Part shown: in pieces, positions 1-64,000 of the stretch
Position numbering within the stretch: the stretch's first letter is position 1
Layout: every line of letters starts with the position of its first letter
Assembly: GCA_001661245.1 (NCBI GenBank)
Contig: KV454012.1
Span: forward strand, 1,786,418 to 1,850,417
DNA length: 64,000 bases
Reading direction: 5' to 3'
From: Pachysolen tannophilus NRRL Y-2460
Taxonomy: Eukaryota
Translations under genes and position numbers: made by a program
The notes under the pieces: model-generated
Database searches by the model: none
The model's input: only the letters and a program-made list of their open reading frames with translations
Told to the model about the DNA's origin: nothing

Positions 1-96
1 TTTTTATCTGTAGGTGAAGAAGAAGAAGAGGAAGGGTATTACAACTAATTAACTGATAATTTGTTATTGGAAGATTGTACTGAAACTGTTACTTTC

Positions 97-1707
97 ATGC
101 CTGTTGATGATATGGAGAACTCAAGAAATGAGATGAGTTGTACGCGTCTTTATATTGGTGGTATTTCTCCACAGTTAGCGGAGAATATTGAAGAGCTAGA
201 AGATAGGTTATCAAGATATGGGAATATAAAATCATCTATAGAATTGCATAGGAAGCCCACAATTGATAATTTTTTCGGTTTTGTTGATATTGAAATCTTA
301 CCAGAGAAGTTAGCTGATGTGAAAAGGACTTTGAGTGGTTTTAAATTTATGAATTCTAGATTACTGATAAATGTGAGTGATAAGGGTTTTAAGGAACGGT
401 GGAAGGAAGATGCTGAGAGACCTGATTTGTTAGCTGAGGATAGAATAAAGAGAAACAAAATAGCGTTGGCAAGACAGGAAAGAATTGAAAATAGGAATGT
501 ATTTATTAGAGAAGGGGTTTTGGTGAAAGGTAGATTAAGAAAGACCCCGAGAAAGAATTTGAAGAATTTAACTTTTAAAGTTGAAATAAATGGACGAATA
601 AAAATTTTCAAATGTCAAAAGAAAAAGCTTTGGGGTGTTGATAAGAACAGAAAAATTAGGGATTTGACTTTTAAATTTGTAAATAACCAATGGAGAGATG
701 GTAATGATCATGTAATTGAAAGTTTAGAATTGAAAAATAATTTACAAAAAATATTATTGGGAGGTGATATTGTTGAAGCGAAAAATTTAGAATTATCATT
801 GGATGACACTGAAAATAATGAAGAAGAATTACTGGAAGAGAAAAAAAGAAATAACAAGATATTGGAAAATTTGTTTTCGCAATTTGATTTTGAAAAACCT
901 GTTGCTGTAGAAGATATTGATGCCAAAGAATCATCTGGTGAGTCAGAATATGAATATGAAGCTGTTTATAATAGCGATGATCAGGATAAGAACGAAACAG
1001 ATTCATATGGTGTTCCGGAGAAATCATGCACTTCTAATAACTTGCTTGAAGATTTTTTGAAATCTAACCCTATGAATCCAGAAAAAAAACCGTTTGATGA
1101 ACAAGAAGAAGAAGAAGATGATGATGATGATGAAATTTACAAGCAAGTAGAAAGTGATCATGAAAAAGTTGAGGAGAATTTGAAAAAGGCAGTTCAAGAT
1201 ACTGATGAAGAATTCATCCCGACATTTACCAAGAGTATTGAGAAAACAGACATAGAAGAAAATCAAACGGAAAAATTGAGAAGTTTATTAAATCCGGCTG
1301 CTTCAGAGAAGACATCTTCTTCTTTCAAATTATCTGTGGATTCTGATATTGAAGAAGAAAATGACATGAATTATGAGAGTCATAATAATAATAATGGGAG
1401 CGTAACAGCAACGCTATTATCATCAAAGGAATTAAAAGAGATTCAGAAAGTGCAAAATGATGCCAAGCTCTCTTTATTAACATCTGTAAAAAAATCAACA
1501 CATGGTTTGTTTTTTCTGCATTTTGACTCTCCATTTTTAGTGGCTCAATCACAGTTATCTAAATTGGATGTTGGAAGCACACATTCAACTGAAAATTATG
1601 ATGAATGGTTTTACGAAAACAGAGGTCTGCTTAATAGAGAATTTAAAAGAAAAAGAAGAGATGTATTGAGACAGTATAAAAAAAAAATAGTCATTCATCA
1701 AATATGA
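97..1707 (+). CDS. NOP8: Nucleolar 60S biogenesis protein with N-terminal RRM (Nop8)
   Basis: RRM start RLYIGGI. Block GRLRKTPRK..LTFKVEINGRIKIFKCQKKKLWG..LTFKFVNNQWRDG matches recalled Nop8; C-terminal HFDSPFL. Convergent with RIB4, as in S. cerevisiae. First ATG at 97; in-frame alternatives at 112 and 133. Confidence 0.85.
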   Translation: MPVDDMENSRNEMSCTRLYIGGISPQLAENIEELEDRLSRYGNIKSSIELHRKPTIDNFFGFVDIEILPEKLADVKRTLSGFKFMNSRLLINVSDKGFKERWKEDAERPDLLAEDRIKRNKIALARQERIENRNVFIREGVLVKGRLRKTPRKNLKNLTFKVEINGRIKIFKCQKKKLWGVDKNRKIRDLTFKFVNNQWRDGNDHVIESLELKNNLQKILLGGDIVEAKNLELSLDDTENNEEELLEEKKRNNKILENLFSQFDFEKPVAVEDIDAKESSGESEYEYEAVYNSDDQDKNETDSYGVPEKSCTSNNLLEDFLKSNPMNPEKKPFDEQEEEEDDDDDEIYKQVESDHEKVEENLKKAVQDTDEEFIPTFTKSIEKTDIEENQTEKLRSLLNPAASEKTSSSFKLSVDSDIEEENDMNYESHNNNNGSVTATLLSSKELKEIQKVQNDAKLSLLTSVKKSTHGLFFLHFDSPFLVAQSQLSKLDVGSTHSTENYDEWFYENRGLLNREFKRKRRDVLRQYKKKIVIHQI

Positions 1708-1849
1708 TGATTTAAACTTGATGTGTTTTAAGTCTTGTAAATTATGTTTTAGATAAATGAAATGTTGTTTTTTTTTTTTTTTTTTTTCTAAAAAACTTTT
1801 TGAATTTTTATTTCAAGAAATACCATAAATGTAAATAAGTTTCCTTGAT

Positions 1850-2485
<636 letters not shown>

Positions 2486-2532
2486 TTATATTATGATTGA
2501 CTTGTTATAAATGAAAATTTCAGGTAGATATA

Positions 2533-2573
<41 letters not shown>

Positions 2574-2882
2574 GTCCGATAAAAAAACGATTCTCTTTTT
2601 GGACAATTTCTTTTCACTCTTTTTCGTGCAGGAGGCACTGGTTAATTAATACTAACAGTTATAATACCATTCATTAATAGACGAATAGAGATTTGAAGAT
2701 TGAGTTATCATTTACTAGAATTATAATTGGAGAATTGAATTAAAGAAGAAAAATGAAAAAAAGAAAAAAAATTAGCTGCTATACCCAACCTTGTAGTCAA
2801 CCACCATGCTACCCATTGTTTAAAAATGTAAAATTTGAACATCAAATAAATAAATTTCAAAATTGATCAATTAAAGTAAAAT

Positions 2883-3590
2883 TTACTCAAAGACTAGATC
2901 ATTTTTAATTTCTTTATCCATTTGATCTTTTAATTTTTTATATTCATGATAAGTTATCTTTGTCTTATAACCTTCATATTTAATTACTTGTAAATTTTTT
3001 AAATCTAATAATTTTGTACCTGCTGGGCAACCTGCTTTTCTTATTAAATTTTTCAAAGTTTGTTCTTTATCCCAATTTTGTTCTATTGCAACTTCTGGTA
3101 AAAAAGTAGCACCCATTTTTTTAGAATGAAACATAAATGAAATTTTAATACCATTTTTACCTAATTCCCAATCAATTGGATCTTGACATTGTTGAAAATT
3201 CTTCAATAATGTTACAGAACATTCCAATTGATTCAATTCACTTAATCCAATTGGTTTAAACCTAGAATCTTGGAAAGCTGCAATTGTAGCATACTCTCTA
3301 ATCCCTTCTTCTACTTCTAAATCACTAAAACAACCAATACAACCTCTTAATAATCTATTATCAGAATCTTCATCTAAATTATTTGAAGGATCCACTAATA
3401 CATTCCAAGTGACAAATAATGGTGAAGGTGGATCATCTTCTTCTACAGGAAACTTGCAATATTTCTTATAAGTCGATAAGCTATAACTTTTAAAAGAAGA
3501 TGGAGAACCTGAAGATGATTTCCTCAATAATGTCATTAGTAAGCTATCAAATGCCAAAGCAGCATACGGAGAAAACTTTGAGGCACACAT
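2883..3590 (-). CDS. AMMECR1-family protein (YOR289W-like)
   Basis: Signatures PLFVTW, LRGCIG, AAFQDSRF, ATFLPEVA..QNW. Confidence 0.92.
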   Translation of the reverse strand: MCASKFSPYAALAFDSLLMTLLRKSSSGSPSSFKSYSLSTYKKYCKFPVEEDDPPSPLFVTWNVLVDPSNNLDEDSDNRLLRGCIGCFSDLEVEEGIREYATIAAFQDSRFKPIGLSELNQLECSVTLLKNFQQCQDPIDWELGKNGIKISFMFHSKKMGATFLPEVAIEQNWDKEQTLKNLIRKAGCPAGTKLLDLKNLQVIKYEGYKTKITYHEYKKLKDQMDKEIKNDLVFE

Positions 3591-3731
3591 CCTAGCTAGC
3601 TATAGTTCCCCAAGAAAGAAAATTTCAAAATCAACAATTTCAACAAATTGATAAAAATATATATCAAAAAAAAAAAAAATTGATATAGATAAACAGGGAG
3701 AGACACACAATCAATTAATCCATCCCATCTA

Positions 3732-3757
3732 CCTGTGCCTGTGCCTGTGCCTGTGCC
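3732..3757 (+). repeat. (CCTGTG)4 microsatellite in the divergent AMMECR1/PBP1 promoter; a long poly(A) tract follows at about 3817-3850
   Basis: cctgtgcctgtgcctgtgcctgtgcc read directly. Confidence 0.9.
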
Positions 3758-3816
3758 AATACCATTTCCCCCATATTACACTATGCTCCGAAAAGGGAAG
3801 GTGAAAAATTTCAGTG

Positions 3817-3855
<39 letters not shown>

Positions 3856-4405
3856 CAGCGGCAGCAGCAACAAAACAGTAGAAAGGAAAATCTCACAATT
3901 TCCAAATATAGGAATTACTGTAAATAGAGGTGAAAAAGTTTAAATTCCTCAAAACGGAAACCAAGAAAATAAGTTACTTAATATGGATATTTAGTTCGGC
4001 AAAACACTACCAAAGTTTTAAATTTATATTTTTTTTTTGTTTTTTTTTCCTTTCAAAGGGAAATTTGGATGGATGGACATCATCATATAATAAAGTAATC
4101 TAGAATAATTAATCAATTAATTATAATATATTAATATTATATTATTATTATTGATATTATTACCGTAACTTGTGTATGGTTAGTATATTCTTTATTATTT
4201 CCATTTTATTTTTAGTTGAAAAAAACTAATTTTGATTAATGGAGTAATATTGTTGAAGGGGAGTAAATCATAGTAATAATAATAATAATAATAATAATAT
4301 TAATAATAATATTAAAATTAAAATTGAATTATCTATCTTTTTTTACTTTTTTTTGTATGTCATCTATACATTTATATTCCAGTTGAACTTGAAGATAGAT
4401 AGAAT

Positions 4406-7400
4406 ATGTCGAATAATAGTGCCAGTACAAGTACAAGTACAAGTACATCAAACGCTAATCGTTCAAATAGTAATAATAGACATCGTCGTTCCAATTCTAA
4501 AAATTTCAGTACAGGAAAACGATCTCATAGTATTGATAATGCAAATAAGTTGTCTCATCAAGAACAAGTGATTGCCTCACAAAATCAAAGTGATAGGACA
4601 TTATTTTTATTGGCAAACTCCATTGGATCAAAATGCATTGTTACCGTGTCTAGCGGCTCACGTTATATTGGTTTATTATACACAACTTCAGATTTAAATT
4701 CAAAAAATAATGAAATATCAGTTGTTTTAAAATTACCTGAAATTTTCCATATTGCTCGAGGTGATGAACTTGATCCGAATGAAGAATTACCTGAAACTTT
4801 AATTATCGAATATAAAGATTTGGTTGATCTTGAAGTGTTGGATCTTGATTTATCTTCAAAAGCTTTACTGAGTGCTGCTGTGGAATCACCTGTGGCTGTA
4901 ACTGGTACAACTGGTACAACTGCTTCCATTGGTTCAATAAATTCCTCCACTGGAACTGACACGAGTGGCAATTTTTCTCCAAGTTCTACAAATGCTGCCA
5001 CTTCTAATTTACCTTCTCTGAAACATTCAAAAAGTTTTAGGACAGACAGTGATATCTCATCAGATAATGCTATAATTAGAGAAAGAGAATTATTAAAATG
5101 GGTTCCTGAAGAAGATAGTTCTTCAACTACTTTTGGTGGATTAGAAGATGAAACATTGAAAAATTCAAATTCATCATCTTGGGATCAATTTGCTGTTAAC
5201 GAGAAAAAATTTGGTATTACATCTTCATTTGATGAAGAATTATATACTACAAAAATTTCAAAAGATTCTCCAGAATATCAACAACGTTTGAAAATTGCTG
5301 AAAAAATTGCAAAAGAAATTGAAAGTTCTTCTTATAATGGTAATATTCATCTTGCTGAGGAAAGGGGTATAGTAGTTGATGATAGTGGTATCGATGAAGA
5401 AGATAAATATTCCGGTGTTGATAGAAGATCAGATGAGTTAATGGCTGCTCTAAGAGGTAATGGTGTATCTAATGATAATATAAAAAAAATTATCAACAAT
5501 ACATTTGGCAATGGTACTTCTACTACTAGTACTACTACTGATGTTAATAACATTACCTCTGCTTCAGGCTCTTCAGGTTCGGGGAAATATGTTCCACCAA
5601 GACAAAGAGCTGCACATTACCACAACGATCCAGCAATTCTTTCATCATCAGCCATATCTCAAAATAGACAAGGATCAACAACAGTAGGCACTTCCGTATC
5701 TTCTCCTTCATCGTCTTCATCAAATGCAAATAAACCATCTCCTATAACCGTTACTCGCAATAGTGCTGATAATTCTACAGAAAAATCTCAAGGAGTGAAT
5801 CAAAGTGTTGCTGATTCTAATGCAAATGCGAATACCAATATCAATTCCAATTCTGAAAACAGTAAACAAGCTGAAACTTTATCTGAAAAGGCCAAGGCTG
5901 TTAGTGTGACACCAAAACTTCCTCCAACACTACCTCATAAACCTCAGACGAAAAAGACACATTTTAGAAATGAAACTTCAAGAATTAATGCACAATCAGA
6001 AATTAATTCTTTAAAAGAATTTTCTGTTAATTTTAGAATTCCATCTAAATTTCCCGAAGATTTATTATCAATTGTTACTAAAGACAGAATAAAACAAGAA
6101 CAGATCATCAAGAAAGCTGAAGAACTGTCAAAATCTGCCAAATCATCACCTGCTCTTTCTAAAGTGTCAACTACCACTGAATCCACGAGTGCAGCTCCAA
6201 CAACGACTGCCTCTACTGCTACTCCATCTAAATCAGCGCTGGGGGCTAAGAAAGCTTCTACTGTTCCTGAAAAACCAGTTTCTTCTGCATCAGCATCAAC
6301 ACCAAGCGTGGTACCCGCTACTTCAACTAAATCTGGGAATGGAAACACAAACACTAGTGCAAGTACTGGTAGTGTTTATACCAAGAAAAAGATGGACCCT
6401 AGGTCAGCAAGTACTTTTAAGATGAATCCAAATTCAAGTTCTTTTTCACCTTCGAATTTACCATTACCTCCTCTGACTTCACATAGAAATAGCATATATA
6501 ACAAGAATTCTCCATCTCATCAATCTCAAAGTTCACGTGGTAATTCGGTATCTGGAGGTAAGAGAAATCAAAATGCTACACCATATAATTTCTTTGGTAG
6601 TAGAGTTCCAAAAGCAGATCAAAGAACAGGTAATGATTTTACTATACATTTCAACTTATTTTTAGATTTAAGACGGAATAAAATATCTTTGAAAGATAAA
6701 GATGATAATGAAAACAGAGAACAAGAAAAAGATCTGGAGAAGGTGGATAAAAAGGAAATTGATGAATCTAGTTTTTTCAGCCTTTTAGATAAACCGTTTG
6801 TTACTGTTCCTACATGGATATCTACAACTGATGAATCATTTAGAAATTTATTTTCTACTTTACCTGAAAAAGTTGGTCTTTCATCAAGACCAATGTTTTA
6901 TCCACCTCCACCTTCTTCTACTGGTTCAGCAAACTCATCGAATGGTTCAAATAATCCTTCAATACCTACTCCACAAGCCATGACTTCACCAATTCCAGTT
7001 CCATCACCAATGATGCCAACAATGATTCCATTAATGATTCCTCCACAAGGATTTGAAAATGCAGGTATGGCAGGATCACCACAAGGAGGATATATACCGC
7101 CTCACGGGCAGTTCATTCCCGGAGGGTACCCTGTTGGTAATGGATATTTTCCTCAACTGCAGATACCTTATCCTCAGCAACAAGCTAGTAATGGTCATCA
7201 TTACAACAATAGCCATAATAATAGTCATCATCCTCAGCATAATAACAGCATGCACCATGGTAATAATAGCCATCATAATAACAATAGCAACAACAACGGC
7301 AGAAATGGAGGGTTTAGTCCTATGCTTGGTATCCCATTTCAACCTCCTCAAAATGCACCATACGGAAGAATGCCTCCTCAAGGGTATCCTGGAACTTATT

Positions 7401-7429
7401 ACATGCCTCCACCTAGCAGACAATTTTAA
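4406..7429 (+). CDS. PBP1: Ataxin-2 orthologue, Pab1-binding protein (Lsm, LsmAD, low-complexity tail)
   Basis: FRTDSDIS, WDQFAVNEKKFGITSSFDEELYTT, HLAEERG..DDSGIDEEDKYSGV (LsmAD), GKYVPP; P/M/N-rich C-terminus. Confidence 0.95.
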   Translation: MSNNSASTSTSTSTSNANRSNSNNRHRRSNSKNFSTGKRSHSIDNANKLSHQEQVIASQNQSDRTLFLLANSIGSKCIVTVSSGSRYIGLLYTTSDLNSKNNEISVVLKLPEIFHIARGDELDPNEELPETLIIEYKDLVDLEVLDLDLSSKALLSAAVESPVAVTGTTGTTASIGSINSSTGTDTSGNFSPSSTNAATSNLPSLKHSKSFRTDSDISSDNAIIRERELLKWVPEEDSSSTTFGGLEDETLKNSNSSSWDQFAVNEKKFGITSSFDEELYTTKISKDSPEYQQRLKIAEKIAKEIESSSYNGNIHLAEERGIVVDDSGIDEEDKYSGVDRRSDELMAALRGNGVSNDNIKKIINNTFGNGTSTTSTTTDVNNITSASGSSGSGKYVPPRQRAAHYHNDPAILSSSAISQNRQGSTTVGTSVSSPSSSSSNANKPSPITVTRNSADNSTEKSQGVNQSVADSNANANTNINSNSENSKQAETLSEKAKAVSVTPKLPPTLPHKPQTKKTHFRNETSRINAQSEINSLKEFSVNFRIPSKFPEDLLSIVTKDRIKQEQIIKKAEELSKSAKSSPALSKVSTTTESTSAAPTTTASTATPSKSALGAKKASTVPEKPVSSASASTPSVVPATSTKSGNGNTNTSASTGSVYTKKKMDPRSASTFKMNPNSSSFSPSNLPLPPLTSHRNSIYNKNSPSHQSQSSRGNSVSGGKRNQNATPYNFFGSRVPKADQRTGNDFTIHFNLFLDLRRNKISLKDKDDNENREQEKDLEKVDKKEIDESSFFSLLDKPFVTVPTWISTTDESFRNLFSTLPEKVGLSSRPMFYPPPPSSTGSANSSNGSNNPSIPTPQAMTSPIPVPSPMMPTMIPLMIPPQGFENAGMAGSPQGGYIPPHGQFIPGGYPVGNGYFPQLQIPYPQQQASNGHHYNNSHNNSHHPQHNNSMHHGNNSHHNNNSNNNGRNGGFSPMLGIPFQPPQNAPYGRMPPQGYPGTYYMPPPSRQF

Positions 7430-8560
7430 AAGGTTCAATTGTTGAAAAGAAAGAATTAAAAAAGAAGAAATAAAGTAACAAAAAAGGGAAAAATAAATGG
7501 AAATAAGGTAAAAATCTTGAATTTTCATTTAATTAAAAGTATGTGAAGTTTAAATACATTTACAGCCAACCAATCTTAGATATTTGGGAGTCCAACACAA
7601 ATAAAATGCCGAAATTGCTTAAAATCAAGTATTAAAAGAAAGAAAAAATCAAAATAAAATAAAATATTAAAAAAAAAAAGAAAAAGAATGGAAGATTGAA
7701 TCAATATTGATAACTAAAATTCAATAAAAAAAAAAAAAAAAAAAAGAAGAAAAAAACTAATCTAGCGGCTTAATACAAGTGTTGTTGCAAAATCTGATGA
7801 TTTCATTACTATTTCCTTTTTTTTTTTTTTTTACATCTTTTTTTTTTTTTTTACATCCTTGGTACTTCAATTTCAATTTCAATTTTAACGTCTTTTTTAT
7901 GAAAAATAATTGGACAATTTTCTGTAGTTTTGTTTAAAAAGACAAGATTAATTTAATAGTCTTTGCGGGATTAAACGGAAATGAAAGGATTCAAAGAAGT
8001 TTTGGAAAAACTAATCTATCCATTTACTTATTGATTATATGCGTAGAAAAACCTAGAATTCATCATTTGGAAAATATGACAAAAATGACAAAAATGACGA
8101 AAAGGACATTTTTGTGACAGTTTGTGACATTTTGTGACAATGACACAAGCGATGTAAATGACGAATCTCTACTATATAAGTCAGGTGTGATGACCCGAGA
8201 AAAAGGCTGCTGCCGCCGCCACCGCCGCCTTCAAAAAAAAAAAACACAAAGGCTCCAGAAAAGAAAGAAAATCTCCAGAAAACAGCGAGAATATCAGCTC
8301 GTGACCATTTGGAGTTGCAGTTGCGTTCAGCAGACACGACCCAAAACTAAACTTTTTGATTTCTCATCTTCTTTCGGTCGAGAATACTAATTTCATTTTA
8401 ACCAACAGTATATAAATATATATAAATATATAAATATATTATGAACACTTGTTTTTTGTTCATTTAAAATTTTTTTAATTTAATTTTATTAATTAAATTT
8501 GTGAATTATCTTTTATTAATCAATTTTATTAATTTTATTAATTAGATATTATAGAAAAAG

Positions 8561-8872
8561 ATGGTTGCTACAATTACATCAGAGAACGAATTTAAAGAAG
8601 CATTAACCTATTCAGGTTTAGTTGTTGTTGATTTCTTTGCTACTTGGTGTGGACCTTGTAAAATGATTGCTCCTTTATTGGACAAATTTTCTCAAGAATA
8701 TACATCGGCAAAGTTTCTTAAAGTTGATGTTGATCAATTTGGATCTATTGCTCAAGAATATGAAATTTCTTCCATGCCAACTGTGTTACTTTTCAAAGAT
8801 GGTAAAGTTGTCAAGAAAGTCATTGGTGCAAACCCTAGTGCCATTAAACAAGCCATATCTTCTTCAATTTAA
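8561..8872 (+). CDS. TRX2: Cytosolic thioredoxin (TRX1/TRX2 orthologue)
   Basis: VVDFFATWCGPCKMIAP active site; near SER2 like S. cerevisiae TRX2. TATATAAA repeats at about 8409-8438. Confidence 0.93.
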   Translation: MVATITSENEFKEALTYSGLVVVDFFATWCGPCKMIAPLLDKFSQEYTSAKFLKVDVDQFGSIAQEYEISSMPTVLLFKDGKVVKKVIGANPSAIKQAISSSI

Positions 8873-9456
8873 ACAAGGGAAATGAAACTTGATAAGTTGG
8901 TGGGAAAGTATTGATCAATGTTTGCTTTTTTTTTTTTTTTTTGGTTATGGATAATAATTAAAAAGGTTAGTAATATATATATATATATATTATACAATAA
9001 AAAAATTTCTATAGTTTTTTTCATTTTCTTTTTCTTTTTGAGACTTTTGCTTTCTTTCAATTATTGATGAACAATTTACAAGAAAATAAAATTTTACATG
9101 CTGATTAATCTAAATATTGATAATCTTGTAGGGAGGAGGGGGTAGTACTAATTCTAGTTGTAATTGTAGTTGTAGTTACTATCACTTCTTCTAGATAATT
9201 GAAAAAATAAGTTATAAATTAAGAGTACGCTAATATTTCCGTTTTTAGCTGTTTTATGTGTTTTAAATATTTGATACGGCAAGATTCAAAAGTTGTTAAC
9301 ACTTTTTTTTTTTTAAAAAAAATATTTGAAGTTCATTTAAAATTTAAAGATCAAGGATTGAAGGTTAAAGATCAAGGCTTGATGATTAAAGCTTGATGAT
9401 CAAAGCTTGAGTTATTTTGAAAAATTGGGATTTTGGGTGTAAAGTTAAAAAGGAGG

Positions 9457-10446
9457 ATGTCTGGGAAAAGGGAAACTAAGGTTAAAAATTCAAAGTCAAT
9501 ACCTGATATTAATCCAGAACATGAGGAAATGGCAAAAGAGATAACTTTTAAATATATCAAACCAAATTTTAACTGGGAAGATATTGATTTTGAAATATTT
9601 ACAACTATGAGATATGATCCTTCATTAGAAATTGATTATAATGAATTCAATATTGAAGAAGATGATGAGCAAAAAGATAAAGATTTTAATATACATGAAA
9701 ATTTAAATGAATTTGATATTGATTTCTCATCAATGATAATTATTCCATCTTCACAATTTTTCTTATTTGATGAACATTTACATAGATTACAATATACTTT
9801 AAAATTTTTTAAATGGAATTTTAAATTAACAAAACAATATTTTTTAAGTAAATTGAATGAATCAATACAATATTTGGATCATAATCAACCATATAGAATT
9901 AAAGTGACGGTAAATAAAAAAGGTGAACTTCGAGTTGATGTTCTTGAAACTGAAGTAAGGCCAAATTTGATGATTGGATTATTAAATCCAAATGATCAAC
10001 AAACAATATGGAAAGTATATATAGATTCTGCTCCAACATTGATTTCTCCTTTTACTTCTTTCAAAACTACTAAAAGAGATCATTATAATGAATCTCGAAA
10101 GAGAACTTTGAATTTTACAGAAACAATTCCTCCAAAAGATCAAGAAGTCTTGATATATAACGCTGCTGGTCAAATAATGGAAGGTTCTATAACAAATGTT
10201 GCCTTCAAAAGGAAACGTTTTGATGAAGTAAATTCTGCTTTTATTGAAAGATGGGTAACTCCACCTTTATCTACAGGATGCCTTTGTGGTGTAGTAAGAC
10301 ATATGTTGGTTAGAAAAAATATAGTGGAAGAAGAACCCATTTTATTAAAAGATGTTAAAGTTGGTGAAGAAGTTTTATTATTCAATAGCTTGATGGGTGT
10401 AGTTAAAGGTATCATTTGTGAAGATTGGAGGAAAAATATCAATTAA
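9457..10446 (+). CDS. ABZ2: 4-amino-4-deoxychorismate lyase (aminotransferase class IV)
   Basis: FEIFTTMRYDP, SPFTSFKTTKRDHY, MEGSITNVA, WVTPPLSTGCLCGVVR, LFNSLMGV. First ATG at 9457 (the track starts at TTG). Confidence 0.88.
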   Translation: MSGKRETKVKNSKSIPDINPEHEEMAKEITFKYIKPNFNWEDIDFEIFTTMRYDPSLEIDYNEFNIEEDDEQKDKDFNIHENLNEFDIDFSSMIIIPSSQFFLFDEHLHRLQYTLKFFKWNFKLTKQYFLSKLNESIQYLDHNQPYRIKVTVNKKGELRVDVLETEVRPNLMIGLLNPNDQQTIWKVYIDSAPTLISPFTSFKTTKRDHYNESRKRTLNFTETIPPKDQEVLIYNAAGQIMEGSITNVAFKRKRFDEVNSAFIERWVTPPLSTGCLCGVVRHMLVRKNIVEEEPILLKDVKVGEEVLLFNSLMGVVKGIICEDWRKNIN

Positions 10447-10541
10447 TTTTCAAGTTATTATTTTACTTTATTTAAATTTTTTGTCTGTATATATATATAT
10501 ATTCTTTAACTGAATAAATCTCTATAAGAAAATTATTATCT

Positions 10542-11474
10542 CTATTCTAATAAACTTTTTATTTCATTATCATCATATCCTAAAATGTAAAAAATATCTT
10601 TTAAAGATTTTGAATTTAAACTACAAGGAGCTAATTCTTGAACTTTTGGTTTTGCATTCCATGCAATACCCCAACCTGCAACACTCATCATTTTCAAATC
10701 ATTAGCACCATCACCTACAGCGACAGCATCATCATAAGAAATAGAATTCTCGTCTGCAATTTGTTTCAATAAATCGGCTTTTCTATTACCATCAACAACT
10801 TCTCCATAGGTAATACCACTAAAAATTTGTTTCCCACCACTTGGATCAATCATTGTTTGTAAATTATTAGCAAATGCATAATCTAATTTTAATTCGTTTG
10901 CCACATAATCTGCTAAAGGTTGGAACCCACCACTCAATACAGCTAATTTACATCCCATTTTCTTTAAACCTTTTGTAAGTTCATATGCTCCATTAGTAAT
11001 TTGAATTTTTAATTTCAAATCTTCCCAAATACTAGAATCAATACCTTTCAACAATTTCACTCTAGCTGCTAATGATTGCTTAAAATCAATTTCTCCATTC
11101 ATTGCCAGCGTAGTAATCTCAGCAACTTTATCTTCCACCCCTGCGTAAGCAGCAATTAACTCTATAACTTCTTGATATATTAAAGTCGAATCCATATCAA
11201 ATACAAAAAGTTTTTTAACTTTCCTAGAATCGCTATTTTTTTGCAAAATCAAATCGGTATCCAATTTATTAAACTTACTAAAATCTCTTACCAAACTTCT
11301 AATGGAATTAAAATCTAAATCTGAATTAAACTGATAGTCTACAACTCTATTTTCACTCAAAATTTTTGTCATGACATTTTTCATAGGTACAACTGATATC
11401 AACTTTTCAAGAAGATCACCATAAGAAAGAGCCAAAACAGCAGTACGCGAAATAGCTGTAATTGAATACGACAT
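10542..11474 (-). CDS. SER2: Phosphoserine phosphatase (HAD family)
   Basis: FVFDMDSTLIYQEVIELIAAYAG, VLSGGF, AVGDGANDL, AWNAKPKVQ. Confidence 0.96.
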   Translation of the reverse strand: MSYSITAISRTAVLALSYGDLLEKLISVVPMKNVMTKILSENRVVDYQFNSDLDFNSIRSLVRDFSKFNKLDTDLILQKNSDSRKVKKLFVFDMDSTLIYQEVIELIAAYAGVEDKVAEITTLAMNGEIDFKQSLAARVKLLKGIDSSIWEDLKLKIQITNGAYELTKGLKKMGCKLAVLSGGFQPLADYVANELKLDYAFANNLQTMIDPSGGKQIFSGITYGEVVDGNRKADLLKQIADENSISYDDAVAVGDGANDLKMMSVAGWGIAWNAKPKVQELAPCSLNSKSLKDIFYILGYDDNEIKSLLE

Positions 11475-11909
11475 AACTCAATATTTTATATCTATAGATT
11501 ACCTCAAACCCCAGAATCAAAAATTATCACTTTAGTTGAACACAACTTAAACGTCGATTTAGATCTATCTCTGTATTCCACGGAAAAGAAGTTAAAAAAA
11601 AAAAAATTAAGTGAAAAATTTAAAGTAGTGCTGCACATATCAAATCTACTAAAAAGGAAATGTTTTTTGAAAGTGCTTTTGGACATTTACAAGCAGCGGT
11701 ATTATTAATTGTTCCTTTATTATAATATATATATATATAAACCTGAAAAAAAAAAAGGATTAACAACCCAATCTAAAATGCCTCCAATAAATCCATCCGT
11801 AGTTCTAAATTCTGTAAAAATTATAAAGTATCCAAAACTAAAAAAAAAACTGTAAAAAATCCTAAAAGTACAAAAACCAAAAACCTCTTCATCGGCAGTT
11901 TTCAAATTC

Positions 11910-12416
11910 CTAAGAAATAGTAATCAGAGTAATTCCATCGTTTTCAATCAAGACTTCGTAGCTAATCCTATTATAAAAATATAAATTGGTGATTCCCCAA
12001 TCTTTAGATCTGTCAGGAGTTTTCTTTATGAAGGAATCATTATTATTTTTATGTTTTCCATTGGCTTCGGTTGAACAATCAACAATGTTATAATTTCCAT
12101 TTGAAGTCTCCAAAAATGACTGATTTTTAACGGAAGCTGTTATATTTGTTTTATTTGAATTTGACAATGACAAATCATTAATATTGTTATTGAGTGTTTT
12201 TTGATCGGAATGGTCATTACCATTAGTGTTGTTGTTATTAGTCTCGGTGTTACGATGGACATGTTCTGGTTTGTTTTCTATATTGAGATTATCTTCAAAA
12301 TTTCCATTTACGTTATCTCCTACTAATTTATCTTCTGGATGCTCACCATCTTCTTTGTGATTGTTGCAGCTGTGATGATTATTATTACTATTGATATTGT
12401 TATTTTCAAAATCATT

Positions 12417-12447
<31 letters not shown>

Positions 12448-14403
12448 ATTTCTTCTTCAACGTCCTCATAATTTATAAATTCATAATTATTACTATTTCT
12501 CTTAATGGAACTTAATTTCTTTATAGATTTCAGATTATTACCATTAGTATAGCTATTATTTTTTTTAAATCCATTTCTATTATTTAAAAAATTAATAAAT
12601 TCATATTCATTTCTGTTTAAAAAAATTGGTTTTGCTATCTTATATCTGAAATGATCTGGTTTCAATTCTGAATATGTCTTATCAGAAGTACATAAAGATG
12701 ACTGATCTATTTCATTATCATTTTCAAAATATTTAAAATCATCATCATCATCATTATTTTCCAGATCAAAATTTTTAACTATCCAATTTAATTTCTCATA
12801 CCTCATAAATTCTAAAGAATTAATTAAATTATTATGAAGTATAATTTTTCTAAAAATTGAATCTTTATAACAAATATCAAATCCATATTTAAAATAATTA
12901 TGAATTTTCATATTACTGGATGATTTACACAAATAAGAATCTGGGGGTCCAATTTCTAAAATAATTTCTTGTAATCTGCTATGATAAATTCGCATTATAA
13001 GAGAATTTCTTCTATCATTTAAAAAATTTAATTTAATAGTTCCATGAAATAAATTAATTTCAACATTTTTAAATAATCTATTTGAATTTTGGCTTAAATT
13101 TTTCAATGATAATGAATTTTTATCATTTTTAGTATAATGAATATTATATAATGATTCATTTAAAAAATTTTTTATCTTAGTAAATCCATCTTCAAATGAA
13201 GAACCTTTAAAAATTAAAAAAGAATAACAATAAACATTATTTGATCTATGATCCAATATTTGTATTTGTTGTTCTGGAGTAGCTTTTATAAATTGTTTGT
13301 TTAAATTTTTTGGAATTTCAAAATTAAAACAAATACCGGGATAAGATAAACAATAATGTCCACTCAGTTTATTATAAAAACCTGGATAAGTTGGACCAAA
13401 AATTGTACTATAAATCAATTTAAAAGTAGGATTTTTATTATTACCGCCATTGATATTACTAACATTATTATTAATTTCTTCACTATTAATCAATGTATCA
13501 TTGTATCCAAAATAACAATTGTTAAAATTACGACATTCAATCATTATTAAAACTTGAACTTTTGCATCAAAAATAAATCTAATACCTAAATCATTTAATA
13601 TAACTATAATTGGAGTATTTGTTTTTAAATCTTTTAAATTTGATATAATTTTAAAATTTAAATTTTGTTTTTGAACTAAATGAATTATTTGATATAATGA
13701 TAATCCCAATTCTAACCAAGCAAAAATAAAAATCACAAATAGTTAGTCAACCATTTTTTTTTTTATTTTTTTAAANNNNNNNNNNNNNNNNNNNNNNNNN
13801 NNNNNNNNNNNNNNNNNNNNNNNNNNNNNNNNNNNNNNNNNNNNNNNNNNNNNNNNNNNNNNNNNNNNNNNNNNNNNNNNNNNNNNNNNNNNNNNNNNNN
13901 NNNNNNNNNNNNNNNNNNNNNNNNNNNNNNNNNNNNNNNNNNNNNNNNNNNNNNNNNNNNNNNNNNNNNNNNNNNNNNNNNNNNNNNNNNNNNNNNNNNN
14001 NNNNNNNNNNNNNNNNNNNNNNNNNNNNNNNNNNNNNNNNNNNNNNNNNNNNNNNNNNNNNNNNNNNNNNNNNNNNNNNNNNNNNNNNNNNNNNNNNNNN
14101 NNNNNNNNNNNNNNNNNNNNNNNNNNNNNNNNNNNNNNNNNNNNNNNNNNNNNNNNNNNNNNNNNNNNNNNNNNNNNNNNNNNNNNNNNNNNNNNNNNNN
14201 NNNNNNNNNNNNNNNNNNNNNNNNNNNNNNNNNNNNNNNNNNNNNNNNNNNNNNNACACAAATAGTTAGTTCAACCTATTTTTTTTTTTTTTTTTTTAAA
14301 AGAAAAAAATATTATATATTAAAATGAGATTATAATTATACTTACTAAATTCTCCAATTCCTTCATAAGGTTTTATATCCAAAGTTATTAATCGTGCCAG
14401 CAT
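11910..14403 (-). CDS. UPF0183/PHAF1 (C16orf70)-like protein, spliced: exon1 14403-14346, intron 14345-13712 (contains the N gap), exon2 13711-11910
   Basis: Exon1 M-x-ARLITLDIKPYEGIGEF plus A|AA joins LGLSLYQII. Donor GTAAGT, branch TGACTAAC, TAG acceptor. Family motifs GIRFIFD..Q.LIMIE, IFGPTYPG, LSYPGICF, IGPPD, NYFKYGFDI, KIILHNN. Confidence 0.8.
13776..14255. other. Assembly gap of 480 N
   Basis: Run of n. Confidence 1.
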
Positions 14404-15489
14404 TATAGCAGAATAATTCCCCTAGTATATAAAAACAAATAAATAATAATAGTAAGAAAAAAAAAATTTCAATAAATTCAAATAACCAGTTAGATGTTAT
14501 ATAAGAGATGGAATGATGGTATAATATATATAAATATATAAAAATAAATAAATATATATTTATATTATCATCTACTGATAATGATTGTTTGTGTTATTAT
14601 TATTAAATAAACACGCCTCGCACAGCATACACTACCAAAAAATAACATTTAAAAGAACTTTTTTCCACTATACGATTGATGCGATTGATATAACGGGGAG
14701 ATAAGAGACAAACACAGAGTTTTAAATAGATAAAATCATATTAAGCGCTATCTATATCCATCAACTAAGAATTTGCAAAAAAAATTAATCTAAGATGATT
14801 TTTTAACTATAAGAGACAATTTTTAAGATTAATAAATTGAATTACAACTAGTTAATTGCTATTGAGTTGAAACTATTATGAACATATTTTCCATTATTTT
14901 AACTAAGTATCTAGATACTTACAAAAAAAAAAATATTATTGCTTATTGAGTTGGTCATATCAAGACTAGAACCTATCTATATTCTTCTAGACTTTAGTAT
15001 TCTCTATTCATTCATTCATTTAATTATGTTTCTTTATCTGTGGAATTTCCTCTTTTGTAAATCCACCACTTTATCTGCAGCCCCTATCTATCCACTGCCA
15101 CCCATAAAACGGAGAGAAGAGTTAAATTTGTCCGGAGGGAACAGGCGGAAGCCCACCTAATTACTTACGGACATACCTACCTATTTAACTACTTGGTTAG
15201 TTGGTGGTCGTGGAGCCAAAGATAGAAAAAAATCTTTTAAACTCAAGGTTTAGTACTGGCCAAAAAAAAAAAAAATAGAAGAAATAAACAAGATTTTCCG
15301 GAATTATACACGGGGGAAAGATATGCTTACTGATAAACAACAGATAGCAATTTGATGCAAAGTCAAACAAAGTAGGAAAGAAATTCCTTATTTATTATAA
15401 ATATATATATATATTTATGGTACTAAATTTTTTAAAGCTATTGGCTTATATATAAATAAATATATGCTTGTATTTTAATTTATTTAGCC

Positions 15490-15533
15490 GTAGACTTTGA
15501 GTAGACTTTGAGTAGACTTTGAGTAGACTTTGA
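15490..15533 (+). repeat. Perfect 11-bp tandem repeat (GTAGACTTTGA)x4 in the GSH1 promoter
   Basis: Read directly. Confidence 0.95.
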
Positions 15534-15646
15534 GGTTCATGTGACATTGGACAATTGAATTGTGGATGATGTCTCTGTTTGTCTTAATGCAACGCTGAAT
15601 AAGTGGTTGCCAAAAGACACCGGATATGCACTATGTTAAAAATTTA

Positions 15647-15654
15647 AAACTGTG
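15647..15654 (+). promoter_or_regulatory. Met31/Met32-type site AAACTGTG upstream of GSH1
   Basis: Matches the consensus core; GSH1 is a known Met4-regulon target in S. cerevisiae. Confidence 0.5.
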
Positions 15655-15798
15655 TTATACTGTATTATACTGTAAGGTATTATTTATTATTTCGCTTTGC
15701 TTCTCTGCTCTTTTCCGCTTTAAACTGAATAATAATAAAATAATACAAAAAAAAAAAAAAAAAATTTTTTTTGAAAATTTCTATTGACAAAAAGTGTA

Positions 15799-15805
15799 TT
15801 ACTAA
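15799..15805 (+). promoter_or_regulatory. Yap1 response element TTACTAA upstream of GSH1
   Basis: Exact YRE about 530 bp before the ATG; GSH1 is a known Yap1 target. Confidence 0.55.
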
Positions 15806-16335
15806 TTTGAACTAAAGAAGCATTTTTTTCCAGTAAATAATTCTAAATGAGAATAATAGGTCAAATCAAAAAAAGTTTATAATCAAAAATTTAAACCAAT
15901 TTTATAATTATACTCATAATCTCTCCATTGATTATCATTATCATTAACATTATCATTATCATTTAAGAAGTTGAATTCTAATCTATAATTAAAGATTTTG
16001 AATTTGAATATCATTCTCTTTTCTCATTTTTGTGGTCTTTTTTTTTTTTTTTTCATTTTTTTTTTTCGATTTTTCAATTTTTTTTTGCTTTTCTTAACGT
16101 CCAAAGTTTGAAGAAGAACTTGAGCTTTTTTTTTATTTATTCTTTTGCTTTTTCTTATTTGCATTTTTGGGCAAGCCAAAGTTAGCTATTCATCATATAT
16201 TTTATATATAGCTGTGAAATCTTTAAATAGTGTTAACTTAAGAGGGCCTTTTCTTCTAACTAACTAACTAACTAATTAACTAACTAGATAATACCTCTCA
16301 AGAGAATACAGTAGTAAGAGAAACAAGAACGGGAA

Positions 16336-18315
16336 ATGGGTCTTTTATCATTAGGTACACCATTACATTGGAAAGATACAAGGAAACATGCTGATGAAGT
16401 TAGAGAACAAGGTATAATTCAATTGATAAAGATGTTTGAATCTGCACATGAACGTAAAAATGATAAATTTTTATGGGGGGATGAATTAGAATATATGTTA
16501 TTAAAAATTGATGAAGATTCTAAAGATGTTAAATTAGCAATCGATGAAGATTCTATTTTACAAAGACTTAGTCCTGAAGGTTGTGCATATAATAAATGTA
16601 TTGAAAATGAAATTTCATTTCATCCTGAATATGGTAGGTATATGTTAGAAGCAACACCTCTGAGACCTTATGATGGTGAAAAAATTGATGATTATCTTTT
16701 TGTTGAAAAAAATATGTCCATTAGAAGAAAAATTGCAATAAATGAATTACATGATAAAAATGTATTTCCATTTACTTTAACTGTTTATCCAAGAATGGGT
16801 ACTCCTCATTTCACTTATCCAGATGCAATTCCAAATGGTGAAGCTTCAAAATCATTATTTTTACCAGATGAAATAATAAATCGTCATGTAAGATTTCCAA
16901 CTTTAACTGCTAATATAAGACGTAGAAGAGGTGCAAAAGTTGCTATTAATGTCCCATTATATAAAGATACAAGAACAAGAAAAAATGATGAAATAGATCC
17001 AACAATTCCTAAAAGAAATTTATTCCCATTTCATGATCTGGAACCTTTCTTGGGTGCAGCATTACCTGGTCATATATATATGGATTCAATGGGTTTTGGA
17101 ATGGGTTGTTCTTGTTTACAAGTAACAATGCAAACACCAGATTTATCAGCAAATAGATATCTTTATGATTCATTGGTTTGTATTACTCCAATAATGCTTG
17201 CTTTAACTGCAGCTTCTCCAATTTTTAGAGGATTCTTGGCTGATCAAGATGTTAGATGGAATGTAATTAGTGGTTCTGTTGATGATAGAACACCTTATGA
17301 AAGAGGTGTTGAACCTTTAAAAGGTCATAATTTATATGGAGAGATAGATGTAAAAAATTCCTCACTTTATAGAATTCCAAAATCTCGTTATGATTCAGTT
17401 GATCAATATTTAGGTGATGTTGGTTCTGATGGAATAACAACAAATTTTTTTGATAAATCTTATAATGATTTAACACCAGTTAGAAACGAAAAAATTTTTA
17501 ACAAATTAACAAAAGAAGCAAAATTTGATGAAATTTTAGCTAATCATTTTGCTCATTTATTTATAAGGGATCCTATAGTGGTTTTCAGTGAAAATCTTAA
17601 ACAGGATAATGATTTTCAAACTGATCATTTTGAAAATATTCAATCAACAAATTGGCAAACTTTAAGATTTAAACCTCCAATTCAACAAGCTGTTCCGGAA
17701 AATCATAAAACTCCAGGTTGGAGAGTTGAATTTAGACCAATGGAAATTTCAATTACAGATTTTGAAAATGCAGCATATGCAATATTTGTGGTATTATTAT
17801 CTAGAAGTATTTTAAAATATAGACCTAATTTTTATTTACCTATAACATGTGTTGATAAAAATATGAAACTTGCTCATAAACGTGAAAGTGCAACAAATGG
17901 AATTTTTTATTTTAGGAAAAATATTTTATCCAAAGAAGTTAATAGTATTGCTGAATTATCATTAAATCAAATTATTAATGGTTCAAATGAATTTATTGGT
18001 TTAATACCTTTAATTGAAAAATTTTTAAATGAAGAATTATTTAAATCTGCCACTGAAGAACAACTTTTCAAAATAAGGACATATCTTAAACTTGTATCTT
18101 ATAGAGCAAGTGGTGAAATTCCAACAACTGCGAAATATATTAGAAATTTTGTGCTAAATCATCCAAATTATGCAAAAGATAGTATTGTTTCAAAAGAAAT
18201 TAATTTTGACCTTATTAAAAATTTATCAAAGTTGACACTGTATGATAAGGAAATTGTAAAAGATTTTTTTGGTAATGACATAGCAAGAGATATGGAAAAA
18301 ATGGGGTATTGTTAG
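16336..18315 (+). CDS. GSH1: Gamma-glutamylcysteine synthetase
   Basis: MGLLSLGTPL, WGDELEY, FHPEYGRYMLEATP, YMDSMGFGMGCSCLQVT, HFENIQSTNWQ, GWRVEFRPM. Confidence 0.98.
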   Translation: MGLLSLGTPLHWKDTRKHADEVREQGIIQLIKMFESAHERKNDKFLWGDELEYMLLKIDEDSKDVKLAIDEDSILQRLSPEGCAYNKCIENEISFHPEYGRYMLEATPLRPYDGEKIDDYLFVEKNMSIRRKIAINELHDKNVFPFTLTVYPRMGTPHFTYPDAIPNGEASKSLFLPDEIINRHVRFPTLTANIRRRRGAKVAINVPLYKDTRTRKNDEIDPTIPKRNLFPFHDLEPFLGAALPGHIYMDSMGFGMGCSCLQVTMQTPDLSANRYLYDSLVCITPIMLALTAASPIFRGFLADQDVRWNVISGSVDDRTPYERGVEPLKGHNLYGEIDVKNSSLYRIPKSRYDSVDQYLGDVGSDGITTNFFDKSYNDLTPVRNEKIFNKLTKEAKFDEILANHFAHLFIRDPIVVFSENLKQDNDFQTDHFENIQSTNWQTLRFKPPIQQAVPENHKTPGWRVEFRPMEISITDFENAAYAIFVVLLSRSILKYRPNFYLPITCVDKNMKLAHKRESATNGIFYFRKNILSKEVNSIAELSLNQIINGSNEFIGLIPLIEKFLNEELFKSATEEQLFKIRTYLKLVSYRASGEIPTTAKYIRNFVLNHPNYAKDSIVSKEINFDLIKNLSKLTLYDKEIVKDFFGNDIARDMEKMGYC

Positions 18316-18796
18316 TTAACAGAGGAAAGAAAATAGAGATTATCTTTTTTTTTTTTTTTTTTCTATAAAGTTTTACAAATTGAATCGATTGCCTTTAGAA
18401 ATAGATGTAAAAAGAAAAAATAAATCAAGTTTTATAAATGGGCAAAAAAAAAATTTTTATTTTTTATTAGTTGTATTTATTTGACAGTTTAAAGTCAATA
18501 AACATACTTAATAATCCATTAATTTTAACTTTGGAAAGAATCTCATTTTAAACTCTTTTTTTTTTTTTTTTGCTCTTTCGATCTTTTATCTTTTAAAAAG
18601 TAAACTTGTTATCTCTAATCTCTCTGTGACAACAACAACAATAAAATTGAAAAAAAAAAAAAAAAAAAAAAATGCAAAAAAAATATGAATTTTCTTTTTT
18701 TTTTTTTTGCCTGTTGAATTGGAATATAAGAAAACACAAACCAAATGTAAATGTAAATGTTTTAAAAAAGCTAAATATATATAAAACCCATTTTCT

Positions 18797-19363
18797 TTAT
18801 GCTGCAGCAACATTTTTCGCAATAGTACCAAAACTGCAAAAACCAAACATTATAGAAAAACACGTTGTACAAAAAGTATCTTTATTGCATACTATAAGGT
18901 TACCACAGGGGCCAAACCCAAAACAACAAAGACAACTTTTCCAAAATTCCACGCATTCTTGACTTGTTGATTGATGATAATTTTTCAATTGTTGTTGTTG
19001 TCTTTCTCGTTGTTCTCTTAATTCTTTATTTTTTATGTATAAAGGATCATCTTGAGCTCCTGGTTGTGAAGTTTGAACTTTTTCATCAATTACTCCCTTA
19101 TTCTCATTCTCATCCTCCTCATCATCATCACCATTACCATCATTTTTAGTCTCATTGCTCTTATTATTATTGCTATTAACAACTTCTTTTTCATTAGCAC
19201 TACCATCCGCAGCCTCAGAAATTTCTTCAGTAGGTTTAACCTTTAACGAAGATTTTGCATCTTGAAAATCCGTTAAAACAGTACCATCTTTTTGTTCTTC
19301 TTCACTCCCAGTCAACGTAGTATCATTTTCCGTCGGTGTAGCTATCTTGTCTATTTTCTCCAT
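18797..19363 (-). CDS. Uncharacterised 188-aa protein with acidic disordered N-part and Cys-rich hydrophobic C-tail (CYSTM-like)
   Basis: ATG in A-rich context, own intergenic space; tail ECVEFWKSCLCCFGFGPC..C..FCTTCF..FC. Confidence 0.7.
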   Translation of the reverse strand: MEKIDKIATPTENDTTLTGSEEEQKDGTVLTDFQDAKSSLKVKPTEEISEAADGSANEKEVVNSNNNKSNETKNDGNGDDDEEDENENKGVIDEKVQTSQPGAQDDPLYIKNKELREQRERQQQQLKNYHQSTSQECVEFWKSCLCCFGFGPCGNLIVCNKDTFCTTCFSIMFGFCSFGTIAKNVAAA

Positions 19364-20285
19364 TTTAATTATTCAAATCAATTGTTATTAAATAATACTC
19401 CCATAAAAAAAAACCAAAAAAAAATCTTTTTTTTTATTTATATTTACTTTTTTTTGTTCTATATTTTCCAAGTAATCTTTAATCTTTAATCTATAAACAA
19501 TTTATTCATATCCTTTTTCCTTTATTTTTTTTTCTTTAAACCTGAGAAAGCAAAAAGCAAATTTAAAAAATAAAAAATAGGAAAAAAAAAAAAATATTTA
19601 TTTATTATATATTTTCGTAATAGATTTAAGAATGGTAAAAGACAAGTTACAGAATTGTTTATATTTTAAACGGCAGGAACACTCATACACCGAATAAAAG
19701 AGGTTTTCTATGGGGTAAATTTCTATCTTTTTTTTACGTAAGGGGTACGCGGAAATACTCCTTTTCTTCTTGGGCAGAAAAAAAGTTTTGGTTTAGGTAT
19801 GTCTCTCTCTTTTTCTTTAGTCCTAGATCTATATAGGCGGGCACTGAACATTTAGACATTTGAACAATAGATATTGGACATTGGGCAGTGGGCTATGAGG
19901 TCAAAAGTTAAAAATCACAAGCCAAAAATCCGAGTTGGTTTTTAGCGATGAGGTCATATAGAAGGAAAGAAAAGAAACAAAGTAGTGTACGTTTGAACTA
20001 GAATGGGACGTTATTGGTATTGGGTATTGTGAACACTACTCTCTTTTTTTCAATATCCGACAAAGTAAACCGACGGAGAAATTGAACTTTCCGAAACCGG
20101 GGTTTTTTTATTCATTTTTTTTTTAATTCACAAACACACACTACCTTTTTAAATAATTTCCCTTTTTGGATTATTGGGCTTTATATACACTACTTTGATG
20201 TTTTTTCAATTTTATTTTTTTTTTTCCTTTTTTTTTTTTTTTTTTTTTGCTGCTCTGCTTCTACTCTGCTAAGAAAAAGAAAAAA

Positions 20286-20295
20286 AAAATTTTCA
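20286..20295 (-). promoter_or_regulatory. RRPE element (TGAAAATTTT) of LSG1; a PAC motif GCGATGAG lies at 19945-19952
   Basis: Consensus matches upstream of a ribosome-biogenesis gene. Confidence 0.6.
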
Positions 20296-20467
20296 CGTAA
20301 TAATAACATACATATTGTGTATACTATAAGTGAATAAGTAAGTTAATAAGTGAATAAGTGAATAAGTGATATTAGTAATTAGGTACTCTTTTTTTTTTTG
20401 CTTTTTCGAGTTAGATAGAGGACATCTATAATTCACTTTTTTTTATTAAAAACTTTTTTCTTTCATT

Positions 20468-22423
20468 ATGCCACCAAAGAAAGAGGAACCGAAGAAATGG
20501 AAAGCTCCAAAAGGTCCAAAGCCAATTCAGAGAAAGAATAAAAATACTATTGGATTAGGAAGAAGTATTGCTAATGTTAGATCAAAGGAAAATAGAATTG
20601 AATATCTTCCTGATGGGGAGATGAGGTTTACTACAGATAAGCATGAAGCTGATTGGGTGAAGTTAAGGTCTGTTACACAAGAAACTGCATTGGATGAATT
20701 TTTAAATACTGCAGAATTAGCTGATACAGATTTTGCTGCTGAAAAGAGAGCAACAGTTAAAATTATTAAAGTTGATCCAAATAAAAATCCATATTTATTA
20801 AGTGGTGAAGAACAAGAAAAAAAACATAAGTTACAAGAAGAGCATGAATTTGAATTGAAAGTGCCTAGAAGGCCAATATGGGATTCAAATACAACAAAAT
20901 TTCAATTAGAAAAACTGGAAAAAGAAGCTTTCTTAGATTGGAGACGTCAACTTGCTTTATTACAAGAAAATGAAGATTTATTATTAACACCTTTTGAAAG
21001 AAATATTGAAGTTTGGAAACAATTATGGAGAGTGGTGGAAAGATCTGATCTTGTGGTTCAAATTGTTGATGCTAGAAATCCATTATTATTTAGATCAAAA
21101 GATTTAGAAAAATATGTAAAAGAATTAGATGAAAGAAAAAATAATTTATTATTGGTAAATAAAGCTGATTTACTTACTCTGAAACAAAGATTAGCATGGG
21201 CAAATTATTTTATTGAAAATAAGATAAAATATACTTTTTTCTCTGCAGCAGAAGCTAATGAATTATTAGCAAAGGAAGAATTGGAATCACAATCATTAAA
21301 TGGAAATTTAAATGAAATAAATAATAGTACAAATACTAAAATTGAAATTGGAAATGAAATATTTAATAAAGAAAAATCAGAAATTGATTCTAAAATCAAA
21401 ATTTTGAAAATTGAAGAATTGGAAGAATTATTTTTAAAAGAAGCTCCAGAGCCATTGACTATTCCATTAAGACTGGATGAACCTGCAAAATTACAAATTG
21501 GATTAGTTGGGTATCCAAACGTTGGGAAATCATCAACTATAAATGCTTTAGTAGGTGCAAAGAAAGTTTCAGTTTCTTCAACCCCAGGTAAGACAAAACA
21601 TTTTCAAACTATTCAACTTTCTCCAAAAGTTATTCTTTGTGATTGTCCAGGTTTAGTTTTCCCCAACTTTGCATATACAAATAGTGAGTTAGTTTGTTGT
21701 GGTGTCTTACCAATCGATCAATTAAGAGAATCTACAGGACCATGTCAATTGGTGGCTCAACGTATACCAAAATATTTCTTAGAAGCTGTTTATGGTATTG
21801 CTATTCCAACAAAAGCTATAGAAGAAGGAGGTTCTGGAATACCAACAGCACAAGAATTATTAACCGCTTATGCTAGAGCTAGAGGTTATATGACACAAGG
21901 TTTTGGTAGTGCTGATGAATCAAGAGCAGCAAGATATATTTTAAAAGATTACGTTAATGGTAAATTATTATTTACACATTGTCCACCTAATAATGATAAT
22001 TCTTTAGTAACTTTGGAACAAGAAAGAGAATTTAATATGGAAAATTTTAGTCTTGAAAAATTACCAGAACAACGTATAGAACAAATTATACAAGCTGCAA
22101 AAGAGAAAAATATAAACATTAATGAAATTGATCTTGCAAGAGATTTATCCAAATTAACTTTTTCGTCTCATGCGTCAATTGGTGATGAGGGGAAAGCTAA
22201 GACATCATCAAATTATGGTGGTAAACAAGCTGCTTTAACAAGTGCTACTGATGAATTGGATAGAGAATTTTTCAATATGAAAAATGTTAAAGGAAAATAT
22301 ACTACTCCATTCCATAAATTAACAAATGATGCTAATTCCAATAAAAAACATAATAAAAAAAACAAAAAGGGGAAAACTAGAACTCTAACAAGTGCAGCTA
22401 CAGTACAAGACGAATTGATCTAG
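20468..22423 (+). CDS. LSG1: Circularly permuted GTPase for 60S maturation
   Basis: LTPFERNIEVWKQLWRVVERSDLVVQIVDARNP, NKAD, GLVGYPNVGKSSTIN, TPGKTKHFQT, DCPGLVFP. Confidence 0.97.
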   Translation: MPPKKEEPKKWKAPKGPKPIQRKNKNTIGLGRSIANVRSKENRIEYLPDGEMRFTTDKHEADWVKLRSVTQETALDEFLNTAELADTDFAAEKRATVKIIKVDPNKNPYLLSGEEQEKKHKLQEEHEFELKVPRRPIWDSNTTKFQLEKLEKEAFLDWRRQLALLQENEDLLLTPFERNIEVWKQLWRVVERSDLVVQIVDARNPLLFRSKDLEKYVKELDERKNNLLLVNKADLLTLKQRLAWANYFIENKIKYTFFSAAEANELLAKEELESQSLNGNLNEINNSTNTKIEIGNEIFNKEKSEIDSKIKILKIEELEELFLKEAPEPLTIPLRLDEPAKLQIGLVGYPNVGKSSTINALVGAKKVSVSSTPGKTKHFQTIQLSPKVILCDCPGLVFPNFAYTNSELVCCGVLPIDQLRESTGPCQLVAQRIPKYFLEAVYGIAIPTKAIEEGGSGIPTAQELLTAYARARGYMTQGFGSADESRAARYILKDYVNGKLLFTHCPPNNDNSLVTLEQEREFNMENFSLEKLPEQRIEQIIQAAKEKNININEIDLARDLSKLTFSSHASIGDEGKAKTSSNYGGKQAALTSATDELDREFFNMKNVKGKYTTPFHKLTNDANSNKKHNKKNKKGKTRTLTSAATVQDELI

Positions 22424-22545
22424 AAATTTGGATTTTTACTTTAAATATGTATTTTATACATTTTATACCTATATATTATCAAGTAAAGTAATACAATACC
22501 CTACTATCTATCATTCGCAATAATACTACGAAATCTATATTTGAT

Positions 22546-22552
22546 TTACCCG
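22546..22552 (+). promoter_or_regulatory. Reb1 site TTACCCG, probable snoRNA promoter element
   Basis: Exact consensus followed by A/T tracts about 135 bp upstream of the snoRNA. Confidence 0.6.
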
Positions 22553-22683
22553 GGCACAAAAGGTGAAAAAACCAAAAAAGAAAAAAAAAAAAATTTTTGG
22601 TGAAAAATCAAATCTATTTAAATTTGAGGAAAGTATTTCATTTTCTCTTCTTTTTTTTTTTTTTTTCCTTTCTCTATCTTCAA

Positions 22684-22853
22684 CTAGGCATCTTAAATAA
22701 AACTTTTAATAATATCGATTTGTTTTTAGTAAATCCAGAGAACTTTATATAAGTTCTTGTTGATGCCGAGATGGACAATTTATCGCCTCTTTCGCTAACC
22801 ACGATCATTTTATTACAGTAGGTCGTTGTTTGATAGTAGGTGGGCGAACATAT
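22684..22853 (+). ncRNA. SNR82: Box H/ACA snoRNA, snR82-like (25S rRNA pseudouridylation guide)
   Basis: Two hairpins (ggcatc...gatgcc; tcgcc...ggcga) ending in ACA-tat. Pocket strands TTTCGCTA (22790-22797) and GATAGTAGGT (22832-22841) complement LSU rRNA AUCUACUAUCUAGCGAAA. Lies between LSG1 and USE1. The 5' end is approximate. Confidence 0.82.
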
Positions 22854-23101
22854 AAAAAAAAAGAAAATACATAAAAATTTTACTTTACATCTTATATTAC
22901 TTTTACTCACTCTATCTGATGAATGATATTTTCCAATTCTTTATTCTCTAATTCTTAAATGGTGTAGATTTCTTAAAAAAATCAGGTTCTAAGTCTGATT
23001 TCTTAGGAACCGTAATAGTAGTGCTTTATTTTTCTAAAATACGTGTATTTACCATGTACATAATATATATATATAAATTATAATTGAAAAGATACACGCA
23101 C

Positions 23102-23953
23102 ATGGAGATGGTTAATAATCCAGTTACCAATTGTGAAATGTCATCATATCAAGAATTGTATCAAATAGCCATAAACCTCAATCAGCAGCTAGCTTCTGAG
23201 ATAGTTGAGCTTAATGAAGAAGATGAAAATAGCGATTCTGTTGCTTTTTTAAATACATTAAAATTGAAAAAATTAGAAAAAGTATCTGATTTTATAAGAC
23301 AGCGGTTAATAGAAATTGAAGTTTCTACAAATAAAAATAATTCCAATGGGAATGATTTGCAAAAAATTTTACATGATATAACTAAGACTATAAATTTTGA
23401 AACTTTTAGAAATGGGCAAATTTTAGAAGAAACAAGAATAGAATATGAAAAAGAATTACAAAAAACTAAAAATATAGAAGATGGTATACTGAATGAATTG
23501 CTGGATTCTCTGAATAATTCAGAAGTTCAGATAATGGCTGGTTTCGACAATAATGGTAATCGCCAACAACATGCGAATGAAGATGTGTCGGAGTTACGTA
23601 AAAGATTACTTTCAACTAGAACAACGCAATTTGATACTGATCCAAAGACATATGATGAAAAATTACAATATCATGAAGAACAACAAACAGATATATTGAA
23701 CGAGCTATCATCGATGGTAGGAGCTATTAAAAACGGTGTTTATAAACTTTCGGATTTGATTGAAGAAGACAAGGACGTTTTAAAGAAAACAAGTTCAAAT
23801 TTAGAAGATTCATCTTCAAGGATGGGTACTATGTATAACAAGTTGAAAGAGTACCACGAAAAAGATCGTCTAGGATATTGGTATTATATAAAATTAGTCT
23901 TGGGAATAGTAGTGGCCTTTGTAGTTATCTTATTTGTGATATCTGTGCTATAG
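23102..23953 (+). CDS. USE1: ER SNARE (tail-anchored)
   Basis: ELRKRLL, Qc-SNARE helix HEEQQTDILNELSSMVGAIK..DKDVL, C-terminal TM segment; follows LSG1 as in S. cerevisiae. The start could be 23102, 23108 or 23138. Confidence 0.82.
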   Translation: MEMVNNPVTNCEMSSYQELYQIAINLNQQLASEIVELNEEDENSDSVAFLNTLKLKKLEKVSDFIRQRLIEIEVSTNKNNSNGNDLQKILHDITKTINFETFRNGQILEETRIEYEKELQKTKNIEDGILNELLDSLNNSEVQIMAGFDNNGNRQQHANEDVSELRKRLLSTRTTQFDTDPKTYDEKLQYHEEQQTDILNELSSMVGAIKNGVYKLSDLIEEDKDVLKKTSSNLEDSSSRMGTMYNKLKEYHEKDRLGYWYYIKLVLGIVVAFVVILFVISVL

Positions 23954-24790
23954 AAACTTTTTTAATAACAAATGCTATTTATATTTTATTATTATTATTA
24001 TTATTAGTAGTAGTAGTAGTAGTAGTAGTTACGGGAAACATCTCACACCAGTGCAAACTACATCTTACACCATTAATTGAAACGTCCTGCACCAAATATT
24101 AAGGCATCCCACACCATTGGATCTGCTTGCTATCTTCCCTACGTCACCCCGGGTTTCTAACCTTTTAAAAGAAAGAACCCTTAAATTCATGCCAGTCAAA
24201 ATCTAACAATAATATAGTGAATGCAGTAGAAGTTGCAGTAGAAGTTGCAGCGAAAAGTTGCAGTGATTTGCATAGTGTGATGGACTAAGTTAAGTTGTTC
24301 TACTTGTTTCTAACCAATTCGATTTATTTTGATTTGCTCTTTACTGCAGAGTAACATATATCAGAGCAAAGAAACTAAAATAAAATTAAAATGTTAATAA
24401 TAATAGAAAAAAGATTTCCATTAGGTGATAACTTCTGCTTCAAGATGTTGAAAGGCGGAAAAAAAAGAAAAGAAAAGAAAAGGGTTTCAACATTCTCAAA
24501 TAGAGATCTATATAATTTCATTTTGTCTTTGCCTGTTGAAGGAACATACCACAACAGGTAAGTTCGATTTAAGTGTATAAAAAATTCAACAGAACACTCA
24601 TTAATCTTGGGTATTGGCTTTTAACTATTTTTCAATCTTCTCAATCTTTTACCCGTTACCGTTTACCGTGGCTATGTGTATATATTCCACAGTCTCCACC
24701 TCCCACAACAGTTTATAAAAATTTCTACTGGAAATAGCGGGTTATTATTATTATTATTATTATTATTAAAGGTAAAGAATAAGAATAGAA

Positions 24791-25014
24791 AGGGGGAAAT
24801 CTTAACTATCTATTGTGGTTGCAATTTTTATTATGGCGAATTTTTTAACGTAATCGGATTTCTCAAAAAGCAAATCGGAATATGAAAATTTTCCAAAAAC
24901 TAGTTTAGTCTCAGGAACCAGCCAACCAAATTCAAATTAAGTAGCCCCTCAGAAATTACTTCTCCTTCTTTTAATTAAAGAAAAACAACTGCTGACTAAC
25001 AATTTAGTACCCCT
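24791..25014. promoter_or_regulatory. Three STRE-like sites (AGGGG 24791; CCCCT 24945 and 25010) upstream of DDR48; TATA box at about 25156
   Basis: Motifs are rare in this AT-rich DNA and precede a stress gene. Confidence 0.5.
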
Positions 25015-25301
25015 GATATTTACCACATAATTTCTAAATTATTTTCCTTTGAAAATAGTATCAAAATATTAACTTTGAAAAATTTAGGAATCTTCAAGTA
25101 TGCACTAATATGCAAAGACGACTAAAATGGGAAACGTGATTGCTAGAAGTAATCATATAAATAGAATCATGATCTTCTTATTAGATCCAGTTCTTTCTTT
25201 CCTGTTGTAAAGTTAAGACTGTATTTGCTATCTCATTTACAAATCTTTTCAATTCAATTCAATTCAATTCAATTCAAATTTCAAATTTTCAAAATTTCAA
25301 G

Positions 25302-25940
25302 ATGGGTTTATTCGATAAAGTTAAAGAAAACTTGAATCAAGACACTTTAAACAAAATTGGTGAAAAGATCCAGAGTCAGACTTCTAATTCGAGTTCAAAT
25401 AATCAAGATTCTTATGGTTCATCTAACTCCGACTCCTATGGTTCATCTAACTCCGATTCATATGGTTCGTCAAACTCCAATTCCTATGGTTCATCAAATT
25501 CCGACTCATATGGTAAAGGAGGTAACAGCAACTCTTATAATTCCAATGATTCTTATGGATCATCCAGAAACGACAATACTTATGGTGGTGGTAATGACAA
25601 TTATGGTTCCTCGAATTCCAACTCTTACGGGGGTAATGACTCTTATGGTAGTAGCAACAGAGGTAACAGTAATTCCTATGGAGGTAGTGACTCATATGGC
25701 AGTAATAACAGAGACAATAATGACTCTTACGGAGGTGGCGACTCATATGGTAGTAGCAACAGAGGTAACAGCAACTCCTATGGAGGTAGCGACTCATATG
25801 GTAGTAATAACAGAGACAATAATGATTCTTACGGAGGTGGTGACTCATATGGTAGCAATAATAGAGGCAATAGCAACTCATATGGAGGTGGCGACTCATA
25901 TGGAGAAGGTAGAGGCGGCCGTGGCGGCTCAGACTGGTAA
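25302..25940 (+). CDS. DDR48: Stress protein with DSYG repeats
   Basis: N-terminus MGLFDKVK and S/N-x-DSYG repeats characteristic of Ddr48. Confidence 0.9.
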   Translation: MGLFDKVKENLNQDTLNKIGEKIQSQTSNSSSNNQDSYGSSNSDSYGSSNSDSYGSSNSNSYGSSNSDSYGKGGNSNSYNSNDSYGSSRNDNTYGGGNDNYGSSNSNSYGGNDSYGSSNRGNSNSYGGSDSYGSNNRDNNDSYGGGDSYGSSNRGNSNSYGGSDSYGSNNRDNNDSYGGGDSYGSNNRGNSNSYGGGDSYGEGRGGRGGSDW

Positions 25941-26359
25941 GGTGTGCTAGATTTTAGATATAGTAATAGTATTCTTCGTAAAATTTTCAAGAGATGTTCC
26001 ATTTCTTCCTATTTTTTTTTTTTTTTCTTACTATCTTTTTTAGTTTTCAGTGAGGATAAAAGTGATGTGGCTGTAGCTGCTACTAACAGTTATATCACCG
26101 TACCAAATTACCAAACTCTAATTAGATTTATATTATAAATAAATGAGATAAATGATGGTGTTTCTCATTTCAAAGATTCACTTACAGTCTATGTGCCAAT
26201 CTGCAAACAGAAAGGTCATAAACGTCACCCTGCATTGAAATAAAATTAATATCGACACTTAAATTTACACAATATAAAATATATAACAAGTAGAAAAAAA
26301 AAAACTCCATAAAAATTCATACTTTTCTTTTTTTTTTCTTTTCATTTAAGACTCAAAAA

Positions 26360-29300
26360 TTATTCAAAAATGTGTACTGCATCACAAGCAGTCTTTAATT
26401 GGTTTATAATCTCATCAGTTTGCTCTTTGGAGCTACCATCTTTTCCTTCATTATAATATATTGTTTTTATTTCTAAGTTTTCTCTTTTTATAACTATGTT
26501 GTCCAGTAAGAGCATATCTAACGAAAGGACAAATTTGATATATTTCTTGCAACTTTTGTCCACTATTTTCAACCTTAGTACAATAAAGTCTTCATCATCA
26601 TCATTATCAATATATGTTATTGGAGTTTGTAAATTGATCAACCATAGCTGCTTATCCAACTTTAGTAGATTATTATAAAGTTTCTTGAAGGACTGTAAAT
26701 AAGACGGTACATCTTTGAAACTAATTAATTTTGTTAATCTAGTAGAAAATCTAGATATAATTGGTGACAGCAACCCATCTATACAAATGATCTTAATTGA
26801 ATTAATATCTTTTAAATCATTCAAATTAATTTCAAATTGAATAGTATCCAATGACATCTGTAACATGCAATTTTCTTTGTCGTATGCAACATATTTGAAA
26901 CCGGTTATTGATTGAATCAATTTGAACTTATGTTCTAAAAGATCAACCTCTTCTGATTTGTAAACTTTATTATAATTAATATTAGCCAGAATATCTTCAA
27001 CTTCTATACTCAAATCTTCCAACATTTGGGTTTTCAACTTTAATTGTTCTTCTAGTTGGGTTAGCTCTTCATTGAGAGAAACTAATTCCCTTTTCTTTGA
27101 TAAACACAAATCAGTTATTGCAATGACTTCTTTTCTAACTCTTAATAATTCTTCTTTATCACAACTGGCAAATTCTTCTTTGTCCTTAATTAGATCTTCC
27201 AATCTCAGTCGAGTTTCATTTTTTCTTCTCAACAAATCGTCATACTGTTCCTTAAGGGCTTTTAGTTTAGACTCAACTTTGAGTTTATCATCTTCAAAAG
27301 CTCTTTTGTTTTTAATTAGACCTTGGTAGACACCTTCAATCAATTGTGATCTCCAACCATACCATACACTTTTAGCTTGTTCTCTCGCATAATTTTTCAA
27401 TATTTGAAACAGTTGATTCATGGTCGATTGTACAGTTTCTGATGACTCCATATATTCTCTAATTAAAGGAGGATTTTCTTCAAGAATTTCCTTCTCTAGT
27501 TTCTCAAATAGTTCCTTTCCTTCAACTATATTTTTCTTCAATTCTTTACAACTAAAATCAGTCAATTCAAAGAACTTTAGCTTTTGCAAAGCAACCACAT
27601 AGTCGGATAAATGTAAGTTTTCATTTCCATTTTTACAAATAAACTTGGAATCATTGAAGTCATCTTTAACATCTAAATCATCATGAAATTTAATATCAAC
27701 AGTATCCAAGAAAGTATTCAATGCAACAGGAACATAATCATCGGAAACGTCTTCAATATCTTGAGAGTCATCAAAACCATCAGAACCATCAGAACCGGTC
27801 AACGAAACTGTAGTGGTAACGACAGCCTGCTGGAGATCAAGCAACGGCTTTTTTTGTCTTGACGATCCATATAAAACCTCTTCCTCTTTTGAAATTTTGT
27901 TTGGAGTCAAGCTATTTTTCTTGGCAGCTCTTAATGGCGTCAACCCGGAAATTGTTATATCACTAAGTGAACGTCTTCTTCTTGGGGAGCTCATTTGCTT
28001 GGCAATATGGGTAAAACTCTCCTTTTGCCTCCTCTTTGGTGTTAAAGAATTGACCATTTCTTTAAGGTTGAGTTGTCTTGGTGATACCGAAAAAGATTTA
28101 CTTGGAGTAGCTGGGGCACTATGTGGTTTCTCTGATTTCCCTAATTGATCTTTCTCAGTTTCATCTATTTTGTCGGCTTCAACATTTGGTACAGCTTGAA
28201 TTGAATGAAGCTTGTTAATCGAAGGGGAAGGTTCTTCAGTATTTGAAATACTTGGTATTTCAGGTGAAGTAACAGATACTTTTCTCTTTTTATTTGAAGA
28301 AGAACGTTCATTTGGGGATCCATTGTCATTTGTACCTTGAAGACTTTTTCTTGGGGTACAATTCGACAACCTTTTAGATGAAGTGCGATGATGAGGTGAT
28401 TGAGGCAATGTTGTTGGTAACATTATTGGAGCTGAGCTAACAAAAGGATCTATATCTGAAAGTTCTTTGTTATTTTCGGATGTCTCTTGATATTTATCAG
28501 TTAGTTTTGAAGCATCTGACAAGGGCAGTGTAGAAAAATCTTTATTATTGAAATTTTCGTTATGATCTAAATCGGAAGAGCCACCTGTAACTCTTAAAAG
28601 ATCTAACATTAAAGTTGGATCACCAAATACTCCAACTAAATCATTATTTTCTTGGTTTTCAACTTGGTTCAAGTTCTCATCTCCAGCATTATTACGGATC
28701 AACTTTGCTGCTGTTGCATTTTCAGTCTCCTTCTTATGCATCTCTTCATCTTCAGGCTCGGACATTTCAGCAATTTCAGATAACTTTCTAACACTAGGAT
28801 AAACGGTTGTTAAATCCATAGAAATATCATCATTTTCTTCTTGACTTTCTCCCTCCATTGAGCTCTGTTGAGACTTTTCAACTTGAGTTTGAGTGCTAGT
28901 TGCAAATGGCTGTTGTTCTGAATCTTGTGAGTCTTGTGATATTGAAATTTCAATTGATCCATTTGTTTCATGTGATGATGAATTTTCTATTATTGACTCT
29001 TTCTTTGTAGTTGTTTCTTTAGGCATTGAAATATTTTCAGTAATCTCCATATCCATAGACTTTTCTATTATTCTATTAGTGTTTTCAAATATTTGAATTT
29101 GACCATGATGAGTAGTTAAATCCATTGCTACTTCTTCTGATCCGATTTCAGATTGAATTGTTGTTTTAACTTGGCCATAATTTGTAGTCAAATCCATTGT
29201 GGAATCCCCACCAACCGTATCGTTTCCTTCAATTTCTTCTTCATGAGAGTGATTTACGTTTTTAATGCTACCAATATTTGTTGTAACATCCATTGTCAGT

Positions 29301-29986
29301 TCATTTTCAATATCATCATCATTATCTTGATAAATGGTGAATTCCGGTTCTTTTATTTTTGAATTACGACCAACAAAGTTAGTAGAGACCTGAGTTGTTG
29401 CAGTATTGTCATTATTATCATCATCATCATCATCAATTTCCATATCACTACTATCAGTTAACATTTCCTTCCCGCCATCATCATCTTCCTTTTCATCATC
29501 TTCATCAGCGTCTTTGTTTATAAAAGGAGGAATAAAATGAACACTATCTCTTCTCCTTGGCTCTCTTTGCTTTGGTAACAGTTCAAAATAATGAGATGGC
29601 AAAGTATTAATTTTATGTAAAGTAACCTCTGGAGCAAATGAAACTCTTCTCTTATTTTTTGTTTGTTTTTTATTATTATAATTGGAAGAACTTCCTAATG
29701 ATTCTCTAGGTCCTACTTTTTGCATGATCGTAATTGTATGATTATCGGCGCTAAATCCACCGCGCTTTCCATCGTCATCCTCCTCAGCATTAAGCGAAAT
29801 GGCATTTCTTGATTTCAATATACTTTTAGAAGGCAGCAACGTGTGTCTTCTAGAAACTATTTTTTTCTTATTATTATTATTATTATTATTATTAATATTA
29901 TTATTATTTTTGTTTAGTTCAATATTCTCCTTACTATCAGCATCAAAAAATAGCTTCTTATTTGGAGAACTAGGAGCAGAAACCAT
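26360..29986 (-). CDS. SPC105: Outer kinetochore protein KNL1/Spc7
   Basis: SILK and RRVSFAPEVTLH PP1 motifs, MELT-like MDVTT/MDLTT/MEIT repeats, Spc7 domain FSCKELKKNIVEGK..NPPL..WYGWR. First ATG at 29986. Confidence 0.95.
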   Translation of the reverse strand: MVSAPSSPNKKLFFDADSKENIELNKNNNNINNNNNNNNKKKIVSRRHTLLPSKSILKSRNAISLNAEEDDDGKRGGFSADNHTITIMQKVGPRESLGSSSNYNNKKQTKNKRRVSFAPEVTLHKINTLPSHYFELLPKQREPRRRDSVHFIPPFINKDADEDDEKEDDDGGKEMLTDSSDMEIDDDDDDNNDNTATTQVSTNFVGRNSKIKEPEFTIYQDNDDDIENELTMDVTTNIGSIKNVNHSHEEEIEGNDTVGGDSTMDLTTNYGQVKTTIQSEIGSEEVAMDLTTHHGQIQIFENTNRIIEKSMDMEITENISMPKETTTKKESIIENSSSHETNGSIEISISQDSQDSEQQPFATSTQTQVEKSQQSSMEGESQEENDDISMDLTTVYPSVRKLSEIAEMSEPEDEEMHKKETENATAAKLIRNNAGDENLNQVENQENNDLVGVFGDPTLMLDLLRVTGGSSDLDHNENFNNKDFSTLPLSDASKLTDKYQETSENNKELSDIDPFVSSAPIMLPTTLPQSPHHRTSSKRLSNCTPRKSLQGTNDNGSPNERSSSNKKRKVSVTSPEIPSISNTEEPSPSINKLHSIQAVPNVEADKIDETEKDQLGKSEKPHSAPATPSKSFSVSPRQLNLKEMVNSLTPKRRQKESFTHIAKQMSSPRRRRSLSDITISGLTPLRAAKKNSLTPNKISKEEEVLYGSSRQKKPLLDLQQAVVTTTVSLTGSDGSDGFDDSQDIEDVSDDYVPVALNTFLDTVDIKFHDDLDVKDDFNDSKFICKNGNENLHLSDYVVALQKLKFFELTDFSCKELKKNIVEGKELFEKLEKEILEENPPLIREYMESSETVQSTMNQLFQILKNYAREQAKSVWYGWRSQLIEGVYQGLIKNKRAFEDDKLKVESKLKALKEQYDDLLRRKNETRLRLEDLIKDKEEFASCDKEELLRVRKEVIAITDLCLSKKRELVSLNEELTQLEEQLKLKTQMLEDLSIEVEDILANINYNKVYKSEEVDLLEHKFKLIQSITGFKYVAYDKENCMLQMSLDTIQFEINLNDLKDINSIKIICIDGLLSPIISRFSTRLTKLISFKDVPSYLQSFKKLYNNLLKLDKQLWLINLQTPITYIDNDDDEDFIVLRLKIVDKSCKKYIKFVLSLDMLLLDNIVIKRENLEIKTIYYNEGKDGSSKEQTDEIINQLKTACDAVHIFE

Positions 29987-30686
29987 TTTTCTCGATATAT
30001 CAATCAAACAGCTCTTGATCAATATCCCCAATTATTTTAAATGAACAATAACTTTATAAATAAAATAAAATATATATTTATTTTATTTGTTTACTTTTTT
30101 ACTATTACTCTTTTTGTTTATCTTTTCCAATTCATCTTTTTTTTTTGGTTTTTTTTATCGTCCCAAGAGATGAGTTCCCAAAACAGTGTTTGTGTTTTCT
30201 GCACACGACTTTAGGTTTTTCCAGTATTAAAGAAAGTTTTATTACTTAGCTTTATCAATAGCTAACAGTTTAACAGTTAATAGTTGATAGCTAGTGATGA
30301 TAAGAGTATTTCAATTATTCTCTTGTTAATTGCTTATGATTCTTATTTTTGAATGTTATTTATATTAGGAAAAAAGAAAAAAAACAGGAATATAATAATT
30401 GTTGTGATAAAAAAGGAATAAAAAAAAAAAAAAAATTTGCTCATCGAAAAGTGATCAACACAATACAGTATAAAGATGTATGTATATCAAAATAAAAAAT
30501 ATAAAAAAAATAAAATAAAAAAGTAAATTAGTAACTTTATGTATCAAAATCTCGTTAAAGCCTTTGGTTCGATCAATAATAAAATTGAGTATGAATAGCA
30601 TAATACAATAATGGGGGGAGGAATAAAAAAAAATAAAATAAAAAAAAATTAAAAAAATGAGAAACTTTTTTCTTTTCTTTTCTGTT

Positions 30687-31721
30687 TTAATGACCTCCAG
30701 TAGTTGGAAGACCTACAAATACTTTAAACGAATCGTAGATCAACCATTGGAAACCAGTTAAAGTACCAATCATGACAATTCTCATTGGTAAACCGTTCCA
30801 TAAACCGGTGAATCCAATTTGCTTATAAATAGTACCAATAGATTTACCTGTTGAAGAAACTTGAGAAACCAAGACATCTGCTGGATGTGATACTGTTGCA
30901 CAAAAGATACCAGCAATGTAACCACCTGTAAATGAAACACCTGTTTGAGCTAAAACGGACATTTCACTTTTTTTCGTTGGTAATCTTGCATAAATTGCTT
31001 CAACTATTTTTTCAAATGAAGAAAATTTGACCATTGTATATGGAATTTGTCTACACCATAATGGAACTAAACCTTTATATAAACCACTAAATCCATCTTT
31101 AGCAACAAATTTTCTCCAACCATCAAATACTGAAGAAGCATAAGGTGGAAGAGTTGTTTGAGTTCTAACTTTAATTGATTCAAATGGACACAACAGTAAA
31201 TCTGCAAGAAATTCAGCAGATGCAGAAGCAGCTAAAAAGATAATAGTATTATAATTTTCAACAAAACTTGGACCAGCTAAATCACTATAAGTTTTTTTAA
31301 AATATTCATAAAATCCATATTTACCAGCACCTTGAAGACCATAACCAATAAGAGTAGCACCAAAACCTGTATATAAACCACCAAACCCATCAGCAGCAAA
31401 TATTTTTTTAAAACCATCAATATTCGACTTATATAAAGAAGCATTCACTTGACGTCTACATTTAACAAGATCTAATGGAGTAATACCGGAATGTGTAGGA
31501 GCACAAGCTAAAATACCCCCAACAGTACAAGTAGCATAATATTCTCCAGAATATAATTCAATTTTTCTCTTTTCCAGTGGCTTAACACTTTCAGCTGCTT
31601 TCTCAATTGATTGTTTAATCCAATAACCTGAAGGAATTGTAACTTTACTATTATTATTTCTATTATTATTATTATTATTATTATCCGAAGAGGATGCCGA
31701 TGATGGGAAAAAAGATGACAT
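30687..31721 (-). CDS. PIC2: Mitochondrial phosphate/copper carrier
   Basis: [72 protein letters not shown]. First ATG at 31721. Confidence 0.9.
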
Positions 31722-32153
31722 TATGAATAAATACAACTTATAAACAATTATAATTCAATTAATATATTAGAATAAAAATAAGTTACTTAAATTTATTAAT
31801 TCTTTAAACACAATTGATAATCAATTAAAATTAAAATTAAAATTAAAAAAACTTGACTTGAAAAAGAAAAAAAGAAAATAATAATTGAATTCACCTATAA
31901 AAAGAAGAAATATATAAAATAAAATAGCAACAATTTATCTTTCCCCCAATAATACCTTACAAAAAAAAAAAAAAAAAAAAAAAGAAAAAGAAAAAGAAAA
32001 ATACCGGATATTATGGTATCTCACTAATGGGCTCAGATACATATTTTTCCTATGTCTAAAAGGAATTAGGTGCATAAATATAGGAAATTTACTCTTCAGT
32101 TAATCATTTAACATTTGACCGAGGAATCGTAGAGAAATAGTAGCAAAGATTGC

Positions 32154-32191
<38 letters not shown>

Positions 32192-32668
32192 AATATATAG
32201 GAATATAATGTTAATGAATATACTCATCAATAATAAATACCGCTTAACATAGATACGGTGCTCATCCTACTTTTTTCACTATTCCTTGCACCTAAGAAAA
32301 CAAAGATGCACGATGCACACGATTCAATTGGTTGCAGCTAAGAGTACCGAGTACAAATACAAATTCATTCTCTAAGAGGTATGAAAGAATTTACAAGTAT
32401 GTATATATATTTATGGATTTGAAATTGACATTAACAATTTTGGTTCAAGTTTAAATCAAAGAAACTTATAAGTTCATAGTCCATTGTCGGGCTCGGGCTT
32501 TTATATTTGGCACGAGAGGACAAGTCAAATAGTTTTAGTCTTAGTGTTAGTCTTAGTTTTTGATACGTTTCATACACTACTTTGTTTTTATCATGTGATA
32601 AGAGAAGTATATTATCTATATATATATATATATATATATATATAATCAGTATAGCATCGATAACGGTT

Positions 32669-34537
32669 TCAAGTTAAATCATCTAATCTAGATTGTAATC
32701 TTTCTTCTATTGATAAGTCATTTCTATCAATACCACTTTTATTTTTTTCATATTTTTCAAAATTGGTATATAAATCATTGAAAAAATCATGGGTATTTAA
32801 GATTTTATCACCTCCCAAAATTAATCTACAATTTTTATTATTTAAATTTAAATTATGAACAATTCTTGATTCTTCATAAGTGGTACCTCCAACCATGTAT
32901 ATGATAATATCTTGACTTTTTTCATTTGGATTTAAAGCATAATCATTATTTGAACTTAAAATTGGAAACATTGACAGTGGTAATTTTCCTCTTACTGCTT
33001 TACTTATTATTGCTTCTAATCTTGGAATATGTTGCATAAATATATTATCATTTTCATGAGATGTTTTAAAACCTGCAATTAATGTCGATGTAGCCTTATT
33101 AAATAAATTTTCTTCATTATCAAGTCTTTTAGTTTTACCATAAAATCTAACAATAAATTGAATTAATTTTATCTTAGAATCACTTATCCCTTGTGATTTT
33201 AAAATATTTAATAATTTACTTAATTGATTACTTGGATTTGATTCATATCTTAAAGCATACAAGACAACTAACCTAATTTTAGCTTCTTGACTTATTGGTG
33301 GTAAAAGTTTTTGTTGTTCTTCAGTTAAAGCATCATTTGTAGATAAATTGTTTAATAATTTTTCTAAATCTTCTAAATCAGATGAATGATTGTTACTACA
33401 GGATAAACTTTGTTCTAATTCACTTACTTCCCATAATCTTTGTTGAGTAATATTTCTATCCAATTCAGAAGCTAATGACATATGTTTACTAACATTATTA
33501 GATAATTTTCTAAATTCTGGATATGATTCAACAAATTGTTTCATATCTTGAATAGAATCTAATTTTGCAGTAGATTTAGTTTTAACTTTATATTTTTCAA
33601 CATAATCTTTTATCTTATCACTTAAATCACCAAAATTCAAATACATTGATTCTTTATAAAAACTATCTTGATCAGGAGATAAAACAATCTTACTAAGCTC
33701 TTTTGAAATATTTGGCATATAAGATAAGTCAACTGTATTGTTGGAAATACCAATCAATTCATGAACCATAGATTGGAAAGTCCAAGGTGTTAATAATGGA
33801 GTTATAGGATCATTTTTCCTATCCAATATTAATAATAAAGGTGGAACATCTTTTATAGCAAAAGTATCAAATAATTGATTATTACTATTTTCCTTTATCT
33901 TAGAATTTAAATTATTTGCTAAAGTTTCAGCCATTGCTGAATTTTTTTCATACCTTATAACTGGTTTCTGTTCTAATGATAGCAACAATGCAGTTAAAGA
34001 ATTAACAGCTGTGTTTAAGTATGATTTGTTCCATGAATCTAATGACAGATATATAGGGGTATGGTCCACATTATTAATAGCAAATAAATCTTTATTAACA
34101 ACTAAGTAATCTTCAAAAATCTCTTGAACTTTCACAACAACTTCAAAATCATCCTTTTCTGCTAATCTTTCCAACTGATTTTTACTCAAGATATTATTAA
34201 AATATAATTCATATTGAAAATACTTTGGTGATTGTAATTCAGTTATCAAATAATTAATAGATTCCTCATCAGGTTTTAAAAAACAAATACAGCTCAAATG
34301 CCTCATCTTATCTCTTCCAAAATTATCTAATCTATCAATAAGATAAACTTCATGTTGTAACAACTCCGATTGTGTTGATATCATCGATATTATAGGTGTG
34401 GTATACTTATCCAACAATAACACTTTAATGTTTGGCTGTAAGAAAGCATTGTTATTACTATTTTTTGAATCCTTCGAATCCTTCGAAGTATTCAACAACC
34501 TACTTATATAGTTACTCGATAGCTTTGTTAAATCCAT
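32669..34537 (-). CDS. VPS45: Sec1/Munc18-family vacuolar sorting protein
   Basis: IKVLLLDKYTTPIISM, LLILDRKNDPITPLLTPWTFQSMVHELIG, GGTTYEE. Confidence 0.96.
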   Translation of the reverse strand: MDLTKLSSNYISRLLNTSKDSKDSKNSNNNAFLQPNIKVLLLDKYTTPIISMISTQSELLQHEVYLIDRLDNFGRDKMRHLSCICFLKPDEESINYLITELQSPKYFQYELYFNNILSKNQLERLAEKDDFEVVVKVQEIFEDYLVVNKDLFAINNVDHTPIYLSLDSWNKSYLNTAVNSLTALLLSLEQKPVIRYEKNSAMAETLANNLNSKIKENSNNQLFDTFAIKDVPPLLLILDRKNDPITPLLTPWTFQSMVHELIGISNNTVDLSYMPNISKELSKIVLSPDQDSFYKESMYLNFGDLSDKIKDYVEKYKVKTKSTAKLDSIQDMKQFVESYPEFRKLSNNVSKHMSLASELDRNITQQRLWEVSELEQSLSCSNNHSSDLEDLEKLLNNLSTNDALTEEQQKLLPPISQEAKIRLVVLYALRYESNPSNQLSKLLNILKSQGISDSKIKLIQFIVRFYGKTKRLDNEENLFNKATSTLIAGFKTSHENDNIFMQHIPRLEAIISKAVRGKLPLSMFPILSSNNDYALNPNEKSQDIIIYMVGGTTYEESRIVHNLNLNNKNCRLILGGDKILNTHDFFNDLYTNFEKYEKNKSGIDRNDLSIEERLQSRLDDLT

Positions 34538-34834
34538 ATTGAAGTGACCTCAAACAATCGATTAACTCTGTCTTATGATTTAACAAATAAATACTTTTAT
34601 CTATTTCATACTTATTTTAAGATTTTTTATAATCTCTGGTGTGTTTTTTTTTTTTTTCTAAGGAATACACTACATGGATAAGAGCTATTTTATATATTAA
34701 ATTGTATAAACTAATGATACATTGGATAGTTATATGAGTCTAGGAGTTCAGAGTAATTGAAAATATAAAGATGGAATTTTTGAAAATAATGGAAATTTAA
34801 TGAAAAAAATGAAGTTTCCTATTTAAAAAAGCTA

Positions 34835-36568
34835 TTATTGATCAGAAATAACTTTATCACGATCGGTATTACTACTTGGATCGCTGTCGTGATTATTTGA
34901 AGTTTGATTCAGATCATCTGTATTATTGTTATTATTACTGCTACTATTTCTCAGTAAGGTCCTTGTTATTGGAGCTCTAGGAGACCTTAAGACACTATTT
35001 GGAGCAGTAGATGAATTGATGTGGACTGATAATGGTGTCATATTTTGAATTGGTTGTCGTGTATTTTTCTTGGGTTGATATCCATTATTTTTAAAATTTT
35101 GAATTAGTAAAGGGCTATTTTCAGCCCAAGCAGTATTCCAAAGATCATTCAAGTGAGTTTGTGTTTCCTTAATATCATCGGCAATCTTGGAAGCAAATTC
35201 TTTAAAATTTGTAATATTCCGACTATTATTAACCCCATTCTCGGTATTTGAAGTATCGCTTCGTTTCATTCCTCCATTCTCTATAGTTTCAATTCTTTTC
35301 AAAGATTCAGCAACTGGATTAACATATCTTCTAACATTTAAATACTCTCTAGAAAATTTTTCAAATTCCGTTCTATTTTGAGCATTGTTTAATCTATAAT
35401 TCTTTGATGATTGTGTTAAATCTAATATACTATTTTCTCTTTGTAACCATAATTTTTGTTGAGTTCTTGTTTCAATTTCTGGAGTTTTATTCAAATAATC
35501 TTGAAAATTGTTCAACTCCTGATTTGGAGAAGAATATAAGGAAGAATTAGCAGTTTTGTTACCAGTTAATTTATTGTTTCTCGTTGATTTAGGTGAAGAA
35601 TGACCTATAGAATTGGGTACCTGCTGTTGTTGGTTATAATACCCTGCAATATTGGTAGAAGAAGGTTGGAATATTAATGATGATGAACTATTTACCATTG
35701 AAGGTGGTTGAGCATATAATTGTGATTGCCCATATTGATTATTAGTGGGTTTTCCCAGAGAAATCGTTCTATCTTCTGGTATTTGATTCAATGGGTTCTT
35801 AGGACCAAAATTATTCAGATTCTTTAACGGCAGATTCTGATTTTGATGCTGGTCCAAGCGAATATTACCTTTACCATGGTTCATGGGATCTATCAACGAA
35901 TTAGCCATTGAATCCGAAGTAGCAATTGTTCTTTCCATACCTGTTGATTGTGATAATATATTGCCAAAATATTTGGGCATACTTTCATCTACTTCATTAT
36001 TTGGTTGAACTGTTTCATGCAGTGATCGATCATTCTGAGGAATGATATTATTCAAAACTTCATTCCCAGTATTACCATTATTATTTTCAATAACTTTAAC
36101 ATCATTATCAAAAGAATCAACTTCTTCCTCACTATCACTTCCAGCAGTTATCCCATCAGCCTCAGCACCAAACATCACTTTATCATTTATAGTTTTGGAA
36201 TTCCCCATATTCTTTGTGGATTGATTAGAAACTGTTCTTGTCAAAGGTTGTAACCCTGCTAATTTTATTAATGATCTGTTAGATCTATTCCTCCCATGTG
36301 CCAACAATAAACCATCAGAAGATTTAGATCTGTTAATATGCGGCCTATTCTCACCAGCTACATTGGAATTCAGCAGATTTTCAGCAGACTCTAAACTTGT
36401 TATTCTTGTCAATTTATTCAATTTATTAAGTTGCCCATACGATGAACTCCTATTATGTATTCTAGCTCCACCTGCAGTAAATTGTCGAGGAGGCCTTTTC
36501 TTGCCTTCCTGATGTAGAGAGGCAGATGATCGACCTCTCGCTAGTGGTCTCGGAGGTGGCATCGACAT
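34835..36568 (-). CDS. TCO89: TORC1 subunit Tco89-like
   Basis: Disordered N/S-rich protein with RTQQKLWLQRENS and EFEKFSREYLNVRRYVNPV; in the CTI6/PPQ1/CBC2 neighbourhood. Confidence 0.82.
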   Translation of the reverse strand: MSMPPPRPLARGRSSASLHQEGKKRPPRQFTAGGARIHNRSSSYGQLNKLNKLTRITSLESAENLLNSNVAGENRPHINRSKSSDGLLLAHGRNRSNRSLIKLAGLQPLTRTVSNQSTKNMGNSKTINDKVMFGAEADGITAGSDSEEEVDSFDNDVKVIENNNGNTGNEVLNNIIPQNDRSLHETVQPNNEVDESMPKYFGNILSQSTGMERTIATSDSMANSLIDPMNHGKGNIRLDQHQNQNLPLKNLNNFGPKNPLNQIPEDRTISLGKPTNNQYGQSQLYAQPPSMVNSSSSLIFQPSSTNIAGYYNQQQQVPNSIGHSSPKSTRNNKLTGNKTANSSLYSSPNQELNNFQDYLNKTPEIETRTQQKLWLQRENSILDLTQSSKNYRLNNAQNRTEFEKFSREYLNVRRYVNPVAESLKRIETIENGGMKRSDTSNTENGVNNSRNITNFKEFASKIADDIKETQTHLNDLWNTAWAENSPLLIQNFKNNGYQPKKNTRQPIQNMTPLSVHINSSTAPNSVLRSPRAPITRTLLRNSSSNNNNNTDDLNQTSNNHDSDPSSNTDRDKVISDQ

Positions 36569-36809
36569 GATTGAAAGACAACCCTATACCAGTTTTCTTT
36601 CTTTCTTCTTCTTCTTCTTCTTAAAACTTTTAATATTACTTTCTTCTTCTTTCCGTGGTTCGTTTTGTCAAATATTTAATATAGATTTTGCTACATAGGT
36701 AAATGATATATAAGTTTAGTGCAAGTTTACACGACAGTTCAATAATACTTTTAAATATTTTTACAATTTATTATACAAGGTATTTATCTATCTATTTGAC
36801 GTATTTGAG

Positions 36810-39800
36810 CTACTGAGGTGGTTTAAATCTCATGTTATGACCTTCACTGTAGATCCAGTTCAATGTACTAGTGAGTTCTCCTTTTTCTTTCAATTCCAAG
36901 TATTTTTTATATAGGGTTAACGCAGTTCTAGCATCTTCAATAGAGTCATGATTTCCAGTTTGAACTCTTTCTTTTAATAGAATATAACTCAAGAATTTCA
37001 ATGATAATTTTCTTTTATGTTGTTTTAAATAAAAGTATACTGCTGTGTCTCTTACTTGCTCTTTTGGAACTTCGATGTTGATTGTTCTAAAATCGGATGA
37101 TAAACCATGTCCAATAAAGACACATTGTAAATTTAATAATAACCATAATCTTCTATAGGCTACACTTAAAGATACCAATGATTTTTTTGATACTGAAGGA
37201 TCTAAATCACCAGGCTCTATACCAGAGAATGAGGTCAAATAGTCGTCGATATGCAAAGTTGTGACTATATAGTCATCGATAAATGGTACACCTTCTTTTG
37301 GACCTTCACCTCTTACAACTGATACTCTTGCCAATGATTGCCTCTTGGGTCTGATTAATGATTTTGCCCCATCACTTCTAATTTCAACCTTTTCAGGCTC
37401 TAACACGACAAATTCAGCATCAATACCAATCAAAGTTCCAGGTTTAGGTGCTTCCTCTTTGGTTAAAAGTTCATATTCAATAATTCTTTCTTGTCTAATT
37501 CCATTGGCAAAATGATCACGATATAATATAGAATCATCCATATGAGATTTCCATGAAGAGAAATCAAACGCATGAGACAGTGATTCTTGAGACCTGTAAA
37601 GTAATATAACCGGTTTCTTCCACCAATAGTTTAAATTGAAAACTTCTTCCTCAGGAATTGGCATAACTAAAAAATCATTAAATAAGTACCAGCCTTGTTT
37701 TGTGTCACCGTCTTTTTCATCATTCTCAGTAATCTTAATAAAAGAAACAAAATTGTTCTCGTTATCTTTAGTTGTAATTTCTGCAACATAACCTAACAAA
37801 TCATATTTCCTACAATTATCTTTAATCATAAAACTCTTTAATTCAATTTTACCTCTTCCATTTAAATATGCATAAAATTCTGGTACAAGCCATTTCTTAA
37901 AATTCTTGATATCATTCATTACCTCATTATCTAAATTTAAATTAATTGATAATAAATTTGGTAAATTCTTCACTGTCATGGAATGTTCCATGAAATGTTG
38001 CCTATAACATTTTTCACACCAAACATTTCGCTGGATAGTGTTGCTCATCGACGCCTCTATAAAACTCAAAATGTTTAAATTCAATCTTCTGTTATTCAAT
38101 TTCATAAATTGAGGAGGACCAACATTTAAAGTATACACGAGACTAGACTGCCTAGCTTGATAGCTACAATTTAAACTCTTAATTTCATCTTCAATGAATA
38201 TTCCACATATATTATTTAACTGGGATGATCTACCATTTTGATTTGGATGTTGCCTCACGTCATCATACGCTATTCTATCCATTAAAAATGTATTGAACGA
38301 TTGGATTAATCGACGCAGAGAAAATTCGTCATTTGAATTTGCAGTGTCATTCACTAATCCATATTGATGTGCTTCAGGGATTGAATTTAAAACGTGTTGA
38401 AAATTTGAAGGACGAAAATGTTTGCCATTTGCCTTTACAAGCATATCAAAAAGATAACCTAATTCTGTCAACAATGAATCTTCCTCTAAATGTTCTTCTG
38501 TTAAATTTCCAATAACAAAATTAAAAATATCAGAAGCAAATCTATATAATTGCAATAATGAATTGGAATAAGAATTAGATACATGAGTTTCTAAACCTGA
38601 ATACTTAGTCTTATTATAATAATCAAAATCAAAATCATCAACACCAAATTTTGAATATAAAATTTCCAATTTGCTAAAACAATTTGGTATGACATTTGAA
38701 GAATGAGAATGAAAATCAAATATAGCCTCAGTATTCAATTCTCTATTAAATTGATCATTATCATCATCATTAAGTTTCTCACTAATGAACTTTGGCAATC
38801 CAATTTTTTTCTGATATCTTACAGAAAAATATTCATTTGCTAAATTTCTTTTACCATATTTATTCAGGTCATAAGGTGCATATCTTAAAAATCCATCTTC
38901 TAAAAAATTTGAGTTAGTCAAGATTTCTGGATCCAATTTTTTAGGAACTTGTCCTACTTTCCATTTCAATTCATATGGCAAAGCTGATAATAAAGTTTCT
39001 TTGTAGTAAGGCATTCCAGTGGCACTTAATGAAATATTTGAATTATCAATTGAATCTGTGTTTGCGTTTTGAGGAGGGAAAAAAACAGGTGAAGGATATT
39101 CTAATTTATTGGAATAATTACTGAATGATGATTTTGGATTATGTGACCACAAATGAATATTTTGAAGGGAATCTCCAAAGCATAAGAAATCTCCACTAGG
39201 TGATATATCCATATAAGACATGTACGTTCCAATATCACCTTGATAAAAATGAACATTTGCAGGATTGAAAATATTGACAAAGTGAATTTGCCCCGATTGA
39301 GATCCAATTACAGCTAGACTTGGTAATTTAGGATGTAATCTAACATAAGCGGCTCCTGCTGGGAACGGAATCGGCTGTAATGACTTCATTATTCTCAAAT
39401 CAAATACATTGACAAGTCTATCATTTATAAACTGGTTATCTCTTTTTGAATATCCACAAGTAAGTAAAGTATGTTCTCTACAATCCATATCTGAAATAGC
39501 TTGAGTATTACTTGGAAAAGATTTGATTATTTCATTTGAAGTTGGGTCCATTAAATCAATTGAGCCATCTGCTTTACCAATAATTATATGTCTATTGTTC
39601 GTGGTAAGCTTTGTAATATCATGTTCATATGGAATAGTAGAAGATATCACACCTTTACTCAAATCAACTTTATATAATTTGCCATTGTTTAAACCTCCAA
39701 TTAAAATTTCATTTTGGAAACTGGATGTATATGTCATACTTTGTAAATTAATAAAATCATTATCTTTACTCAATAATTGAAAAATTGCTAAACCTTCTCT

Positions 39801-40248
39801 TGTTGTCAATTTAATAGAATCATTACTTAAACTTAATATCCCACTACTATGAGTTTTAATTTGGAAAACAGGTGAATTATTACAAGCTTTAAAACTTGTA
39901 TATGGAACCAAAATTTGACCCGGAATATTAAACCCATCATCAGTAAAATTCGGATTATCTATATAGTTCAAGGAAGATACATAACCATCTGTATCACTTA
40001 ACCATATCAAATCATGAGCATCGTCAAAAAGAATTGAAGTTAGACTGGCCTGTATTGGTGGTTTATCCTGTAATAACGTCGGCACCACCTTGGGAAGCTT
40101 CACTCCAGGAACCCTCAATATCTAAAAAAACACAACAGTTTCGTTAGTCAAATTGCTCTATAATCATTTTCCTCATGAACAAAAAAAAAAGAAAATATAC
40201 TTGATTGATAATAACTTATATCTTACTTACCTCAGACCAACCTTCCAT
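36810..40248 (-). CDS. PAN2: Poly(A) nuclease catalytic subunit, spliced: exon1 40248-40231, intron 40230-40122, exon2 40121-36810
   Basis: Exon1 MEGWSE, donor GTAAGT, branch TGACTAAC (40150-40143), TAG acceptor, phase 0. WD40, pseudo-UCH and DEDD nuclease domains (IDAEFV, GHGL..DF, HDSIEDA). Confidence 0.96.
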
Positions 40249-40664
40249 CGCTACAACAACCTAATACAAAATCCTCTTAACCTATACTTCTAATTTAAAT
40301 TTCCCACAATTAAATTCCCACTAATCCTCCGTATCTCCCTACTTTATACTAGCAAACACCGTCAAATTAATCAAGTCACAATCAAATTGAAAAATATCTT
40401 CTTCTCCTAGATTTAAACTAGTTTCAATCAATAAATTGGTGATTTGTTTGCGTATAACCTCTTGAAAGGTGTTGGGATGTAATAGAAGTTTACCAAAAAA
40501 AATAAAGAAAAAAAAATTTTTGGAAATCATCAAGAAATATAATATAATCTTTAACAAAGAAAGATAATAAATATCGTTAAAAGATAGAATTTAGGTATTG
40601 GATATATTGAGGAATATATTGGAATATATTGCCGGCTTAGGGTTTTAATAATTTGAAGAAGAGA

Positions 40665-40889
40665 ATGTTTTCGTTTTTACGTTCAGGATTACCGGTAATA
40701 AGGTCCTCAGTGAGATCATCATATTTGAAACCATCTGAATTATTAAACAATTGGATTCAATTTCAAAGAAACTATAAAGTAAGAACTTCGGTGAAGAAGT
40801 TTTGTGATTCATGTTATATTGCTAGACGTAAGGGAAGGGTTTATGTGCTTTGTAAATCGAATCCAAAACATAAACAACGTCAAGGTTGA
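40665..40889 (+). CDS. RTC6: Mitochondrial ribosomal protein bL36m
   Basis: Presequence followed by [38 protein letters not shown]. Confidence 0.95.
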
Positions 40890-41118
40890 GTTGAATGAAT
40901 GTTTGTTAAAAATAGGGTTTTGTTTAAAAGTTTGGTTTCTTCATTCTATGTGTTGTTTTTTTTGTTTTTTTCCTTTTTATTACTAGATTCTTGTAAATAT
41001 ATAAATATATGAAGATATTGTGTCCTATTAAGATTCATATCAAGTGTTAAGTGTTTGTTTTTCTCTATAAATTTAAACGTAGTTTTACAATATATATATA
41101 TATATATATATATGTTAT

Positions 41119-44100
41119 CTATGAAGTAATCTCCCAACAACTTAAACCAGCTCCTCCAATCAACGCAATGCATTTTGAATTTATATTCTGTTTGTCTTCA
41201 ATAAGGCAAACATCGCTACAACCTGTGTCAGCAACTGTTGTATACAGGCAATCTTCGCAGACTAATTCACCGTCATTAGAAGTACTGTCGAGATGATAAT
41301 CTATTCTCCAAACCCTAAGCCTTTGATCAACACTAGTTACAATGATTTTTGCATACTTGCCATTTTTATAAGAAGGAATTAATGTTGAAGAAGTTATCGT
41401 AGACGAAGCTGCATTTTCTTTAAAAGATTTAATCTCTAAAGTTATATTATTTGAAATTTCACTGAAAACTAATCTCGTATTGACCAATGCATTATCATCA
41501 CCACCTGTAACTAGATCTAATATATTGTAGTCGTACGGATGTTGAATCAAAGTATGAGTCTTGATTCCAGATTGATGTATCTGTTGCCTTATAAGTAATT
41601 TTTGTAAGCATTGAATATTTTCTTTTCTCTTACCAACTTCTCCATCAACGATTTCTAATTCATCATCTATCTTTATGTCGTCCTTAAATTTTTTCCTAGT
41701 AACATATTCGTCATTGTCAATTTCAACAATATCACTAATTTCAAAAGTAATATCCCAAATGGAAATGTACCCATCAGTAGCACCAACCATAACAAAAAGT
41801 TTGCCATTTTTCAAGATAAACCTAGTGTCCCATAAGCAACAAGTTGTATATCTGTCTTCAATTAATAGTTCAAATCTCCTTTTATTTAAATTAAACTCGA
41901 AGATCTTAATTGAAGAATCTGAATACACATTTAAAATAAGATATCCTTGCAATTCTTGTTTCGAATTATATATCGGCAAAGTATCAAAATCCATAATTCT
42001 CAAGTCTGGCTCAGCGGAAGATGGCTCTAGTGTAGCATAGCAATTAATTAGTGGACCAAGTATTGGATGATCAATGATCTCCCACAAGAAAAATTCTTCT
42101 CTAGCAGCTGTAGTTATACAGTAGAAAACCTTTTCATCTTTTTCACTTTTAATAAATTTTGTCTTTTGTAAACCTGATACATGTCTTCTCAAAGACCAAA
42201 AATTATTAACTTCACCATTTGGCAATATTTCAGATAATCTAACACAAGTATCTTCTGCACCAGAGATAAATAATTTCCCTCCATTTTTTCTGGTATAATT
42301 TGATAATATTGTCACATTTCTAATTTCTCTACCATGAGTACCATTATCCAAACAATTATCTTTGAAAATCGCGTTCCCAGTATTCCTGATCACAAGATGT
42401 GCAGATTTATTATAAATAAACTTATAATTATCGTTGGCACAATCATTGATAACAAAGTTCCAAATCCGATGGGCACCACCACATATTTCTTTGAATATTT
42501 CAAATTGTCTTGTCTCATTCCAAAGGAAAAAAGTATGAGATTTGAAACCATACAAAATTAATTCTTTTTTATGATTTAAAAATCCACCCTCTAAGAACCC
42601 TCTTTGAATTCTATTATTTTGGATAATCTTAGTTAAGATGTTACCTACAGGATCTTTCCTGATTTCCAAATACATATACAAACCATCTCTTACAGTCATC
42701 ATTAAAATGACTTTTCCATATGATGAGTCGATGATGCTCATCGAGGTTATAGTGTCACCAGGACAAAATTTCTTCCATACATTAAGCATTTTACCTGTGT
42801 CCAAATCATACAAGACAAATGTGGTATGTCTTGAACCAACAAGGAGCCAATTATTTGTGATGTCATACGCTAAACAAGTTAAAACAAATAGAGTTTCAGG
42901 TTTGCCTAATGAAGTTATAATTGGTTCTGTAGTTAGTTCAAAATTCAGTTCAATGAGCATAAAACCATCTTTTGGATTTGGTGATTCCATGAACATTAAA
43001 AAATTTTCATCGTTTTTCTTAGTTGTTAAAACATTTGTTATCTTACCCTTGAGATTATTTATCTTGATAGTAACTTTTTTAGATAATCCGCTATTGTCAT
43101 CAAACTTCAAGGCAGATATAGTTCCCTTACTTGAAGTGAAGGTTACCAAATTTTCTTCTTTGAAATAATTTGTTAAGGAGTAGTTATCATAAAGTAAATC
43201 TTGATATAAAAATTCCCATTTAGAATAATTGTCTTTTAAAATGAAAACCTTGCCCTTAGACGTTATACAAACAATACTATTATTATTCAAATCAACATAG
43301 TTTTTGAATATTTCATTTTTTTCAATTTCAACCTTAGTTAGTTCAGAGATTACATCCATCGAAAATTGTTTTTTCCAACAATTATTTTGGAAACTTGGAT
43401 TCAAAGATGGTTCCAACGACTTTAAATTTATCAACATTAGCCTACCATCAGCCCCTCCAGTAACGGCTATTTTAAAATCATCATTGACATCACCGCACCA
43501 TATGTGCTTTCCCAAATTGGTCTCATATACTGCCTCGCAATACAAGAGATCATTATCTTCATGATAGATCCAAGATCTAGAAGTACAATCTTCTGACTGG
43601 CTGAAAATTTTCTTATTATTGTCATACCAGCATAAATTCCATATTCTTGAATTATGACCCCAACCAGTAGCTAAGTTAGAACCCGTACTTAAATCCCATA
43701 TTTTCACTGATCTATCATCAGAACATGAAGCGCAATAGTTCCCATCATTTGAAATCTTAACATCAAATATTGCACCTTCATGTCCCACCAAATTACGTAT
43801 TAATTTATTTTCAAACAAATCCCATACAAAGACTCCTCCAGATATAGTTCCTGCTGCAATAAGAACTTTCTCTTGAGAGAGAACCTGGATTGAACCCGAG
43901 TATAAAATTGATTTTTCTTTAAAAGATTTTTCATCTATAATCTTCAACGTTCCCAAATCAACTGTGAAGACAACATTGTGTGCAGTCAACAAGTATACAA
44001 CCTTATCATCATAACTGAATTCCATTGACTTAATCCAGTCATTGACTCCCAACTGTAAATGATCAAACTTTTCATCGAATAACTCTTTTTCTCCATAAAC

Positions 44101-44367
44101 CACAGTGAAAGATCTCGACCCATAAAGCAGGAACCTTGTCAAATCATGAGAAATTGCAATACCATGAATCTTGTTTTCTTTGAAAATTCTTTTTGTAAGA
44201 ACCAACTCATCCTCTAGATATCTGTATATTTTCAAGTTAGGTCCATTTGAAGCCAAAACAAATTCTTTATAAAATCTACATGCAACGACTGGACCATAAT
44301 GGGAAAGAGGCCTTAAAATAGGGCTTGAATTATCTCCATTCTCTGTTGGTTGCAAATGAGCGTTCAT
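41119..44367 (-). CDS. RTT10: WD40 protein Rtt10/Trm734/WDR6
   Basis: KSILYS, GHEGAIF, CSDDRS, WGH.SRIW, CGGAHR, HGREIR, HQSGIK, VTSVDQR, YTTVAD; adjacent to RTC6. Confidence 0.92.
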   Translation of the reverse strand: MNAHLQPTENGDNSSPILRPLSHYGPVVACRFYKEFVLASNGPNLKIYRYLEDELVLTKRIFKENKIHGIAISHDLTRFLLYGSRSFTVVYGEKELFDEKFDHLQLGVNDWIKSMEFSYDDKVVYLLTAHNVVFTVDLGTLKIIDEKSFKEKSILYSGSIQVLSQEKVLIAAGTISGGVFVWDLFENKLIRNLVGHEGAIFDVKISNDGNYCASCSDDRSVKIWDLSTGSNLATGWGHNSRIWNLCWYDNNKKIFSQSEDCTSRSWIYHEDNDLLYCEAVYETNLGKHIWCGDVNDDFKIAVTGGADGRLMLINLKSLEPSLNPSFQNNCWKKQFSMDVISELTKVEIEKNEIFKNYVDLNNNSIVCITSKGKVFILKDNYSKWEFLYQDLLYDNYSLTNYFKEENLVTFTSSKGTISALKFDDNSGLSKKVTIKINNLKGKITNVLTTKKNDENFLMFMESPNPKDGFMLIELNFELTTEPIITSLGKPETLFVLTCLAYDITNNWLLVGSRHTTFVLYDLDTGKMLNVWKKFCPGDTITSMSIIDSSYGKVILMMTVRDGLYMYLEIRKDPVGNILTKIIQNNRIQRGFLEGGFLNHKKELILYGFKSHTFFLWNETRQFEIFKEICGGAHRIWNFVINDCANDNYKFIYNKSAHLVIRNTGNAIFKDNCLDNGTHGREIRNVTILSNYTRKNGGKLFISGAEDTCVRLSEILPNGEVNNFWSLRRHVSGLQKTKFIKSEKDEKVFYCITTAAREEFFLWEIIDHPILGPLINCYATLEPSSAEPDLRIMDFDTLPIYNSKQELQGYLILNVYSDSSIKIFEFNLNKRRFELLIEDRYTTCCLWDTRFILKNGKLFVMVGATDGYISIWDITFEISDIVEIDNDEYVTRKKFKDDIKIDDELEIVDGEVGKRKENIQCLQKLLIRQQIHQSGIKTHTLIQHPYDYNILDLVTGGDDNALVNTRLVFSEISNNITLEIKSFKENAASSTITSSTLIPSYKNGKYAKIIVTSVDQRLRVWRIDYHLDSTSNDGELVCEDCLYTTVADTGCSDVCLIEDKQNINSKCIALIGGAGLSCWEITS

Positions 44368-44692
44368 TCCTCACCTCCACAATAACCTCTACGGCTAAAA
44401 ATTTCTAATGAACAATACTACGTTACAGGTATCACAGGTATTCATCTAACAACAAAAAGGTGAAAAAGAAGATGAAAATTATGCATTAAAAAAAAATTTT
44501 TTTTTTTTTTTTTATTTTTATTTTTATTTTCAGTAGCTTAATCGTTTCAAATAAAGAGCGAAGATGATGAGGTGAAGAAGTTGACTAGTTTTTTAACAAA
44601 ATCGATGATTTTAATCGTTACTTTTAGTAACCTGGGTAATAGTTATTATTGAAAAAAAAAAATGCAAAATAATTTAAATATATACTTCTTTT

Positions 44693-46384
44693 CTAAATTT
44701 TTTCGCCGTATTTAGTATTCCAATCAATTAACTTTCTTGTTAACCCTTCTATCAAAGATATATTAGCATTAAAATTGTCCGTCAAGTCTTTTCGAATTGC
44801 TTCTCTATCCAATATTTCACCTTGTTCTGCATCCAGATCTTCTAAGGCACCTGCAGGAGGTTTCTCGTCAATGAATTTGGTTATGTCGACACCGCTATGA
44901 TATTCGTATGTCAAATCCGATTGAGTTCTTACAACAAACTCCAATATTCCAGATACCCTTCTTTTCATTTCTAGTAAAGATATTCTTTGAGGAGGTAATC
45001 TTGGCTTTGTTGGTTTTTCCGCATCGATTTCCTGTTTTGTCTTTTTCTTATTATTGCTGTTGTTTTTATTACTGTTATTATTATTTCTGGAAGAACTCTT
45101 GGACTCCTCGTTATTATTCCCTACATTTCCGTTATTATCAGAAGTGTTTCTTTTAGCTCTCTTTGGTCTCACTCCTGTTGTCACTATTCTTGGAGTTGAA
45201 GTCAGATTATTGGTATCGGTTTCAGTTGCTGACATTTCGTTATGAGAGGATAAAACTTTCCTATCGTCCTCACCCAAGTCATTGCTTGTAGGAATTGAAG
45301 TATTCGCAGTGGTAGATGTCACTCCATGATTAAAACCTTCTGCATCACTTTGTGGATCAGAACTATCATGGTTCCTTCTACGTTTCGATCTTCCACTCGA
45401 TATTACAGCTGATGAGCCTACTGTTCCTGCTGAAAGCAGTTTAAGATTGTTATTGCTAACATCATTTTCCTCCATTTTGGTCTTTAACAAAATTTTTTCA
45501 TCATCATCATGAGAATTACTACCCTCTTGATCATCTTTCTCTGAATTAGTACTATTATTACTTGTTGTTCCTCTTCTTCTATATCTTCTTTCTCTTGATA
45601 ATTCTGATGATGATAATTCAGGTTCTTCTGGCTGGACACCACTTTCTCTTGCACTTTCTTCCAACAGTTTCTTAAGCATGATTTCATACTCTGCATCTCT
45701 TGAATTTAAAGTTCCTCTAGACCTTTCTCTTCTATGACCTCCATGCTCATCTTCAGAATGTTGTTTATGATCTCTAGCAGTTCTTCTCCTACTGCCAATA
45801 TTATTATTTCCATTGTTTATATTATTATCAACTACACCACCAATTTGATCTGCTTGAGTTACTTCTAATTTTTCTTCCTGTTTCACAACTGGAGGATTAT
45901 TTTTCTTTGTTCCAGCGTTATTACCAATTTTCTTCTTGACTCTCTTATCAGTTACCGGAGTATATAAGCTTCTCTTCTCTTTTGAACCTTTATATATCAT
46001 TGTATGATATTCTGGTCTACATTGTTCACACCAATACTTATCTGGAGCATCCGCCTCATCTTTTATTCCAACACAATAACCATGTTGCCAAACATGACAT
46101 TCTTCACATTGGATGAAAAACCCAGTATCTATATCATCAAACTCTGGATTATTTGGGTTTATTTGTAATTCATCATTACCACAAACACATCTAGTAACTT
46201 CTTCTTGTTCATAAATAGCGCCATCATCTTCATCTTCTTCATTTCCATTCTCTTCATGATCGTGCACACGATCACGACCATCAATTGCTTCTATATCATG
46301 TTCTGGCGACACTCCTTCGTCATGACCTCGCTGCTCCAGTCCATGTGATGAAGTACGAGCTCTCGTAGATCTACGAGGTGACAT
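44693..46384 (-). CDS. CTI6: PHD-finger Rpd3L subunit
   Basis: TRCVCG..FFIQCEECHVWQHGYCVGI..DKYWCEQC, LNSRDAEYE, SLLEMKRRVSGILEFV.RTQ. Confidence 0.92.
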   Translation of the reverse strand: MSPRRSTRARTSSHGLEQRGHDEGVSPEHDIEAIDGRDRVHDHEENGNEEDEDDGAIYEQEEVTRCVCGNDELQINPNNPEFDDIDTGFFIQCEECHVWQHGYCVGIKDEADAPDKYWCEQCRPEYHTMIYKGSKEKRSLYTPVTDKRVKKKIGNNAGTKKNNPPVVKQEEKLEVTQADQIGGVVDNNINNGNNNIGSRRRTARDHKQHSEDEHGGHRRERSRGTLNSRDAEYEIMLKKLLEESARESGVQPEEPELSSSELSRERRYRRRGTTSNNSTNSEKDDQEGSNSHDDDEKILLKTKMEENDVSNNNLKLLSAGTVGSSAVISSGRSKRRRNHDSSDPQSDAEGFNHGVTSTTANTSIPTSNDLGEDDRKVLSSHNEMSATETDTNNLTSTPRIVTTGVRPKRAKRNTSDNNGNVGNNNEESKSSSRNNNNSNKNNSNNKKKTKQEIDAEKPTKPRLPPQRISLLEMKRRVSGILEFVVRTQSDLTYEYHSGVDITKFIDEKPPAGALEDLDAEQGEILDREAIRKDLTDNFNANISLIEGLTRKLIDWNTKYGEKI

Positions 46385-47127
46385 ATCGAACTAATGAACT
46401 AATAAAAGAAAATAAAAAAATTAAAATAAAAAAACTGAAATAAAAGATTCTGTACCAAGACAAATAAATACACTTTCTTTCCTCTTTCAAGTAAGAAAAA
46501 ATTAAGAAAAAACCAGAAAAAAAAACCTGTATTAATAGAAACCGCCCAATCAATATTAAATCAAGACTCAGATTCAATTTCTATAATTAAAATCAGATTA
46601 AAACTGAACTGTTCATATATATATATATATATTATATATAATTTATATTTAATCTACTCTGTATCTCATTATTACTATTCAACTATTATTACAATTATTA
46701 CCTATTTGGGAAGAGAGGGTAAACTTGAAAAAGAAAAACAGAAAAAAAAAATCTGCCAAATATTTTATAGTTTAGCGTGTCATTAATGTTGAAAAATATC
46801 TGTCAAAATCTAGAATTCTGAATGGACGAGAAATAAAAGAGAAAAAAGAAGAAAAAAACAAGGCGACGTGTCAATAAGTTGGCTACCAGTATAATTCTGC
46901 CATTACGAGGAGAGTGTTACTTTACGTGCAACTTTTTCTTTTTTTCTTTCTTTCCTTCTTTCTTTAAATATGTGAAAACATTTGTATACGTATGTATGTA
47001 AATATTAAAAAACAATATAAAACTCAAAACCAATCATGACATAAAAACCTAAATCAATATAAAGAACTACGTAATAACTATAGACATTATAAACAATTTT
47101 TTTTTAAATATTTTTTTTAAATTTTTT

Positions 47128-48915
47128 TTATTTTTTCCTATTCCCATTAATATTATCACTTGGTATATCCGCTGGTTTTAACAATTCAAAAGAACAAACC
47201 AAATTTTTCTTAACATTCATTACTGCACCCCAATTATCAAATTCTCCACAATAATTAGGAGCACTAAATAAGGTAACTAATTTTCTCTTTGCAAAAAATT
47301 CATATCCATCTTGCACAACCATATGTGCTCTTACTACCAAATCCATATTTTGATGTTGTAAAAAATTACTTACAATATGGGGACCAAAAGTATATGAAAC
47401 ACCTCTATCGTTGTCTCCCCATGCTATAGTGTTATAATCTGGATCTGACCATAATAAATCTGATAATAAACCTTCATCTGGGATATCAGTTGGTCTTGAT
47501 ATCAGTTTAATTTGTTCCAAATTCTTCAAACTTGGAGATAATCCACCATGAACACAAAAAATCTTATCTCCAATTGTAGCAGCTATTGGAAATGTATTAA
47601 AAACATCAACAAAATTTTTCCACATTTTTGAAGAAAGTCTTCTCTTACATTCATCATAAAAACCATACATCTTAGTTATACCTGCACATTCATGATTACC
47701 TCTTAACATGAAAAAATTTTCTGGATATTTAATTTTAAAACATAATAAAAGTAAAATTGTTTCTAAAGATTGTTTACCACGATCAACATAATCACCCAAA
47801 AATAAATAATTAGAATTTGGAGGAAATCCACATAATTTTAAAATTCTTAGTAAATCATGAAATTGACCATGAATATCACCAACAACTTTAACTGGTGCTG
47901 CAAGTTCTAATAACATTGGTTGTTGTAAGAAAATCTCTCTAGCTTTTGAACAAATATATTGAATTTCATGAGTCTTAATACATAATTTCTTAGAGTATGA
48001 CCTTGATAATCCCATCTCAATAAGACTTTGAATAATAGCATCAATATCCACATTTGCTGTATGAGCGGAAGGTGATGATGCTGATGATGATGAAGACGAA
48101 GAAGAAGAAGAGCCACTAACGGCAACAGTTTTTTGAGTAATAGCTGCTTTTTTCTTTGACCCACTGCCGGGCACATGTAGAGATGGAGAATCAACCGACC
48201 CTGCAGAACCTCCTAATGAGTTTCCCAATGAGTTACCTAATGAGCCACTAGCGCCGCTCAATGAGGCTGGAGCTATGGCTGTAACAGCTGCAACTGCAGC
48301 AACTGCCTGAGCTTGAAGTTTCTTTTGTTGTTGTTGGTTCTGTTGACTGTGGATACTATGCTGAGTATGCTGGCTATGTTGACTATGTTGGCTATGTTGA
48401 CGCAAGGGCTCTGGAGTACTTTCTAACGACCTTTCCACAATGGGATCCAAATTCTTTGGTGGAGTCGTTGATGAGGAAACTGAGCTTATTGAAGAACCAG
48501 CCATAAATGATAAATCGCTACCTACTGATGAGGAAACATCATCAACACTACTACTCAAGCTTGATTTAGAAACAGTTAAAGCCTGTGCCATACTGGCCGA
48601 TATCTCCAAATCAAATGGCGATAGCGAACCATCATCTTTCAGCGGCTGAATTTGATGCTTCAACTTCTTGGGAAGTGATGGAGAGCCTTTGATAACGCTA
48701 GCACTAATAGGTTTTCCGGTATTACTACTATTGATATTATTACTATTATCACCGGAGTTATAATTTATTTTCACATAAGAGGTTGTCAACCTCCTACTAC
48801 TTCGCGATGAGCTCTTGGGCTCTGTTTCATTCACATCATTTGAACTTGAAGAATTGGAACTTGAAGTTGAAGCTGTTGATGAATCATTTTTGATGGAAGA
48901 CGGGCTATTTCCCAT
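47128..48915 (-). CDS. PPQ1: PP1-related Ser/Thr protein phosphatase Q
   Basis: [35 protein letters not shown] (Ppq1-type); Ser-rich N-terminus; adjacent to CBC2. Confidence 0.85.
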
Positions 48916-49860
48916 TAGTAATATTCAATATTGAAGAAAAAAAAATTTTTTTTTTTATCAAATGGAAAAAATTGAACAATAAAAAAAAAAAAAAAATGGT
49001 AATAAAGCTTTACTTATGCTATTCTTTTAATTAATATTTTTCTTATTGAAAACTAAAACAAAAGGAAGAAAAAAAGAAAAAAAAAATTAAAAAAAAAAAA
49101 ATCTTATCGTTCGTTATATATATATTGTTAATTAATTAGTTATAAATTAGATAATGATCGTAAAAGGAAAGAGGAAATTTGACTGCTTTTAAACATTAGA
49201 AAAACTTGGAAAAAATTAAAAATTACAAATTAAAAAGAGAAAAAGAAAAAAGAAATTTGAGCCTCGTGACACTAACAAAAAAAAAACAATTAGGGGCTTT
49301 CTGCCAATTAAGAGTAGTTCGTAGCAGGAACCATAGCATAGCATAGCACATAGCACAGATCTTATAATAAGTTATCGCCTCAAATTGGCTGCTAAATTTT
49401 TCTTTTTTTTTTTCACAGAGAGAGAGAATAAAAGAAAAAAAAAAAGAGGTTCCAGAACTTCAGCTCGTATAAAGATAAGCGGAGATCATATTATTGTTAT
49501 ATTTAATTGATAAGAGATTTTTGAGTCTATGCTCTAGACTGAAAGAAAGCTCGCTAAAAAAACACTATATTAGTTTGATATATAGCATATATATATGTAT
49601 ATATATATAGGCTATATAAAAACACTAACGCCCTTGAATTTATGCCTTTAACTTGCCCTTTCATTATTTTAAAAAAAAAAGAACGAAAGAAAAACTTTTG
49701 AGCGCCCTTCTTTTTTTTTTTTTTTTTAATTTTTTCTTCAAATTTGACAGAACTCGTTATGTAAAGCGTAGAAAAAATGTTAGTATTATACATTTAATTT
49801 ATTTATATTTGTAATATTAATACTATTATTATTATTCTTATTAATATTAAAATTATCATC

Positions 49861-50799
49861 ATGTCTTTACACGAATTTGAAAGACCAAATTTCCGTAATT
49901 CGACAAGAAGGCTTGATCGTCCTTCTCCATATTTGATCAAGAAGGCAAAATTTAATCCGGAAGGATATGATTCGTTAAAGAAATCGATGGTTTCTTGTAC
50001 TTTATATATTGGGAAATTATCGATGGATACAACGGAAGAACAATTGTATGAATTATTTAGTAAATGTGGTATTATCAAGCAGATTATTATGGGTCTTGAT
50101 AGGTTTAAAAATACTCCATGTGGGTTTTGTTTTGTCATATATCAAACTCCTAAAGGAGCTTTATCAGCAATGAAATATCTTAATGGTACAATGTTGGATG
50201 GTTGTAAAATTGATATTGATTTAGATCCTGGTTTTGAAGAAGGAAGGCAATTTGGTAGGGGCCAAGATGGAGGTCAATTTAGACGTCAAATTGGGAATAA
50301 CGATAGTAGTAATGCGGCTACTCATCATTATAATAATAATAATAATAATAGTAATGGTAATTTCCGTCATCGTAATGGTCAAAGAGGTGGTGGTCGCGGT
50401 GGTCGTGGTGGATTTGGCGGCGGGCCGGGCGGTGCAAGATTTAGAGGAAATTTTCGCGGGAATTTTAGAGGAAATAGATTTGCACATAATGACAATAATA
50501 ATAATCATTTCCATAACGTTGAAAATAAAAGGGCAAACGGTACAGAGGTTTATTTACCTGCAAATGATCCAGAATTTAACTCATACGCTCCTCAACAAAG
50601 ATTAGTAGCTCCAGGTATACCAACAAGTGAAATGATGCAAAACATAATGAAACCATCAAGTGGACATTTGAAACAAAGAAATGAAGATCAAAGACCGCGC
50701 AAAATTCAAACTAGACTTCAACCTATCCGCGGTGAGTTACCACCTCATCAAGAAAAACAATCTGAAGATAATGAAGAGTTGCCTCCTCATTTAAGGTGA
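49861..50799 (+). CDS. CBC2: Nuclear cap-binding complex small subunit (CBP20) with RGG-rich tail
   Basis: [55 protein letters not shown]. Confidence 0.95.
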
Positions 50800-51404
50800 T
50801 GCATTATCAAAAAAAAAAATAAAAATTTTTTTCTTTTTTTCTTTCTTTTGCTTCTCCTGTCATGTAATACTAAATAAAATATAGTTGTAACTATGTAATC
50901 TTGAAAGATAAAAAAAAAATAGAAAAAGAAACTATAGATAATTGATTAATTGCCTTAATATTCGAATGTAACATTTTGCCATTTCAATCTTTAGAATTGG
51001 AGAGGATATCATTAGCACTGAGCCGCATGCAAAATTTTACTTTTGGCTCGTAACTTAAAACTTAATTTGAAAAATGAGTTTATTACTCAATACTGTGTCG
51101 CAATAATTCAAAGTTAAGTCGTATTTATTAAAATTATTAACAGAAAAGAAAAGTATTTTACAAAATTACAAGAAACAAGTTGTTAATGAAAACTGAAAAA
51201 AAAAGAGAAAAGAATGTATATGAAAGTTGAATAAGTATAAACAAAGGAAAAAAAAGCAAAAAGAAAAGAGAGAAAAAAGTAAACTAAACATTCAAATCTA
51301 AAACTCCTAATTACAACTTAACAGTATCAAGAAAACGAAAACAAGAAAAAAACCCATATAACTACATTCTCTACCCTCTGAAACCATTTTTTTTTTTTTT
51401 GCAT

Positions 51405-52430
51405 TTAATTATAAACTTTCCTTTTCGTTTTTTTAAAGGTTCTTATTTTTCTTCTTCTAGCATTAATAAACCAATTACTCAATTGCTGAGAAGTTAAACC
51501 AGTCTTGTATAAAAATTCAGATTTTTGTTTAGAACTTGGGTATGGGTTATTACTATGAGTATATAACCATTCTAATAAGATATTTGTTGTCTTTTTTGGT
51601 AAATTCGGTCTGCCTCTTCTACCATTTTGTGATCTAGAACCTTTACGAATCCTACTTTTAGGCTTTTCCAAATTCTTATTATTCTCAATTGAACCATTTG
51701 ATGAATTTTCAGGGTTTGGGTTCTTAATTTCTTCTTTAGAAGACAATCTGAAAGTAGAACATGACCTTGATCTTGATCTTGAGCTTGAATTTGAGCTTGA
51801 ATTTGAGCTTGAACTTGACACCGAAGCTGAATTTGAAGTTGAAGTTGACATTAATATTGACGTGGACGTTGACATTGAGATTGTAGCATCCTTATTAGTT
51901 GATAAGTAACTGCTTTCCTTGACAAGTGGTTGCTGAAAACTACTAGTATTCAGCTGGTACAGCTGCCGAGATGCTTGTTGATTTGGATTTGATGGATAAT
52001 AGCTATAACAATAAAATTTTTGTGAATCATCGTGAGTTGAACTTGCCATGAAACATGGAACTATAGCTGGTGGTGATCTATAAGAAAAATAAAAAGGGAA
52101 AGTAGAATTCAATTCACAAATTGAATTTGAATACTGTAAACCCCTATGATAAACATATTGTTCTTGGATCTTGTTATCTTGTATCTGTAATTGATAAACA
52201 TGAGGATTTTGAGCATGATCGAAAGAGAATGGAATATTCAATTCAGAAAAATTAAATATTTCACGGATTGGGGGTAAGCAAATTAATTTCTTTGCCTGTT
52301 CTTTCAGATCTTTCAGATCTTTCACTGGCATTTCTTCTTTGAGTTGACTTATGCTATTATCATTATTATCCTCAAAACAATCATTTGCACAAGTATTGTT
52401 TTCTTTATAATTCTTTTCTGATTTCTGCAT
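51405..52430 (-). CDS. CUP9: TALE homeodomain transcription factor (CUP9/TOS8 pro-orthologue)
   Basis: RPNLPKKTTNILLEWL..H..NPYPS..K..TGLT..QLSNWFINARRRKI; position next to CBC2. First ATG at 52430. Confidence 0.8.
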   Translation of the reverse strand: MQKSEKNYKENNTCANDCFEDNNDNSISQLKEEMPVKDLKDLKEQAKKLICLPPIREIFNFSELNIPFSFDHAQNPHVYQLQIQDNKIQEQYVYHRGLQYSNSICELNSTFPFYFSYRSPPAIVPCFMASSTHDDSQKFYCYSYYPSNPNQQASRQLYQLNTSSFQQPLVKESSYLSTNKDATISMSTSTSILMSTSTSNSASVSSSSSNSSSNSSSRSRSRSCSTFRLSSKEEIKNPNPENSSNGSIENNKNLEKPKSRIRKGSRSQNGRRGRPNLPKKTTNILLEWLYTHSNNPYPSSKQKSEFLYKTGLTSQQLSNWFINARRRKIRTFKKTKRKVYN

Positions 52431-53704
52431 TTCAACTATCAAGCAAAAAAAAAAGCCATAAATTTTTAAAATTTAAACGGTACTAATGAATTTACCCCTA
52501 ATATGTCTCTGGTGAATGGTTAAAAACGTATGAACCGTCTATCTGAAAAATTCAGAGGTAACTGGAATGAAATTCCAGCAAAAGATTCAAAGTACCAATA
52601 GAAATATTTGAGAAAAAATGGTGTACACATAGAAGAAGGATTTTAATTTTAATTTATACGGAAATCTGGTATTAAATAGAACAAAAGTATAGTCCCCGAA
52701 AAAAAAAAAAAAATAGGGTATAAACTCTTAGGTTCTGCATTGCTAAATGCAGGGTAAAGGGGTCTAATTTAGCTTCAAAAATTGTTCTTATGCATCCGGT
52801 AATCCAATAATTTTTTCAATCATGCAGGTATAACAGGCGAATACTAGTAAGATCAAGCATTGCAACGTATGGAAAACAAGTAGTTTACTATTCCATGATA
52901 GAACGGTAAAATCAGTTTAAAAAAAAAGATTAATACTAATCACGCATTTAATAATGGTGTAATTGGGTGAACGCCGTGTGATTCTTGGTTAAAGAAAAAT
53001 GGGGATGACTAGGACTTAATGAAGAACCATTATGTTGATTGATGCTTTATCTGTTGTTTGAGAAATTAAGACATATATATAACAATTATAAAATCAAGGC
53101 AATAGAAACAAAAATTATATAAGCGGAGCAGCACCTGCCATTTTAAATTAAAGAAATTATAAATCATCGGAATTATATCAATGAAAAATACATAACAAAC
53201 TTTATATTGCTAGAATAGAAAAGTGATGTTTGGAATTGCTTTTTTAATATTCAAAACTGTTTTATAAGAAGATTATTTTGTTTGGATATAGGATCATCAA
53301 TGCTCAATTACAATTTATTTACAATGGAGTGTTTTTTTTTTTTTTTTAATTTTTTAAAGTTTTTAATATAAAGTCAGTTTAATATATTTATTTGTAAATA
53401 TTAATTACTTTTGTAGCTTGATAGCCAATTGATATTTTTAATCACGTTTTAGGAAGCTCTTAGAAAAGGATTTTATTATTTATTCCATATTAGATTTAGA
53501 TTAAATTTTAATTTGATTCAGTTGGATTTTTCCGCTCATTTTGAAAAACTGGAAAACGGAAAAATGGGCAAAAAGAACTTTCTATATATTACTAAAAATA
53601 CTATAAAATTAAAATACATTTCGGGGTTCTATAAATATCTATCGAAACTCAAAGATTATATATATATAATTTAAAGTATTTTTTTGATCTATCTATGATT
53701 GATA

Positions 53705-54394
53705 TTAATTTTTTAATGAAGTTTCAACATATTCGATTATTTTAGAAATTATTGGTTTTTTATTTGGAACAAAATGACCACCTTCATGTTCAATTGTCTT
53801 TTTAATATTTTCGGGATAATAACTCAGTAATAGCAACGATCTTTCTTTTGGAACATGAGTATCTGAAGAACCATATACATGTATAGTTAAAGTTTCCAAA
53901 TCATTAGGAACTTTGAACAAATGAGCATATTTTTCTTTCAAGACCAGACTTTCATCTGTTGTAGTAAACAGATATGCAGAAAATAAAATGGAAAATTTAA
54001 ATTGTTGATGTCCTGGAACTAAAGTTGAAATATTATTTGTTACTATAGCTGCTAAAGCTGCACCTTGGCTAAAACCAAGAATTCCATCAAATGGACCTTC
54101 TTTTAAAATACATTCTTTAACAGCTGTAAGAGCATTTTCAATATTTAAATCTTCAACATGATACCACCATGCTCTATTAATCCCAGAATCAACAATCTCC
54201 TTCCATTTGTTTTCATCATCAATTTCAAATGGTAAATCTTTCTTCTCTAAAATTGTTGGTCCATCCAAAAAAAAAGTCTCGGCGTTTATTTTTTTCAAAG
54301 CTTTCCTAATACCTGATGCTTTTTCATAAAAAATTTTGGAATTTTGTAAAAAACCATGCAAACATAAAACTTTCAATGGTCTAGATAAACTCAT
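53705..54394 (-). CDS. FSH/OVCA2-family serine hydrolase
   Basis: LCLHGFLQN, RAWW, GPFDGILGFSQGA, HEGGHFVP. Confidence 0.92.
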   Translation of the reverse strand: MSLSRPLKVLCLHGFLQNSKIFYEKASGIRKALKKINAETFFLDGPTILEKKDLPFEIDDENKWKEIVDSGINRAWWYHVEDLNIENALTAVKECILKEGPFDGILGFSQGAALAAIVTNNISTLVPGHQQFKFSILFSAYLFTTTDESLVLKEKYAHLFKVPNDLETLTIHVYGSSDTHVPKERSLLLLSYYPENIKKTIEHEGGHFVPNKKPIISKIIEYVETSLKN

Positions 54395-54578
54395 CTTATC
54401 AATCTACTAGCTTCTTCTATATTTCAACAACTAACAACAATTCAAAATAATATATATATATATATATCACACAATATTTCAATACTTTCAAAATTGGACA
54501 TAAATATTTCTCAATTACAGTCGTTTGCCTTACTTCAAATATCACTATACAGGAAATGTAATCGATGTATGGAGTTGC

Positions 54579-54584
54579 ACGCGT
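54579..54584. promoter_or_regulatory. MCB element ACGCGT upstream of RIF1
   Basis: Exact MluI box about 225 bp before the first ATG of a replication-timing gene. Confidence 0.55.
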
Positions 54585-54807
54585 TTTTTTTTTTTTGACT
54601 TATTTTTCTTTTAGGAGAACCAAATGTACCAATAAGTTATGTTTAATTGATTGGCGTCAATTGGGAAACTTGCCATTAGTTTAATCATCTTGGAAGGTCT
54701 TTATCGTTGAAAGATTGGGAACAGTTTTCCGTATTTTTTTTATTGTAATTTTTGGTATTTTCTTTGGGTGGTTTTTTTTTTTTTCATTCTTTTTTTTTTC
54801 ACAAGAT

Positions 54808-57800
54808 ATGATGGACCATAAACACGGTCATCGATTAGAAATAGATATGCCAGTGACGCTGAAAACGACGAGATCGGGATCAAGATCAAAATCAAGATTA
54901 AGATCAAGAAAGGGAAGGTTTCCCGCTGTGGGTAATAGGATGAGTGCTTCATGCTTAAGTTCTAGAGGGTCATTGTTGATTAGAGATAACGAGAACAAAG
55001 AGTCCGTGATATCTGATGATATTGAGGAGTTATCGATCAAGGAGTTTAAGGCCAATAGTAATATCAGAACAGGTGGCAGGTCAAGAGAATGTTGGTATTT
55101 TGATGTGGATTCTCCAGAAGATCGGGAAAGTCTTTTAAGTAATTTAGGGATTGGGTCGTTTTTTTCTGAGCCTTTAGTATCACCTTCATCTCCTAAATCA
55201 TCATTAGGCTCAAAAGTATTTCAATATCAAAAGAAGAGGCTCAATATTGGATCTGGGCCGCAACGATATGTAGAGATGGGAAATTTTTTACAAACGAAAA
55301 ATTTGAAAAGACGATGTGGTGGAATTTTACATGAAAATACTCATCAGAAATTGAATAATCATAGCGAAAAAATTCTGTTTACTGAAAAGATAATTGATAA
55401 AATAGAAAACAAAAATTTTGAATTGAATTCAGAAATACGTTTGGATGAAGGTGATAACCAGATTTTACCGTTAGATTTGGCTGGTTATAATAAAGATACT
55501 AAGATCTCCGAGGGGAATATACACTTGATAGATAATAATTTCAATTTCGAAAATAAAGAAAACGTTAATGGATCAGATTCTGATGGTGACGATCGATCCC
55601 TATATTCTAATTCAAGAATTTCGACTCCATCAGACTCTCAGCGAAACACTCCAATTAAGTCGGTAACAACATCATTACAAAATCCAGAATTATGCGACGC
55701 TTCAGCAGCTTCTCCTTTAAGCTCAAGAAAGAGAAAAAGAGCACTAGATACAATATTTTACGATGTTTTTGAACCTCGAAAAACTAAACCTTTACCTACT
55801 ACTGCTACTACTACTACTACCACTATCACACCTAATTTTGGCATATTGAACAAAAAATCTGATAATACGTTGAATGAAAAAGAGATCCCAGACTCCAATA
55901 TTAAGGAACTCGAAAACGAACTCGTCGTACAAGAGGAGAACTTTGAAAATAAACAGATTGAAAAGGAAACTTTGGCACCAACTAGTGATATCAAAGAAAC
56001 GGAATCGGGGAAAACTACTGTAACTGAAATAATTACGCATAACATTGACATTCCAGAATCTAATGAACAGCAAAAATATCTGATATTACCACTTCCGAAG
56101 TTAATACAAAAATCACCAAAGCTTCCAGTAATACAAGAAACTGAGATCCAAAACCATAGAACTAAAGAATACAAACAGAAAGATTTTCCACATGATGAAT
56201 TTTCATTGTTATCATCTCCAATTGAAAAAGAAGTTAATCACAAAAATAAAGAAATTTTGGCTGCATCCCAACATACTGAAATACCCAAATCAGTTCTTCC
56301 CACCGGAAAAAGTACCGTTACTTCATTATCAAAAGAGTCAACACCTTTGAAGAAGAAAGTAGCATTTTCAGATGATATCGAGACGTCAGAATTGCAAGTA
56401 CAATCTTCACCGCTCAAAGGTTCTACTCCTTTGAAGTCTATTTTGAAAAATGATAAAAATCCTTCATTTTCTTCTCCTTTGAAAAAAGAACATAAACAAC
56501 TCACCAATAAATTACTTTTGGAGCCTCCCCACTGGAGTAAAGGTTTTATACTTCTGTTAGAAGCAAAAAATGAAGAAGAAATTTCAATTTTGATCAACCG
56601 AACTGTAAGTGCTTTAGGTGATGAGAAATTTGATCTTAAATTTGAAGTTTATGCTTCTTTGAACAATCTAATTAAGATCAATGATGTCGCTGTTTCCGTC
56701 CCAGCCTTTGCCAGGTGTTCTAAAGAGTTATTACGTTACATTGTAAGAGATATTTATGAATGTGAAAATGATCTTCTTTCAGAAGGTTTGAATAACCCTT
56801 TTGTTACGAGAATTGATACACAGGCAATAAAACTTTTGAATTATCTTTTCTCCTATCAAGAAATTAATAAAACATTTGTGGTACTGACCTGCCAACACTT
56901 GATTTTTCATGCTTGTCAAATGTTACAGAATGAGTCCATTCCAAAAAGTCTTGCCAAGCAGTATTTACAATTAATTGGTCAACACAATTTAAGTCCAAAA
57001 ATTATAAGTCCAAAAACAAGTGAAACCTTATTGTTTGCTGTGTTGAGAATGAAATATTTTGAAAGTGCTTCGATTGTCATTGAAAAATTGAGTACGTTGA
57101 AAAACTTGATCAGTTCTTATCCTTCTATGATGTCCAAAAATCTTAAAAGTTGGTTTGGATTTTTAGTGATTAACTTAACTGATTTTCATCCCTCTTTACA
57201 TATACAAATTATCAATGCTACCACCATAGTGCTAAAGGAATTTTCCAGTAGATATTCAGGTGATAGGAAAGTGCAATATGCAGTTCATCTGTTTTTACAT
57301 CAGCCATTATCAGATGTTCTATCAAATTTACCATCTCAATTCAAAACCCAGGTAGACAGGGAAATGTCTTCTTTGTCGGCGGAAAGCTTGTCATCACATT
57401 ATCTAGCAATTGACTATATTTCTGAAAAGCTCACAGCTCTATTAGAAAATGACGAAGGTGAAAGTGTGATGAATATTTGGTCTTCACTAACTTTAGTGAT
57501 GAATATTTCAAATGAACGTGATATTGAAAATTGGGAGAAATTAAGTTCCTGGACTGATATTAATAAAAAGTGTTTCAATAAACATAGTTCTGCATCAAAA
57601 GTATTTGCGGTTAAGGCTTGGAAGAATATGATCTATACTTCTTGTTCAGATTTGAATTTATTTTCTCCACTCCGTTCATCGTTTCCTCCTATTAAAAGAT
57701 TTAGCCTATTGTTATCTCCTTTTCACTGGGCTAGTATGATTTTGCCTTTAGATCAAGAACTTGCAGATGCTTTAGAAGAATTATTTTTGAATTTTTGCTA

Positions 57801-60564
57801 TATTGTTATCAATCCCGTATTCACAAATACCAAAATAACATCATCTTATGCGGAGCAGTGTTGGATACAATTAATCAATCCAGTTTTGGTGGACCTCTGT
57901 TTTAAGAAAAATGCTTTGCCAAGTCTTGCAAAATTTGGATCACAACTTTTAACAAACCTCTTTAGCATAAGGTATCCGATAAAGCAGCACAATTATAATC
58001 AACTTAGGTGTTTGTCAAACAAAAAAGTTAAACTTTTTGAAGTCAATTCTCTTCTTCCTAAATGGGTTCACAGTCTGTTTGAGTCAATAAATATTACAGT
58101 TACTTATGCTTTTAGGTCTCCAAAGATTACAAGTTTCGAAAAGTTAAACTTATTTTCTTGTTATATCAAGTCTTTGCAGCAAATTATTCAAAGAGAACCA
58201 AAACCATCGAAGGCAACTACTGACATTATTTTTTCAATGAAAACTTTATATTTGGAATTTTTGCAAAACACTGATTCCTCCATCAAAATTAGGTACCTTA
58301 CGGAGTTGTTAAATAACATGGGAAAGATTTTTGGAATTTCATTTTTATTTGGGAACAAAAGAAATGACACAAACTTGTATAAGAGTACAATTGTAAAACT
58401 TTTATCGCAAAATGTTCTTGAAGTTCAATTAGCAGAATTGTGTAATTCCATTATACAAGGTTTAAGTCCAGAATTAAAGCTTTCATTTTTTAATGATTTG
58501 TTATCTTTGGATCGTGAAGTTTTAACGCGCATTGTTTGTGAGGATTTGAACCAAAATTTGTTTTTGAAGAATCTGAACCTTGATTACAAAGCTTTAGGCT
58601 ATATTTTTTCAGTTGTACCGGGAAAGTTTATAAAACCCGAAACAATTTCAGATATGCTAAATCATATCAAGACATCACTGAAGGACAAGAATTTTTTTTA
58701 TTCTATAAGATCATTAATTAATGTGGGGTGGGATGATTCTATGTTTAATTATGCAATAGAAATTTTGTATTCTTTCAAGAATTCTGAATTGAGTAGCTCA
58801 AAGAAAAGGTCCTTTTCGCTGTTATTTTCATCTATTTTGAAGGCTCGTTTTGTTGCGGTCGACAAGAAGTCTTCTTTGAGTTTATTGAGTTTATTAGTCA
58901 GGCTAAACGAAAAAGAAGAATTAGTTGTTTTTAAAAATAAAGCCATCGGTTTATTTCAAAATGCAATTGGTACTAATGATTCAATTGAAGCATCTTCAGT
59001 ATATGCTTCCATATTAAAACTATTCAAATCAAATGAGGATTATCTGAGTTTGCAACTTTATGTTACTCCTGTTATCAATACTGAATTAGAGAAAGTGGTC
59101 GAGGAACTAGGATTGTTTCAAGATAAAGAACTTTATACAGGAGCATCTAGAAATTCAATTGTATCGAAAACAATGACTCTAGAAACTGCCCCATTATCCG
59201 AAACTCCGGTAATGGCTATTGATATTACTAACCAGGCAAATTTGATTCCCGCAAAGAATAATTTTGTTAAACAGAATTTTAACTGTGAATCAGCTAAGGC
59301 GGTTGAGGAAAATTTCCAAAAAACTAATTGTGAAGAAGTTTCTTCGGCTGACAATATCGAAGCTCCAGTTGCCAAAATCGTCCAGGAATCATTAAACGAG
59401 AGGAACGAGAAACATATTGGAGTTTTAGTAAAAAACGTTGGATATTCGAAAAAAATTTGTGACATATCGACACCACATCCAATAGAGGTAAAAGATGAAT
59501 ACCATGATAGCCGCTCACAAAAAACTTTTGAAAAGATTCAAAAGGATGACAATGATAATAGCAAATCACAAGAGCAACAAATTGTGGTTGTTAATAAAGT
59601 TTCACTGGTTGAGAATACATCTCAAGAAGGAGAAACAGACCAATTTAATTCTTCCAACAATATCTCACAAACATTTGATAACGATAATACTTCTGTTGGT
59701 AAAAAGAGGATGCTTGATAACTCTGGCGTACTTTTGAACACGAGAAATTACAAAAAGGGAAAAGTGAATGAACCGAATGAGATATTGACTGATAATTCAT
59801 TGTCAAGTGTGGTCATACTGAAACCAGGTTCTTTTGAATGCATTCTCCCCGCTTTTTCTTCGTCTTCAGGATATCCTTCTCCCGAGTTTGACAATGAAGA
59901 TGCAGCGACAAGCGATAAGTCATCACTTCAAAAATCATCTTCCGAGTCTGATACAAGTCGTTCTGTATCTTTTTCGAGTTTCGTGGTTAAATCTAATTCA
60001 ACAAAGAGAATGAGTTTTTCTGAAAAAGCAGATAACGATGTAGGTCTTGTTGTTAATGTCTCTAATCGATCACAAGAAACTGCTGTTATAGAAGAACTAG
60101 TCGAAATGAATAACACGGCAGAACGGTCTAGCACTCTTATGATCAAGCAAAACAGTTCTCAGGAGGACGAGGATATTTCATTCAGACTGGATCAAAAAAT
60201 AGACCAACAGGAAGATGCTACCAATAGCAATGCAGTTGTCTCCATTCACTCAAGGCAATTGATTCCAACAAGTTCTAATGCGAATCAATTGACACGAACA
60301 AATTGCGACAATCATAACTTAGATAGATTATCGAATCAAGTGGTTCTCAGCAACAATGAAAATAACAAACAATTTGGTAACATGTTCGATTTAAACAGAT
60401 GGGGACCTTTGCAGCAAATGGGCTCACGGGGTAAATTAATATCAATAGGGCGTTTACTAGGTGAAGTAGAGTCACATCAACTTCGTGCATTATCGAATGA
60501 TGAAAAAAATGGGTTGGAAAATGAATTATTAAAATTAATCATGAAATTAAGAGGTATGAACTAA
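54808..60564 (+). CDS. RIF1: Rif1 (telomere/replication-timing PP1 regulator)
   Basis: KKVAFSD and SILK PP1 motifs followed by a HEAT-like region (FEVYASLN, TRIDTQAIKLL), a disordered linker and a C-terminal LS.DEK..LENELLKLIMKL helix. Start uncertain. Confidence 0.85.
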   Translation: MMDHKHGHRLEIDMPVTLKTTRSGSRSKSRLRSRKGRFPAVGNRMSASCLSSRGSLLIRDNENKESVISDDIEELSIKEFKANSNIRTGGRSRECWYFDVDSPEDRESLLSNLGIGSFFSEPLVSPSSPKSSLGSKVFQYQKKRLNIGSGPQRYVEMGNFLQTKNLKRRCGGILHENTHQKLNNHSEKILFTEKIIDKIENKNFELNSEIRLDEGDNQILPLDLAGYNKDTKISEGNIHLIDNNFNFENKENVNGSDSDGDDRSLYSNSRISTPSDSQRNTPIKSVTTSLQNPELCDASAASPLSSRKRKRALDTIFYDVFEPRKTKPLPTTATTTTTTITPNFGILNKKSDNTLNEKEIPDSNIKELENELVVQEENFENKQIEKETLAPTSDIKETESGKTTVTEIITHNIDIPESNEQQKYLILPLPKLIQKSPKLPVIQETEIQNHRTKEYKQKDFPHDEFSLLSSPIEKEVNHKNKEILAASQHTEIPKSVLPTGKSTVTSLSKESTPLKKKVAFSDDIETSELQVQSSPLKGSTPLKSILKNDKNPSFSSPLKKEHKQLTNKLLLEPPHWSKGFILLLEAKNEEEISILINRTVSALGDEKFDLKFEVYASLNNLIKINDVAVSVPAFARCSKELLRYIVRDIYECENDLLSEGLNNPFVTRIDTQAIKLLNYLFSYQEINKTFVVLTCQHLIFHACQMLQNESIPKSLAKQYLQLIGQHNLSPKIISPKTSETLLFAVLRMKYFESASIVIEKLSTLKNLISSYPSMMSKNLKSWFGFLVINLTDFHPSLHIQIINATTIVLKEFSSRYSGDRKVQYAVHLFLHQPLSDVLSNLPSQFKTQVDREMSSLSAESLSSHYLAIDYISEKLTALLENDEGESVMNIWSSLTLVMNISNERDIENWEKLSSWTDINKKCFNKHSSASKVFAVKAWKNMIYTSCSDLNLFSPLRSSFPPIKRFSLLLSPFHWASMILPLDQELADALEELFLNFCYIVINPVFTNTKITSSYAEQCWIQLINPVLVDLCFKKNALPSLAKFGSQLLTNLFSIRYPIKQHNYNQLRCLSNKKVKLFEVNSLLPKWVHSLFESINITVTYAFRSPKITSFEKLNLFSCYIKSLQQIIQREPKPSKATTDIIFSMKTLYLEFLQNTDSSIKIRYLTELLNNMGKIFGISFLFGNKRNDTNLYKSTIVKLLSQNVLEVQLAELCNSIIQGLSPELKLSFFNDLLSLDREVLTRIVCEDLNQNLFLKNLNLDYKALGYIFSVVPGKFIKPETISDMLNHIKTSLKDKNFFYSIRSLINVGWDDSMFNYAIEILYSFKNSELSSSKKRSFSLLFSSILKARFVAVDKKSSLSLLSLLVRLNEKEELVVFKNKAIGLFQNAIGTNDSIEASSVYASILKLFKSNEDYLSLQLYVTPVINTELEKVVEELGLFQDKELYTGASRNSIVSKTMTLETAPLSETPVMAIDITNQANLIPAKNNFVKQNFNCESAKAVEENFQKTNCEEVSSADNIEAPVAKIVQESLNERNEKHIGVLVKNVGYSKKICDISTPHPIEVKDEYHDSRSQKTFEKIQKDDNDNSKSQEQQIVVVNKVSLVENTSQEGETDQFNSSNNISQTFDNDNTSVGKKRMLDNSGVLLNTRNYKKGKVNEPNEILTDNSLSSVVILKPGSFECILPAFSSSSGYPSPEFDNEDAATSDKSSLQKSSSESDTSRSVSFSSFVVKSNSTKRMSFSEKADNDVGLVVNVSNRSQETAVIEELVEMNNTAERSSTLMIKQNSSQEDEDISFRLDQKIDQQEDATNSNAVVSIHSRQLIPTSSNANQLTRTNCDNHNLDRLSNQVVLSNNENNKQFGNMFDLNRWGPLQQMGSRGKLISIGRLLGEVESHQLRALSNDEKNGLENELLKLIMKLRGMN

Positions 60565-60681
60565 GTTCTTTTTTTACCTCTTTTTCCTTTGTATCATAGT
60601 TTATAAAATTTTTTTACTTCATCTTAATAATATTTTCTTGCATTGTCTTGTATTTGTATTTGTAGAAATAAATATTTTTTT

Positions 60682-61395
60682 TCAAATCATATTTAAATTT
60701 AATAGACTAACTAGTAATCCTACACCTATTTTAACGGTATCTACAAATATTACACCTTCAAATATATTACAAAACTTCTTATCCAAGCCACTCAAGCCAG
60801 CACAACCAAGCAATATGATTTTAACCCCTTTTTCGTTTACTAAATAGCTAACTTTATTTTGCAATTCTTCAAACTTTTCAGGATCTTTCAATTCCAAGAC
60901 ATTAATATTACTAGCCAAAGTCGGTTCGACAAAACTAGGTAATAACAGCATATTGTCATTATCTGAATTGAATTCTTTGCCATAGAAAAATTTGTGTAAT
61001 GATTCATTCAAAAGTTTTTCCCATTCGTTATTGGACGTCAAAATTGCAAACTTGTGAGTTGGTGTATAGGCTAAAGCATACATGATACTTGCCAGAAAGA
61101 TTCCCAATACGGGCTTTGAGGTCAACTCACGTAGTTTATAAATAAGTGGATGATCTGAATAGCATGCAATAAGGAAACCATCATATTCATCAATTTGTGA
61201 TTCTAGTTCAGGAAGACAGCTATTTGTTGAAATAAGAGAAGTTTCCAAATCTGAAATCTCTGGAGGTGATGATGCAGGCCCTGTATAATACTCAATCTTA
61301 TACAATGATGTAAACGATAACTCTTTGACCAATGGTTTCAAATTATCTGTCATTACTTTCGATGAATTGGGATTAATTATCAATATTGACTTCAT
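60682..61395 (-). CDS. DCG1: Asp/Glu/hydantoin racemase-family protein
   Basis: ILIINPNSS..MT, YDGFLIACYSDHPL, IILLGCAGLSGL with two catalytic Cys. Confidence 0.88.
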   Translation of the reverse strand: MKSILIINPNSSKVMTDNLKPLVKELSFTSLYKIEYYTGPASSPPEISDLETSLISTNSCLPELESQIDEYDGFLIACYSDHPLIYKLRELTSKPVLGIFLASIMYALAYTPTHKFAILTSNNEWEKLLNESLHKFFYGKEFNSDNDNMLLLPSFVEPTLASNINVLELKDPEKFEELQNKVSYLVNEKGVKIILLGCAGLSGLDKKFCNIFEGVIFVDTVKIGVGLLVSLLNLNMI

Positions 61396-61609
61396 CCTCT
61401 CAACTATTATTACTTGACTATGCTTTGAAGATAAAAATGTATATATATTTGTATTATAAGATGATAAATAATTATGTACGATTTTTTCCTTATCTTTTTG
61501 ATTTCAACTAGTATTGTGGACATATTGAAAAAAAAGATAAAAAAAAATTTTCTTTTTAATATTAATCGACGGGAAATACAAACTGTGATCTCCAACCCTG
61601 GGCTTCTTA

Positions 61610-62602
61610 ATGGTAATTAAAACCAGGATATCACAGCTTGTTCAATTGCGGATGGTTAGAAATCAAAAATTGTTTTATGCGGTAAAGATTGGTCTGAAAC
61701 CTGGGGTTTATGAATCGTGGGACGAATGTTCAAAATATGTAAAAGGTTATCCTAATGCTGTTTATAAGAAATTTAAGACATTATCGGAAGCAAGAAATTT
61801 TATGGATATTCGAGTTAATGATAAGGATAAGGCTTGTGATATTTATCGAAAATTCAATTTAACAAGTGGGGAAAAAAGAACCACTTCTATTTCTGAAACA
61901 TCAAATATAGACAAGACTAAATCTGATAAAGATACTTATATTAATAAAAATATTGAATTAAATTCAAGTGAAGAGCAAAAAAATGAGGAATCTGAACATG
62001 AAATATACATTGATGGGGCTGCTAGGAATAATGGATCAAAGAAGGCATTAGCTGGGTATGGTGTATTTTTTGGTGACGGTGATGAGAGAAATGTTGGTTT
62101 GCCCGTTAAGGGACCTTTCCAAACGAATCAAAGGGCTGAATTATTAGCAGCACAACATGCTATAACATCAATTTATAAAGAGTTGAAATTAAATAATATG
62201 GTGCCCGTAATAAGGTATAAACTTAAAACAGATTCTCATTACGTTTTGAACTGTTTAACAAAATGGTATAAATCTTGGGAACAAAACAACTGGCAAATAA
62301 CTAGATACAACCAGCACAACCATTTGAAAACAAAGAATACGAGATTCCATCATCATATCAATCTGAAATCATCCTCCTCATCAACACTTGGAGTTGAAAC
62401 CATTAATTCTAAGAAAGAAGTTATGCATAAAGATATAATAAAACCTACTGTTGAGATGCTCAAGATAATAAATGGGGTTTACAAACAGAGAAACTGGGGG
62501 GATTTGAAAATTGAATACGTCAAACTGCACTGTGGAATCTTTGGGAACGAGATGGCTGATAACTTAGCAAACCAAGGAGTTGATAGACAAAGTTATCTAT
62601 AG
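61610..62602 (+). CDS. RNH1: Ribonuclease H1 (hybrid-binding domain plus RNase H domain)
   Basis: FYAVK.G..PGVY.SWDEC..VKGY..AVYKKF, IYIDGA..NG, QTNQRAEL, TDS.Y, VK(CTG)HCG..GNEMAD.LA. Confidence 0.95.
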   Translation: MVIKTRISQLVQLRMVRNQKLFYAVKIGLKPGVYESWDECSKYVKGYPNAVYKKFKTLSEARNFMDIRVNDKDKACDIYRKFNLTSGEKRTTSISETSNIDKTKSDKDTYINKNIELNSSEEQKNEESEHEIYIDGAARNNGSKKALAGYGVFFGDGDERNVGLPVKGPFQTNQRAELLAAQHAITSIYKELKLNNMVPVIRYKLKTDSHYVLNCLTKWYKSWEQNNWQITRYNQHNHLKTKNTRFHHHINLKSSSSSTLGVETINSKKEVMHKDIIKPTVEMLKIINGVYKQRNWGDLKIEYVKLHCGIFGNEMADNLANQGVDRQSYL

Positions 62603-62915
62603 TATAGAATTATATAGTGTATATACCATTTTACGCATTGGTGTACCACACACTTTGCGTTGCGCACCACGTATTGAGCACCATATAGACTCTATAGGCG
62701 TATCGCTTAAAGTAAAATAAATGTGTACCGCATTTGTTTAGGAAGAATATCGTTAAATTGCGGAACCGTAAAAAAAAAAAAAGACAGAAAAAAGACAGAA
62801 AAAAAAATAAAAACTTGCGTACGCATAACGTGCACTTAAATGTGCACACAAATAGTAGTAAAAAAAACACATTTTCTTAAATTGCGCACTACTTTTGTAT
62901 TTGTTAAAGAAAACC

Positions 62916-62938
<23 letters not shown>

Positions 62939-62946
<8 letters not shown>

Positions 62947-62948
62947 CA
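62939..62948 (-). promoter_or_regulatory. RRPE element upstream of FUN12
   Basis: AAAATTTTCA at the end of a poly(A) tract, 140 bp before the ATG. Confidence 0.55.
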
Positions 62949-63087
62949 CCACCAAAACACTCACACACACTAACCAAAATTGGTTAAATTCTTTAATATA
63001 CATAAAATTAAAGAGATAGTATACTCGCGTGCTTTAGAAAAGATTATAACAATCAATTTCTAATATTAAGTCGAAAGGAAATCCATT

Positions 63088-64000
63088 ATGGCTAAAAAGT
63101 ATGTTTATTAAAGATGATTCGGGTTTGAAAAATTAATTAATTATATTTGCTTTTGCAATTTTTTTTTTATTTTTTTTTTGGTAATTTTGTAAAGAACTAT
63201 ATCGATGATGAATACTAACTTTGATTTTTCAGGACGAAGAAATCTAGTAAGTGGGAAGAAGATGATTGGGAAAATGATATCCCAAAGGCTGAGGAATCAG
63301 CAGATACCCCGGCTTTAGAGGCTGATGGGGAAGAATCGACACCTGTACCAGATGCGGAAGCAAAGACTCCTTCTGAACTTTCTGAACCACAAACTGCTTC
63401 TGCTGATAGTTTAGCAGGAGATTTTATGGCAACTTTGAAAAAATCGAAAAATAAGAAACAACAGAAAGATGAGAAGGAAAAGGAGGAAAAGGCCAAGCCA
63501 AATAACACTAAAGGACCAATCATTAAATCTAAGAAGGAAAAAGAGAAAGAAAAGAAAGAATTAGAAAAACAGAGGAAAAAGGAAATTGCAGAGAAGAAAA
63601 AAGCTGCTGCAGAGAAAAAGAAAGCTGAAGCTGAAGCTATAAGTGGAAAGCATGATTCACCTTCTCAAAAAGATAGTGGTAGTAGTACTTCTGGTGTAAA
63701 AAGTGGCGAAAATGAAAAAAACTCTTCAAACGTTGAAGATGAACTGAAAAATACTGCTGTAGAAGAAAAGAAACCTGCTGCAGCTGGGAAAAAAAAGAAG
63801 GTATTACCAAATATTGCAGCTTTAAAACGTCAATTGGAATTGAATAAAAAATTAGAAGAAGAACAGCGCTTACTGCAGGAAGAAGAAGATAGACAAGAAA
63901 GAGAGGTTGAAGAACGTGCCCTGGAAGAAGAAAGATTAAAAGAAGAAGCCAGACTTGCTAAGAAAGAAAGAGACAGATTGAAAAAAGAACAATTAAAAGC
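63088..64000 (+). CDS. FUN12: Translation initiation factor eIF5B, 5' part, spliced: exon1 63088-63098, intron 63099-63232, exon2 from 63233, running off the window
   Basis: ATG GCT AAA AA|GTATGT...TACTAAC (63213)...CAG|G gives MAKKTKKSSKWEEDDW; then GDFMATLKKSK and K/E-rich coils as in Fun12. Confidence 0.88.

Follow-up and report, generated by a model that had tools for sequence, protein, structure and literature searches.

The reading of the codon CUG as alanine in budding yeasts was published in 2016 (PMC4937558) and was widened to a clade in 2018 (PMC5951914). The yeasts concerned form the order Alaninales, with the genera Pachysolen, Nakazawaea and Peterozyma. Decoding of CUG as alanine is included in the diagnosis of the order (PMC11182611), and the 2018 report places the alanine clade as sister to Pichiales, outside Serinales (PMC5951914). 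For Pachysolen, the 2016 report describes a tRNA(CAG) that carries G3:U70 and A73, and 16,824 CUG codons within 5288 predicted proteins, with 80% of the genes touched. It further gives LC-MS/MS data in which 97.2% of the 907 CUG positions with full support carry alanine, deviations from alanine being no commoner there than deviations at AUG (PMC4937558).

The same codon has changed its meaning in other yeasts. In the CUG-Ser1 group (Candida and relatives, table 12) it was captured by a tRNA after mutation of the anticodon to CAG, and CTG avoids conserved leucine positions, as it does in the sequence studied here; the amino acid, however, is serine and the clade is Serinales. CUG-Ser2 and stochastic Ser-Leu decoding (Ascoidea, Saccharomycopsis) belong to yeasts that are AT-rich, as is our sequence, and in which CTG is rare and lies at non-conserved sites. 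A mixed reading of CUG as serine and leucine has been described for Ascoidea asiatica. Rarity of CTG and its location at poorly conserved positions are the published pattern of reassigned clades (PMC4986446), and both are found again in our sequence.

The window, that is the whole stretch of 64,000 nt analysed here (1..64000), contains 88 in-frame CTG codons, which are spread over 21 of the 27 open reading frames (ORFs) of at least 150 amino acids and make up 0.60% of 14,697 codons. Both this frequency and the share of affected genes are similar to the values published for Pachysolen (PMC4937558). About 60 of the codons belong to proteins that evolve fast or have no assignment (Rif1, Spc7, Tco89, Pbp1 and others) and lie outside the site comparisons presented below. 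The source of the window is, with high probability, a member of the CUG-Ala clade of budding yeasts (Alaninales), in which a tRNA-Ala with its anticodon mutated to CAG inserts alanine at nuclear CUG codons (NCBI table 26). The initial annotation had proposed this reading for the Pachysolen clade on the strength of six hand-picked codons. We uphold it because of the public protein records, the phylogenetic position of the window and a test of alignment columns, and not because of those six sites.

In the public records of five window proteins, Lsg1, Gsh1, Pic2, Fsh1 and Vps45 (the last encoded at 32669..34537 on the minus strand), alanine stands at 13 of 13 CTG codons, but these translations reflect an assumption of the annotators and are not an independent measurement of decoding. 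Compared with the standard-table translation, the records of Lsg1, Gsh1 and Pic2 are changed at CTG alone, with alanine at eight of eight codons, and the table-26 translation of Lsg1 is identical to the stored record P0001. Exact look-ups of six pairs of translations returned the table-26 version for two (Fsh1 and Vps45, in NCBI and UniRef) and the table-1 version for none. Exact look-up matched neither version of the first-ATG ORF for four further proteins (RNase H1, the racemase, Trm734 and the PPZ-type phosphatase), whose deposited models probably differ from the first-ATG ORFs that were used. Alanine decoding is a known, textbook case here, the deposited proteins already using table 26, and in its public records and its relationship to Pichiales we found no difference between the window and Pachysolen or Alaninales as described.

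Phylogenetic placement was based on a concatenation of Lsg1 and Gsh1 with CTG masked as X. The alignment had 15 rows, with no named Alaninales among them as a positive control, and the best hits P0002 and P0122 were assumed to come from one organism. The window and its closest relative form a pair (SH-aLRT 100), and this pair is sister to five named Pichiales (SH-aLRT 98), outside the three Serinales and apart from Saccharomycopsis. The position of the window in the tree is the published position of the alanine clade, order Alaninales. Even the nearest relative among the protein collections shares only 67-76% identity with the window's proteins, and Pachysolen is named here as the likeliest genus as a guess from this lack of a near relative. 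As a separate observation on Lsg1, the record from Ascoidea rubescens has leucine at two near-invariant alanine columns, and so does the window's closest relative.

The six codons cited in the initial annotation were chosen by hand from the 88; all six are in frame, and their coordinates and quoted peptide contexts are correct. Codon 109 of Gsh1 (16660..16662, plus strand, gene 16336-18315) is opposite alanine in S. cerevisiae Gsh1, as the annotation had it, and the column of 119 yeast homologues holds leucine in 81 and alanine in 22. For codons 150 and 238 of Lsg1 (20915..20917 and 21179..21181, plus strand, gene 20468-22423), the alanine named in the annotation is indeed present at both positions in human LSG1, whereas S. 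cerevisiae has glutamine and lysine, respectively; among 119 homologues the first column contains Q 57, L 25, M 14, K 10, R 6 and A 2, and the second R 54, P 18, Y 15, L 9, K 9 and no alanine. Codon 176 of the mitochondrial phosphate carrier Pic2/Mir1 (31194..31196, minus strand, gene 30687-31721) is the sole cited site with a clearly alanine-type column. PDB entries offered only distant carriers with isoleucine or methionine at this site, and a homologue search was used instead: 119 phosphate carriers show A 73, F 17, L 16, M 9 and G 4, between flanking D, L, C, P and E residues that are invariant, in agreement with the alanine named in the annotation.

The remaining two cited sites were compared by eye. 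At codon 190 of the Fsh1-type serine hydrolase (53825..53827, minus strand, gene 53705-54394), S. cerevisiae Fsh1 (1ycd) has tyrosine in place of the expected alanine. At codon 306 of RNase H1 (62525..62527, plus strand, gene 61610-62602), where the annotation gave alanine or glycine, human RNase H1 has glycine, so that the expectation is borne out through glycine and not through alanine. Alanine is the commonest residue at one of the four cited sites examined in deep alignments, Pic2-176, and the first six deep-tested sites gave a tie between alanine (score -4.29) and leucine (-4.30). Taken alone, the six cited sites reveal no alanine beyond chance and are much weaker proof than the initial annotation supposed. 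Because CUG avoids conserved columns in the alanine clade, a few sites chosen by hand are not enough to tell which amino acid CTG encodes. There is a lesson of method in this: evidence of the same type misled a published analysis in 2014 (PMC4986446).

Further sites give a mixed picture. A comparison by eye with PDB homologues covered 13 additional CTG sites, at which the homologous residue is leucine at two, isoleucine at one, alanine at two and another residue at eight; RNase H1-252 and PPZ-92 fell in unaligned stretches. Codon 123 of phosphoserine phosphatase (11106..11108, minus strand, gene 10542-11474), absent from the initial list, is opposite an alanine of mycobacterial SerB by eye, a single independent comparator, since the five alignments are variants of the same protein. 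Chaetomium Vps45 has glycine and glutamate at the positions of Vps45-164 and Vps45-521, respectively, and S. cerevisiae has leucine at both Fsh1-150 and Trm734-80 and serine at Fsh1-142.

A column test was carried out on four deep alignments containing 11 CTG sites. Columns with more than 60% gaps were excluded and eight CTG sites were kept; the three that were dropped, with 61-71% gaps, all belong to Pan2, for which the alignment comprised the first 100 of 150 representatives. Alanine accounts for at least half of the column at one of the eight sites (Pic2-176) and has a mean frequency of 0.14, and the 62 columns in these alignments in which alanine makes up 80% or more contain no CTG. Summed over the eight sites, lysine, glutamine, asparagine, glutamate, serine and histidine each outscore alanine. 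The summed score for alanine minus leucine is +2.9, as against +17.4 +/- 3.3 for ordinary alanine sites, where 5000 of 5000 resamples lie above the observed value. The window itself thus gives little direct support for alanine as such. The column consensus at CTG codons, which the initial annotation had put forward as a check, is dominated neither by leucine (one of eight) nor by serine (none of eight), and an alanine majority appears at one site.

It could be argued from these same columns that CTG encodes serine, as in CUG-Ser1 (Serinales) or CUG-Ser2 (Ascoideales). Serine scores slightly above alanine over the eight sites (alanine minus serine, -0.67), Fsh1-142 is opposite serine in S. cerevisiae, and alignments have once before given Pachysolen a serine code, in 2014 (PMC4986446). 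Against this, serine reaches half of the column at none of the eight sites and has a mean frequency of 0.02, compared with 0.41 at true serine sites; sets of eight true serine sites score -5.1 +/- 1.6, and only 0.8% of 5000 such resamples reach the observed difference. The public records have alanine and not serine at CTG, and at Pic2-176, with its 73 alanines, serine is found in 0 of 119 homologues. The window also differs from CUG-Ser1 in branching outside Serinales and in having no serine-rich CTG column, and from CUG-Ser2 in not grouping with Saccharomycopsis and in the alanine of its public records. We therefore regard a serine reading as very improbable.

The standard code, with CTG as leucine and the cited sites as ordinary variable positions chosen by eye, appears even less probable. 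In its favour, six sites were selected out of 88, Gsh1-109 is a predominantly leucine column, Trm734-80 and Fsh1-150 are opposite leucine, and leucine is on average no less frequent (0.15) than alanine in the columns that hold CTG. The comparison with the 245 other leucine-codon sites of the same proteins nevertheless speaks strongly against it. Leucine fills at least half of the column at one of the eight CTG sites and at 65% of the other leucine-codon sites, the mean leucine frequency at the latter is 0.64, and the hydrophobic fraction is 0.23 at CTG columns as opposed to 0.87. True leucine sets of eight score -17.1 +/- 3.2 for alanine minus leucine, and the observed +2.9 was reached by 0 of 5000 resamples. 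Leucine is not used at CTG in the public records. CTG columns thus behave clearly unlike ordinary leucine columns, and also unlike ordinary alanine columns.

Ambiguous decoding, in which CTG would be read as a mixture such as alanine with some leucine, seems to us no more credible than the standard code: the columns are mixed, some being leucine-like (Gsh1-109, Trm734-80 and Fsh1-150) and others alanine-like (Pic2-176 and phosphoserine phosphatase-123), and a minor second reading is compatible with everything in the window, yet columns of this kind would also result if CTG had evolved from leucine codons through single base changes at alanine-tolerant sites, and in Pachysolen the peptide data of the 2016 report show alanine almost throughout, with deviations at the level of those at AUG (PMC4937558).

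Alanine decoding accordingly remains our reading of the window: 13 of 13 public CTG residues are alanine, the tree position agrees, and the CTG sites are not leucine-like. The initial annotation had stated that the supplied standard-table translations were wrong at every CTG, and the alanines in the public records agree with this. Across 21 of the 27 ORFs, translation by the standard table gives 88 wrong residues, and table 26 is therefore required. As to the mechanism, CUG would be read by a tRNA-Ala whose anticodon has been changed to CAG and which, judging from the literature, would carry G3:U70 and A73. ARAGORN found no tRNA genes in the 64,000-nt window, and a search with Rfam gave zero matches. 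The stretch is present in five sequencing-run rows from two studies, with no RNA run listed among them; sequencing reads do not in any case reveal how a codon is decoded. Peptides of the source yeast would be expected, from published mass spectrometry, to contain alanine at CUG.

If the codon was captured in this way, CTG codons may have re-arisen after the reassignment through point mutation at alanine-tolerant sites, and the columns are consistent with such a history. Residues that are one base change away from CTG (leucine, valine, methionine, proline, glutamine and arginine) dominate among relatives at the eight CTG sites, with a mean fraction of 0.49. At GCN-alanine sites of similar conservation the same fraction is 0.22, and 3 of 10,000 resamples reach 0.49; at all GCN-alanine sites it is 0.32, and 325 of 10,000 do so. 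We lean, by a modest degree, towards the view that the CTG codons of this genome bear a measurable footprint of their origin by single base change. If this holds genome-wide, the CUG-Ala codons of today would have been created after the reassignment, at positions that tolerate alanine, and not inherited, and the footprint would provide a quantitative test of the model in which an unassigned codon is captured.

The reading of CUG as alanine in the window, drawn by the initial annotation from six in-frame CTG codons and the residues expected from homologues, is real and correct, and two results decide it: the public records of the window's own proteins and the window's position in a phylogenetic tree. 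According to the excerpted text of PMC4937558, 907 CUG positions of Pachysolen had full support and 97.2% of these were alanine, and 16,824 CUG codons occur in 5288 proteins, affecting 80% of genes; this decoding forms part of the diagnosis of the order Alaninales in the sections cited from PMC11182611 and NCBI taxonomy. CUG would be decoded by a tRNA-Ala(CAG), as the literature implies. No tRNA genes or Rfam families were found within the 64-kb window.

The window is AT-rich (GC 0.21–0.33 across 4-kb windows), and an assembly gap, a run of 480 N at 13776–14255, lies in its most AT-rich stretch (12001–16000, GC 0.21). It holds 27 non-overlapping open reading frames (ORFs; at least 150 amino acids, from the first ATG) with functions typical of budding yeast, including Gsh1, Lsg1, a mitochondrial phosphate carrier (Pic2/Mir1), Vps45, Pan2, Trm734, a PPZ-type phosphatase, Fsh1, RNase H1, Rif1, Spc7, Tco89 and Pbp1. 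In-frame CTG occurs 88 times (0.60% of 14,697 codons) and affects 21 of these ORFs. Four ORFs of 188–536 amino acids, at 97–1707 (+), 18797–19363 (−), 25302–25940 (+) and 63426–63998 (+), gave no Pfam match at E ≤ 1e-5; two of them carry 4 and 3 CTG codons, consistent with the published comment that CUG codons are frequent in orphan genes.

The public records of the window's Lsg1, Gsh1 and Pic2 deviate from the standard-table translation at CTG codons only, and all eight of these codons are given as alanine; the Lsg1 translation under NCBI table 26 (CUG as alanine) is identical to the stored record. By exact look-up, the table 26 versions of Fsh1 and Vps45 are present in the public collection (sources NCBI and UniRef), and their standard (table 1) versions are absent from it. 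The same look-up found neither version for the first-ATG ORFs of RNase H1 (61610–62602, +), a racemase (60682–61395, −), Trm734 (41119–44367, −) and the PPZ-type phosphatase (47128–48915, −), whose deposited models probably use another start codon or different introns. The genome has therefore already been annotated with CUG as alanine, a known reassignment; the public translations reflect the annotators' assumption and are no new measurement of decoding.

Lsg1 and Gsh1 were concatenated, with the window's CTG sites masked, for a tree of the window, its closest relative (whose two proteins are assumed to stem from a single organism) and 13 named species, none of them from Alaninales; some order labels are those we take to be correct. 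The window and the closest relative form a pair (SH-aLRT 100) that is sister to five named Pichiales (SH-aLRT 98), to the exclusion of Serinales. This is the published position of the alanine clade, to which Nakazawaea and Peterozyma also belong and which is separated by "a deep division" from the Leu2 clade, in the portion of PMC5951914 cited here. Among the matches listed, the closest relative is only 67–76% identical, and our guess is that this reflects an isolated lineage such as Pachysolen. At four near-invariant alanine columns (e.g. A 118, L 1, S 1), the Lsg1 and Gsh1 of this closest relative carry leucine and are alone, or almost alone, in departing from alanine; the Ascoidea rubescens Lsg1 record has exceptions of this kind at two. 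Judged from these sequences, the exceptions are probably CTG codons mistranslated with the standard table, and the closest relative is thus likely to have reassigned CTG as well.

All six codons cited initially are in frame and in the contexts quoted, but the homologues invoked for them are an uneven guide. Searches with Lsg1, Gsh1 and Pic2 listed 120 proteins each, of which 119 were used after removal of the window's own. Alanine is indeed commonest at Pic2-176 (31196, −; A 73, F 17, L 16, M 9, G 4). At Gsh1-109 (16660, +) it is present in Saccharomyces cerevisiae, but the column is mostly leucine (L 81, A 22). Human LSG1 has the expected alanine at both Lsg1-150 (20915, +; Q 57, L 25, M 14, K 10, R 6, A 2) and Lsg1-238 (21179, +; R 54, P 18, Y 15, L 9, K 9, A 0), where the S. 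cerevisiae residues are Gln and Lys. In alignments to PDB homologues read by eye, as were those behind the S. cerevisiae Gsh1 and the human and S. cerevisiae Lsg1 residues, the alanine or glycine expected for RNase H1-306 is glycine in the human enzyme, and the supposed alanine of Fsh1-190 is Tyr in S. cerevisiae. Of the four cited sites examined in depth, a single one has alanine as its commonest residue and another is mostly leucine; the six sites are not adequate proof alone.

The other scored CTG columns are Lsg1-336 (21473, +; P 74, E 17, N 14, A 6), Gsh1-235 (17038, +; K 35, E 14, S 13, A 10), Gsh1-635 (18238, +; N 37, D 27, E 26) and Pic2-49 (31577, −; gap 30, P 27, K 11, A 11). For Pan2 (36810–39737, −), the first 100 of 150 listed representatives were aligned, and codons 291, 474 and 720 were left out of scoring with 61–71% gaps. 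Residue 1 of the Pan2 ORF aligns at about residue 60–140 of most homologues, so that its true start may lie upstream of the first-ATG model or an N-terminal exon may be absent from it. Comparators at 13 further CTG sites, read by eye from PDB homologues, are Ala 2 (phosphoserine phosphatase site 123 and, in a weak alignment, racemase-150), Leu 2, Ile 1, Gly 2, Glu 2, and Arg, Ser, Tyr and Asn (or Arg) 1 each. In the N-terminal hybrid-binding domain of RNase H1, codon 29 is CTG (61694–61696, +) and its counterpart is Arg in human and S. cerevisiae RNase H1 (FYAV-R/K-x-G-R); the Arg codon CGG is one step from CTG. Alanine here would occupy a position that is otherwise conserved as basic, which may deserve a look.

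The eight CTG columns of Lsg1, Gsh1 and Pic2 were calibrated against 2410 columns of the Lsg1, Gsh1, Pic2 and Pan2 alignments (gaps ≤ 30%) in which the window's residue has a non-CTG codon. Ordinary leucine is ruled out: the Ala-minus-Leu score is +2.9 at CTG sites versus −17.1 ± 3.2 at Leu sites (reached by 0 of 5000 resamples), and leucine makes up at least half of the column at one of the eight, compared with 65% of 245 Leu-codon sites. Serine, under whose code alignments placed Pachysolen in 2014 (passages cited from PMC4986446), fits poorly, with an Ala-minus-Ser score of −0.67 versus −5.1 ± 1.6 at Ser sites (reached by 0.8% of resamples). The CTG sites are, however, equally unlike ordinary alanine sites (+17.4 ± 3.3 for Ala-minus-Leu), and the window's columns alone cannot identify which amino acid CTG encodes.

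These sites are poorly conserved (mean top-residue frequency 0.47, versus 0.58–0.72 for other classes). CUG codons of reassigned clades tend toward poorly aligned regions (cited portion of PMC5951914), and the 2014 passages describe Pachysolen as lacking CUG wherever Leu or Ser is conserved and as having no CUG position in common with other species (PMC4986446). GCN codons are never one step from CTG; the residues with a codon that close are Leu, Val, Met, Pro, Gln and Arg. In relatives, the fraction of these residues is 0.49 at the CTG columns, versus 0.22 at like-conserved GCN-Ala columns (reached by 3 of 10,000 resamples) and 0.32 at all GCN-Ala columns (325 of 10,000), in a small sample of eight sites from three proteins. 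This enrichment suggests that point mutation created the CTG codons afresh. They would have arisen after the reassignment, which their scatter across variable columns fits, each new CTG exchanging one of these six residues for alanine at a site tolerant of the change.
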